A DNA stretch of 64,000 nt from Ginglymostoma cirratum (Eukaryota), in NCBI GenBank assembly GCA_024137785.1, contig JAHRHZ010000098.1, positions 24,183,434-24,247,433 of the forward strand, read 5' to 3'. The position numbers and the translations under genes were made by a program. The notes under the pieces were generated by a model. It saw only the letters and a list, made by a program, of their open reading frames with translations. It was not told the DNA's origin and did no database searches. This document shows positions 1-64,000 of the stretch, piece by piece. Each line of letters begins with the position of its first letter. Within the stretch, counting starts at the first letter, position 1.

Positions 1-2154
1 GGTGGGAAAGAGCCCTGAAACAAACAGAGAAAATTAAGATCTGTTCATTATCTGTTTGCTCTGAAATGAAACTATTATTTTGCTAATTTTAATTTACCTC
101 TAAATTTAGGTCATCTGCATACTTAGTGCAACAATCTTGAGGTATGTTGATGACTTCAGGCAAGGTGTCTGATCTTTAGTTCCATCAAACTGAGGGAAAT
201 CTAGGGACACATCTGTGCTGGACTTCATCCCTCTGCAGTGACCTTGGAGGAGAATCTTACATTCTAATCCTTTGCACTGATTTTGCAATGACTCTGCTTA
301 TTAACTCTTTGAACTAAATCTCAACATATACCCTGTGCACAATCTGGAAGGCACAGGACATCATGGAGCATGGGTTCAGGTGATCCCCCACACCCTAGAG
401 GTCCAATTAAATACCGTAAGGAGCCACAGGCACTTTCAGCATGTCGTAAGCCCTGACCTTTTCAGAAAATTTTGAAAATGCATCATGTTGCCATTACCTA
501 CTGCAGCTACTGTGCATTGGATTTACAGCATCTGTCTAACAGATTTGATACTTCCCATGATTTATGATTTTTCATTGAACATTTCACAACACAACCACCC
601 TCTGCTCATCATGCAATTGTCATCTTTCCACCTAAATAATTTCAACACATTATTTTCACATTTTGATGAAAGAAGAGTAGGAAATTGCTAAGTTTTAAAT
701 CATGCTTTATTTGTTTATGGAAGATCATTAGTCTGAGACATGCAGCAGCCTCTCCCTGACTATACCTGAATGAAGCTGTTTAACAATGCAAATGCCATTT
801 ATTAGCATTTTCATCAGTAACAGCAATTACTGGGATATGAAGGCAAAACATCTTTTTAGCTGAGCTATGGCCCAAAGAGCACTCCTGCTTCAATAATGAT
901 GAAGCAGCCAACTATTTTAGGCAACAAATTGGAAGATAACATCAAACAGATTGGTCTTTGCAGCAAACATTTCTCGGCTTTCACGGATCTTTGGTCATAG
1001 AGATCATTTACTGTTTCCACCCCACTTCCAGAGAGATTGTGTGGATAAAATACCTGTGGGTAATACGCCAATCAAATAAATCTGGGCACTTTGTGTCCCT
1101 TCATAGATATATATAACACTCCACTGGATCACGTCCATGTCATCCAGAATGTTTTTGATAGCAAATAAAAACAAAGCAATGGCAGAATGAACCGCAAAGT
1201 AAAAGTGAGGAAGCTCAGGCCAGAAAGTCCACTCATTTCCTCATTGCAGCCACAAACCACAAAACAATCAACGCCAACTCCAATTCCGTCCAACTCCAAT
1301 TCCGTCCTAAGTGATGCATTCCCAAGTACATGCATCCTTGCCATCACTTTCAAAACACATTTATAACATAACAAAGTATAATGTGACTGTACATTGTTAG
1401 TACTATCCATTTACCAAGTTGGAATGATAAGTTGACAAAAGCTATTGACTGAACTTTGAATTTTTTTTTAAATTAATCTTGAATAATTAATGGATTTACC
1501 CAAAATCCTTGTGTAATCCATGTACAGGACCTGAGGAAAACCACAATGCAGTACCCTCCCATGTTCAGTATACCTCACCATTAACAAGCAGAAGCAGTAA
1601 CTCAGAATCTGAGCAGAAAATAAATTCATGATCTGGCTGAGCTATCATGGATTATTGCATCTGTAGTGTCCTGGAGAAAGTGGTCATGTAAAAGTGCACT
1701 GGTATGGAACCAACTTCAAAGCCATTTTTTTCTTTTGCCTATATTCAAACCACCTTCTCCCATTTTAATCCTTTTCACTCTAAACAATCCCAACATATTT
1801 TAAATCTTTCTGATATTTCATATCATTCCATCCCATTCCAAAAATTCTATCTCAACCTATTTATTTGTAGAGCCATTCTAACTCAAAACAAACCATCTGA
1901 TTCCAATCCAGTATATTGATTGCTGTTAATATGAATGGAAAGCAAAAGAGGCGCTGGTACATATTCTCGAATATCAGGATTTCTTTATTGAGAACTCTGA
2001 ATTAAGATCCTTTAGCTGAATTCCTCTATTAAGTTCACTGTGTTAATTCACTTGTATAGCAATCCTTCCTGATCTCTGTATTATCCTTCTCCTAAAAAAA
2101 AAATAAACTGAGATCTTTATGCTGGGATGCTTCTATAAAGATCTCGATATTCAG

Positions 2155-2240
2155 AGTCATACAGCACAGAAACAGGCCCTTCGGTCCAACTCATCTGCAC
2201 TGACCAGATATCCTAAACTGATCTAGTCCCATTTGCCAGT
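2155..2240 (-). mobile_element. CR1 LINE 3' tail fragment
   Basis: AGTCATACAGCACAGAAACAGGCCCTTCGGTCCAAC...CTAGTCCCATTTGCCAG closely matches the terminal segment of the CR1 copy starting at 10816. Confidence 0.75.
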
Positions 2241-3039
2241 CCTTATTAAGGCCCCACTATTACAATAATTTGGTTAGGAAGCCTGCATTAGAATGTTTAG
2301 ACTAAAATCCCCCAATCAGTGTTCATGTACTAAACCATGAGTATTAACATCACTACATCATAGTCTCTTTATTTGGTTTCCTAATACCCCTCTGTTAGAA
2401 TCCACCCAGTAGGATTCCTCTGTATCCATTAGGATCCATGTCTTTTAATCCCTGTGTAAAAAATTGTGTTTCTGAATTCCAGTTTGGGCATTCTCTGGGT
2501 CATTAAGTTTTGATTTGTATTGTAGGCTGACTGTATTGAGATTTCATTGTGATGGATAATTCTGGCATTGTATTTCTGGCCTCTTTCATTCTGTGGTTGT
2601 TGAAATAGTGGTTTTTCTATTTGAAATGTAGGTCACTTTTATGTGCCTTTGAAATATTCAGTGACAGCATCTTAAAAATGCTGCAGTAACTGAGCCACAC
2701 AAAAACAAAGAACACAAGTAAAGGAACCACTCGCCCCCCTCCGTGCTTTTTTCTGCATTTTGAGGTCTAACAAAAATACTCCTGTAAGTTTCTCAGAATA
2801 TCGATTTTAAGGCCCACTCAAACTTTTGACTGATTTTCAAAGGGCCTGTTCCTATGCTGTCAGCAATTACAACTATCTTGACAGATGATTTAATAGAGCT
2901 CTCCAATCAGAGACTAACCTGAATGCAAGGGCACTAATGAAACCCCTGAGAAATCTCCTTTGAATTTAATAGCAGAGAATTGTAGCCTTATCATTGAGAA
3001 TCAAATTGTTAAGAGATTGACTTCATCTGTCCAATTTGG

Positions 3040-3760
3040 GTGAGCTGCCTACTTGATCTGCAGCAGTCCAGTTGGTGTAAGTATCCCCATGATACTGTTA
3101 GAGAGAGAATTCCAGGACTTTGACCCAGCAACACTGAAGGAACCCCTGTATTTTTCCACGTAAGGATGATGAGTGATTTGGAGGGGCACTTGCACTTCCA
3201 TGCGTTTGCTGCCCTTGCCCTTCTAAATGGTGGTGGTCTTAAGTTTGTGGATTTCTGCAGTGCACCTTGTAGATGGTACATCCTGATGCTACTGAGTTTG
3301 TAGCAGGAATGAATGCTTGTGGATATCATGTCAATCATGTGGGCTGCTTTGTCCGAGATGGAGTCAAGCTTCTTGAGTGTTGTTGGAGCTCTAAGTGGGA
3401 AGTATTCTATCACACTTCTGACTTGTATGTTGTAGATGGTGAACAGGCTTTGGGAAGTCAGGTGGTGAATTATATGTTACAGAATTGTGACCTTCTTTGG
3501 AGTGGTCAGTACTCCTGATATTATCATGGACAGATGCATCAGGATGAGAAGTATGTTTTTCCCTCTCATTTGTTTCTTCATCCTTCTGTGGCAGACCCAT
3601 TCTAGCAGCTCTAGGACTTTACCAGCTCCATCAGCAGTGGTAATGCCAAGCCAGTCTTGGTGTTAGTTATTGAAGTCTCCCACCAAAAATGCATTCTGCC
3701 CCTTTCAAGTGGTGTCCAACAGGAGGAGAACTCATTTATAAACTGAGTAGGGATGATATT
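3040..3760 (-). mobile_element. Degenerate CR1/L2-clade LINE fragment (family with GGGCAATAAATGCTGG tail)
   Basis: Minus ORF 3009..3413 (TTLKKLDSISDKAAHMI...IHSCY..RMYH) is LINE ORF2 C-terminus-like; co-linear with the copies at 10105-10810, 17020-17515 and 60540-61325. Confidence 0.65.
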
Positions 3761-4129
3761 GTAAAAAGCAAGCAAGGGATTTAGTTCTGCTAGGCTTTAA
3801 TTATTTTTACAAAATATAAGGCGTGAAGAAGATCAATGCTTGCTATTTCATTCTATCTATTAAAACTGAAACTTCATAAGGCTAAGATTTGTGCTGTATG
3901 ACTAATTTTGCAATAAAACATTATCACTGGTTGCTGTGCCTCTTCAGTGAACATTAGCTCCAAGTGGTTGAGGTATAGAAATGCTGATAGTCATTAGAAA
4001 TTAATTGCTCAACTAAAATATTTGATTTCATAACAGAATATTTGAAAGAATTCTATTTTTTAAATGAATCTGTATTTTAAGTCGTGACAAAGTCAATAGA
4101 CACATTATTTATATCAGCATGGTTCCTGA

Positions 4130-4798
4130 AGTCTGCTCATGGAGGACATGGGATAAGTTAATAGGAACGGGGTAAGGGCAAAGGATGGTAAGTGGGGGGA
4201 ATTGTTTTTTACAAATTCAGAATCATCAGCTCTGAAGAAGGGTCACTGGACCTGAAACGTTAACTCTGATTTCTCTCCACAGATGCTGCCAGACCTGCTG
4301 AGACGTTCCCGCAATTTCTGTTTTTGTTTCTGATTTCCAGGATCTGCATTTCTTTCAGATTTGTTTTGTTTTGTTTTATGAGTTGTCACTGAGTGAGTAA
4401 GGGCAATGAATGGCATAGGAGGAAATGTGGTAGGGCATGGTTGTCTTAATGGTATGAGTGATCATGGGGCTGAGTGGAGGGCATAGGATGTATGAGGATT
4501 ATGGAGGTTGGTGCAGGAGCATAACGTGAAATGCATAGGACATAAGTAGAGTGTGAGGGAGGGGGTATAAGGGATGTGGGCTGGAAGGATGGTTTTTGTT
4601 TTGTAAGTAACTTTCCACAAAGCTCATCTGCACAACCAGCACCCTCTGCTCATGTTCTGGTGTCACCGGGCCCAACTCCTGGCTGGTCCTGATCGAAAGT
4701 CTAACATTCCAGGGCACATTTTCCCAGCTCAGGTTTGTGGAGCTGGGCGTTTCACTGACTGTACTTTCCCAACCCAAGAATAAAAATCCAGACCTTTG
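4130..4798. mobile_element. Probable non-autonomous Harbinger-type DNA transposon relic
   Basis: GGCAT(A/G)G-rich subrepeats; end ...TAAAAATCCAGACC resembles the AAAATTCAACCC terminus at 26483; interrupted by a PLE module at 4231. Confidence 0.35.
4229..4360 (+). mobile_element. Penelope terminal module (family B) with hammerhead-ribozyme motif
   Basis: CTGAAGA-A-GGGTC-ACTG-GACCT-GAAACGTTA at 4232-4262, then CAGATGCTGCCAGACCTGCTGAG; same family at 37870 and 61468. Confidence 0.8.
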
Positions 4799-5482
4799 TG
4801 TTAGAAGGGAGGACAGAGATGAGGGACAGGGGTAAGAACTGAAAGGAAATGGTCGCTGTGAATGAAAAGATAAATATTTGGAGTGTTATGTCATCCTCTA
4901 GGACCATCCTGGAATAATAGCAACGTTTGTTCACAGTGGAGTAAGTTGTTTTCTTCACAGTGATCCAAGGAGAGAGATAGGATTGAGGACTTGTTTTATA
5001 ACTTCAATCTTTTCTTACAGCTGTCAGATGCAATCATGTGAAATATGCTAACTGAATTTCAGCACAAAACAATACCCTGCCTGAGATATCATTTCAACGA
5101 TGAGGCAGAGACATGCAACTGGGTTGCATCAGTATTTTATGAAATATTATTCAGTAGAGTCAAGGGTGGTAACTCTTAAGATTGTGCAATATGTGTGAAA
5201 GGAGCAGTGTAAATTTCCAAAATTGCATTTTAGAAGCTTATAGAGTCAATGTGTCTAAAATCGAGTTTTAGCTCAAAAGCTGAAACGAAAGCTTAGCTGT
5301 TGAAGTAAATGATCACTTAAAGCTTTATGGCCAATAATACTTCACAGCTTGTCCCACAAATCACCAATGCTTTTGGTCATGGAATCTTGCCCAGATAGGT
5401 TGACTGTAAACTCTTCTAAACTAAAGGTGATAAATCATAAGGTGAAGTTGCCATTGTCCCAGAGGAGAGACAACTAGTGGTC

Positions 5483-5620
5483 TACTTAAGGTGGGAGCAA
5501 ATTTCTGCAGACTTTAGAACCTGAACCGAAATAACAAGTGCTGGAGATCTCAGCGGCTCAGGCAATGTCTATGGATGCTGCTGACCTGCTGTGATCTCCA
5601 GCACTTTTTTTTGTTTTCAG
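5483..5620. mobile_element. Fold-back Penelope terminal module (family C), centre deleted
   Basis: Arms AGTGCTGGAGATCTCAGC / GCTGTGATCTCCAGCACT; flanked by TAGTGGT duplication (5476-5482, 5621-5627); related to 55091-55298. Confidence 0.7.
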
Positions 5621-5714
5621 TAGTGGTGAGTTTAATCTGAGGGTCATCATGTTTCAGGTGAGGTTGAGAAGGTAGGACCTTCATGGTAACCTTAGCCAGT
5701 GCAGGAAAATCTAT

Positions 5715-5905
5715 TGACAGCTGTGGCTCACAGGCAGCATACTTGCCTTAAAATGAATAGGTTTTTTGTTTTAAATTCCACTGGAAGTGATTGTAAGCAG
5801 CATCACTTAGGTTGATGTTGCAGCCAAGTGTTGAAACTATTGGAGGTGCAGTCTTTGCAATGCTGAGCTAAGTTGAAGCCTCGTCTGCCTGAATGTAAGG
5901 GATCC
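5715..5905 (+). mobile_element. Old Deu-domain SINE remnant
   Basis: TTGGAGGTGCAGTCTTTGCAATG...GCCTCGTCTGCCTGAATGTAAGGGATCC resembles the Deu-SINE core as recalled. Confidence 0.45.
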
Positions 5906-6439
5906 AAAGTAAAGCAGAAGGTGCTAAAAGTATTCAGGCTGCAAACATGGAGAGAAACAGAGTAAATGACTACTCAGATTTCCATCTTCTGCAGTATTTT
6001 GTTTTTGTGTCACATCTCATGTTTCAATGCTACACCTCCCTGGTGTAACATCCTGTGGATTGAGCCCTGCTACTCCCAGACTCATTACAAAAGTTTAAGA
6101 TTTAGTAAAGGTATGCAAAATTTGAAAATTGCCCAATTTATCTGATTTTTTTCCGACCCAAGTTGATGAAAAGCAGGGCCAGGTTTTTGTACTTAACAAG
6201 AATTACTATTTATCACAAATAGATATATTCTAGCTACAGAAAACAATTGTGAATCATTGATATATAACTCTTTCAGTTAAAATCCTAACCCGTTATAAAA
6301 CTCTTGCGCACACATACAGTTCAATGCAAAAACAAATGGTGTTATTAGCAGTGGGAAAAACTGGGAAGGCAGTTCAACGTTCCCTGTCCAAGTGGTTCAC
6401 TGATCCTTTGAACATGTCAGGACCTGATACTCCATGATC

Positions 6440-6615
6440 TTCCTTCCACTGGGTCAAAATCTTGGCACTCGCAATCTACAAAAGCTATGGGAGTACCGTC
6501 ACTTCACAGACAACATCAGTTCAAGAAGATGGCTTGCCACTACCTTCTCTATGGTAATGAGGAATGGGCAAAAAATACTGAATGCTATCAATGCTCACGC
6601 CCATACATGAATAAT
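6440..6615 (+). mobile_element. LINE 3' end (GGGCAATAAATGCTGG-tail family)
   Basis: CAGTTCAAGAAGATGGCTTGCCACTACCTTCTC...GGAATGGGCAAAAAATACTG...CCCATACATGAATAA, co-linear with 61200-61325. Confidence 0.6.
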
Positions 6616-7039
6616 GAGAAGCTTGAGTAAGAAAAAAATTTTGAGAAATGCAAGATCCATAACCTGATTGTAAACAAGACCAAAACTATTGAGAAAATAT
6701 TGAGAAGGAAAATAGTGCTCTTTCCTGCATATTTACCACAGTAATTTCAGGTGCAGGTAGATGCGTGATTTCGGTTGCAAATTTGAGTGTTGCTGCGAAT
6801 AATGTTAACTTCACGAAAATGCACCTCACTGTGCAGTTGTTCATTCACCTGCATTGAGTGACATGAAGTTCTTGTTCTTTACATGGTAGATAGAAAGCAA
6901 CTGTAAGTTATCACAAATTATTTAGCTTTGTATAATGTTTTAATGGCAAGAGAGTGTTGACTATCTCCAGTCAAACTCTCTGGCATTGAAAATTATCTGT
7001 TAAAATAGTTAATCCCATTCCATCACATCTTAAATGGTC

Positions 7040-7880
7040 CTGAAATGTTCTCTCTACTTCAAGTTACTCTGAAAGAGCATGGCATCTCAAACATATGAGC
7101 AATAAGTGAAGCTAGCTGCTATGCATTAGCAATAAGAGTGGCAATGCCACAAACCGGAATCTGCAGTCAAACTATAAAGATACTCTGCTCATCGCAAAGG
7201 TGAATAACATGACATATGAATTTCAGTGCCAGTGTGATGCTAGGTATCTAGGCCATACATCTCAAAGAGTGGTGGATCATTTCAAACAAGATACAACTTT
7301 GGCCGTTTCTAACAAGTAAGCTGCTGGCTGTATCCAATCATCCCATGCTTGCAAACTCAAAAGCTCAACTTAAAATCTAACTCCACAATTGAACAATAAT
7401 TGCTCATTATTTCTGAATGTGAATATAAATATGCTGACAATGAATTTAAGATTGTTAATTGGGCTTGCAGTGTGGCACATTTACGCATCCTGGGAACTAT
7501 GTATATTAATATACAAGGCTACACTCTTTGCAGACAAAAAGAAAACATACACACTGTGTAACATCTTAGATTCAACGAAACAGAAGACAGCCATTCTCTC
7601 GTTCATTTCTCAGGGCAATGCCTTGACCAATCAGATTCAACTTGCCGATATTATATGTAATCAAAACATGACAATTAACTGCATATCATCATCAAACTAA
7701 TGCATTCACTGTGATAACACATCTACCAATCAGAGTTCATTTGCAATCAATCAGCACTCTCTTGTTTTTCCTTAACTTATGGTATTTCTTGCAAGTTATC
7801 CTGATGAGTTCAAGTCAAAAAGCTTTGAAAAAGTCTGTTTTTGCTAGCAACAATCTAGTTCTGTACTAGCAAACAACTAT
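7040..7880 (+). mobile_element. Ancient Penelope-like element (GIY-YIG endonuclease relic; different lineage from the young copies)
   Basis: 7205-7291 translates NMTYEFQCQCDARYLGHTSQRVVDHFKQD (GIY-YIG pattern VVYxFxCxCxxxYIGxTxRxLxxRxxEH); degenerate CCTGATGAG...AAAAGCTT at ~7800. Confidence 0.7.
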
Positions 7881-9264
7881 TTTAATTGTTCTTTGAGGTT
7901 TTTTTCATTATCGCCAGATCCAATATTTTCTTTCTGACACTTCATTTGTCTATCTGAACTGATTTGACATTGAATTTACCAGTCTAACATATATTTTCAC
8001 CTTCAGGCTTTGCTCTGTTAATTTCAGAATCCTCCAATCTGGATCCAGATAGAAGGTACCATGCTATTTCTCACTCCCAGCACAAACTATCATGGAAATG
8101 GGGTTGGCAAGGGCAATTCAAATGGTGGCTGACGCACAATGGCCTAGCACAGTAATATTTAGGCCATGATAAATACAAGGTGTGTCTTGCCAGTGAAAAA
8201 GCCATATCTCAGTGACATAACACCAGCGTGGAACTCTAGTTTTATTACATTTGATTGGCAGTAGAAATGAAACTTTCTGACACCAGTATCACCATAATAG
8301 TTTAAGTGAATCCATCCAGCATTGATTCTGCCATGTACAAGCTCGGTCTAAATGCTGAGAGTGTGACCTTTTGATTTTCAGTCTCAATGCGTGTTATGAT
8401 GCTGCACTGTATTATAATGTCTGTGCTTCTGTAAAGCAATCAGTAAGTGAACAGCTTGAAATTACTCAACCTTCTGCTGGAATAATGTTTGATTGTTCCA
8501 ACTTTCAAGATTTATGTGCAACATTAAAAGCATATTTTGATGCCTGTAACAGAGTTTGTGAGTATACTTATGTGTATAAAAATTGCAAGGACTGTGTAAG
8601 ATGAATGCTGTCTCAGCAACATTGCAGGTAGAGAAAAACCTTTTTGTTGATAGGTGACGCAAATCCTACTAACTACTTACTCAGAGAAGAGAAAACCTGG
8701 TTTCTGCAACACATTTTAAGACTCCAGAAAATCCTTTCTCTATTTGCTCCATTAAGGGTGCGACAGACTGAAGTCACTTGCTCAGTCACCATCACTCCCA
8801 TTTCCCCTGCATTGCAACATCACCTTTGCCCCAGCCAAAGGTTATTCCCATTAAATGAGTGACTTGGACGCTGAGAATGGAGACCCATCTTGCTACATTT
8901 TCTGCAGCCATACTGTTGGAGAGAGATTTTAGAGACGGATCTTATGTTCAGCAGCACAAATTGATCTTCATTTGGAACTTCTTACCACGCAGCTTGAAAG
9001 AGGTCACTGGAGACAGACTCCAAGGCGCTGCTCCCCCACCTCCCCATGCAGTACGGGACATTTATACATTCTGCGTTACAACAATTACACACAACATTGA
9101 CGTCAGTGATTTCCACATCCCCTCTAATCATTATGCCCCTCCCCAGACATTTGGTAGCTGCACCATGTTAAGTAGGTGCTGCTTGTTACCTTATGAAGCT
9201 GCGGTTGTTTATTTTCCAGAGGCCATAATGACAAAAGTAATGTTTTGCAAATGCCCCCTTATAA

Positions 9265-9800
9265 CAGATGACATGTCCATCCTTGGCCTCCTGCAATGCC
9301 ACAGTGATGCCCCCCGAAGGCTGCAGGAACAGCAAATCATATTCAGCCTGGAAACCCTGCAGCCCAATGGCATCAATGTGGATTTCACAAGCTTCAAAAT
9401 CTCCCCTCCCCCAACCGCATCCCAAAACCAGCCCAGCTCATCTCCACCTCCCTAACCTGTTTTTCCTCTCACCTCAAGCCACACCCCCATCTCCTATCTA
9501 CTAGCATCATCCCGCCCCCTTGACCTGTCCGTCCTCCCTGGACTGACTTATCTCCTCCCTACCCCCCTACCTACACTCACCTTTACTGGCTCCATCCCCG
9601 CCTCTTCGACTTGTCTGCCTCCTCTCCACCTATCCTCTCCTCTATCCATCCTCTATCCGCCTCCCCCTCTCTCCCTATTTATTTCAGAACCCTCTTCCCC
9701 TCCCCCATTTCTGATGAAGGGTTTAGGCCCGAAACGTCAAGTTTTCCTGCTCCTATGATGCTGCTTGACCCGCTGTGTTCATCCAGCCCCATGCTTGTTA
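9265..9800 (+). mobile_element. 5'-truncated Neptune-type Penelope element (GIY-YIG C-terminus, C/T-rich UTR, hammerhead module)
   Basis: DDMSILGLLQCHSDAPRRLQEQQIIFSLETLQPNGINVDF matches the C-terminus of the copies at 30003 and 42131; 11-bp TSD CCCCCTTATAA at 9254-9264 and 9801-9811. Confidence 0.9.
9707..9742 (+). ncRNA. Minimal type I hammerhead ribozyme motif in Penelope terminus
   Basis: ATTT-CTGATGA-A-GGGT-TTAG-GCCC-GAAAC-GTC-AAGT: canonical CUGAUGA and GAAA boxes, stem II GGGU/GCCC, palindromic ACGU helix III, GUC cleavage triplet, 4-bp helix I ATTT/AAGT. Confidence 0.8.
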
Positions 9801-10104
9801 CCCCCTTATAATATTGTCTGTTTTCCAGTGCCTTTTCATGAGGTTATCTGTTTTTACCTTTCGTTGTACATAATTCAGTGTTTATACCATTCGTCCTTCA
9901 GTCTACCTTGCTGACGGAATGGGGACTTCTCTCTAATATCTACTGCCATTTGTCTAAATTCCTTAACGTTAATTCATTAGTTGCAGTAGAAAAAGACGCA
10001 GGTAGAGGTCTCAAATTTAAGTTTGCCTTTGATCACATTTCACATGGCATCAGTCACTCCCACACATTCCCTGAGCATCTTGTTTTAATGAAGCTTACAT
10101 AATC

Positions 10105-12270
10105 CCTTTTTTCATTCTTTCAGGGCATATAATAGCTATTGGTAAGGCCAGTGTTTGTTGATCTTGAAGATGGCGGTGAACTATCTTTTCAAATTGGTCC
10201 ATCTGGGGCAGTAATACTCCTAGTGCTATCAGGAAGGGATTTCCAGGGTTTTGATCCCAAAGAGTCAAGGAACCACTTCATATTTTCAAGTCAGAATGGT
10301 GCATGCCTTGGAGGAAACTTGAAAGTGATATTGGTTGCTGATGTTCACTGCCCTTGGTCCTTTGAAAAGGTAGAGATCACAGATCTGGAAAGTGCTGAAT
10401 ATAAAAACCATGATGATTTTGTTGGAGTGCATTTTGCCGATTGTGCACTCTGCCAACACTCTGCAGCGTTGGTGGGAGTACTGAAATTTAAATTGGTTGA
10501 TTTTGTGCCAATAAAGCTGTCTGCTTTGTACTGGATACCTTTGAACTTCTCGAGTGTTGAGTGAGCTGCACTCAACCAGACAAATGGAAGACTATTCCAT
10601 CACATTCCTGACTTGAGGGTTGTAAGAGTGGATAATTTTGGAGAATTCAGGAGGTGAGCCACCTGTCTCAGACATTCCAATCTCTGGCCTGTTTTTGTAC
10701 CCATGATGTTGATATAGCTGGTCCAGTTCAGTTTCTCATCAACAGTAACCTTGCAGGACATCGATCATGGAGAATTTGTCAATGATAATGCCATTGAATG
10801 TTAAGGGGAGTTTAAAGTCATAGAGCCATATACTTGTACAGCACGAAAACAGACGCTTCTGTCCAACTCGTCCATGCCGACCAGATACCCTAAATTAACC
10901 TAGTCCCATTTGCCAGCATTTGGCCCATTATCCCTCTAAAACCTTCTTATTCATGTATCCATCCAGATGCCGTTTATAGTTTTCAACTTTACCAGCCTTC
11001 ACCACTTCCTCTGGAAACTCATTCCATACATGCCCCACTGCTGTGTGAAAAGTTGCCCCTTAGATCCCTTTTACATCTTTCCCCTCTGACCTTAAACCTA
11101 TGACTGCTAGTTTTGGACTCTCCTACCCTGGGGAAAAAAGACCTTAGCTGTTCACCCTATCCATGCCCTTCATGATTTTATGAACCTCTACACCTCTCAG
11201 CCTCCGTGGCTCCAGGGAAAATATCTCCAGCCTATTCAGCCTCTCCCTAAAGCTCAAATCCTCCAATCCTGGCAACATCCTAGTAAATCTTTTCTGAACC
11301 CTTTCAAATTTCACAACATCTTTCCTATAGCAGGGAGACCAGAGTTGAATGCAGTATTCCAATAGTGGCCTAATCAATGTCCTGTACAGCTGCAACATGA
11401 CATCCCAATTTCTATACTCAATGCACTGACCAATAAAGGCAACCATACCAAATGCCTTCTTCACCACCCTGACTACCTGTCACTCCACTTTCAAGGAACT
11501 ATGAACTGTAGTCCAAATTCTTTGTTAGTCAATACTCCCCAGGACCCTACTATTAAGTGTATAAGTCCTGCCCTGATTTGCCTTACTAAAATGCAATACC
11601 TCACAATTGCCACTCCATCTGCCATCATGAACTCCATCTGCCACTCCTCGGCCCATTGGCCCATCTGATCAAGGTCCTGTCGTACTCTGTTTGTTAAATT
11701 CTCTCTTGTTTGTGATGCTTATTACTTTGCATTTATGGTGCACAAATGTTATTTATACCAAGCATGGGATTTGTCCAGGTCTCAATGCACATGGGCTGCT
11801 ATCTGAGGAATCACAATTGGTGCAGAATATTGTATAATCATCAACAAACATCCCCACTGCTGAGCTTATGATGAGAGGGAAGGTCATTCATGAAGCAACT
11901 GAAGATGTTTTGGCCTAGCTCACTAACTACCTTGAGGAATCCGTACAGTGATGTCCAGGAGATGAGATCATTGGCCTCCAGCTGCAACCATCTTCCTTTG
12001 TGCTTGGAATGATCCAATCAGTAAAGGGATGCCCCAGCTTACATTGACTTTAGTCTTGCTATGACTCCTTGATGTTACATTTGGTTGAATGCTGCTTTGA
12101 TGTCAAAGGGAGTCACTGTCACATCACCTCTGCAACGCAGCTCCTTCATCCATGTTTGGACGAAGCCAATAAGACCATAAGACTTCAGAGCAGAAGTTAG
12201 GCCATTCAGCCCATCAAGATAATAGTTCAGTGGCCCTGGCAGAACACAAACTGAGTAACAGTGAGTGGGT
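10105..12270 (-). mobile_element. Old CR1/L2-clade LINE (GGGCAATAAATGCTGG-tail family) split by a younger CR1
   Basis: Tail on the minus strand at ~10105-10160; LINE-like sequence at 10160-10810 resumes at ~11690-12270. Confidence 0.6.
10816..11689 (-). mobile_element. CR1 LINE, 5'-truncated
   Basis: ORF 11144..11467 VKKAFGMVAFIGQCIEYRNWDVMLQLYRTLIRPLLEYCIQLWSPCYRKD...RVQKRFTRMLPGL is the CR1 ORF2 C-terminus; 3' UTR at 10816. Confidence 0.9.
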
Positions 12271-13734
12271 TAGTGCTGAGTAATGTACCTACGTGCACTC
12301 CAAAACCACAACCCCCAACAACAGAATGCCCTGAAGTGCATGATATAAGCTGCTTAAACTTAACAGAATCTCTTCTCGGCAAATATTTGGTGAACTGAAG
12401 AATAATGCCAATCAATACATTGATTTATTCCACAGCAAGAAAAATATACAGAGCAGCAATTAAAATATGTCCATTTAATTTATACTTTTTAAACTATCTT
12501 CACACTATAATATAAAATAAAAAAAGTCACTACATGTCCCACACTAGCGGAACAGCTTATTTGAATTAAACTGGATAATTTTGGGCAACGCTATGCTCCA
12601 CAAAATCTTTCAAAAATGCTTTAATCACCTGATTGCTTTGCAATACTCTAATTATCTGTGACTCTGTCATTGCCTTATCTTCCTGTGTTCACAGTTCGAG
12701 GCCCACAGATTTTCCAACACAATGAATGTCAAAGGTTTTCCAATAGTTTAGACAATCTAATGAGTTATACTCAATGGGAAAACATCATCAATGCTAACTC
12801 TATAACATCTTAACCACTTGTCAGTGCTTTTGTTTAAAAACAAAAGGATGTTTTCTGGATCCTTTCCATCAAGTATGTTGTTTCTTTTGTCTAAGAGCAA
12901 GATTATAACAATAAGGTGCAATTTTAATATAAGCACAAATAAAGAGAGGAGCTTAGAAATTAAAATACACAGTGGGCAGTTGTAATTTGGAATTTTTGCC
13001 AAAAATATTTTTTAACACAGCGCTAACAAATGATTTAAAAATTTGTAGTTGCCTGAAGAAGAGGATTATTTATAGTCAAATATAGTAGGCAGCTATAATG
13101 GTCCATCTCCTCATTTGCAGTACTCTGTGATCCTATGATACAAAATATAGAACAGGACTTTTAGGCTTTATTTGGGGCAAGTGCAGCTGAGGCCCCAGGT
13201 AGCGTCCCAGCTGCTAAAGACAGTTTTACATGTAAAAGTTTGAAAGGCTGAAGAGAAGGCACCTCAAAATGGAGGGAGCATCTTTCTCTCTCTTACCCGA
13301 ACTGCAGCCTGCCACTTTTTCAGATTTGGATGGCCACCACTGATAAGGACATTAAAAATGAGCCCACTGTCTGGTTACTAATTGGCCAATTCAGAGAAAC
13401 CCAATGCTGAGTGACTGTACCCCACACAGTGCGGATTTTGGATCCCTGTTTGACCTCCCAGCCTAAGGAACAAAGTAACACCCTGAAGTTCTGGAAAAGG
13501 AGGTGAAGGTGTACTGAAGGGAAAATTATTGGTCATAAATCCACCAAAGGATTGGATGATAAATTTGCAACGCTTACATGTTGAGGCCCTGCCAACAGAC
13601 AATTTCAGTACTCGGATTAATTTTTTTTTAAGACCGGGTTTTACAAACTTTTTAAACTGGATAATTTTGGATCATTGTCTGCTGGACAGCAGGCTTCCAG
13701 AATGGCCTTCAGATATAGATCAGCCATGTTTATT

Positions 13735-13905
13735 TTTTAAGATTCGTTGATGGCATGAGGGCATCAGTGGCTGGACTAGCATTTCTTGCCCATCCCTAAT
13801 TGCCCAAACGGCAATTAAGAGTCAATTACATTGCTGTGGGTCTGGAGTCACATGTAGGCCAGACCAGGTAAGGATGGCAGCTTCCTTCCCTAAAGGATGT
13901 TAGTG
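13735..13905 (-). mobile_element. tRNA-derived SINE 3' half
   Basis: Reverse complement of the 3' half of the SINE at 25965-26329 (GCCCATCCCTAATTGCCC...TGGGTCTGGAGTCACATGTAGGCCAGACCAGGTAAGGATGGCAG). Confidence 0.8.
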
Positions 13906-14984
13906 ACAACTAAATGGCAGAGCTGGTATGAAGTGCTGAATGATGACCTTGTTCCTCTGATCCTAATGGTTCAGATCAGAGTTCACAAACAGAATAATTT
14001 AAGGGTAGAAGAGTAGCTACCATGAATGAAATTTAACACCCTTACCTAGTGTGAGTGTTCATGCGGAGAGGCCATTTAATTAAGTAGGATGGTGATAGGC
14101 AGGGACCAGGCTGACTTCCCATGATTGCCCAGATTAAGAGCGAGAAGATGCATGGGTGTCCTTTCTGCACCAGTGCCAATTGAAACCTTTAGGTGGGCAA
14201 TCAATGGCTCAGTGGATGGGGTCTCACTACTTGAGAAACTGGAGAAGCAAACTATTTTCTTCAATGTCAGGCACTCAGTGCCCTGTTGAGAAATCTGGCA
14301 TCAGGTGGAGGGATGCCGTTGACGGTCTCGTGCTTGCTTTTGTTGCTGACTCTCATTGCCTCTCACAACTCCAACCCCGTATTTTTCCAGTCCAGATTTA
14401 TGCCACGTAATTAGTTGTTAGCTTGCAAGAGTCAACTCCAGTTGGATACTTGATTCTCTGTTCAGGACAGTTCAGATGCCAGTGAAGTGAAGCTGGGAAT
14501 TCTGAATCATTTTCAGTCTACACTTAATGTATTTCTTCCTGTTCATTATCTCAATACGTATAGTTGTAATTTCCTGTTGCATTACTGTAAATGATATTCC
14601 CTGGACTCCATGGCTTACCCTCTTTCATTTGTAATGAGATCTGTGCACAGTCTGCATTATCCTTTCCATGAGTGATTCATTAAGTGACTTTTCAAACTCA
14701 TCGGCTGAGATTTTGTTGTGAAAAGCAGGAAATAACACCATTTACCCTTGCTATCCTGCATACTCACCATCAGATAAAAGCATCGACAAACTGAGAATTA
14801 AACTCTCTTGAGATAAGTGGCACTCATTCATTCATTCCTCTCACAGCGGCAGGGAAGTCAGAAATGAACCTGAAGAAAAGGACTTGAGAATGGTACTGTG
14901 AGGCCCTACAGAAGTCTGCCCATGGTTCTGGAGCCTTTGGATGCAGATCCCTGGGTGTTATGCTCTGAAACAATGAATAACAAG

Positions 14985-16003
14985 TGAGAATAAGAATAAA
15001 TGGGTCTTTTTCCTAGGCAGTGGCTGGTGGGGTACCACAGGAGTTAGTGCTTGGACCCCAGCTAATCACAATAGATATTAATGACTTAAATGACCAAACC
15101 ACATGTCATATTTTCAAGTTTGCAGATGATACAAGCTGAGTGGGAGGGTATGCTGTGAGGAAGATATGGAGAAGCTTCGGTATGATTTGGACAAGTTGAA
15201 TGAGTGGGCAAACACATGGCCAATTCAGAATAATAGGGATAAACGTGATGTTATCCACTTTGGTAGCAAAAGATTGAGAAAGGAGCTGGTGCCACAGACC
15301 TAAGTATCCTCTTATCAGTCACTAAAATTAAGCTTGTGGGTGCAGCAGGTAGTAAAGAAGGCAAATGTTATCTTGGCCTTCATAGTTAGAGGATTCTAGT
15401 AAAGGAGCAGAGTTGTCTTGCTGCAGTTATATGTTGGTAACAGTAAAGCTGGAGTATTGTGTGCAGTTTTGGTCTCCTTATCTCAGAAGGGTGTTCTGGC
15501 TATAGAGGGAAGCTTTACCGGATCGATTCCTGGAATGGTGGGATTGACATACAAGGAGAAAAGTCATCGATTAGGACGTTGTTTATTCATGTTTAGAAAA
15601 ATGAGGGGGAATCTCATAGAAACCTATAAAGTTCTAACAGGATTGGTCAGAGTAGACGCAAGATGGATGTTGTCAATCACCAGACAGCCCATAACCAGGG
15701 TTCATGGTCTAAGGATAAGGGGTAGCCCACTAAGGGCCAAGATGAAGAGAAAGTTCTTCATCCAAAAAGTGGTAAGCCTGTTGAATTCTCTGCCACAAAA
15801 AGTGGTTGAGATCAAAACATTGAAGACTTTTAATAAAAATGTAGATATAAATCTTAGGACTAAAGAGATCAAAGAACATAGGGAGAAAGCAGGAATAAAA
15901 TACTTAGTTGGATGATTAGCCATGATCATATTGAATGGCAGAGCAGGCTCAAAGGTCTGAATGGCCTACTCTTGTTCCTAATTCTATGTTTCGATATTTC
16001 TAT
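14985..16003 (+). mobile_element. CR1 LINE, 5'-truncated, degenerate
   Basis: RT motifs GVPQELVLGP, DINDL, FKFADDT; ORF 15418..15915 with MRGNLIETYKVLTG..RVHGLRIRG; TTTCTATG-like tail. Confidence 0.9.
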
Positions 16004-16343
16004 GCATCTCACACTCAGAAAGGCTCTGAGAACAGGTATCAGGGCCATCTCCAATTTTTGTGCATCCAAGAAGGATTCAGCCCAATGTAAAACTACTTGA
16101 AGTTAACATTGTTTTGGAATATTTGCAACTATCCTCCTCACAAAGAGATGGAAATACTTATCAATACATCCCACAAGGATGCCTTGACAACTGGCTTTAT
16201 AGAGTTTGAGACCCCTTTGCCAAGAAAATTGCAAGTAGTTTTTGAAAGCTTTGATGACACATCTCTCAGAAACTGCAGGATCTGACTGATTCCTTCCTGT
16301 TGTCAAGTGGGCACACTCAGATCCAAAGCCAAATGAAAGTGAT

Positions 16344-16472
16344 AATAGGTACTGCAGATGCTGGAGAATCCGAGATAACAAGGTGTGGAGCTGGATGAAC
16401 ACAACAGGCCAAGTAGCATCATAGGAGCTCTGCTTGGCCTGCTGTGTTCATCCAGCTCCACACCTTGTTATC
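16344..16472. mobile_element. Fold-back Penelope terminal module (family A), ribozyme core deleted
   Basis: ~43-bp arms GATAACAAGGTGTGGAGCTGGATGAACAC.../...GTGTTCATCCAGCTCCACACCTTGTTATC; 15-bp TSD CCAAATGAAAGTGAT at 16329-16343 and 16473-16487. Confidence 0.85.
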
Positions 16473-16832
16473 CCAAATGAAAGTGATGTGGTTAAATGTC
16501 TGCCTTTGTGATGCACTGCTATCTCCTGAAGAGATCTTTCCAGCCACCTCTCTCAAATGTTTGTTCATGCTGGATTGTTGATACATAAGCATGCTCTGAA
16601 ACATCAATACAGTTTTCTTGAAGTCCATTCCAGGTCTCAGATGCTCTGAGACAAGAGTCACTTCAATTCCAAGCAGCAGTGCTTTAAGAACCTAATTGTT
16701 TGTCACCAGGCTTGGATACTTGTAAAGTGAAACAGCTGTTGTAAAGAAGCATGTGCACGTAAAACCACTTTGTGATAGAAAGCAAGTGTTTTGATGTATA
16801 TCTCTTTATTAATTTTTAAGATCTATGACAGC

Positions 16833-16989
16833 TGGGGAGGCAACAACCTAGTGTTATTGTTGCTGGACTGTTAATCCAGAAACCCAAGTAATATTCTGGG
16901 GACACAGTTTCAATTTCTGCCACGGCAGATGGGCAATAAATGTTGGCTTAGTCAGCAATATTCTCATCCTGTGAATGAATAAAAAAAAA
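16833..16989 (+). mobile_element. tRNA-derived SINE, internally deleted
   Basis: Same head (GGGGAGGCAA..CCTAGTG) and tail (GGGCAATAAATGTTGGC...GAATGAATAAAAAA) as 25965-26329. Confidence 0.8.
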
Positions 16990-17019
16990 GTATAACTATT
17001 GAGGCTGTAAGAATTCTGT

Positions 17020-17515
17020 GGTGTGAAACCCAGCTCCTGACTTTCCAAAGTCTGTCTACTATCTACAATGCACAAGTCAGGAGTGATTATGATGGAATGC
17101 TCTCCATTTGCCTAGAGGGGTGCAGTTCCACTAACACTCAAGAAGCTTAGTTGACACCATCAAGGACAAAGCACTCCACTTGGTCAGCAATCCATTCACC
17201 AGGACTCACTCCTTCTCCTACCAGTACACAGGGGCTACAGTGTATACCATCTACAAAATGTACTGCATTAACTTGCCAAAACTTCTTCACCAGCGATTTC
17301 AAAACTCATGACCTATATAATATAGATAAACAAGGACAGCAAACACATGAATATGTTCTTAGCTGCAAATCCAGCTCTAAGTCACTCACCATCCTTAGGT
17401 ATGACTTATATTGCTGTCCTTTACTGCCACAGGGAATAAACCTGGATGTCCTTCCCTGAAGAAATGTGAGTGCGCCTACATCTCAAGGACTGCAGTGGTA
17501 CAAGAAGAAAGCAAA
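17020..17515 (+). mobile_element. CR1/L2-clade LINE 3' fragment
   Basis: TIYNAQVRS..MECSPFA..TLKKL DTIKDKA motifs, same family as 3040 and 60540. Confidence 0.7.
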
Positions 17516-19029
17516 GGATGTATTAGGGTAGATTTCCCTGACCCCAAGTTATTGTGAAAAATCAATTCCAAGTAGCAGGGTTGGGCTACCCTGTATCTGT
17601 GAGCATACAGCAATAACATGGGAGAGGACTAACTGAGGGAGTAAGAAAGGAAGAGATATGAAGAGAGATGTAATGGAATATAAGCAGCACATCTTCTAAT
17701 TGTGTGGCTTCATTGCTGTCTACATTACTGCACTGATGCCAATTCTGGGAAATGTCTCTCTAAAGTAAGGGCATGCAGATTAGAATTTTCATGTTGGGAA
17801 ATAACTGGTGCAGGACTATTGTGTTAAAAGTTATTATTTTAAGCTGTAAATGTAGTTTTTCTGAGATACAACACAGAAGTATGGATAGCATTAATTGAAC
17901 TGTTCTTGATCTTCTTATGAAGTTCCAGTATTGAACAGGGATCTGTAGCCTTAATATTAGAGGTACATCTTTGATTCATGAGGTTAGGCTTTCACTGACA
18001 CACCAGCTGATGGCATTTACTATGAGTCATGACTCCTGGCTGCCCAGAGAGTGGCACCTTGAAGAAATCCAATTCTACCTCTTAGTGCCACTCACTCCCT
18101 TGCTGCTTTTGACATCTTTCTGTGTTGACAACAAAATCATTCTATTTTTGGCATGCCAATGGATTACATCATTTCTGTCACAGTCGCAAGATTGGCAAAT
18201 TTTTAATTCCAATCTACTGGAATTCATAGCAGAGTCACGACACCATGGGTGTAATGTAGGAGGAACCTTGGCAGTATGACCCTGTGTGCAGTCAGAATGT
18301 AGATGATTTTACACAGAGATGAGCTTATAAATTATTACACATACTGCTGAAGCTCTGGAAATGCATGGCAAGATTCTGGGCCCTCTCCAGGTATAATTAC
18401 ACGGTTGTTGTTTGAAGAGTACATGAAGATGGAGGGTGCAAAGCAATTTCAATGTTTGTGTAATAATGTATAGCATGTAAGAGTACAGGATGTCTGAATC
18501 TTAATTACTTCATTTATGAATTGAAGACATCTCCAGCTAATTTGCAGGGATTTGTCCTTTCATGAGTGTCAACAGGTTTTGAAGGTATTGGGTCATAAAT
18601 ATGAATCAGGTAGCTACAATGTTAAGTTGCCATTTGAAAATCAAATGAAATTTATCTTCCAAAGCTGGAAATGCAAATGTCTGTGTCTACGTCTAGTATT
18701 ATTATAGCAAATTGTAACTGACCTGTAGGCGGAATACTTTATGAAATGATTCAGTTCCCCTTCAGGATCAGTGAGGTACACCCAGGACAGACTACACTAA
18801 GGACTGGTAAATGAGCCCTTGCATTCGGTGTATTGGAAATCCCAGATATTGCCAAATGGAATTTATGTCAATTCAGCACATCTCAAAATTGTTGTTATGA
18901 TCAAATGGACTAAGTCATATGCAGCATATAAGCTAAGTGAAGTAGAACTAACAAAGAGAAAATCTGAGTGAGGAAATGCTTCTATGTGTTGTATTTAATC
19001 CACAAGCAAAGTTAATGCTATAACAACTA

Positions 19030-19122
19030 CGAATAGAAAGTGCCGGGGAAACTCAGCAGTTCAGGCAGCATTTCTGGAGAGAGATACAAGACTTAATGCA
19101 ACATGATGCATCTTCAGAACTC
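19030..19122 (-). mobile_element. Degenerate Penelope terminal module
   Basis: GGAAACTCAGCAGTTCAGGCAGCATTTCTGGAGAGAG...TCTTCAGAACT is related to the reverse complement of the family B module. Confidence 0.55.
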
Positions 19123-19267
19123 AGAAAAGTTAATGTGTATGTCTGATTTTGGCTCTCAAAAAGACTAGGAATTCAAATACTTTGGAATTCATTCAGATGG
19201 TCAATGGAAGAATATATTACAAACCAACTAGGAATTTACTGTTCTATGCACAGTGTTCAATATGTGC

Positions 19268-19471
19268 AGGTTAACTCCACAAATTAAAATTCTCAGCAAT
19301 GAACCTTATCTACTGGGAGTGTATAGTGGCAAATTGTGGCATACATATCGCAATTTAATGTGCATTAAAGTTAATGGATAGAAAATTGTGAGATGTGTGA
19401 TTGCATTTCTGCAATGTACACTCCCAGTAGGTGAGGTGCCATGTTACCAGAATTATCTATGAATCAGCCCT
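19268..19471. mobile_element. Palindromic MITE-like element
   Basis: Inverted arms CTACTGGGAGTGTA (19310-19323) / TACACTCCCAGTAG (19417-19430), further imperfect symmetry, ends ...AATCAGCCC. Confidence 0.55.
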
Positions 19472-19643
19472 AATATTTAATTTTGAGGATCAAACAGTTC
19501 ATTTCAGGTTATCCCAAATTAGCCTAACTCAAGTAACATAAAGATATTCTGCAGTGGACAGAGTTAGTTGGAAATAATTGGTTTATCAGAACTGTATAGT
19601 AAATGCTTGCCATCTTACACCCCTTGTGGTGTCAAAATTATAA

Positions 19644-20451
19644 TGTAATGAAATTCAGGGCTGTGCTTGGCCATGACATGGATAAACCTGGGTGAAAAAT
19701 GAAAAGTGTTGGCCTTAACATCCATCGAACCTGAGAGGTCCCTCAAAGGATTGAAGAAGTGTTAGTTAGCTGGCAGACTGTTGCCATTAGTGCCTATTAC
19801 AGCAAAATGAAATGGAACATTAGAATGTATTGCTGAGCTAATCCAATACAAAATAAAATGTGTTATTTTGGAAGACTTTGATTTAGCACAATCAGGAACA
19901 ATAAAGCGGGTAATTATTTTTGTGGCTGAAATCTCATGGAATGGATCACTTGCCCTCTCAGAACCCTGTTGAGTTCTGTTCCATTGGAGGGGAAAAACAG
20001 GAATAGAGTTAAGGTTAGGACATAGGTTAGGCTTAGAGCTCAGTGGGAGAGATTGCTTCAGATTGAACTCCATTGAAGGAAAAAGCCCAGTTTGTTGTAT
20101 TTGATAAACAGCAATGCTGCAATGCATAAGGAGTTAAAAAGTCTTAGAGGTTAGAATAAGCAGCCTCAAGGGCAGTTTATGTGCTAGAGCTACTCAAAGC
20201 TGGTATTATATGTTCAGAAAGCTGATTTGTCTCAAAATGCAGGATAAAGCATGGGGAAAATTGCTGGGGAAAGAAGGTCCTGAGGCAGCATCTGTTGTTA
20301 AAACAGAGTCAAAGGGTCACAGTTGAAAAGGAAAGACTGAAGGCAGGACAAATTCATGCTAATGATAATGGTCTCAGGAATAAATTAATTTTGTGGATTA
20401 GATTACAAATAACTTGTAATGTGATTTACAGTTTATAAAATGGGCATTACA
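19644..20451 (+). mobile_element. Candidate solo LTR
   Basis: Termini TGTAATG...CATTACA (7-bp inverted), AATAAA at ~20379; flanks ATAA/GTGA are only a poor TSD match. Confidence 0.35.
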
Positions 20452-20524
20452 GTGAATCAACTGATTTTTCTATGTACAGCTTATGCACATTTGGACACTA
20501 ACTGGCAGGCAACATTGTAATATT

Positions 20525-21545
20525 CTATGTTGGCCTTTCCTTGTTTGGTACACTGTGCATTTCCACCTGTGTTTGCAGGTCTGACATTTTCTCCAGCACT
20601 GGTTTTATTTCAAACTGACGTTTCTGTAGCTGTTCATGTTGAGCCTGACATGTTTTACATGCAGGTTGCTTCAGATCTTCCCAATAATACTTTTTATTGT
20701 TTAAATGAGACAGACCATGCATCAAATCATGTTTTTCTTTCTCTTTCTTTTTCAGCTCTTTATTCATCTTTATGACCTGAGCAGAAGTAATCCCGAAAGA
20801 CTTCATCATCCCAGAGATGTTATTCACAAATTTTGATTTGTTCCAAGTAATTTTTTCAGCCTCTGCCTCTTGAATTTTCATTTTTCTCTCACAGTAGAGT
20901 GTTGAGATTTTAACTCTATTAATTCAGAAGAAATTGAAGCATTCCATTCTTCTTTCATATTCAATTCTGCAAGTTTATCCCTAATAGGCTGCTACAGATT
21001 CTATTGTATCTCTGATGCCTGACTGATTCCATGGATTCTCACTACTACAAAGTCATGGCATGCTGGTATACCTGCAGCTCCTGATTCGGCAGTGTCAATG
21101 TTGCAAAGCATCTGTGAGTTCCTAGCAGATTGATTGTACCTGCATTCCAGCACTAAGATTGTCCTATGCATGGAATTGGTGAATTGTGGTACACTGAAAG
21201 TTACACATTCAAAGATTTTGTCATGTCTGTACCTTTCAATGTCCATTTTTTTATTAGAATTTGCAGGGATAGAGTATTATCACTTGCCCCTTTATCTATC
21301 TTGGCACTTAACAAATATCAATCTGTTTTCTGAGAGCAATCATTTGAATTTTTCCAAACACTTTGGCTGATGTGATGACATAATGTTTTCCATGGGATTA
21401 ACAGTGTGAAACATGTGTTCACCACTCTCTGTCTCGCTGTTTACAACATCAGTTTCTGATCCATCAATCTCTTCATATATACACATTGGCGGGATATCAT
21501 TTGTCAGTATTACACCTTTCAAGACAACTCTGGAGCACAGTCAGT
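20525..21545 (-). pseudogene. Decayed coding sequence for an acidic then coiled-coil protein (possible pseudo-exon)
   Basis: ORFs 21340..21522 and 21001..21246 share a frame, which continues QPIRDKLAELNMKEEWNASISSELIELKSQHSTVREK; one frameshift in an A-run leads into 20525..20881 (K/E/Q-rich heptads). About 340 codons with a few stops; no TE motif recognised. Confidence 0.5.
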
Positions 21546-21867
21546 TTTGGTCTGATCACACAGCACTCTGTCTATCAATAATCTTTTCCGCCACATGCCT
21601 TACAAAATTGATTGAAATCTATGCATTTCATTGGAGCATGCAAATCTGCCATCCTTATCAGTTCTGGCCTACATATGCCTCCAACCTGATAGTAGTGTAG
21701 TTGATGATTAACTATTCTCTGAAGTCATTCTGTTCAAGGGAAATTTGGGAAGAGTCAGAAATACTGGCACTGGCAATAGTGCAGACATCTCAAAGAAGGA
21801 TAAAGCAAAAGAGGTCTTAGACTCTTTCACAGCCCAGTCCCTTCAAATACTCACTGCCTGTCACCAT

Positions 21868-22015
21868 GACCTTCTCACTGCCCTGACTCCCTGACCGTGT
21901 AACTTCCCTGTCTCCCTGACCCTCTCACTGCCCTGTCTTCCTGACCCTGTCATTTCCCTGTCTCCCTGACCTTCTCACTGCCCTGTCCCTAACCCTTTCA
22001 CTGCCCTGTCACCTG
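21868..22015 (+). repeat. Minisatellite, ~24-25 bp unit CCCTGTCTCCCTGACCCTCTCACTG, about 6 copies
   Basis: Directly visible tandem repeats. Confidence 0.85.
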
Positions 22016-23089
22016 ATGTACACTCTACCTCATTTGCCACTTTGTTCATCAACTCGCTCATTGCTTCATCCCCTGCCCTACTCACCATCTCATCCCTCTG
22101 ACCTGCCCAACAGATATCCTGTCCTTCATAGTCATAACCCTCACCCCTGCCTCCAAAGATTCACTCACCCCCCACTCTCCAGTGACCAGATCTCAGGCTT
22201 ATTGAAGGTATGGACATCTCATAGCTCGCTGTTCCTCCAATGAGAGACCATTACTAATCTTCATTTACAGCTGATAAGCTCATTTCTAAGCCTATCTGTG
22301 AGCCTGATAGAATGTCTTAGGGCACTGAGACTCGCGGGCAATTTATTGAACTAATCTGTCTTTGCCTCCTTAAGAGCTGTATTTGATAACATATACGCAC
22401 CAATATAAATAGAGATGCTTTACAGTCCACAAGGAGTTGAAGAATCTTACTTAGTGGTAGTGTGCAGGCTCAGGGACAGTGTATGTGCAGACACCCACAA
22501 CCTATGATACTCCAGACTAGTACTTCAAAGTGCGCGCAGCAGTATTAGCTTAAAACACAAGATAAAGTGTTGTGGTTTTCCAGATTCCATTCTCCAGTTT
22601 TCATATCCCTTGAGTTACACAATTCCTGCACTGTTTTGTAACATGATTTATAGGCTGTTATATTTTGAGAACTTCTGTTTGTTATAATTTGTCATAATGA
22701 CCTGCTCCCTGCCTTGAACTGAGTCCTTTTGACTTCTTACTTTAGTTGTATCAACTTTTGTTTCTCAAATGTTCTGCCAAGTCTTCCTGATCATCCTTTT
22801 CGATCTTTCTTGTCTCATTTGCTTTTCCAGTCTACCTTAATCTTACATTTTTCTTCTATCTGTCTCCATGGAGATACAAAGATAAGCTGCTTCCTGAGTG
22901 GCAAAGAAAATCTCAGGGAGTCTGATCTGTAAATCTTTTCTTTAACAAGGATGGAACACTTTCCTTTTAACCTATTCATAAAAATACAAAGTGTATTGGT
23001 ATGTCAAAGGGGCCAGTTTAACGACCTCAGCTCCCAGGAACAGTAAAGCCATAGCCACAGTATTTATATAGCTAGTCCAATTCAATTTC

Positions 23090-23510
23090 TGGTCCTAAGG
23101 CAATTACCAGACTCTGAATACCTTGAATTTAAAAGTAGCGTTCAGGCATTTAAATGCTTTATTGGCCTCACTCCTCCTGACCTCTGAATCCTCTCTATCT
23201 CGACAAACTTCCTATCCCCAAATATTTTGATTCTCTTATGCAGAACCTCTTTTCTTCTCTTCATCATTGAGTATCATGTCTTCACACTCTTCAGTCAGAA
23301 GGTCTGGAGTTCATCATCCTTCTGCACCTCCAATTTTCCACCTTCCTTAAGACCCATCATAAACCTCACCTCCTTAACCAAGCACACACCCCTTCTCAAA
23401 TCCCCACCCTTTTCACTTTATCTTCTTTGATTTGGAATCCTTTGGACAATACTGTTTTGCCACAACCTAGGCAGTTTTACAATGGTAAAGGCACTATGTT
23501 TGTACAAGTT
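23090..23510 (+). mobile_element. Old L2-like LINE 3' fragment
   Basis: C/T-rich body ending CTAGGCAGTTTTACAATGGTAAAGGCACTAT, resembling the L2-type tail. Confidence 0.4.
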
Positions 23511-24529
23511 AACCCACTGTCTTGGAATTTTATTGCTAATTCCCAATTAATTGAGTTGCTTGACAGTTTGAACGTGACACGATCGTGCTTGCACTGTGTT
23601 TGGCTGGCAGGGGTGACCTTTTCAAAGACATGAGTGGTGGCTGTTTGGTTTCAAAGGTAGACTTGTGTACTGCATTGGGGTCAGTGCATTCATATTTGTT
23701 TATGCTGAGGTGTGACGTTTTGCACTGCAAAACCTCTGTCTATAAATTAATTAACTTCAAGAATCCTGCTTCCAGCTGCGATGAAATGGTTGGTATTTAA
23801 TTTGCAACAATCAGAAAAACCTGCTGGAAATTCCTTTGAGCTCCACAGTGCTTTTAAATGTGCAACGGAAAGATCATTTCTTGTGGGCACAGTCAGGCAT
23901 GTGTAATTATAACCCCTATGTTATGTACACACCTGTCCAATCTCACCTGCATTTACTAACTGAGACCATCCATCCTTGTTATAATGTTGGCAATTCCATT
24001 GTTTACGAAAGGACTATTACACGATTGTAGATCCTTTTGAAACCAACACATGGATAATATTTGCTACAGGGACAACACTTCACACAGGCAAGCATTAAAC
24101 TTTTATGCCATCAAATCCAAATATTAGTCAAAAACAAAGAGACCTTGTTTGCAAACAGGCGAGAGCAGATTACTTTTGGAAAGAGACCATTGGCTTCATA
24201 AGCATGAAGTGCTTCCCAAATGCAATGTTTCTGTGAATACAATATATTATAAATGACATGCAAGTAGTGGACAAATTCTTGAACCTGGTCAATTCGCTTT
24301 GACAAAGTGATTGCTATCCTCTGGGAAGGAGTTCCTGGTGTATCAAACATTGCTACCCTTCTTGTAACATCACTCGTTTAGCTGGTCATAAAGAAGGCCT
24401 CAAATGTTGTGTCCTCCATCAGTTTCTATTTTGTCCCTCTAAATTGTTTCTCGTTTCACTTTGCCTGACATTTCTTCTCCCCAGCCTTCTAAAAGCACAT
24501 GAGTTCACAAGCCCGAACTTACAACCATC

Positions 24530-26494
24530 GCCAGCTGATGTGGAGTGGACCCTTACTGTGGAGCTTGCAGCCAGAGGATCCCTTATAAAGTGGTGATGAT
24601 GCACAAGAGTAACACTTGCTTGTCTTTCATGGAATTCTGCTCAGATAAGAGAGGGCCATTAGCTCTGTACGCTGTTCAGAGGCGCAGGTCAGAACTCCAG
24701 CAGCCCTTCAATGCAACAACTTCTTCTGATGGGGCAAGTAAGGGCCATGGAATGGTTCCTCCACATCAGGTTTCCATGCAGGTCAGACCTGTGACTGTGA
24801 ACTGGTACCATCCAGACAGAGGACACCACTTGATCCTCAGACTCTCTGCTCTGAACAACTGGAGGACGCACTGAAGCTATTGTATATTTGTCCTTGACCA
24901 GCTACAAAGACATGTCAATGATGTGTTCATTAGCGCCTGCTCCTGGCTGTATCCCAGTTAAAATAAACATCAAGGTATCAGCATCTAATGGGGTGGAATG
25001 TGCAGGAGGCAGCTGGTTCAATTTCTGAGGGTTCTATGGCTTCTTCGTCAGAGGTGGTAGTGGAGATGATGTCTCCTGAAGTTGCTTTTTCAAAGACGGA
25101 GACTGATTGGATACTACTGGCACTTGCAGGAGACAAGAGAGAGAATATGTTGTGAAATGGGAGGGGCAGGTGGTGATAGTAGGTCTTGCATGTTGAGAGT
25201 ACATTTCCAGTGACAGGCAGTAATTAGAGAGTAGCACAGCAATGGGCAACAATTCTTACTTGGTTGGCACAGACATGAGGTGTTACAATCACTATCTGAC
25301 CAGTCTGTATCCTCTCGCTCTAAGGCAATGATCCTCTCCTTGGAGACTGAGGAGATGGATGCCAGACATCTCTCCACTCATTTTGGCTCCCTCTGCCCTA
25401 TTATGCCATTTTCTCCTGAGGCAAATGGAGCAACTGAGTAAGTGAGTGAGTAGGCAGCACAGAGACCATGTAGGGCTAGTAGTATGTGAGTGTTAGGGTG
25501 GATGAGAGTGAGTGAGAGAAGATGTTGCAAAAATAGTCATACTGATCAAGGATGAGCACTGGCGGGAGGTGGGTGCAACAGCAGAGATAGAGTAAGTGTG
25601 AGGTATTGGAGAGAAGATGGCCGCTACAGAGAGCAGAAGGTCATGAACTTTCTTGTAGCATTGCTGAGCATTTTCTCTGGACTGTGAGCATGGCATTGAC
25701 CCAGCTGGCAACTTGGTATCAGGCTGGTAGGGTCTGGTGCCATGGTCTCCTCTGTCAGTTCTGAGGAAAGAGGACAAATCCCTCTTCTGTATCGCCCTAT
25801 CCACCAAGACTTCCAGGTCCCTGTCAGCTGAGCGGGGAGCTAATATCCCTTTCTCAGCCATCTCTGTGAGAATTCTTCACACACAAAAACTGTGAAGGGC
25901 AGCTCCTGACTGACAGTGATTGACCTGGTATACAGCTTTACTTTTAACACGGCACCAGCGCCCAGGGGAGGCAATGGCCTAGTGGTATTATCACTGGACT
26001 GTTAATTCAGAGACCCAGTTAATGTTCTAGGGACCTGGGTTTGAATCCCGCCACAGCAGATTGTGGAATTTGAATTCAATAAAAGTCTGAAATTAAGAGT
26101 CTCATGATGACCATGAATCCATTGTCAATTGTTGGAAAAGCCCATCTGATTCACTAATGTCCTTTCGGGAAGGAAACTGCCATCCTTACCTTGTCTGGCC
26201 TACGTGTGTGTCCAGACCCACAGTAATGTGGTTGACTCTTAACTGCCCTCTGGGCAATTAGGGATGGGCAATAAATGCTGCCTGGTCAGTGACACCCTCA
26301 GCCTCTGAATGAATAAAGAAAAAAAAAATCCCAGGAGCTCCTGCCAGTGGCAAGTACATTAAATGCTGATGAGTGGAACATAATGGGAGCATTGCAGGTG
26401 ATGCATAGCATGAGAAATCTCACTACAGCACAGAGAGAGAAACTTTTCAGTCCACGAATTTCATTCTTAGCTGATTTCTCGTAAAATTCAACCC
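24530..26494 (-). mobile_element. Harbinger/PIF DNA transposon relic carrying a spliced Myb/SANT-like gene
   Basis: ORF 25493..25861 MAEKGILAPRSADRDLEVLVDRAIQKRDL...QQCYKKVHDLL resembles Myb/SANT-like ORFs (APRFSDxELEVLV...QCRKKxNDL); next exon TTGCCTCAG|GAGAAAATGGCA... to CCAA|GTAAG; GGGTTGAATTTT terminus at 26483-26494. Confidence 0.65.
25965..26329 (+). mobile_element. Full-length tRNA-derived SINE
   Basis: A box TGGCCTAGTGG, B box GGTTTGAATCC, LINE-derived tail GGGCAATTAGGGATGGGCAATAAATGCTG...GAATGAATAAAG(A)n, TSD CCCAGG (25961-66, 26330-35). Confidence 0.9.
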
Positions 26495-27174
26495 CACATG
26501 TAGGTCAGAAGCCATGACGGGTATCTATCTTTCCTTTTGACCATTCATCGAATACCTTGTATGACAAACAGAAATATTTTTTGTTGAAAATTTTTTTGAG
26601 TTATGTCACTTTAATTCTGTAAATAATGGGTTAAGTCACAATGAAGAAAATGTTGCAGTTCAAATTGTAGTTGTCGTAATCGTTGTTGACTGGCATTTGA
26701 CCAAGATGCCAAACTGTTCAATTCTGATACCAAGATCCTTGGGATTTGTTCTGTATTTCGTATTGGTGACAGGCAGCTCCTTTCAAGTTTAAAAGCCATT
26801 TATTAATGACCATTTGAAAAGCAGAGACAATAAGACGTGTGATTAGCCTTGCTCCATATAGACGTGATGCAACATGTGTACGCCAAGCTACTGTGTTTGA
26901 AAAATGCACTCTCAGTTTACTGCTAGCTTGCCATTGTCACATGATCTCTAGCTCTGCTGTAAATGTCTTGTATGCAATTCGCAGCAGCCATTAAATACAC
27001 ATCACTTGGATCACAGTGTCAGAATGTAAGCTGAAAATACATAGCATTTCAGAGCTGTAAGAGCTCCAGCTACTGAAGGAAGCAGAAAGGAAGAACTTTG
27101 AATTACTGGGTAAGAAAAAAAATGGTCACTCAAGTTCTACTCCCCGTTCCTGTGAAATCAAAGGAGATAAGAAT

Positions 27175-27755
27175 CAGGAGGTGATACTGCAGCTTTATAA
27201 AACTTTGGCTAGGCTGCACTTAAGAGTATTGCGATCAGTTCTGGTCGCCACATTACAAGAAGGATGTGGAGAGGGTGCAGAAGAGGTTTACCAGGATGCT
27301 GCCTGGAATGGAGGGTATGAGCTATAAGGAGAGACTGGACAAACTAGGATTGTCTTCTCTGGTGTGGAGGAGGCAGAGGGGAGACCTGACAGAAGTTTAT
27401 TAAAATTATGAAAGGCATAGATAGGGTTGACAGTCAGAATCTCTTTCCCAGAGTTGAAATGTCTGAAACTAGGGGACATGCATTTAAGGTAAGAGGGGGA
27501 AAGTTCAAAGGAGATGGGAGGGCATTTTTTTTTATACAGAGAGTGGTAGGAGTCTAGAACATGTTGCCGGGGTAGTGGTGGTGGCAGAAATGATAGGGGC
27601 ATTTAATGGGCTTTTAGATAAGCACATGAATGAGCAAGGAATGGAGGGATATGGACTGTGGGCAGGCAGTAGGGATTAGTTTAGTTTGGCATCATATTCA
27701 GCACAACATCATAGGCCAAAAAGCCTGTTCTTGTGCTAAACTGTTCTATGTTCTG
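27175..27755 (+). mobile_element. CR1 LINE 3' fragment
   Basis: VILQLYKTLARLHL..EYCDQFWSPHYKKDV..RVQKRFTRML motifs; TTCTATG tail. Confidence 0.9.
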
Positions 27756-27769
27756 TGAGAGAATATTGG

Positions 27770-28490
27770 ACTTTATCCCCACTCTCAGTGGCAAAGCTAT
27801 AAAACAGAAACTGAATTAAATAAAAAGCCTGAACGTATAAGAGTTGCAAAGCTGCTAATCAGTGCTGGTGAAAGTCTTACAAGTTATATCACTGTCTAGA
27901 TCTCACTGAGGCTCAGAAAAGCCAGACAAGAGAGATTGTACAGGCTTTGAAGACACCTTTGAACTTCATGTTAATGATATTATGAATGGTATTTGTTTAA
28001 CATCAGAGCTCAATCAGACAGGGGAGCAATCGATCAGTAAGGGTTTCTATACTGGTAGATCCAACTAAATCTCACGAGTTTAGACAGGCGCTAGACAATC
28101 TCATTAGGGACGGAATTGCCTTAGGCATTAGGGATCCTACCGAAAGAACACATCCGGTGAGAGAGGAGGAACTTAGTCACAAGATGAGTAAGTTGATGAA
28201 GTTGTCAATACTCAGCCACAGCATGTTAGTGGGACAGCAGGTGAGGCTTTGCATTATGCTAAGAGACACTTCAGATCAAATGAGAACAATAGATTGGGGA
28301 AAAGGAAGAAATATTTGCAAAAATTCCAGCTGAAAAATCGAAGTCAGAGGACAAGGTATGCATATTGTAGAAGATACCATGTAAAAGAAAGGGGAAAATG
28401 TTCATTGCAGGGAAAGCAGTGCTTGAATTGCAAGAATCTGAATTACGTTGTGTGCAAGTGTTGGCTGGAAAGAAGTAAAACAAGCAGACC
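27770..28490 (+). mobile_element. Gypsy LTR retrotransposon gag relic
   Basis: LIRDGIALGIRDPTERTHPVREEELS (cf. LIRDRIVLGIRD...LLRE) and knuckle-like CRRYHVKERGKCSLQGKQCLNCKNLNYVVCKC. Confidence 0.75.
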
Positions 28491-28887
28491 ACCTACCAAA
28501 TCATTCTTATATATTACAAACAACAGAGGCCCCAGCACTGATGTTGTAGAACACCACAGGTCACGGACTTCCAATCAGAAAAACACCCATCCATAACTAA
28601 CCTCTGTCTTCTATGACCAAGTCAATTTTGTATCCAATTTACCAACTCACTGTGGATCCCATGTAACTAATCTTCTGGACCAGCCTGCCATGAGGAATCT
28701 TCTCAAATGCTTTAGTAAAATCCACATAGATAATATTGTTACATATGTTATCAATTGTCTCCATCACTTCCACAAAAAAAAGCGATCAAATTTGTGAGAT
28801 CAAATCAAATTTCTCCCAACAAAGCCATGCTATAATTTCCTGGATTATCCCTGTTGCCCTTCTTAAACAAGGGAGGAATCTTGGCTA

Positions 28888-28976
28888 ACAAGCATGGGGC
28901 TGGATGAACACAGCAGGTCAAGCAGCATCATAGGAGCAGGAAAACTTGACGTTTCGGGCCTAAACCCTTCATCAGA
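28888..28976 (-). mobile_element. Stand-alone hammerhead-bearing Penelope terminal module
   Basis: Reverse complement of ~9710-9798 with one difference; intact CTGATGAAGGGTTTAGGCCCGAAACGTC; 11-bp TSD AATCTTGGCTA (28877-28887, 28977-28987). Confidence 0.9.
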
Positions 28977-30002
28977 AATCTTGGCTATTCTCCAATCTTT
29001 TAAGACCTCACCTGTAGCTACAGAGGATGCAAAGATCTCTGTCAAGACCTCAGCAATATCCTCCCTTGCTTCCCTTAATATCCTGAGATTGATCCTGTCA
29101 GGCTCTGGGGATTTAGTAACCTTAATGTTTTTCAAGATACCAGCACTTTCCCATTCTCAATATGACCTTTCCTAGTAAATCAACATATTCCTCCCTAATC
29201 TTGCTAATTTCCATGTCCTTCTCCTTGGTGAATACTGTTGCAACGTATGCATTAAGGATCTCAACCACTTCTTCAGGCTCCACGTATACAGTCCTGACCT
29301 TGTCCTTAAATGGACCTAGCCTTTCCCTCGTTACTCTCCTACTCCTAATATATATATAAAATGCTTTGGGATTTTCCTAAATCCTACTTGGAAAGGACAT
29401 TTGATGGCCCCTTTTAACCCTCCTAATTCCTTGTTTAAGTTTATTCCTGTTTTCTTTATATTCTTCAGGGGCCTTGTCTGATTTCGGTTTCCTAAGCTTT
29501 GCAAATGCATCCTTTTTTCTTTTTGGCTAATCTTTCAATATCTGTTGTCATCCAGGGTTCCTGAATATTGTCATCCTTATCTTTCATCCTCACAGGAACA
29601 TGCTGGTCCTGAACTCTGATCAACTGGCCCTTAAAAGACCCTCAAATATCGGATATAGATTCATCCTCAAACAGTCACTCCCAATCTAATTTCTCCAGTT
29701 CATGCTTAATACTATTGTAATTAGTCTTCTCACAATTTAACAATTATGCCCAAGGACAAGTCTTATTCTGATCCATAACTATCTTAAAAACTTAAGGAAT
29801 TATGGTCACTGTTCCCAAAATGCTCCCCTACTTGAAACTGGCCAAGTTCATTCCCAATCTTAGGCCCCTTCGTGAGTTGGACTATCTACATTTGTTTCTA
29901 GGTACCCTCCTGAATGCACCTAATAAATTCTGCCCCATCTAAGCCCCTGGTACTAAGGGAGACCCAGCAAGTGTTAGGAAAGTAAAGTCACCCTTAAAAA
30001 AG

Positions 30003-32034
30003 TGACCTCCCACCCACAGCCTCCAACCTCATCGTTCCCCAACCCCACACCGCCCGTTTCTATCTCCTTCCCAAAATCCACAAACCTGACTGCCCTGGTC
30101 GACCCATTGTCTCCGCCTGCTCCTGTCCCACCGAACTTATCTCCACTTATCTTGACTCCATTTTCTCCCCACTGGTCCAGGAACTCCCCACCTACGTCCG
30201 TGACATCACCCAGGCCCTCCACCTCCTCCAAAACTTCCGATTTCCTGGTCCCCAACACCTCATCTTCACCATGGACGCCCTTTACCTATATACTCGCATT
30301 CCCCATGCAGATGGCCGAAAGGTGGTCCACTTCTTCCTATCCTGCAGGCCCGACCAATCCCCCTCCACTTACACCCTTATCCGCTTAGGTGAACTCGTCC
30401 TCACCTTTAACAACTTCTCCTTCAATTCCTCCCACTTCCTGCGGACGAAGGGGGTGACCATGGGTACCCGTATGGGCCCAAGCTATGCCTGCCTCTTTGT
30501 AGGTTACGTGGAACAGTCCCTCTTCCGTAGCTACACTGGCCCTATCCCCCACCTCTTCCTCCATTACATCGATGACAGTATCGGTGCTGCCTCGTGCTCC
30601 CATGAGGAGTTTGAACAGTTCACCCAATTTACTAACACCTTCCACCCCAACCTTAAGTTCACCTGGACCATCTCCGATACCTCTCTCTCCTTCCTGGACC
30701 GCTCTGTTTCCGTGTCTGGTAACGACCTGGAAATCGATATCTATTTCAAGCCTACCGACTCCCACAGCTACCTCTCACCCACCTTCCTGCAAGAATGCCA
30801 TCCCCTATTCCCAATCCCAAGGAATTCCCAATTCCTTTGCCTCTGCCGCATCTGCTCCCGAGATGAGGCGTTCCACACCTGGACATCCCAGATGTCCTCG
30901 TTTTTCAGGGACCACAACATCCCCTCCACAGTGGTCGAACATGCCCTTGACCACATCTCATCCCTCACACCCCCTCCCCGCAATAACAACAAAAACAGAA
31001 TCCCCCTCGTCCTTAGGTACCACCCCACCAACCTCCGGATTCAACAAATCATCCTCTGCCACTTCCACCACCTGCAATCTGACCCCACACCAAGGACATT
31101 TTTCCCTCCCCACCCTTATCTGCCTTCCGGAGGGACCACTCTCTCCGTGACTCCCTTGTCCGCTCCACACTCCCCACTAGCCCCACCACTCCTGGCACTT
31201 TTCCCTGCAACCGCAGGAATTGCTATACTTGCCCCTATACTCTCCCCCCTCACCCTCATCCCAGGCCTCAAGAAAACCTTTCACATTAAACAAATGTTCA
31301 CCTGCACATTTGCTAATGTGATATATTGCATCCGCTGTTCCCGATGTGGCCTCCTCTACATCGGGGAAACCAAGCGGAGGCTTCAAGACTGCTTTGTGGA
31401 ACACCTACGCTCGGTTCGCGACAGGTGACTGCACCTCCCAGTCGCGTACCACTTCAACTCCCCCTCACACTCCTTGGACGACATGTCCATCCTGGGTCTC
31501 CTCCAGTGCCACAACGATGCCACCCGAAGGTTGCAGGAACAGCAACTCATATTCCACTTGGACACCCTGCAGCCCAATGGTCTCAATGTGGACTTCACAA
31601 GCTTCAAAATCTCCCCACCCCCGACCTCATCCCAAAACCAGCCCAGCTCGTTCCTGCCTCCTTGACCTGTCCATCTTTTCTCCCACCTATCTGCTCCTCT
31701 CACCTCAACCCCCACCCCCACCTCCTACCTACCGGCCTCATCCCCGCCTCGTTGACCTGTCCGTCTTCCCTTGACTGACCAACCCCATCCTAACTCCCCA
31801 CCTATACTCACCTTTACTGGCTCCATACCCACCTCCTTGACCTGTCCATCTCCTGTCCACCTATCTGCTTCTTTATCCACCTTCCCTCTGCCTCCCCCTC
31901 TCTCTCTATTTATTTCAGAATTCTCCTTCCCCTCCTCCATTTCTGAAGAAGAACCCAGACCCGAAGCGTCAGCTTTCCTGCTCCTCTGATGCTGCTTGGC
32001 CTGCTGTGCTCATCCAGCTCCACACCTTCTTATC
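30003..32034 (+). mobile_element. Neptune-type Penelope-like element: RT + GIY-YIG endonuclease, frameshifted, 5'-truncated
   Basis: ORF 30271..31428: KGVTMGTRMGPSYACLFVG, HYIDD, NVIYCIRCSRCGLLYIGETKRRL; C/T-rich UTR; degraded hammerhead motif at 31943-31970; approximate TSD CTTAAAAA. Confidence 0.92.
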
Positions 32035-32899
32035 TTAAAAAGGTACTGTTGTTTTTATGTCTTTCCATGATCTACCTACATATCTGTTCATCTGTCTTTC
32101 TGCTGGCTATTGGGAGACATATGGTACAACCCCATCATAATGATTGCAGATTTTTTTATTTCTGAGTTTTACCTATGGGGCTTCACTGAATCAATTTTCC
32201 AAGATGTCCTTTCTTAGTGCAGCTGTGACAGTCTCCTTTATCAGTAATGCAACTCCCCAGCCCTTTCACATCCCTCTCTTTCATGCCTGAAACATCTAAA
32301 CCCTGGAACTTTGAGCTGCCATTCCTGCTCTTCTGTCAACCAAGTTTCCATAATGGCTGCAACATCATAGTCCTATGTATTAATCCAGGTCTAAGCTCAT
32401 CTGCCTTATCTGTTATACTCCTTGCACTAAAATGAATATATTTCAGACCGCTAGTTCCATTGTGTTTATTAGCTTGTTCTTCTCATTAGAATTACTTGAC
32501 TTAACTCTGGCCTTCTCCCTAGTCACTCCACATGCTGACCCACTGCTCTGGTTCCCAGCCCCTTGCCACACTAGTTTAAATCCTCCCGAGTGGCACTAGC
32601 AAACCTCCATCCAAGGATATCGGTGCCCTTCCAGTTTAGGTGAAACTCACCCTTCTTGTAGAGGTCCTTCTTGCCCTGGAAGAGCTCCCAATGATCCAAA
32701 TATCTGAATCCAAACCTCCTACACCAGCTCTTTGGCTACTTATTCAAATGTACTACCTTCCTAATTCTGGCCTCACTGACACATAGCAGAGGGAGTAATC
32801 CCAAGATTACAACCCAAGAGGCCTTGCTTTTCAATTCTCTACCAAACTCCTAAATTCCCTCTGCAGGACCTCATCATGCCTACTCCTTCTGAATAGACC

Positions 32900-34019
32900 T
32901 CTTCACTCTCACAGGAACTGAAGTTCATGTCATTGTTGGTTACTGTTCTGTCTACTGGGGGTTAAACTAGCTGATATTAATGACTACCAGTGAGATTATA
33001 AAATGCCTGAGGCACAATATAATTGGTATGGCATTGTGAAAAGTGACTAATTCATCCACTTCTTCAAGATTGGGAAATTCAGCAACATGGTTCATTTTCA
33101 CACTGTTCCCAGTTAAATGAAAAGGCCAAGGTGTCTGTCAAAATGACGAGAAAAATCACACAGAAATTGATCAGATCCAGCATAGGTTTGTACAACTCAG
33201 CCCTCAAATAGAAAAATACACCTATTGAAGGCATGGAAAGTAGTCTGATTCATTCACTAATTTCAATCACTGTACTCAAACTATTCCTCCAAATGGTAGA
33301 AAAGCTACTGAAGGCAGAAGTAGTATTGAACATGAATGATAAAATCTAGGTGAAATGACAACAAGCCAAACTTTATTTTGGTAAAAATACCAAGCTATTG
33401 CAAGAATTGAGCATAGAGAGCCAGTAAGAGTGCAAACATTCAACATTATCAACAATCATCAGTCCATGTGGGAAGGTGTAGAATAGTTGTCATCTCTACC
33501 ATACATAACAGCTATGATAGATAGATCATTACAGCCACGGATATCCACATACAACTGGAAAAAACACTGTGCCAGCATTGGATCAGGAAAATGTAATCTC
33601 ACCACCTGCCTACAGTACAGAATGACAATAATTCCCAGAAGTCCACTGCTCCCCAGCAACAGGAATAGGACATAAATAACAATTACCATGGCAATGGCAT
33701 GTGCCGTGGGAACAGCACTCCTTGAAGCACAAACATCAGGGTAAGAGTGAACACATAGCAGAGACACAGCCAACAGCAACATGCACACAAATCATTGGGA
33801 GACCTGTATAATTTAAAGACTATGGATTCAATGCCTGCACAGAGACTGACAACAGTGAAACTGGCTAGATTTAGTGATGCTTTTCTTAGTTACCTGTATA
33901 TTGAATAATTTGTGCAACTTCTAACGGCAAGTAATATTGCTTGCAATCTTTTTATTCTAATGAAACAGAAGATGTTTGGAGAAACATAGTTGTACCCTTA
34001 GTGTACTGGCAGGCTTCCT
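32900..34019 (+). mobile_element. Gypsy integrase relic and probable start of 3' LTR (continuation of 27770-28490)
   Basis: DWEIQQHGSFSHCSQLNEKAKVSVKMTRK (cf. WEFxHxTSSPHYPQSNGKAESAVK); purine run GAAACAGAAGA then TGT at ~33973. Confidence 0.65.
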
Positions 34020-35579
34020 AGGCAGCACATTCCACAGTAGAGCAACTTTGTTGAGATTGTTGATTTAATTGACCTCAGATTCAGCTGTAAGCACCTTTGT
34101 GTGCATGTGGTGGCAGCTACTTAACAGATGTCACTTAGAACACATTGCAATGCTGAATTGCGCTACTCCTTGGCAACATGAAAATAAAAAGCGCAAATGA
34201 TATTAAGAACAAACCCTGGGCAGTTCATCTCCTCACCCAACAGGAAATCAAGCAACCTTTAGAGGCTCTCTTAACTGATAATACGAATCACTTCCAACTT
34301 CAATTGCTTTCTATAAAGTGAGAGTCAGGACTGTCTTTCACGATCTACTGAATATAGCACAAGATCACAGAGGAGAACGATTGAGAATGCAGATCATAAT
34401 TTCATTGTTCAACATGTGTTTCCTGCACCATTGGAACTACTGCTATTCTTTTTTACTTCATCGATGTATTTAAATGAGTCTGGGTCTCCTGTGTTCCTGC
34501 TACATCTCGTGACTGCTTTGTGAAAGGTAACACTGGGCCTTAATGGTGGCAATGGTTTTGAAATTCCTCAAGGAATTGCAAATGACTGACTGTCCTTAGT
34601 TATATTCATGAACCAGAGTGCACACTTCAGTCACAGTTTCCTTACGTAGCCTATGCTTCTTCGTATGATATGTCTTTGTGTTACCGAGGTTGCTGTCTCT
34701 ATTGTAACAGACGTATAGTGTATGGGAGAGGATGGGGATTTTCCTCCATGATGTCTACTCAAATCAAGCAAAAATTGTGGGTAAAAGGGATAATGAGGCT
34801 CGCTGTACTAACTTCTATTTTCCTCCCCCATCTCCCATGGCATTTAGATGTTGGGGCGTTCTTTCCCTCGATTCTGTCCTCTGTAATACCTATTGAAGAT
34901 TCCAGTCTCCACTGAGATCACCTGTGGGACTTTGTTTGTGCCTCTTTAATGTCCCTTCCTGGACCTTCAAGTTCTATAATACTTGAGGGTGTGAGCCTGT
35001 GTACTTAATGAATAGTGTGAGCCATAGGATGGGTTAGGGCTGGAGTCAATAAGGAGGTGGCAACAAGCCCTGCCCATCTGAACTCTGTCCTGAAAGGAGC
35101 ACTCTGCCTTTCAGAATAGTATGGTATACACTGCAACATATATTTTTCCTTTGTTCCCTGTGCTTCTGGACTGCCTTCTCATCTTTCGTCTTTTAATGCA
35201 CTATGTTGCAGCCACTGATGATCAGTGATCAATGAGAAATAAAATTGAGGAAGAACTGTTGTGTCCTATTCACCTTTTCAGTGCTCTAAATGTTCTATTC
35301 ATTTTGTTCGCTATAGGTATAAAAATAAGTACTTTTCACATTTCTTTTTATAATGTACACTTATTGTATGAAATATAAATGACTTCCAATAATATGGCTG
35401 CTTACTCTGCCTACCTTGGTTAAAATTATGAAATACAATTCTGGATGTGATTTTAGAGTGAAGTCATGTTAAGGGATACTTTGAAAAGATAGACGATTGA
35501 GGGCAAGGTCAATAATTGAATTGAAATCAATTAAATCAACAACCTCAACAAAGTTGCTCTACTGTGGAACGTGCTGCCT
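34020..35579. repeat. 53-bp inverted repeat pair (34020-34072 / 35527-35579), 51/53 identical
   Basis: AGGCAGCACATTCCACAGTAGAGCAACTTTGTTGAGATTGTTGATTTAATTGA versus the reverse complement of 35527-35579. Confidence 0.9.
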
Positions 35580-36204
35580 GAAAGGCTTTTGGAAACAGAT
35601 TCAGTAGTAGCTTTCTAAAGAGATTCAGAAACATGCCTACAAAAAGACTATGGGTAAAAAGCAGAAGAATGTGATTAATTGAACAAGTCTTTCAAAGAGC
35701 TAACACCAGCATGGAAGGCAGATGCGCCACCTCATATGATGCCTTATTGATTGAAAATCTAAGTGGAAAAATTGAATTGTCCTATTCCTGAAACCTCTTA
35801 TGTTCCTTAATAAGTCTGGGCTGATGTGTTGTCTCCACACACAATGCATAAAATTGTTTCCTTTATGTCAATAAAAAAACATTGTTTTTTATCCAAAAGC
35901 AAATGAAGGCAAGGATAATAAAATCCACATTACAAAGTAGTACAAAATTTATCTTCTTTTATGGCTGATGTGTTCCCAACTCATGGCCTCTGGTGTTCAG
36001 TTTCCCACAATTTCTCACTTGTACTGAAGGCTGATCTGCCTGCTCTGGTTTTTTTTTTGCAGCATGACACAAATATATAGTTTCCAATTTTTTGTTCCGT
36101 CCAATTATTTTTTTAATGGGTCCTAATTTTTTTTCCTTTATTCATTCACAGGATGAGAGCATCACTGCTAAGCAGCATTTATTGCCCATCCTTAATTGCC
36201 CTGA

Positions 36205-36513
36205 TTCCAGCTTCAGTCGACTGTCTCTGGGGAGTCTGCATGTTCTCCCCATGTTTGCATGGGTCTCCTCTTGGTGCTCTGGTTACCTCCCACAGTCCAA
36301 AGATGTGCAGGTTAAGTGGATTAGCCATGCTAAATTGCCCTGTTATGTCCGGAAATCTGCAGGCCAGGTGGGTTAGCCATGGTAAATTCAGTATTACAGT
36401 GATAGGATACCGGGTGTGTCTGGGTGGGAAGCTGTTCGGACGGTTGGTGCAGACTCAGACCAAATGATCTCTTTCTGCACTGTAGGACTTCTATTCTATT
36501 CTATTCTATTCTT
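36205..36513 (+). mobile_element. V-SINE (HE1-like), 5'-truncated
   Basis: V-domain GGAGTCTGCATGTTCTCCCCATGTTTGCATGGGTCTCCTC...CCTCCCACAGTCCAAAGATGTGCAGGTTAAGTGGATT; (TTCTA)n tail; preceded by a minus-strand SINE tail at 36128-36203. Confidence 0.85.
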
Positions 36514-36644
36514 TGAATCCCTTAACAGTTTCAACAAGAAACTGAACAAACATCTAATTGGAACTGGGCTGGAAGATATCAAGAATGGTATCAATAGATG
36601 TTCTAATAATTGACTGGAAACATGACCATGGTCATGGTTGAAAA

Positions 36645-37240
36645 ACAGAGATGAGAGGAAAGTTGACCTTTTGGGTTGGGACCCTTCTTCAGAAATGTGG
36701 TAGCGGGGGAGGGTGGAGAGAGCTCAGAAATAAATGGAGAGAGGAGACGTGGGGCTGGGCAAGGTAGGTGGGATGGTGATAGGTGAGTGCAAGGAGGGAG
36801 TGGTGGGGATTAGTCAGTGAGGTGGGAGGGCTGGGTAGGTGGGAGAGAAGATGGACAGGTTGTATCAGGTCAAGGAGGCTGGGATGAGAGGGAGGGTTGA
36901 TCATGGGATGAGGCAGGGGTGGGGAGATTTTGAAACCAGTAAAATCTACATTTAGTCCATCAGGCTGTAGGCTCCCAAGGTGGAATATGAGGTGCTGTTC
37001 CTCCAGTTTGCAGATGGCATCATTATGACACTGGAGGAGGCCCAGAATGGACATGTCACCCAGGGAGGGGGTGTTAAAACGTTTCACAACTGGAAAGTGA
37101 TGTAGTTTGTCGCGTACAGAGCGCAGATGCTCTACAAAACGGTCTCCGAGTCTCTGCTTGGTCTCCCCGATGTAGAAGAGGCCACATCAGGAGCAACAGA
37201 TACAGTAGGCCAAGCTGACGGATATGCAAGTTACCCCATG
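36645..37240 (-). mobile_element. Neptune-type Penelope 3' fragment
   Basis: ORF 36689..37087 GDMSILGLLQCHNDAICKLEEQHLIFHLGSLQPDGLNVDF; degraded hammerhead motif at ~36665-36692. Confidence 0.88.
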
Positions 37241-37869
37241 TCTCATTGGCTGTAAAATGCTTTTGGATGTCCTGTGATTACAAAATGTTTTATATCAATG
37301 AAAATTCCTTCTTTCAGATGTGATATGTGATAAGAAGAACATATTTGGGGGGAGCTGGTAACTTTGACCATTTGGTTTCCAAAATTTTAAACCAAATTAT
37401 TTAATTTTTAGTTCTATTGCAGATTAATTGACAGAGATTTATTGTCATTACTAATGAACAATTCCACGGTCAGGTCATGGAACTACTAGAATGGTAAATG
37501 GCAAACAAAACATTGACCTTTCTTTGTCTCGTAATTCTTATGTGAGAGACCCTTGCTTGCTTATCTTTGGTAAACAGAGATCAGAAGAAAATAAATAATT
37601 TTCTTTATTCTTACTTGAAGTATAATCACAACTTGTACATAGACAGAGGGATAGCCAACTCACCCCGAGCAAAGTTCGACAAATAATAAATTAATGACTT
37701 GTTAATCTATGGTGTTGACAGAAGGAGAAATCTTAGCCAGGACACCAGAAATACCTATGTTTCCTAAAAAAGTACTATTCACACTTATACCTCTACGCAA
37801 GAAGCCAGACATTAATTTGGATTAATATGGCATTCAAAAGTCTGCTCCTCCAAAATGGGACTTCTCAAG

Positions 37870-37981
37870 AAAACCAAAAGAACAGTTCTGCGGAAGGGTC
37901 ACTGGACCTGAAACATTAACTCTGATTTCTTCTTCACAGACGCTGCCAGACCTGCTGAGCTTTTCCAGCAACTTCTGCTTT
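37870..37981 (+). mobile_element. Stand-alone Penelope terminal module (family B)
   Basis: CTGCGGAAGGGTCACTGGACCTGAAACATTA; 14-bp TSD TGGGACTTCTCAAG (37856-37869, 37982-37995). Confidence 0.85.
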
Positions 37982-38274
37982 TGGGACTTCTCAAGGTTGT
38001 GAATTTAAATTATCAAGTACATAAACGTCAGTTCCTTCTTTTTTTCTTCTTTTTCAGACCGGAGTGTTTTAAAAGCTTAATTCAAACACTCAGATGTAAA
38101 GGCCTAAAATGCCCTGGAAAAGGTGACATATTTTGCCTGTTGTTCAAGCAATCTTACTTGGGAATAATTGGGCCCAAAACAAGTTGGTAACTGAATGTTC
38201 ACAGATCTTTGACAGACACGCTTTAGTCAAAACTCTAGGTCCCTAAATGTTTTATGACAATTACAAATAATCTA

Positions 38275-38450
38275 TTCTATTGATGTTGGCTGAGGGATAA
38301 ATATTGGTCAGGGCATGAAAGAGAATTCCTGCGTTCACTTTTGGTTAGTGCTATGAGATCTTTTTTATAATGACTGTAGACCAGAAGAAGCACCAGTTTA
38401 TTTGATTTCATTTCTGACTGTGCAACACTCATTACTGTATTGGACTAGCA
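38275..38450 (-). mobile_element. Deu-domain SINE remnant (another at ~37705-37860)
   Basis: GTTGGCTGAGGGATAAATATTGGTCAGG...TAGTGCTATGAGATCTTTT is the reverse complement of the Deu-core motif as recalled. Confidence 0.55.
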
Positions 38451-38599
38451 ATTGGTTTAACTTAATGTAGTTTAATTCAGTCATTAGCCTGGGCTTCGTG
38501 GTCATTGAGGGAATAGGGCATAAATCTTTAACCTTTATAGAGAATAAAGAAGACAATCTCACTGCCTAATTCTATCTGAATTAAACTTTTCTAATAATC

Positions 38600-39480
38600 T
38601 CCCAGGTGGTACCTCATGAAAGGCTTTCCGAAAGACACCTGTACTACGTCCACTACTTTTCCTCACAAACAGTATCTATTAACTCCAAAAAGAATACTGA
38701 TATTTGTCAACTATGATTGTTCTGTATGAAATGCATGCTAGCCATTTCTATTTTCTCTTCATTTAGATGTCTGGTGATTTTATCCTTTTGTTAAAGGCTA
38801 TAAAATTTTACCCACCACAGATGTTAACCTAAATGGTCTGCAATTACCCAGATTAGCTCTGTCTCCCTTTTTAAAAATATTGTCAACTCTCCAGTCCTCC
38901 AGTGCAACATCCTGATTGAATAGAGGCCTGAAATATAATTCTAGAGCATTGACAATATTATCCCTCAGGATATATCCTATCAGTCCCTTTTTTGTCTTCC
39001 TCTGGTCTAAATAAATTATATAAAATGTTCCTTTTATCCATCATAATATCGCTCATCTTGCCCTCAACCACTTCAGGAATCACTTCTTCTGTGATATCTT
39101 TTTACATAAAGAGCTGTGCAAAGTACTTATTCAATACCTCTGCCGGTTTTTGAATCTACAAATTCAGAATGTTCTCCACTCAGGAATCCCATATAATTTT
39201 TAACAATTCACTGTAATAGTTGCGAGATACTTGAATATTCCTTTTGACACTTCTGAATTTTCTTTCATGCTCCATTTTCCTTCATCCTACTCTCAACGTC
39301 CTCTCCTATTTTTTTCATATTATACTGTAGTTTTCATAATTAGTAAGACCTATACTCCTTATTGGGCCTCTTTTTAACTGTTTTTCCAACCTCTTTATGT
39401 AGTCTGGCATCTCAAAGCTGCTAAATCTCCTTTTTTAATTTGAACAGATTTATTCAGGACACATTTCTTTGGGGTTCCTT
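38600..39480 (-). mobile_element. Ancient CR1-like ORF2 relic
   Basis: GAAAGGCTTTCCGAAAGACACCTGTACTACGTCC (minus: DVVQVSFGKPF, cf. DVVYLDFxKAF) and NCRPFRLTSVVGKIL on the minus strand. Confidence 0.6.
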
Positions 39481-41449
39481 TTGCTTCACCTTTTGTAAAT
39501 TCACTGGTATTTCAATGGAAATCCCATCTCACACACACATGAATGGGGCTTCTACCAAACATTGATGGAAACATTGGCAGCAGAAAGGCAAAGCCCTGAG
39601 GAAGTCCACCATCATTTTGTGCCTTTGAAATTTGTTTAACATTTCATGGACAAGACAATTTGGAAACTCAAGTCATAAAACAGGATAACAGTTTCTTATA
39701 ACTCCAGTTTGACATGCATTCAATTTAAGCAAATGGATTTTCGGTCATAGCACTCCAGTTGAAAGTATAAATCTGAATTCTTCATTCAAAGGCAGCACAA
39801 GAAGGTGGGCATATTTTAAAGTTTTTTTTATCACTCTGTGATCTTTGTGTGAATGACAACAAATCAATTGCTCGATGTACAAAGTCTTAAAATTAAGTTG
39901 AATTTTCCTTCTGTTCATGATACTGTGGAATGCATTTCAGTTTTCCAAGTGAATTCTTTATAAAACACAACTCTTAAATTGCACACAGCTTTGAAGATTT
40001 GTTGTCACTGACATCAAAGTCTTGCGTTAGAAATTTCTGCAAATACATAATATCCATTTTATAGTTTGACGTTTTGGGTATTTACTGTCTTTAGAAAAAA
40101 AGGGTGTTTTTGCACCTACCTGAATATTATTTAATTTGGATTTATTCCTTCTGTGAATGACACTCCATTCATATTTCATCTGCACTTTCAGAAGCTACAG
40201 AAATGTCCATGCAATGGAATTTAAATGGGAGAATGATGAAAATTAATTGGAATAGACTTGTTTTTTAAAAAAAAATCCATACCACATTCAGTGTTTTAAA
40301 CAGGATAATTGTATTTTTGTTGTACTAACTCCTTTAAATTTTCAATTTTTGATTGAAAAATCTCCAAATGTTATGAGCAGGAAGCAGAAAAGATCAAGGC
40401 AGAAATTGATAAGTGTTAAATTACATATAAGCCCTGTTCCTGTTAACACAGGAGGATCTGTAATGCATTCATTGCACTCAGTCTCACTATTGACGACTTC
40501 TGGAAAATACTGCATGTTTGAAGAAGGAATCCTGTCCAGCTTCATTGGCACTTTATGAAAATTGCTGTTTTTTTAAAACTCTTAGATCAGCCAGCATAGC
40601 TGCACAGGGTGTTTTTCAAGTTGAACATTTTTTTGGTTCAAGGAGACAAGTGGACATGTAATGATATTTCAAACCTGTCAATAATAGAAGTATCTTCATT
40701 GTCGGACAAGGGGCTCACACACTACATGCATGCTGAAAACCCCCAGTAAGTCTTAAAAGGAAGCCGGATCCTGTGCTCATCAGGCACTTAAGTAGACGAC
40801 AGCAAGGCTTCCTCCCAACTAAGGCCCCTGAGGTAGGGAGTCCTGGCACAAGGAATTTTCTTGCTAATCAGAGACCAGTGACTCCAGCACTCCAGTGCAC
40901 CACTGAGGAAGATGTGAATGCTGCTGGTGCAGCACTCCCAGGACTTATAGGATAGTGGACCAACCAGGGGCAAAAGTAGGCATACTTTGGTGGGGGAGGG
41001 GGGTTCTTGTGAGATTGGGTCATGTGCTGAGGTTAGCCATGATGATCAGAAGAACAGGGGTTGGCTGTCAGCAGTTATTCCTTACCCCACCTCTCTTTTC
41101 TCCATCATACAGAAATAATTCCAGATAAAACTTCGTCAACACTTTCCCCATCCAACTTACTGGCATCCAGCACTGATTTACCTGTCGAGAGAGCTGCTTA
41201 TAATTTGTCCTGCCAGAAATATGAGGTGTCGCATTTTGGTGCAACAAACAGGGACAGGACTATACAATTAATGTTAGGATGTCAGGTAGTGTTGTAGAAC
41301 AGAGAGACCGAAGGGTTTAGGTACTTAATTCTTTAAAGTTTGCATCACATGTAGATAGAGTGGTTAAAAAAGTATTGAGCATGCTTTACTTCATTGCTTG
41401 GTCTTTTGTGTATAGGAGTGGGGAAGTTATGTTGAGGTTGTACAGACAT

Positions 41450-41648
41450 TGATTGATTGATTGATTGTCACGTGTACCGAATGACAGTGAAAAGCTTTGT
41501 ATACAAGGAGTACAGGCAGATCATAGTAAGCAAGGATGTACAGATCAAAGAAGACTTAGACAGAGGCATACACGTTACATTGCATCGGGCGTCCGCTAGG
41601 TGAGATCAACATTGGTAAGGTCAGCATTATTTGAGGCTAGAGAGTACC
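41450..41648 (-). mobile_element. Rex1/Babar-like LINE 3' tail
   Basis: (TTGA)n then TTGTCACGTGTACCG..ACAGTGAAAAGC; similar tail architecture to 50560-50637. Confidence 0.6.
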
Positions 41649-42130
41649 TTGGTGAGGCCTCAGCAGGAGTAATGTGTCTAGTTCTGCTCGCTTGTTATAG
41701 ATAGGATATTATTAAGCTAGAGAGGGTTTAGGAGGCATTTATCATAATGTTGGTAAGTATGGAAGGTTTGATTTATAAAGAAAGGCTGGATAGACTAGCA
41801 CCTTTTTCACTGGAGCGTAGGAAGTTGAGAGGTGATCTAATAGAGGTTTATAAAATCATGAGGTGTGTAGATAGAATCAATAGTAGGTGTCTTCTCCCTA
41901 GGATGGGGGATTTCAAGTCTAGAGGGCATATTTTTAAGGTGAGAGGAGATAAATTTAAAAACGACATGAGGCACAAATTTTTTTACACATAAGGTGGTTC
42001 CTGTGTGGAAGTGATTGATGCAGACATAGTTACAACATTTAAAAAGCACTTAGATATGTACATGAATAAGAAAGGTTTGGGATATGGATCAGGAGCACAC
42101 AGGTAGGGCTAGTTTAATTTTGGACTATAA

Positions 42131-43386
42131 GATAACAAGGTGTAGAGCTGGATGAACACAGCAGGCCAAGCAGCGTCAGAGGAGCAGGAAAGTTGACGTT
42201 TCAGGTCTAGACCCTTCTTCAGAAATGGGGGAGGGGAAGAGGATTGTGAAATAAATAGGGAGAGAGGGGGAGGTGGATATAAGATGGATAAAGGAGAAGA
42301 TACGTGGAGAAGAGACAGACAGGTCAAAGAAGCGGGCATGGAGCCACTAAAGGTGAGTGTAGGTGGGGAGTTAGGGAGGGGATAGGTCAGTCCAGGGAGG
42401 ACAGGCAGGTCAAGAGGGCAGGATGAGGTTAGTAGGTAGGAGATGGGGCTGGGGCTTGAGGTAGAAGGAGTGGGTAGGTGGGAGGAAGGACAGGTCAGGG
42501 AGACGGGGACAAGGTGGGCTGGTTTTGGGATGTGGTAGGGGGAGGGAAGATTTTGAAGCTTGTGAAGTCCACATTGATACCATTGGGCTGCAGGGTTCCC
42601 AAGCAAAATATGAGATGCTGTTCCTGCAACCTTTGGGTGGCATCGTTGTGGCACTGCAGGAGGCCCAGGACGGACATGTCGTCTGAGGAATGGGAGGGGG
42701 AGTTGAAATGGTTCGTGACTGGGAGGTGCAGTTGTTTAGTGCGAACTGAGCGTAGGTGTTCCGCGAAGCGGTTCCCAAGCCTCCGTTTGGTTTCCCCGAT
42801 GTAGAGGAGGCCACAATGGGAACAGCGGATACAGTATGCCACATTAGCATATGTGTAGGTGAACATCTGCTTGATGTGGAAGGTCTTCTTAGGGCCTGGG
42901 ATGGGGGTGAGGGCGGAGGCGAAGGGGCAGGTGTAGCACTTCCTGCGGTTGCAGGGAAAAGTGCCGGGTGTGGTGGGGCTGGAGGGGAGTGTGGAGCTGA
43001 CAATGGAGTCATGGAGAGAGTGGTCCCTCCGGAAAGCAGATAAGGGTGGGGAGGGAAAAATATCTTTGGGGGTGGGGTCGGATTGCAGATGGCAGAAGTG
43101 CCAGAGGATGACGTGTTGCATCCGGAGGTTGGTGGGATCGTACATGAGGACGAGGGGGATTCTGTTTGGGTTGTTATTGCGGGGAGAGGATGTGAGGGAT
43201 GAGATGTGGGAAATGCGGAAGACACGGTTCTCGACCACCAATTGGGGGGAAGTTGTGTTCCTTGAAAAACGAGGACATCTGAGATGTTCGGGAGTGGAAT
43301 GTTTCATTCTGGGAGCAGATGTGGCGGAGGCGAAGGAATTGGTAATAGGGGATGGCATTTTTGCAGGAAGGTGAGTGGGAGGAGTT
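42131..43386 (-). mobile_element. Neptune-type Penelope element (RT thumb, Cys linker, GIY-YIG, hammerhead module)
   Basis: ORF 42495..43358: GTFPCNRRKCYTCP linker, NVAYCIRCSHCGLLYIGETKRRLGNRFAEH...RLQEQHLIF..LQPNGIN; CTGAAGAAGGGTCTAGACCTGAAACGTC at 42195-42222. Confidence 0.93.
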
Positions 43387-45679
43387 GAACTATGTTCGGC
43401 ATGGACCGGTTGGACCTAAGGGTTTGTTTCCATGCTATATGACTCTATGAAGCTGCCTGGTCAGGAAGACACCCTTAAGTAGTTGTTAATTAATTGTTAA
43501 TTGGGCACTTAAGCATCTTATGTGGAGTTGGCACCGAAAGGCTCATCCATAATTTACTTGAACGGAGGTAGGAAAGCATTAGGCAGACATCCTGATGACA
43601 ACTCGCCTCATTTTCCAGGTTTCCTACCTCCTTTCTCACCTGCTGCAAGATCAGGAGAATCCACCCATTGACTTTTTCTATCTTCAAGTAAAATAATAGA
43701 AATTCATTAAAGATTAACTGAATGCAGTTTGGAACATAATGAGGCGTAAGCTGCTAAAAGCTCAGTGCATTATAGCAGAAGGGCAATTGACCTATATAGT
43801 GCTTTACTGAGTAAGCACTTTGGAAGTTTTTTTGGATTCACTTTCCTCAGAAGGCTTAATAATTGCGGTCATCCCAAGACAGAGAAGAACATGCAGGATT
43901 TTCTGACACAATGAGCTTTATGGATGAATGGGTTTTTCACTCCAGGTTTTCTTCTGTTCATTAGAGCATGGTTTTCTATAACCTCAGCACTGTATAATCA
44001 GTTTAGCCTGACCAATTTATCAATGTTTAATATGCCTGACTAGGTTCTGTTCAGAAGCAGGAGCAGCTGAAGCTGAAGAAAACAGTTCTACTTTAGACCA
44101 GCCATTGCTGACGCTTTATGCTAATTTGTATTGATTCCCTGATGCACTGCAGCTCCTTACTATAGAGTACAAATGCTGATTTGTATTTCCTAAGTTGTGT
44201 GGAGTACAGCAGTGCATGGCTATTAAACAGCAGGGGAAACACCAATGAAACAAGATGGTACTATTTACCATTTCACTGTCGTACAATTCCACGAGTCAAC
44301 TTTCATTCTGAGAACAGAATACAAATCAGCATCGACTTGATTGGATTCCCTCAACTATGAACTAAAACATTCATTAATAGTATCTTCACCCAAACATCAT
44401 TCTGATGTGGACATGGTTATTCGAATTCTAAATGTCAATAATTTATTCATCTGTAACAATCATTGAAAGAATGAGTCCGCATCTAATTAAACTCTGGAGG
44501 ATTTAAGTGCAGCTCATGGCAGGTATTTCTTCGCTTGAATCTATGCCAATGACTAACACTGTGTCAGAAATACTTCCTTTTTGAGATCTTTGAAAATGTT
44601 GAGTTCCTCAGCATCTGTAATTCTGGCCAAGTGTGGCTCACTTCGACTGTGAGAGACAACTTGTTCCTACAAATGACTGACGAAAATGTTGCCCGGACAG
44701 TCGCACATTACTCAGAGATCTAAGTTCACAGAACGGGACAGCAGAATGAAAATGCCCCACAGCTGTCCCAGTTAGGCTCAGTCTAACAACAGGAAATCCG
44801 TTGGGAGTTCATCAGTTTGCAGGTAAATCTCATTGCCAATATAACAAAGTAGCCCATAATCCATTTCCCAATTAGATAACATGAGATATATTTAAATATC
44901 GAAAAGAATTCAATGACAAGCATTTATGAACAGTGTTAAGTGGCTTCAAATTACATTCTGACTAAAAATAAGGTAACCCCATGTCTCTTGGTTATTATTT
45001 AAGTCATTGTGCTCAGCTGCAAGGTGGTCCATTAGTTGGGTAGTGGAAAAAGAGGTGGCGAAAAATATCAATGCTCAGCTGAGACTAGTGTTGTCATGTT
45101 ATCTTGATTCGAGACAGCTGAGTAGGAAATTTCTAGTGTGAACACTGAGCATCAGTGAATACGTGATAACATTTTGACCAGGGGTTGTTAAGCTATTTGA
45201 CCAGATTAGCAATGATTCCCTTACCTTTAGATGACTGCTGTGCCTGAGAATTCTGCAAAAAGGGCCTTCTGTTATTCAAACGGCCAGGAATCCTAGTATC
45301 AATCTGCAAAAGAGATCTCCATAGTAACCATGCCCAGTTATAAGCACTAAGAGCTGTATTCTGGAATTAAATGTCTGTATGTTCTGTAGTTTAAATGTCC
45401 AGCATACACTCTGTGAAAGGGTTAAGTATGTTAACTTAAGTCGTTGGGGAGCTGGTGAGTCAGGGTGTAGAGTGCCAGTTGGGTCAGTTGACTCCTGGTA
45501 CCAGTGGGAACGGCATCAGAGCTCCAGTTTGGGTCAACTATAAGTGTAACGTGTCAGAGGGGTGTCAGGTCCTGCATGGTTGAGTTGGGTGGGCATTGGG
45601 TTGAGTCTGGGTGTTGAGTCGAGGATGCGGTATTGGGTCTGATGGTAGAGGGAGGTCAGGGTTGGTTGTCAGATGGGGT

Positions 45680-45773
45680 TAACAAGGTGTGGAGCTGGAT
45701 GAACACAGCAGGCCAAGCAGCATCATAGGAGCAGGAAAGCTTGACGTTTTGGGCCTAGACCCTTCATCAGAAA
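45680..45773 (-). mobile_element. Stand-alone Penelope terminal module (family A)
   Basis: Minus strand CTGATGAAGGGTCTAGGCCCAAAACGTC (GAAA box mutated) plus GCTGTGTTCATCCAGCTCCACACCTTGTTA; sits inside a G-rich DNA-transposon-like relic (~45420-46075). Confidence 0.85.
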
Positions 45774-46724
45774 TAGGGTGTTGGGTTTTGGGTCAGAGAT
45801 GTCAAGGATCAAGAGTGGGGATTATAATGGCGGGGATAGGGGAGCAGGGATCAATGATAAGTCCGGGGTTCAGTTTAACAGTTACACAGGTATTAAAGTA
45901 ACTTTTTAATACTTGAACTCTTTCTGAGTAACTATTCAGCATAAGTGAGTTGGAAACCATTGAATTCCTGGACTTTAAGGAACCTTCTTTGGAGAGCTAC
46001 AGATGCAGGGGAATTGCTCATTAGAATTTTCAATTTCATAAGGAATTCCCACAGAGTCAGCTGTGTCAGGAATTCTGCATTGCCCTGGCATACAAATCCA
46101 GCCTATGTTGCCCCAACAACAATCTGCCATTTGAATATCTGGGCTATAGTATATTGCCCAACACTTCTGTTGGCAAAGCAGAGGACCAAAGAACTGGGCA
46201 GAAATCTGACAGAATGAATCTCTAAGAAACTTTTCCACTTCTGTCAGCCCCGGTTGATGGAAAACCAAGGACTTTATGTTTCGTGTCCCTAGAAAATAGT
46301 ATCACAGAGGATGGAATTTTTGAACAATTGCTTTCAATTTTCCAGTTTTGAAAAAAGACAGCAATCATTATGACAACATTTGTAAACAAGCTGTCAAAAA
46401 GGTTTGACCCTGTCTGCCTGATGGTGGCAGAGCTAGGGAAGCTAAAGGCCCTCTGAGTGAGGCGTGCTTCTGGCCACTACTAGCCTGACTCACATGGGAC
46501 CTCAGGCTAAGGACACTCACATAGTTCTGGGTCTCAGCTCCAATAGCTTCATAGACGTCTCATATTCCCAGCCTGCACCATGCCAAGGTATTTGTTTGTC
46601 TTCAAAGCTAAGCACAAGTTAATGCAACAGGGATCCTCCACTAGTGTTATTTAAGGGGTCAGTGATCCAAGATGAGGTGGTCTTGAGTAAATTCTGCTGT
46701 TGGAAAGTTGTTGGAAGTACTGTG

Positions 46725-47305
46725 GTAACAAAGTGTGGAGCTGGAGGAACACAGCAGGCCAGGCAGCATCAGAGGAGCAGGATAGCTAATGTTTCGCGTC
46801 GGGACCCTTCTTCAGAAACGGGGAGGAGGAGGGGAGCTCAGAAATAAATAGAGAGAGGAGGGGTGGGATGGTGATAGGTGAGTGCATGTAAGCGGTGGTG
46901 GGGATTGGTCAGTGAGGTGGGAGGGGCGGATAGACGAGAGAGAAAAGATGGACAGGTTGTGTCAGGTCAAGGAGGCAGGGATGAGATGGAAGGTTGGTCA
47001 TGGGATGAGGCCAGGGGTGGGGAGATTTTGAAACTGGTAAAATCCATGTTTAAGCCATCGGGCTGTAGGCTCCAGAGGCAGAAAATGAGCTGCTCTTCCA
47101 GTTTGCGGGTAGCGTCATTGTAACACTGGAGGAAGCCAAGGATGGACATGTCACCCAGGAAGTGGGAGGCGGAGTTAAAATGGCTCATGACCGGAAGGTG
47201 TTGTCATTTGTAGCGTACAGAATGCAGATGCTCTACAAAACGGTCTCCGAGTCTGCGCTTGGTCTCCCCGATTTAGAGGAGGCCACATCGGGTGCAACGG
47301 ATGCT
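46725..47305 (-). mobile_element. Neptune-type Penelope 3' fragment
   Basis: ORF 46967..47188 GDMSILGFLQCYNDATRKLEEQLIFCLWSLQPDGLNMDF; hammerhead-like motif at ~46789-46815. Confidence 0.88.
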
Positions 47306-47939
47306 GTGATGTTTGGTTTGAAGAACTATGGTGATTCATTGAGTTTAGCAGGAAGTTTTGCTGCACTTTCATAGGCAGGATAGAAAATTTAGTGACATGT
47401 CCAGATGAAGGCTGTAAGAGTTGCATGGGATTGTATTTGGATTGACAGTACAATAGAGAAATGGATCAGAGTCTGTGAAGAGTGCATGCTCTGTGAGGGG
47501 GAAGGATAAGGCAGGGAGGAGGCTTTGGGAATTTTGGTCTGAATGGAATGCCTGGGAATGCCACAATTCCATTAGAATGTCATCCCTTCATCACCACTGG
47601 CCCACTATACCCCAACTTTCAATTCATCCAGTTGACATTGTGTCAAACTTTGACTGAATCTTAACTTTAACCATCAACTCCTCTTGAGGATTGGGAGTAT
47701 GACATTGATTAATTTTTCTTCACCAAATGCCCTGACTCACTTTGCTCTGCCAGTTTACCAGTGAATTTTGTAATATTGACAAATGTTCAGTTACCTTGTG
47801 ACTTACATATCTTTCTAACTTTTAATTTTGACTTGAGGAGGAATTCAGATTACAGGAAGTTTCTCATGCACTCTTGTCATGTTTCATCTTCCAAACACAT
47901 TTTCCACATGGCACTGGTGGAATCTCACTCCGGCTTTCA

Positions 47940-49480
47940 CTAGATATGTGAATACACATAATCTCATTAGGACACTCTAATCATACTATTTCCTTATCAC
48001 TTTAGTGCTTTTTTACCATGATCTTTTAACCAGCATGAGTTCTCTAAATTTTATGCCTCATGCACCATGACTTAACTTTATCTTCATTTTCTCTTACTTT
48101 GTTACCGATGTTAAGTTTAAGCAAATTAAATCTCATCCTAAGAACATGTTAGGCCAAAAGCTCTTAAAGCAAGCAACCTCTTGTAGAATGTGAGGCTATT
48201 CTGTAAAAGGAAGGATAACTTATGTAGCCTATGTTGAAGGCAAACAAAAAAAGTGTTTGGATTGTCAGCTAGCAAATTTACGCTTCTATTAAGACTGCTG
48301 CAAATCTGTACACTTCTTTCTGCAGTACCTACCAGTGCTGGGCAACCTAATGGTATTAGGGTATATTTAACTCCATTCTTCCTCAGAAATATTTCAAACA
48401 CTTCTAATGTGAACTGTGCAACATCATCTGACACCGTCTCATACGGCAATTCATTAATCATAACCCAACTTCTCAAAAGCTCAGTACTTTTTGTACACAA
48501 GGTAAAGACCATAAGCTCAATATTTTTCCATTTGCCATAGCCACGAAAACAAGGTATGCTATCTATTCTACTTCCAAGAAATTAATATGACTTATTCTGA
48601 TTGTTTTCTTATGTTTGACTGTATAAGGAATAGAATGTTTGTTAGACCATTTATCTTTTTGACGCGCTCCTCAATTTTTCACATATTCTTCATTATTCAC
48701 TTGTATTTGGCTGTGGTCTCATCACATGCCTCCTTCCACCTCATCCTCTTACTTTTGCTCATTGACTTGGAATAGATTTAATTTTTTTTAAGCCTCCCGT
48801 GAACATGTTTCTAAGGTTGATTAGTACATTTGTGTTGACAGCACAGGGTTGAGACAGTTTCTTTACTTTGAAAATGAAATCTAAAAGAGTATCACTTGAC
48901 AAATGCTTCATTTCATGGCATGTGACTCTTTGTCATGCCATAGTATGAGTCCAGAATCTTATTAATTTCAGCATATCCCATCATACTGGTATCCCTTATA
49001 GAACACTGATTAAAATCTATGAAGAAATCTGGCTCTATCATAGTGACGAAGGAATTAATTTTATCTTCATCATATATTTTATTCATTTCAAGCAAATGGA
49101 TACCTTTTATTTGAAACTACACCTTGTTAGAGCTGAATTGGCCCGTTGCTTCCAAATATGCTCTCAGTGCCATTTTTTAAAAAAATTAAGTACGATGCTC
49201 GTTCACTGTATACTTCATGAAAATGCTGTGCACAAGAAGTAATCTTTAAAATTGCTCAAACACCCCCAGACTCAAGGTTAGGAGTTCCAAAAATGTGTCA
49301 CAATGCTCCACAGTCCTTAGTTTCTCAAATTAAAACAATTAGAAAATCTCATCCCTCTTTAATTGCCATCTTTTATAGCTCTTAATCAGATTAGCACATT
49401 CTCAACTACAGGCAGCTATATTGAACAACTTTATTCTATACCACTCCAACACGCCATGATGATTATACGCTTTACAGCAC
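47940..49480 (-). mobile_element. Internally deleted Gypsy LTR retrotransposon relic (gag N-terminus + integrase)
   Basis: ORF 48138..48512 LPYETVSDDVAQFTLEVFEIFLRKNGVKYTLIPLGCPALVGTAERSVQI (rve: IVSDNGPQFTS..F...NGI....PYHPASNGxAERxVQ); 48913..49095 gag-like LEMNKIYDEDKINSFVTMI. Confidence 0.75.
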
Positions 49481-49689
49481 ATCTGTTTATGGAGGTGCCA
49501 TAAATTTTTAGAGATGCCCTTGCATCCTGTAATGCTATTAGGTGGTACTACACTAGTGGTTATAGCATGACTAGTGAAGAGTTCTTGATAGTTGAAGATG
49601 ACTGCAGATGTCCTGGCACAGTGCCCTTGAACAACTCTGGGACTTCAGGGCCTGGTTTTGGACTATATCATCTTGGTATGAATGTCTGG

Positions 49690-50637
49690 GTGTGTTCATA
49701 ATTATGAAATGCTTCAAGAGGGTAGTCATTGCTCACATCAACTCTAGCCTCCCAGTCAGCCTTTATCTCTTGCAATTTGCCTACCGTTGCAACAGGTCCA
49801 CAGCAGACACCATCTCTCTGGCCCTACACTCATCTCTGGAACATCTGGATAACAAGGATACCTATGCCAGGCTCCTACTCATTTACTATAACTCTGCTTT
49901 CAATACTATACTTCCAACCAAACTAATCTCCAAACTTTGGGACCTAGGCCTCTGCTCCACCCTCTGCAACTGAATCATCAACTTCCTGACCCACAGACCG
50001 CAATCAGTGAGGATAGGCAACAATGCCTTCTCCATGACAATCCTCAACACTGGTCCACCCATGTTGAGCGACAGTCAAGAAAGTACAGCAACACTTCTAC
50101 TTCCTCAGGAAGCTGAGGAAATTTGACATGTCTGTAAAGACTCTTACCAATTTTTCTAGATGTAACAGAGAAAGCATTCAATCTGGATGCATCACAGTGT
50201 GGTATGGCAACTGCTCTGCCCAGGACCATAAGAAATCACAGAGAGTTCTGAACATAACCCAGGCCATCACATACGCCAACCTTCCATCCATTGACTCCAT
50301 TTATACTTCTTGCTGACTCAGAAAGGCAGCCAACATAATCGAAAACCCTTCCCAGCTTGGTTGTAATCTTTTCCAATCTTTTCAATTGGGCAGAAGATAA
50401 AAAGGCTTAAACGGACAGTCCAACAGATTCAAGAACAGCTTCTTCCCCGCTGTTATTAGACTTTCAAATGGACCTCTCACATTTCAAATTTCATGTTGAC
50501 CACGCTCTTTGTGTACCTTCTCTGCAACCATAACATTGTATTCTTCACTCTGTTCTATTAGCCTTATGCACTTTGTATGGCATGATCTGCTTGTACTGGT
50601 ACTTTTGACAATAATAAATCAAATCAAATCAAATCAC
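49690..50637 (+). mobile_element. Rex1/Babar LINE, 5'-truncated with internal deletion
   Basis: [65 protein letters not shown]; ESIQSGCITVWYGNCS; AATAAA(TCAAA)n tail. Confidence 0.9.
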
Positions 50638-50765
50638 CGAGTGACAACAGAAGAGCAGCAGTGGAACTGTATGAGAAGGGGAATAAACATGTCAACTTGA
50701 GATATGTTGTGAGTCTGTCTCTAACAGATTATTTTACCTGATGTGACAATGCTTGTGTTATCTCC

Positions 50766-52510
50766 TGTAACATATGGAACTAGACATGGACATTCTGGTA
50801 TTGAAGAATCGAACACACATTTATTACAACTAACTATTATGTACAAACATTAGATTTCTCAGACACGTAAGTGGCTGGGCTCATATTAAGCTGTTACATT
50901 AAAATAGAGGATCATGCTTCCAGTAGAGTGCAATGCTTCAAGTAATCTATGGGTAAGAAGGAGCGTGAGATCTTTATGCCCTCAGGTCACATGTTAACTT
51001 GATGTGTCTTGATGTCATGAACTTATCTTTTAATGTCCTACTGATGTGCTGACCATGAGTCATGACACAAGAAAGGACAGTACATTTGTGAACCACAGTG
51101 TCACTGTTAATCTCCCTTGGTGAGGCCTCAACAAACCTACTGGAGGACAGATTGCTGGATTGCTGTGCAATCCTCCAAACACTGAAATCTGCAAGCATTG
51201 TGGCAGTACTCTGAATCTGCGTGGAAACAAATGTGCTTCTTATGTCTTTCATCTGAGTTTTCACTGCAACATGGGATCTATGAGGGGATTTCAGACTGAA
51301 CTACATTGAAAGTTGAGAGATCACTCACCAGGCCAAGTTCAGCAGTGCTATTAAACAATTGACTCCACTTCCTCAGTGTAAAGGATTGACTTCTAGCTGA
51401 GGCCTCCAAAACACTTCATCCCTAAACACAGGAACCCCTTCTCTTCCTTGATTCTCTATCTGTGCATTTCCTCCTTTTAGCTAGTGCCAGTCTTGGTACA
51501 GCCAGCATCAGTTCCCTTCCATTGAGTGGAGCTCCCCTTACAATGGGTAGACTGCCCTTTAACAGAATCACATGGGCAGCATAATATAGTATCAGGGCAT
51601 GCTGCTTGATCCCTCGCTGAACGCCCAGGAGTCAGCACAGCCTCTTCTCAAACCAACACTATAATCTTTCAAACAAGGAGGAAGCACCAAGTTTGAGTGC
51701 TGCCTACTTCAAAGAGCACACATTTGGGCAGATTGCAAAACTCCAGATAGTATGTATTTTAGTCCCCTTTTTTTTTGCAATCTTGGATTCTTGTGACGTT
51801 AAATGCAGCATTTTAAATTTGGACAAATTACCTGAAAAATTCTTTGTCAGTGTCACATCCTGCCCTGTCTTGTGTCAGTCACAGTTTAATATCTGATCTG
51901 AAATGGTTGATTGATTGAACTGAGTGAAGAAGCCAGTTTATTACTTTGTAGTGCAACCAGTCCTTTCCCCGGTTCACAGGACAATCTGTAATGTAACAAT
52001 CAGACTTTGTTTCAAGATCTAAAAAAGTGCTGACAGGCCATCTGTTTGGAATTTTGACGTTGTGCCCAGATTCCTCAGTTGTGATCAGGAATAATCTGGT
52101 ATGAAGACAAACAGATAAAACAATCTCTCATACTGCTCAGTTGATCATTCATGCAATTTTCATCCCATGATTGCCATGTTTTTAGGAATAATCTGGGTCA
52201 CTTCCCTATTTCCTGGCCCAAAAACAGTTAGGCACTTTCACCATTTGTTAGAACCGATGAAAGAAAATTGGGATGAATGCACACACATCATTGAACCTCT
52301 GCCTCTCTGTGGGCCTGATTACAATACTTAGATCCACCGAAGGTTATCTGCCCTTTCCAGTTTTCAACTGGACCTTCATCTTAGCTGAGTAGAGCTATCA
52401 CTGAACAAGGCAGGTTTAAATGCTGCATTTAAGGCCTCCATGCGATCTCCTTCAGTACTGTCATTAGAACCAACAATTCATCAAATTACCCATAATCTCT
52501 CAGTGAGTTC
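50766..52510 (-). mobile_element. Very old Gypsy pol relic with possible short LTR
   Basis: Minus-strand remnants IVGSNDSTEGDRMEAL (RT-like) and TDGLSAL (cf. NADGLSRL, RNase H end); TGTAACA...TGTTACA-bounded segment 50766-50898 with AATAAA on the minus strand. Confidence 0.4.
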
Positions 52511-52992
52511 AGAAACATTTCCAGCAGGAATACACCATTTCATTTGCCCTTAGAGAAAATTTGCTCAAAGTGTTGTAGTACGCTGTGAGGAACCAAGTCA
52601 ATGTAGTCTCCCCCACCGATACCTTGGGATTGAGCAGGAGTGCCAAGACAAGCTTCAAGATGAGTGAAAAAAGTGCTTGTCCTATCAAGCCCTCATTGTG
52701 ACCAGAATAAGTACACACAGGAACCAAGGAAGTGAGGGGTTTTTTATGCCGTAAATAATCTTATATCTCAGAGCCATTGACAGTGCACAGAATTCCACAG
52801 TGAATCTGCTGACAACTGAAACCAGAAAACAACACTACAACAATAGGAATGAATAGGTGGGACATTACAGAGAACAACCAATGGAGCTTCAGGGAGCCAA
52901 GGGTGATGCATCTAATGGAAGTCAACCCATATAGGACTGGAGCTTGTTGAGTTGCTTTTACATTGGCTTCAATGAATGGGCAATTGAGGTGA

Positions 52993-53130
52993 ACATAAGA
53001 CCATAAAAATAGAAACAGAGTAGGCCGTTCTGCCCCTTGAGTCTGCTCTGCCATTCAGTATGATCATGGATGATCCAACATTCATCATATCCACTTTCCT
53101 GCCCTTTCTTTGTAACCCTTAATGACCCTA
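52993..53130 (-). mobile_element. CR1 3' tail
   Basis: CATAAGACCATAAAAATAGAAACAGAGTAGGCCGTTCTGCCCCTTGAGTCTGCTCTGCCATTC, similar to the reverse complement of 60360-60497. Confidence 0.75.
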
Positions 53131-55090
53131 CGTGGGAAAATACCTGAGGGATATGTGACCCTGGGAAATTATTGTAATTCTATACCAAGCCAACTTATTG
53201 TTAGTGGATCAATCAAGATTGGTTACTGTTGATTGAATGTAAATGAATATAATTCAATCTTCAGTGTAGTAACCTGTACTCAGTATTTGTCTGGGAGTCC
53301 CTACTCCTGATCCAACTAGATCCCTGTATTTCTAAAAACATTTCTCCAGCAAACAAGATGATATGTGAAATTCAGCCCCTCCTCCCTCTCCTGATTTACC
53401 ACAGTAATTCTTTTTATAGATATATTAGCAGCTGTAAATTTGTTGGAGTGGCTATGGATGTTGCTGTGTCCAGATTACAGCATTGTATCATGTTTATGGG
53501 GCTAATTACAAAAATGTCACATTCAGCATACCTCACTGAATGCTGATTAGATCAGAACTCAGAACTAAACATTGTCCATCATCTGCCCATTACTGGGTGA
53601 ATATCATTTACAAATCTTTGTTCCTTTTTGTGTCTGCGTAGTATTATCTTGCAGAATAATTGGGGCTTTCCTCATGGTGTTGAATAATCATTATTATGAT
53701 TATAAGGATCCGTGTTTTGGGGGTCCTGACGGATCCTATTAGCTTATGCCTAGCAGTTTTTTCAAGGTTACCCATACCAAGCTGGAGGTGGCACATTACA
53801 GCAATGGTAAAAGTATTTATTGTAGTTCATATGCACATGGAAGAGATCTATGAAATTATATTTTGTAGGTTAAAGCCAGTTCATCGTGGGAATGGCTCAA
53901 ACTCACAAAGTTGCTCCTTCCAGTCAATTTTTCTTGGATCAACTGCCTTCTCATTGTTTAAAAAAATGGAAAAATGTAATACAAGTACAAACCAAATGCT
54001 TTTCTGTCGCTGAAGTGCATTAGAGCCGAATAATGGGACCTTCCCTCTCCATATAACTCCTGCTGTACCTCATCTGAGAGTGCTCAGTGGGAAAGTGCCA
54101 AAATAGCTATCTGCTACATCAATAAGTTCAATATCTGCCCAGGAAAGCTTGATGGAAAACTGTTGAGGGGAGTTAACCCTGCAATTAAGCCAGGCTGTGC
54201 CTGACTTGGGGTTGCTTGATGCTAACACTGAGTATGTGAAACATAAAGTGTTCTGTGCACCAACATCCTTCAGCTCGATTTGTTTAAAAAAAAACTAAAA
54301 AGGCTTGGGAAAAGTGACTGACTCCTTGCTAGTATAAAACATTCTCAGAACACAAGCCACAGTTTAATGCTTGTCAACCAGTGAATAATATAGCAGAGTT
54401 TGAATCTGCCTTGAAAAGCTGTCTCTGTGAAACAAATTAATCTTTTCTTATTTTGACTTTAGTATAAGTACATGGACTGGAATGCATAATATTATTCCTT
54501 TTTTCTCTCCAATTGGCTCCACGGATTACTTTTCATTATTAGCCTACTTTTGGTATTAGTTTAAGTTAAGGATTTTGAGGATGTCTTTGATGGAACAATT
54601 GGATCAGCAACATCATCGTTCTGTAATTCACGATACAGCCCAATTCCCCTGCAATTCATGAGATTGTTGTAAGAATGATTTCATCTCTTCACATCAAATG
54701 TGAACAAAGGCGCAAATGTTATCAATCAGGGAAATAGTCCCATTTCATACTTCTACCGTGATTCATGTGACGAGCGGAGTTGAGAGGCAGCTTTCTTAAA
54801 GCTGCTTATTAATCTCAAGTCCAGAGCAAACCCAGATTCGAACAATGCTGACACCTTGTTGTTGACTACCCCACCACTCAACCATTTTCATTCAGCTATA
54901 GCTCAGACCTTGATATTATTCACTTTCTCCATCCAAGGCTCATATACATGGCTCTAATCCAGCAATACAAGCCACTGCACCTCACTTTGCTGACTGTTGG
55001 TCAAAACATAAGGTCCACCTTATTAGTGTAATAAACCCAGAAAGTAGCACTTGACAAAGATTTTATTTGCAGAAGCAGATTATCAAGTAA

Positions 55091-55298
55091 TAGAGGAGCA
55101 AATTAGTGCAGATGCTGGAACCTGTGCTGAAAACAACAAATGCTGGAGATCACAGTGGGACAGACAGCATCAGTGGAGAGAGAGCAAGCTAATGTTTCGA
55201 GTCAAGATGACTCTTCATCTAGACTCGAAACGTTAGCTTGCTCTGTCTCTATGGATGCTGTCTGACCCATTGTGATCTCCAGCATTTGTTGTTTTCAG
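55091..55298. mobile_element. Fold-back Penelope terminal module (family C) with head-to-head hammerhead halves
   Basis: 77-bp arms 55127-55203 / 55222-55298; minus strand GATGA-A-GAGTC-ATCTT-GACTC-GAAAC; 10-bp TSD TATCA(A/G)GTAA at 55081 and 55299. Confidence 0.85.
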
Positions 55299-57297
55299 TA
55301 TCAGGTAAAAGAACTGTTAAGGGGCGGCTGAATGCCTTTAAAAGTGAGGATTCTGTAAGTAGTGTCCAATACACTGACTATTCAAATCCTGGAGCAGGCA
55401 GTCTTTTAGCAAGGATTGCTTTTATAAGAAGAGCAAGCAGATTAGGAATTAGACTGCAGGTCTCTCTGAAGTGTTTGTTGCTAATAGCCACAGGAGCAGT
55501 GATTCCACCTTCCAACTGTAGTATGATGTTTGCCCCTAACTTAAGTAAATGTTGGGGTGTCTTGAATACAGCAAACACACTGAACATCCAGAGGTCAAAA
55601 CCTACACAAAGCATGCTAAACATATGCATATTGAAATTGCCTCAGTGCTTGTTAATACATGGCATTTGTTTAATGTAAGGTGGTCACAGCAAAACATTGC
55701 TGTGTTTAGCTACTACATTGATGTTGTACATTGGGAATGTGTCAGTCTATTACTTGATGGAACTTTGTGGTGGTTTTATGAGTCTCGCCAGTTGGATGGA
55801 AGTCAGTGAAAGATTCGAGCTGCCTATTTTGGAAAGACTACTAATGAGGCAATGGTGAGGAAACCAAATAGGTTCCACCAAGAATGATAAAAATCAGGTC
55901 AGAGGTCCCCAAGTGAGAATTGCTGGCCAGATATCCACAGCTCTTGTGCTCAGCAACTCTTGGTTCCAGAAGGCTAATCAGTGGGCTCCCATGGTTGTGG
56001 AGGGCCCAGATTGTAGCTAAGTAATGTATGGCTGAGATTTATGGGCTGGGAATTACAAGGGAGAGGATGCAGGCAAGATGGAACCAAGAGCAGGGAATAC
56101 TTCTCATCATCACACCTCCTTCCCAATGTCCAGTAACTTGGTGAAGTACTGATTGCCTTTCTTCAAGACACCCTCTGCACTCAAGGTGACAAGTGTCCCC
56201 CACACTTTCCCTGGTCATGGATGATGTCTAGGCCACCTGCAGATAGGTTAATCCCAGCAGAAGCAAGACAAAGTCTTTAAATGGCTATTATTCAACATGA
56301 GTTTGTCCAATAAACTGGTGCAAAGGAGATGTAACCAATGTAAAATGGAGTGGAGTTCTGTATTACCAGCTTTTAACTTTGTTGGCTTTTGGGCATTTTT
56401 ATATCATGGTGATTTTTTCCACAATACATATTTCATCTTTAGTTGTGACTTTAACAATAATGAGAACAGGGTGAACTTTGTTTGATTTAAGTTTAGACCA
56501 AACATGTTCTGCCACTACCCATTTAGATTGTTACTTTCATACCTGACATTTTGTCTATGTCCGGTTCCTTTAGAACCGTCAACTTACAGAGGGGCTGTTA
56601 GAATTTTCTGCACAAGGCTTGTCCATAGGCTCTGCACTGCTAGCTGGCTCTGAAGGTCACACACACCTTAACATTCATGCTTTGGGATCGTTCCAGGTTG
56701 TTGCTGGAGACATCATCAATCAGATCTGTGTATAGATGTATTAAGTAAGTCACTTGTGTGTTGTTTTCGTGAACTAGCAAATTAATTTCTTTCCCCAAGA
56801 CCAACCATTGGAACAAAGAGAGGATGCTGCAGTTTGAAGGTTAGTCATACCCCTGAAAGTCTGAGAGCTATGGGCTACATTTTACACAGATACTGAGTTG
56901 CATGCTCATTCACATTAAGTACTGGATGAAGTGGAAAGGAATCCACTTACTAATGTATATCTCATACGTAACCGTCAGTATTACCCTGGTTACTGTTGTG
57001 GTGCTTTCACTTTAAGGCAATCCATCAGTACTCAAAATGTACAGGAAGGTGACAGTTTTGCCCTGGATTGATCAGTGCATCCCTCTGGGGCCTTGGCTTA
57101 TGTCACCTCTGTGGCAGCTGAGAAGACCAGTTTAAAATAGGCAAAATGATTTCCATTCATTCACGAGTCACTGTAGGATAAACTCTTGGCTTGCATATAA
57201 ACAGCTTTTTGCCTACGGGGTACTCAATTTTGCTGTTTGAGAATACATCATCCCAGAGAATCTGAGTGCCCCATTCATGAAGACACTCAAAACAAAG

Positions 57298-60200
57298 AGT
57301 GGAACTGTTCAGGGGTTATCAGGAGCTAGGAAAAAAATTAAAGAACAGGTCCGCAAGGATTGTAATCTGCGGATTACTGCCCGAGCCACGTGCAAATTGG
57401 CATAGGGACACGAGAATAAGGGAAGTAAACACATGGCTAAAGGAGTGGTGCGGGAAAGAAGAGTTCCTTTTCATAGGGCACTGGCAACAGTATTGGAACA
57501 GGAGGGATCTTTATCTATGGGATAGTCTCCACCAGAACCAAGCTGGGACCAATGTTCTAGCAAAATGGGTAAATAGGCTGGTCAACAGGATTTTAAACTA
57601 GAAAGTAGGTGGTGGGGGAAGGGAAGGGTTAAACTTCCCCCAGTGGGGAACAAAGCAACGGACTAATATCTGTAGGGGTAGATTCCACTGTGTGGAAAAA
57701 TATGATAAAAAAATGATGGGGTAGGAGAGCTCAGGAGAGGCTACTAAAGTCTCCAGCACAGACACAAATAGGACAGAGTGTTTGGAAAGGGTTAAGAATC
57801 AAACTTCAAGCACACTGGATAAACAAGTGGCAATGAGAAGAGGGACGGTTAATACAAGACTGAAGGTGTTATTTCTGAATGCACGCAGTATAAGGAGTAA
57901 GGTAAATGAGGTTGTGGCTCTGATCGAAATTGGCAGATATGACATAGTGGGCATCACGGAGACATGGCTGCATGGGGATCAGGATTGGGACTTGAGTATC
58001 CAAGGAAAAACATCCTATCGAAAAGATAGGCATGTGGACAGAGGGAATGGGGTTGCCTTGTCAGTAAGAAATGAAATTAAATCAATAGTAAGAAACAAAA
58101 TAGGATCAGATGGTGTAGAATCTGTGTGGGTAGAGTTGAGGAACCACAAAACCCATAGTTGGAATTACTTACAGGCCTCCAAACAGTAGACAGGAGCTGA
58201 GATGCAAGATACACCAGGAGATAGAAAAGGTGTGAAAGAAAGGCAAAGTTACAGTGATCATGGGGGATTTCAAAATGTAGGTGGACTGGGAAAGTCAGGT
58301 TGGTAGTGGATTGCAAGAAAAGGAATTTGTGGAATGTCTACGAGATGGTTTTTTGGAGCAGCTTGTGGTGGAGCCCACTAGGGAACAGACATTACTGGAT
58401 TTAGTGTGGTGTAATGAAGCAGATTGATGAGGAAGCTTTAACGTGAAGGAACCCTTAAGAGGCAGTGATCATAATATGATTGAATTTACTCTGCAACTTG
58501 AGAGGGAGAAGACAGAATCAGAGGTAATGGTATTACAGCTAAATAAAGGCAACTACAGAGGCATGAAGGAGGAGCTGGGCAGAATTGACTGAGAGAGGAG
58601 CCTAGCAGGAAAGACAGTGGAACAGCAATGGCAGGAGTTTCTATGAGTAACTTAGGAGACGCAGCAAAAATTCATCCCTAGGACAAAGAAGCATGGTACA
58701 GGGATGATGAGGCAACCATGGCTGACAAGGAAAGTCAAGGATAGCATAAAAGCAAAAGAGAAAGCATATAATGTGGCAAAGGGCAGTGGGAAACCAGAAG
58801 ATTGGGAAGCTTACAAAGACCAACAGAGAGCACAGGTAATATCCCAAAAATTTGAGAGAGTCAGGAGCCATCACCAAGGAGAAGGTTTTAGAAAAACTGA
58901 AGGTGGATAAATCACCAGGACCAGATAGGCTATACCCCAGAATTCTTAAGGATATAGCTGAAGAGATGCTGGAGATGTTAATAGTGATCTTTCAAGAATC
59001 GCTACAGGCAGGGAGGGTCCCAGATGACTGGAAAATCGCTAACGTGACACCCCTGTTTAAAAAGACAGTAAGTAGAAGACTGAAAATTACAGGCCAATTA
59101 GCCTAACGTAGGTTGTGGGTAAGATTTTAGAGTCCATTTTGAAGGAAGAGATTTCTGAATATTTGGAAGTGTACAGTAAAATAGGGCAAAATCAATGCAG
59201 CTTCATCAAGGGAGGTCATGCCTGATAAATCTGTTAGAATTCTTTGAGGAAGTAACGAGCAGGTTAGACCAAGGAGAGCCAATGGATGTTATCTACCTGG
59301 ACTTCAAGAAGACCTTTGACAAGGTGCTGCACAGGAGGCTACTGAGTAAGATGGTGATGGCCCATGGTGTTAGAGGCAAGGTACTTGCATGCATAGAAGA
59401 TTGACTATCTGGCAGAAAGCAGACAGTGGGGATAATAGGGTCTTTGTCAGGATGGCAGCCAGTGACAAGTGGTGTTCCACAAGGGTCAGTGTTGTGGGAC
59501 CACAACCTTTCACTTTATACATTAATGATCTAGATGAAGGAACTGGGGGCATTCTGGCTAAGTTTGCATACGATACAAAGATAGGTAGATGGACACATAG
59601 TATTGAGAATGCGGGGAGGCTGCAGAAGGATTTGCACAGGTTAGGAGATTGGGCAAAGAAGTGGCAGATGGAGTATAATGTGGGAAAGCATGAGGTCATA
59701 CACTTTGGTAAGAAGAATAAAAACATAGACTATTTTCTAAATGGGGAGAAAATTCAGAAGTTTGAAGTCTAAACAGACTTAGAAGTTCTAGTCCAGGATT
59801 CTCTCAAGGTAAAATTGCAGGTTGAGTCAGTAGTCAGGAAGGCATATCAACTTTGGCATTTATTTTGAGAGGACTTGAATATAAAAGCAAGAATGTACTT
59901 CTGATGCTCTATGAGGCTCTGGTCAGGCCACATTTGGAGTATTGTGCACAGTTTTGGGCCCCATATCTCAGGAAAGATGTACTGGCCCTGGAGCAGGTTC
60001 AGAGGATGATCACAAAAATGGTCCCAGGAATAAAAAAATTAACATATGAGGAACGTTTGAGGACTCTGGGCCTAAACTTGATGGAGTTTAGAAGGATGAT
60101 GGGGGATCTAATTGAAACTTTCAGAATACTGAATGGCCTGGACAGAGTGGATGTTGGGAAGATGTATCCATTGGTAGGAGAGACTAGGACTCAAGGGCAC

Positions 60201-60497
60201 AGCCTTAGAATTAAACGGAAGACCTTTTAAAATGGAGATAAGGAGAAACTTCATCAGCTAGATGATGGCGAATCTATAGATATCACTGCCACTGAAGGCT
60301 GTGGAGGCCAGACCATTGAGTATATTTAAGACGGAGATCGATAGGTTCTTGATTGTCAAGGGGATCAAGGGTTACAGGGAGAAAGCGGAAGAATGGGTTT
60401 GAGAAACTTATTAGCCATGATTGAGTGGCGGAGTACACTCAATGAGCTGAACGGCCTAAATTCTGCTCCAATTTCTAATGGTCTTATGGTCTTATAG
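57298..60497 (+). mobile_element. Long CR1 LINE: ORF1 SGNH esterase end, APE endonuclease, RT; non-functional
   Basis: 57299..57601 RIVICGLLPEPRA..REVNTWLKEWC..DSLHQNQAG; LKVLFLNARSIRSK..DIVGITETWL; DVIYLDFKKTFDKV; LYINDL..KFAYDTKIG; (ATGGTCTT)n tail; stops, frameshifts and a deletion near 58835. Confidence 0.95.
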
Positions 60498-60539
60498 ATT
60501 AAAAGCCCATTCACAACTCTTCAGATTCTGAAGCAGTCC

Positions 60540-61325
60540 GTTTTGAAACGCAGCAAGGCCTAGACACCATCCCTGCTTGGGCTAGCAAGTGACAAGTGAC
60601 ATTCATGTGACACAATTGCTAAATAATGACCATCACCGACAAGAATGTGTACAGCTATTGCCCCTTGATGACTGCCAACATCAGGTGGCTACCATTGCCC
60701 AGAACATGAAGTTAATCTGCAACATAGGTACTGTAGCCACAATATCAGGTCAGAGGCTACAGTATTAAATCACCTCTTGTCTCCCCAGTGCCTTTCTACC
60801 ATTTACAAGGCACACATTAGGAATGCAATGGAATACTGTCCACTTGTCTAGATAGGTGCAGCAACAAATACATTCAGGAGGCAACTGTCCATCCAAACAA
60901 AGCATACACTTGACTAACATCCCATCCACCACCTTCAACACTCACTACCTTCACCTCCAATGCCTAGCGGCAACAGTGTATACTCCCTACAAGATGCATT
61001 GTAGTAACCCACCTAGTCGTCTTCAAATGTACTTTTCAAACCTATGACCTCTCCCACTTAGAATGGCAAGAGGAATAGATGTATGGGAGAACTATTTGCT
61101 GCAACTTTCCATTCAAGCCATGCACCATCCTGACTCGGAATCACATAACAGTTATTTCACTGTTGCTAGGTCAAATTCCTTCTTAACAATACTTTGAGAG
61201 TATCTACACTCTAAAGATTGCAGCTTTTTAAGAAGACAGCTCACCACTAACTTAACAGGCTAATTAGTAATAGTCAATGAATGCTGGCCTAGCCAGCGAA
61301 TTCACACTATATGAATGAATAAAGA
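60540..61325 (+). mobile_element. CR1/L2-clade LINE 3' portion (GGGCAATAAATGCTGG-tail family)
   Basis: TIYKAHIRNAMEYCPLV motif; tail ATGCTGGCCTAGCCAGCG...ATGAATGAATAAA. Confidence 0.75.
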
Positions 61326-61467
61326 AACTATACTATGAATATCTGTACACCACAAAGTGGAAGATCGAATTATGGTACAGGAGGATAGTGAGTGCAGACT
61401 TAAGGAGGATAAGGAAGGGTAGTATATAGGAGTTGCAATCACAATAAATGTAATTTTGATTTTAAAA

Positions 61468-61620
61468 AAAGCAAGAAATGCAGATGCTGGAAATCTGAAA
61501 CAAAAACAGTCAATGTTGGAGCAACTCAGGAGGTCTGGCAGCATCTGGAGAGAGAAAAGCAGACTTAACGTTTTGAATCCAGTGACCCTTTCTTTTGATG
61601 AAGTTTCATTGGCCTTGAAG
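61468..61620 (-). mobile_element. Penelope terminal module (family B), degenerate
   Basis: TGCAGATGCTGGAAATCTGAAACAAAAACAG...TTAACGTTTTGAATCCAGTGACCCTT is related to the reverse complement of 4229-4350. Confidence 0.75.
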
Positions 61621-63004
61621 TATGAATAGATGTAATTTGACTGTGACTGTGTACAGCAGTGAGCAATGAGTTAAGGGGCATCACTTGAAATCCTTAGAAA
61701 TGGAAAAATGGGGAAAAGGAAGTTTGAAAGGTGACAAACATTTCTGTAGACCGTGTGTTGCCAGATTTTCTCTCCCATACTGATCTCATGAAGTGCATCC
61801 CAAATATAAGATCCCAAACTCAAAATTTTTTTCCAATTTCTTCATCCCACAGAAAGATAGTCCTGCCCAGTCAGACCACACAATGCAAAATCAAATAAGA
61901 CACTGATGTCAAACTCATAAAATAAATATAGTGAGGACAATCTAAGCCTGGACCTTCACTAAGCTTCCCAAGCTGGAATATCAGAACCCTCATTCCAAAG
62001 CCTAAGCTTTTTGAATCCTGGCTGTTCTCCTGCTAGAGCTCCCACTCAGCTCCCTGGAAGGCTCAAAGATCTCTTGCCCAGTGGGCCTTAGTTCTATTAA
62101 GTCAAGTTTGATTTGCATTAGAAATATTTACTGGAGCATGATGACTGCTGTGGAAATTGGATATGGTATTTGCAAGCAAGCTGAGCTGAATTGGCATTAG
62201 AATTTCAATAGAAGTATGAATACAGTGCAGTTCAAGAGAAAGGCATCTCACCAAATACAGCATGCTTGCTATTGGTAGAATAGCCCTGAGCGAACTAGTA
62301 CCAAGAGGCATTGCTGCTTCAAGCCTAACATGAGGCAAAAGCACTTAAAACACATTCAGCTATTAATATTCATGAACTGCTGTGAAATTCCTACAGTATT
62401 TTTAGAAGCAATAAAAAATTAATCAAAGCATAGTGTTTCACTGTTATCCCACAGTGTTTGATACTAAATAAATATTATCGAGAAGAATGGTCTTGTGTGT
62501 GTGACAGAGTGCAAAGGAGTTGTTAATGGGCAATATTGTCAAAGTATTAACTCACTCACTATTTTATTGCCATCTATGTGTTTTTTGTATTTTAGCTGTC
62601 CACATGTGATATTATTGATAACATGCCTATGTTACTCCATGGAATACCAAGGTAGAGATGGGGGATTAGGAGTAGCATTTTGAGAGCAATTTGTTTTGAG
62701 GCTTAAATACATTTTTATTGGTTCCTGGAAAATAAATAGTGCTTCCTTCATCCACTGCAGATAGATTATCAAACTATAGCTGTTTCATATATATATCAAT
62801 CTGTGCAATGAAAAGGGAACTAGCCGAGATCAAAAATGTTGACAGAAGAGTGAATGAGACTTTACTGAAGGTAATAAGAAATGGAAATTGAGTTAATGAA
62901 TTTATTTACTCAAAATATTGTGAAATGCGTTCTTTATTTTGTTTTGGAAAATTTTGGTTGCTTTAGAATTACACTGAATTGTTTCCAAATAGCCATACCA
63001 TGAA

Positions 63005-64000
63005 TTCAACTTTAATGCAGTAAAACGTTTCAAGCTCTTCACAGGAACATTATTAAAAAAAATTGATTTTGATCCACATTAGGTGATACTGAGGCATATA
63101 ACCAAAGTTTGGTCAAAGAGATAGTTTTAAAGTAATGTCTTAAAGAATAAAAATGAGGAAGTGAAGAGGTTCAGGGAGTGAATCTCAGAACTTAGGGCTT
63201 TGACAGATGAAAGCAGAACTACCAGTGGTGGGCTAATTAAAGCTAGGGAAACTCAAGAGGTCAGAATTACAGAAAAGCAGAAACTGAAGGAGATTAAGAA
63301 ACAGAGAATAATCTGAAAACCACATGGGAATTTTAAACTTGAGATATTACTTATGTAATTCAATGTAAGTCAGCAAGCTCAATGGGGCAATGGATGAATG
63401 AGACTTGATACAAGTCAAGAAATGGTCAGCAAAGATTTGAATGACCTCTAGTTTCCAGATGACAGAATATGGAAGGTTGGCCAGGAGTGCATTAAAATAG
63501 TCACACCTAGATTTATCTAAGTTGTAAATGAGGATTTCAGCAGCAGCTGAGATTGATCAGAAACAAACAACATTACAGAACTGGACATAGGTAGTCTTAG
63601 GGATATTACAGATGAGTAGTTATCTCAGGGTAAAGTTTGACACCAAGATTGCAGACAATCTGGTTCAGCCTCAGCCAGTTGCTACGGAAAGGATTAGAGT
63701 TTCTGGCTAAGGAATTAAATTTGTGTTGTGTCTACAGAAGTGACATTAGTTTTCTCAATATATAGTTGTTGGAAATTTCTGATGCTCCAGCAGTGGATGG
63801 CAATCAAGCAATTGGACAATTTAGAGAGAGTTGGCAGTGAGGTTGAGCTGGCACATGTTTGGAAACTGAAGCAGTGTTTTTGGATACAATTGCTAGAAGA
63901 CAGTAAGTATTTGAAAAATAGGAAGGGACTACGGTTAAATCCTTGAGGGGCACCAGAGCTAACTGTGAGGGAGGAGAAAGGAGAAGAGTTTCTCGGTGAT
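63005..64000 (-). mobile_element. L2-like LINE 3' part, running off the window
   Basis: L2-type tail (reverse complement of TTTAATGCAGTAAAACGTTTCAAGCTCTTCACAGG) followed by purine-rich degenerate ORF2 sequence. Confidence 0.6.

What the first reader, a model, noticed from the sequence alone, without database searches (positions are those of the whole stretch)
4229..61620. About a dozen hammerhead-ribozyme motifs in three Penelope terminal families with covarying stem II
Seen: CTGA(T/A)GA-A-stemII-GAAAC-GT(C/T) motifs, intact or degraded, at 4232(+), 9711(+), 28948-28975(-), 31943(+), 36665(-), 37888(+), 42195(-), 45743(-), 46789(-), 55185-55219(-) and ~61570(-). Stem II changes sequence between families but keeps pairing: GGGT/GCCC, GGGTC/GACCT, GAGTC/GACTC. 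Helix III is a short palindrome (ACGT, AACGTT). Established: Penelope-like elements carry minimal type I hammerheads with palindromic helix III that are thought to cleave as dimers. Inference: about one motif per 5-6 kb would make this an extremely abundant self-cleaving RNA motif in this genome, possibly affecting host pre-mRNAs that read through it.
Basis: partly seen in the sequence, partly recalled or inferred. Interest (0 to 1): 0.7.

Follow-up and report, generated by a model that had tools for sequence, protein, structure and literature searches.

The report
Penelope retrotransposon stubs carrying minimal hammerheads
The motifs are real but of a known kind: they are the miniature hammerhead ribozyme motifs at the ends of Penelope-type jumping genes, very numerous in this genome (at least 90,000 intact cores), mostly decayed, likely copied from RNA that had not cut itself, and probably of little consequence for host messages.

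Summary
Real, and of a known kind. All 11 listed sites exist, but only 9711(+) and 28975(-) are intact; two more carry a CpG-decay wobble and the rest have broken cores. They are minimal type I hammerheads in the pLTR/tail end of Penelope-like retrotransposons (RT, GIY-YIG, Neptune-type linker), as described by Cervera and de la Pena 2014. Genome-wide there are at least 90,710 exact intact cores in four families (one per 48 kb, not one per 5-6 kb). Stem II and helix I covary between families. Against an effect on host pre-mRNA: intact single copies in introns lie 24 sense to 29 antisense; only 3 of 49 same-strand neighbour gaps are under 2 kb; poly(A) reads show no pile of ends at the cut. Copies begin 3-5 nt upstream of the core (102 of 285), almost never at the cut site (1 of 285), so templates were likely uncut RNA. 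A third of copies form head-to-head pairs, 42 of 44 with one long and one short tail. The scan has noted this 53 times in at least 13 genomes.

The parts
4227..4367 (+). Family B short module (hammerhead 4232-4261 plus long tail); G10.1-U11.1 wobble, helix I 1 bp
5529..5622 (.).
   Evidence: (hairpin)
9265..9803 (+). Family A 3' fragment: end of the endonuclease ORF, pLTR, hammerhead, short tail; 11-bp target-site duplication
9707..9742 (+). Intact minimal hammerhead: helix I AUUU/AAGU, core 9711-9738, stem II GGGU/GCCC, ACGU palindrome; predicted cut between 9738 and 9739
16338..16474 (.).
19022..19096 (-).
28884..28979 (-). Family A solo module beginning at helix I; intact hammerhead 28975-28948; 11-bp target-site duplication
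29998..32035 (+). Longest family A copy: RT ORF (PF00078, E 2e-4, below the curated cut-off) running into the GIY-YIG domain, pLTR, decayed hammerhead 31943-31970 (stem II broken, A15.1>G), short tail
36659..37231 (-). Older family A 3' fragment; decayed hammerhead 36692-36665 (G12>A, 15.2 changed); tail mostly missing
37883..37983 (+). Family B short module; decayed hammerhead 37888-37917 (A6>C, C11.1>T, G16.2>A); 14-bp target-site duplication
42130..43415 (-). Family A 3' fragment with CX4CxxC linker and GIY-YIG domain (PF01541, E 1e-4, at the curated cut-off); hammerhead 42222-42195 with G10.1-U11.1 and 2-bp helix I
45677..45778 (-). Family A short module; hammerhead 45770-45743 with G12>A
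46720..47307 (-). Older family A 3' fragment; hammerhead 46815-46788 with a stem II mismatch and G16.2>A
55093..55300 (.). Family C head-to-head pair joined inside the hammerhead: minus arm (long tail) lacks C3-U4 and has G16.2>A; plus arm (short tail) lacks CUGANGA; stem II GAGUC/GACUC
61465..61593 (-). Family B module truncated inside the CUGANGA box, G12>A

Best explanation
These motifs are the minimal hammerheads that sit in the terminal repeat of several Penelope-like retrotransposon families, and they are so numerous because most insertions are short stubs, likely made when reverse transcription started in the tail 65 or 100 bases behind the ribozyme and ran to the probable start of an uncut transcript 3-5 bases in front of it. 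Shown: position in the element, family structure, covariation, copy numbers, where copies begin and end, target-site duplications, decay at two CpGs. Inferred: the 5' boundary is a Pol II start in an initiator-like motif that is also the 5' strand of helix I; both strands of a staggered cut are primed, one from each tail site, which gives the head-to-head pairs; the ribozyme is kept by selection on the active master elements, where it would cut only as a dimer and probably only with the element's protein; inserted copies decay neutrally and single copies in host introns would cut rarely or never.
For: Same-strand RT and GIY-YIG upstream of family A motifs; GIY-YIG similarity upstream of long family B copies and, weakly, of one family C copy. 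Architecture matches all four hallmarks in PMC4209133 (extra base 9a, G10.1-C11.1, palindromic 15.2-16.2, families with compensatory changes). 5' ends: 102 of 285 family A copies begin at -40 to -26 relative to C17, 13 within 3 nt of the cut, 1 exactly at it; similarity to the pLTR falls to background 4-5 nt upstream of C3 in both A and B. Head-to-head 76, tail-to-tail 1, same-strand 6 within 300 bp; 42 of 44 family A pairs have one long and one short tail (p 6e-11 against 0.5); the exact-match script found a flanking duplication of 8-17 bp for 19 of 44 pairs. In vitro precedent from a Poseidon element: both strands cut and extended, two tail start sites, uncut RNA as main template, protein-assisted ribozyme (PMC11167929). 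Predicted energies disfavour the active dimer: -5.1 against -18.6 (two monomers) and -28.8 kcal/mol (best cofold) for 9707-9742.
Against: No transcript start was observed: one search listed no place where many molecules begin, and no extra G from a cap stands out at the junctions. The in vitro precedent is a Poseidon element, while family A has a Neptune-type linker. No full-length copy with a 5' hammerhead was found in the sample. Helix I is only 2 bp in several family A subfamilies (AGC or AAC after the cut), which is weak for a working ribozyme. No exact flanking duplication was found for 20 of 44 pairs.
Confidence: 0.75

Rival explanations
1. The intact copies are active in host transcripts and cut pre-mRNAs often enough to matter.
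For: At least 52,937 copies keep the core, GUC and 3 or more bp of helix I; the family is abundant in poly(A) RNA (37,232 of 12.9 million records read from run X21 lie on one 601-base element, both directions); strictest class 11 sense to 20 antisense in three CSMD-like genes; PMC6765202 (passages) says PLE hammerheads cleave as dimers.
Against: Intact single copies 24 sense to 29 antisense (p 0.58; sense share 0.32-0.60; Fisher against decayed copies p 0.36); exact family A cores are about twice as dense in these introns (59 in 1.53 Mb) as genome-wide (81,998 in 4,358 Mb); 3 of 49 same-strand intact neighbour gaps are under 2 kb; a single min-HHR showed no cleavage in PMC4209133; no read-end pile at 9738/9739. 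Caveat: the LINE control showed no antisense bias either (87 sense, 70 antisense), so the test has no positive control, and a mild effect is not excluded.
Confidence: 0.08
2. The sharp 5' boundary is not a transcript start but a preferred break: the endonuclease nicks, or the cDNA anneals to the target, at the ATT/GTT just upstream of the core, or the enzyme falls off after the folded ribozyme.
For: PMC11167929 reports an ATT cutting preference; flanks are AT-rich and the duplication at 28975 overlaps the ATT; no cap-derived G.
Against: A longer AT-rich stretch about 25 nt further upstream collects only 3 of 285 ends (-55 to -61); the boundary sits in an initiator-like motif in two families with different sequence (CCATTT, TCAGTT; consensus recalled); an extra T at the junction (26 of 35 in A, 11 of 13 in B) fits untemplated A added at a template end.
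Confidence: 0.25
3. The short modules and hairpins are a non-autonomous family (retrozyme- or SINE-like) that multiplies as its own unit through ribozyme-cut, circular RNA.
For: Most copies lack any coding sequence; some same-strand tandems exist (34 pairs under 1.5 kb; L182-L184); animal retrozymes are proposed to derive from pLTRs (bioRxiv 10.64898/2026.07.22.740005).
Against: No tandem array of the module in the window; the junction of nearly every pair is different, as expected for separate insertion events; copies keep the 31 bases that cleavage would remove; short and long copies share the same subfamily variants.
Confidence: 0.1

Closest known systems
Minimal hammerheads (min-HHR) of metazoan Penelope-like elements (Cervera and de la Pena 2014, PMC4209133; parts 1-2 of 4 read, 2 of 3 supplementary files searched)
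   Same: Type I order, no loop 3, palindromic 15.2-16.2, extra base between 9 and 10.1, G10.1-C11.1, several families with compensatory changes, mostly single dispersed copies, opposite-strand neighbours, found in fish Neptune, Poseidon and Xena elements.
   Different: Stem II is 4-6 bp here (7-8 bp in their Schistosoma families); at least 90,710 intact cores against about 9,000 (Xenopus tropicalis) and 4,000 (coelacanth), with different search rules; no shark entry in the text or files I could search (file 1 not searchable).
Poseidon element PAc of Anolis (Frangieh et al. 2024, PMC11167929; parts 1-2 of 4 read)
   Same: Hammerhead followed by a tail with two end points; genomic ends at two sites; no RNA-seq ends at the cut site; uncut RNA as template.
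   Different: Family A has a CX4CxxC linker (Neptune or Nematis type); I saw no shared reading frame in the tail; 5' ends heap at the ribozyme's front edge, which I did not see reported in the parts read.
Inverted-pLTR insertions with one-sided tail and target-site duplication (Arkhipova et al. 2013, PMC3846280; Craig et al. 2021, PMC8557442; passages read)
   Same: Head-to-head inverted truncated copy, 30-40-bp tail on one end only, duplication of the target.
   Different: Here shrunk to about 140-260 bp and very common (146 of 455 copies in adjacent pairs); duplications mostly 13-17 bp against 8-10 bp in Adineta.
Non-LTR retrozymes (Cervera and de la Pena 2020, PMC7229834, passages; Li et al. 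2026 preprint, parts 1-2 of 5)
   Same: Type I hammerheads in non-coding repeats at very high copy number (up to 120,000 in axolotl), link to PLEs.
   Different: Retrozymes are head-to-tail arrays with canonical hammerheads that make circular RNAs; these copies are single or head-to-head, with minimal cores.

Membership tests
Minimal type I hammerhead (min-HHR) | CUGANGA and GAAA boxes around stem II, then UH | tested here: met
   genome-wide exact counts
Minimal type I hammerhead (min-HHR) | Extra base between 9 and 10.1; G10.1-C11.1 pair | tested here: met
   9a = A in 153 of 154 family A copies, U in most family D copies; 10.1 G in 147 of 154; 11.1 C in 132, T in 22 (CpG decay)
Minimal type I hammerhead (min-HHR) | Palindromic 15.1-16.1 without loop 3 | tested here: met
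   ACGU in all four families
Minimal type I hammerhead (min-HHR) | Compensatory changes in stem II and helix I between families | tested here: met
   Stem II GGGU/GCCC or ACCC, GGGUC/GACCC, GAGUC/GACUC, GUCACC/GGUGAC; helix I AUUU/AAGU, AGUU/AACU, AGCU/AGCU. In family B, 59 double changes at 10.2-11.2 against at most 14 expected from 677 single changes. Only four families, so few independent events; no R-scape.
Minimal type I hammerhead (min-HHR) | Helix I of 4-5 bp | tested here: inconclusive
   4 bp in A1, B and C; 2-3 bp in other family A subfamilies and in D; 48 of 85 descriptor hits have 3 or more
Minimal type I hammerhead (min-HHR) | Self-cleavage as a dimer | not testable with these tools
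   Energy model disfavours the active dimer; no read-end pile in one fragmented poly(A) library, which is weak evidence
EN+ Penelope-like element | Single ORF with RT and C-terminal GIY-YIG | tested here: met
   29998-31428 holds the RT (YIDD motif) and runs into the GIY-YIG motif; PF00078 and PF01541 hits, weak
EN+ Penelope-like element | Hammerhead in the pLTR, sense to the ORF, followed by a tail with optional 30-40-bp extension | tested here: met
   Tail ends at +60-70 (119 of 267) and +95-102 (120 of 267)
EN+ Penelope-like element | Inverted 5'-truncated copy and target-site duplication | tested here: met
EN+ Penelope-like element | Full-length copy between two direct pLTRs | not tested
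   None in the 1.6-Mb sample; not searched genome-wide
Neptune or Nematis clade | CX2-5CxxC linker between RT and EN (PMC8557442) | tested here: met
   CX4CxxC about 40 residues before the GIY-YIG motif in 42495-43415; family A only
Neptune or Nematis clade | Placement in an RT tree | not tested
   No reference RTs were on hand
Non-LTR retrozyme | Head-to-tail tandem units each with a complete hammerhead | tested here: not met
   No such array in the window; 6 same-strand against 76 head-to-head neighbours within 300 bp

The most novel reading that the evidence does not exclude
In these elements the hammerhead is the first thing transcribed: the initiator is the 5' strand of helix I. The motif is kept less as a scissor than as an RNA handle, whose ACGU palindrome pairs two transcripts or holds one in the protein dimer so that both strands of the cut target are primed, one from each tail site. 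The genome then holds on the order of 100,000 paired insertions that record this step, with strict long-plus-short asymmetry.
Probability: 0.15. Interest if true: 0.65.

Novelty: new member of a known kind. Interest (0 to 1): 0.3.

Why it matters
As a finding about ribozymes it is ordinary: min-HHRs in PLE ends have been known since 2014. Two things have some value. First, scale: about 21 exact intact cores per Mb, against about 4 per Mb for axolotl retrozymes (120,000 in 28 Gb, from PMC7229834 and the 2026 preprint), tolerated in introns on both strands, which suggests that such motifs are nearly silent in host RNA. Second, the stubs are a large natural record of how PLEs insert, an open question: a sharp 5' boundary at the ribozyme's front edge, none at the cut site, and 42 of 44 pairs with one long and one short tail give testable constraints on the two-strand priming seen in vitro.

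Tried and rejected
Rfam scan: no hammerhead family at E up to 10; the five weak hits are chance or hairpins. My first genome pattern had the wrong loop length and counted 92 variants only; it is not in the total. One search was meant for family C but had the family B spacing; it revealed a small A-U subfamily instead. Single-strand folding gave no significant z-score for any of 7 modules; the monomer folds into a hairpin that hides the core. Copies starting at the cut site as a sign of in vivo cleavage: not found (1 of 285). A cap-derived G at 5' junctions: not seen. Target-site duplications on single modules: 6 of 101 had 10 bp or more against 1 of 501 in shuffled pairs, so present but found for a minority. 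A 3' splice site at the 5' boundary, as in Drosophila virilis: rejected, there is no AG at that place. LINE orientation as a positive control: no bias. Run X22 gave only 27 reads. Whether this window itself is transcribed or intronic is open. Lunse et al. 2017 on dimer cleavage was not held; I know it only through PMC6765202 and recall. Searches that found nothing in print on shark PLE hammerheads: (open-access library only); supplement file 1 of PMC4209133 and the preprint's supplements could not be seen and may list a cartilaginous fish.
Full report
Observation. A strict core search and direct inspection found a hammerhead core or remnant at each of the 11 listed sites. The motifs fall in three sequence families (A: 9711, 28975, 31943, 36692, 42222, 45770, 46815; B: 4232, 37888, 61590; C: the pair at 55093-55300). 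A structure descriptor (both boxes, stem II of 3 or more bp, palindrome, UH) accepts 4 of them: 9711 and 28975 are fully intact with a 4-bp helix I, while 4232 and 42222 have G10.1-U11.1 and 1-2 bp of helix I. The other seven have substitutions at A6, G12, A15.1, 15.2 or 16.2, a broken stem II, or lack the first box. C17 of the 9711 copy is at 9738. Rfam found no hammerhead.

Chance and abundance. The same descriptor gave 85 hits in 160 fetched stretches (1.6 Mb, 67,852 bases of them N) against 1 in a Markov control and 1 in reversed sequence. Exact patterns over the 4,358-Mb genome counted 81,998 family A cores, 8,136 family B, 59 of a B variant, 229 family C and 288 of a fourth family D that is absent from the window: 90,710 in all, one per 48 kb, reversed controls 0. 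52,937 family A copies also keep GUC and 3 bp of helix I. These are lower bounds. Counting remnants by their tail, there are 440 in 1.53 Mb and 15 in the window, about one per 3.5-4 kb; 68 of 432 sampled A and B copies are intact by a looser rule. Decay is concentrated at the two CpGs inside the motif: 22-29 of 154 family A copies are changed at each of C11.1, G12, C15.2 and G16.2, against 0-5 at other core positions (copies were picked by similarity to the boxes, which lowers the second figure). In print, Xenopus tropicalis has about 9,000 min-HHRs and the coelacanth 4,000 (PMC4209133), and axolotl up to 120,000 retrozyme copies (PMC7229834), so the count is high but not a record; the density is about five times the axolotl's.

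What carries them. [quoted passage not shown] A CX4CxxC motif precedes the endonuclease, the mark of the Neptune and Nematis clades in PMC8557442. Long family B copies have a related endonuclease upstream (39-61% identity), and one family C copy a short match. No carrier was established for family D. The host is a large-genome vertebrate; earlier scan notes call it a shark, which I did not test.

Covariation. Stem II pairs in all four families with different sequence (GGGU/GCCC or ACCC; GGGUC/GACCC; GAGUC/GACUC; GUCACC/GGUGAC) while G10.1-C11.1 and ACGU stay fixed. Within family B, pair 10.2-11.2 shows 677 single changes and 59 double changes against at most 14 expected; 34 of the 59 have U at position 7 against 3 of the first 100 ordinary copies, so they form a small subfamily (counted by hand from the listings). 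The number of independent events is small. Against strict constraint: several abundant family A subfamilies keep only 2 bp of helix I.

Anatomy of the copies. Copies were collected by their tail, not by the ribozyme (455). Of 285 family A copies, 86 reach further than 40 nt upstream of the cut, 102 begin at -40 to -26, 57 inside the core, 13 within 3 nt of the cut (1 exactly at it) and 27 further down. Among copies with the first box, 95 of 162 (A) and 61 of 70 (B) lose similarity to the pLTR 3-5 nt upstream of C3, that is at the 5' strand of helix I, often with an extra T at the junction. That place reads CCATTT in A and TCAGTT in B, both like a Pol II initiator (consensus recalled). Tails end at two sites, +60-70 and +95-102. 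146 of 455 copies stand in adjacent head-to-head pairs; within 300 bp there are 76 head-to-head, 1 tail-to-tail and 6 same-strand neighbours. In 42 of 44 scorable family A pairs one tail is long and one short, whereas single copies split 84 to 93; 19 of the 44 have an exact flanking duplication of 8-17 bp, 20 none by the script. Junctions differ from pair to pair and often hold A/T runs or short re-copied pieces.

How it most likely works. Shown are the positions, ends and counts above. Inferred: the element's transcript starts at helix I; the protein primes reverse transcription in the tail, and on the 5' copy of the repeat it reaches the RNA's end after 95-130 bases, which yields the stubs; longer copies come from read-through of the 3' repeat; both strands of a staggered cut are primed, one at each tail site, and the two cDNA ends are joined. 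This follows the in vitro behaviour of the Poseidon element PAc (both strands extended, two start sites, uncut RNA the main template, ribozyme active only with protein; PMC11167929) and the known inverted-pLTR layout (PMC3846280; PMC8557442). Because the stubs keep the 31 bases that cleavage would remove, their templates were likely uncut. The ribozyme would be under selection only in active master elements. A break caused by the endonuclease, by microhomology or by stalling is the main rival for the 5' boundary (0.25).

Effect on host pre-mRNA. I sampled 1.2 Mb between exons of three minus-strand genes with CSMD-like order of CUB and Sushi exons (gene identity inferred) and 0.4 Mb between CUB exons on a fourth contig, where a single gene is less sure. 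Descriptor hits: 44 sense, 41 antisense. Intact single copies: 24 sense, 29 antisense (p 0.58); decayed 125 to 112 (Fisher p 0.36); three CSMD-like genes alone 20 to 25. The strictest class leans antisense, 11 to 20 in the three genes and 3 to 3 in the fourth, which this sample cannot separate from chance. Exact family A cores are about twice as dense there as genome-wide. A LINE control was also unbiased (87 to 70), so there is no positive control. Same-strand intact neighbours, needed for a dimer in one transcript, are under 2 kb apart in 3 of 49 gaps. The energy model puts the active dimer at -5.1 kcal/mol against -18.6 for two monomers and -28.8 for the best cofold (family A) and at -16.1, -18.0 and -24.0 (family B); it ignores tertiary contacts and protein. 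In poly(A) run X21, 37,232 of 12.9 million records read lie on 9250-9850 in both directions, with no place where many molecules begin or end; these reads come from the whole family, and fragmented libraries show ends poorly. A strong effect is unlikely; a mild one is not excluded. The 2026 preprint reports a small deficit of retrozymes in Xenopus introns.

Novelty. The motif class, its place in PLEs, its abundance in lower vertebrates, opposite-strand neighbours and one-sided tails are all in print. I found no paper on shark PLE hammerheads, nor on 5' ends heaped at the ribozyme's front edge (open-access library only). Within this scan the same elements have been noted 53 times in at least 13 genomes, including the front-edge boundary; I reached that result before looking. 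What this report adds is the genome-wide count, the intron strand test and the 42-of-44 asymmetry. Verdict: new member of a known kind, interest 0.3.

Noticed in passing
L154, L161-L166: A fourth hammerhead family (stem II GUCACC/GGUGAC, U at 9a, 288 exact copies) with a TATA-like box about 45 nt upstream and a different tail; no carrier ORF established; not in the window.
   Followed up: partly
window 4285-4345, 9755-9800, 55130-55300; L009, L048: All three families share complementary blocks in the long tail (GATGCTG and CAGCATC) that could close a long hairpin around the two tail end points; folding z-scores were not significant.
   Followed up: partly
window 4262-4285 and family B copies: The family B tail begins with a pyrimidine run, CAG and ATG, like a 3' splice site; in introns this might matter more than the ribozyme. 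Not tested.
   Followed up: no
L103:2196-2349, L160:5707-5843, L085:6705-6833: Junctions of head-to-head pairs hold two or three re-copied pieces of the element's first 12-15 bases, like templated insertions from end joining or repeated re-priming.
   Followed up: no
window 9250-9850 (run X21): The family makes up about 0.3% of records read in one poly(A) run; A>G (42 places) and T>C (22) lead the differences, which may be editing of hairpin pairs or only subfamily variants.
   Followed up: no
L184 (G000:C1:1769500-1773000), L182, L183: Loci with same-strand copies 94-501 bases apart, the best natural candidates for cleavage as a dimer in one transcript.
   Followed up: partly
window 57281-60230 and 11144-11668, 15403-15915: LINE-like fragments (GDSL-like ORF1 PF13472, endonuclease PF03372); CR1/L2 type by recall.
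   Followed up: partly
window 16834-16930, 25965-26061, 13778-13906, 21643-21721, 26151-26279: Another dispersed repeat with a tRNA-like head, probably a SINE.
   Followed up: no
window 21850-22010: Tandem repeat of 25 bp, 6.6 copies.
   Followed up: no
G000:C62:43.9-44.8 Mb: About seven split CUB domains on one strand over 0.9 Mb, with no Sushi hit listed between them; gene or cluster not identified.
   Followed up: no
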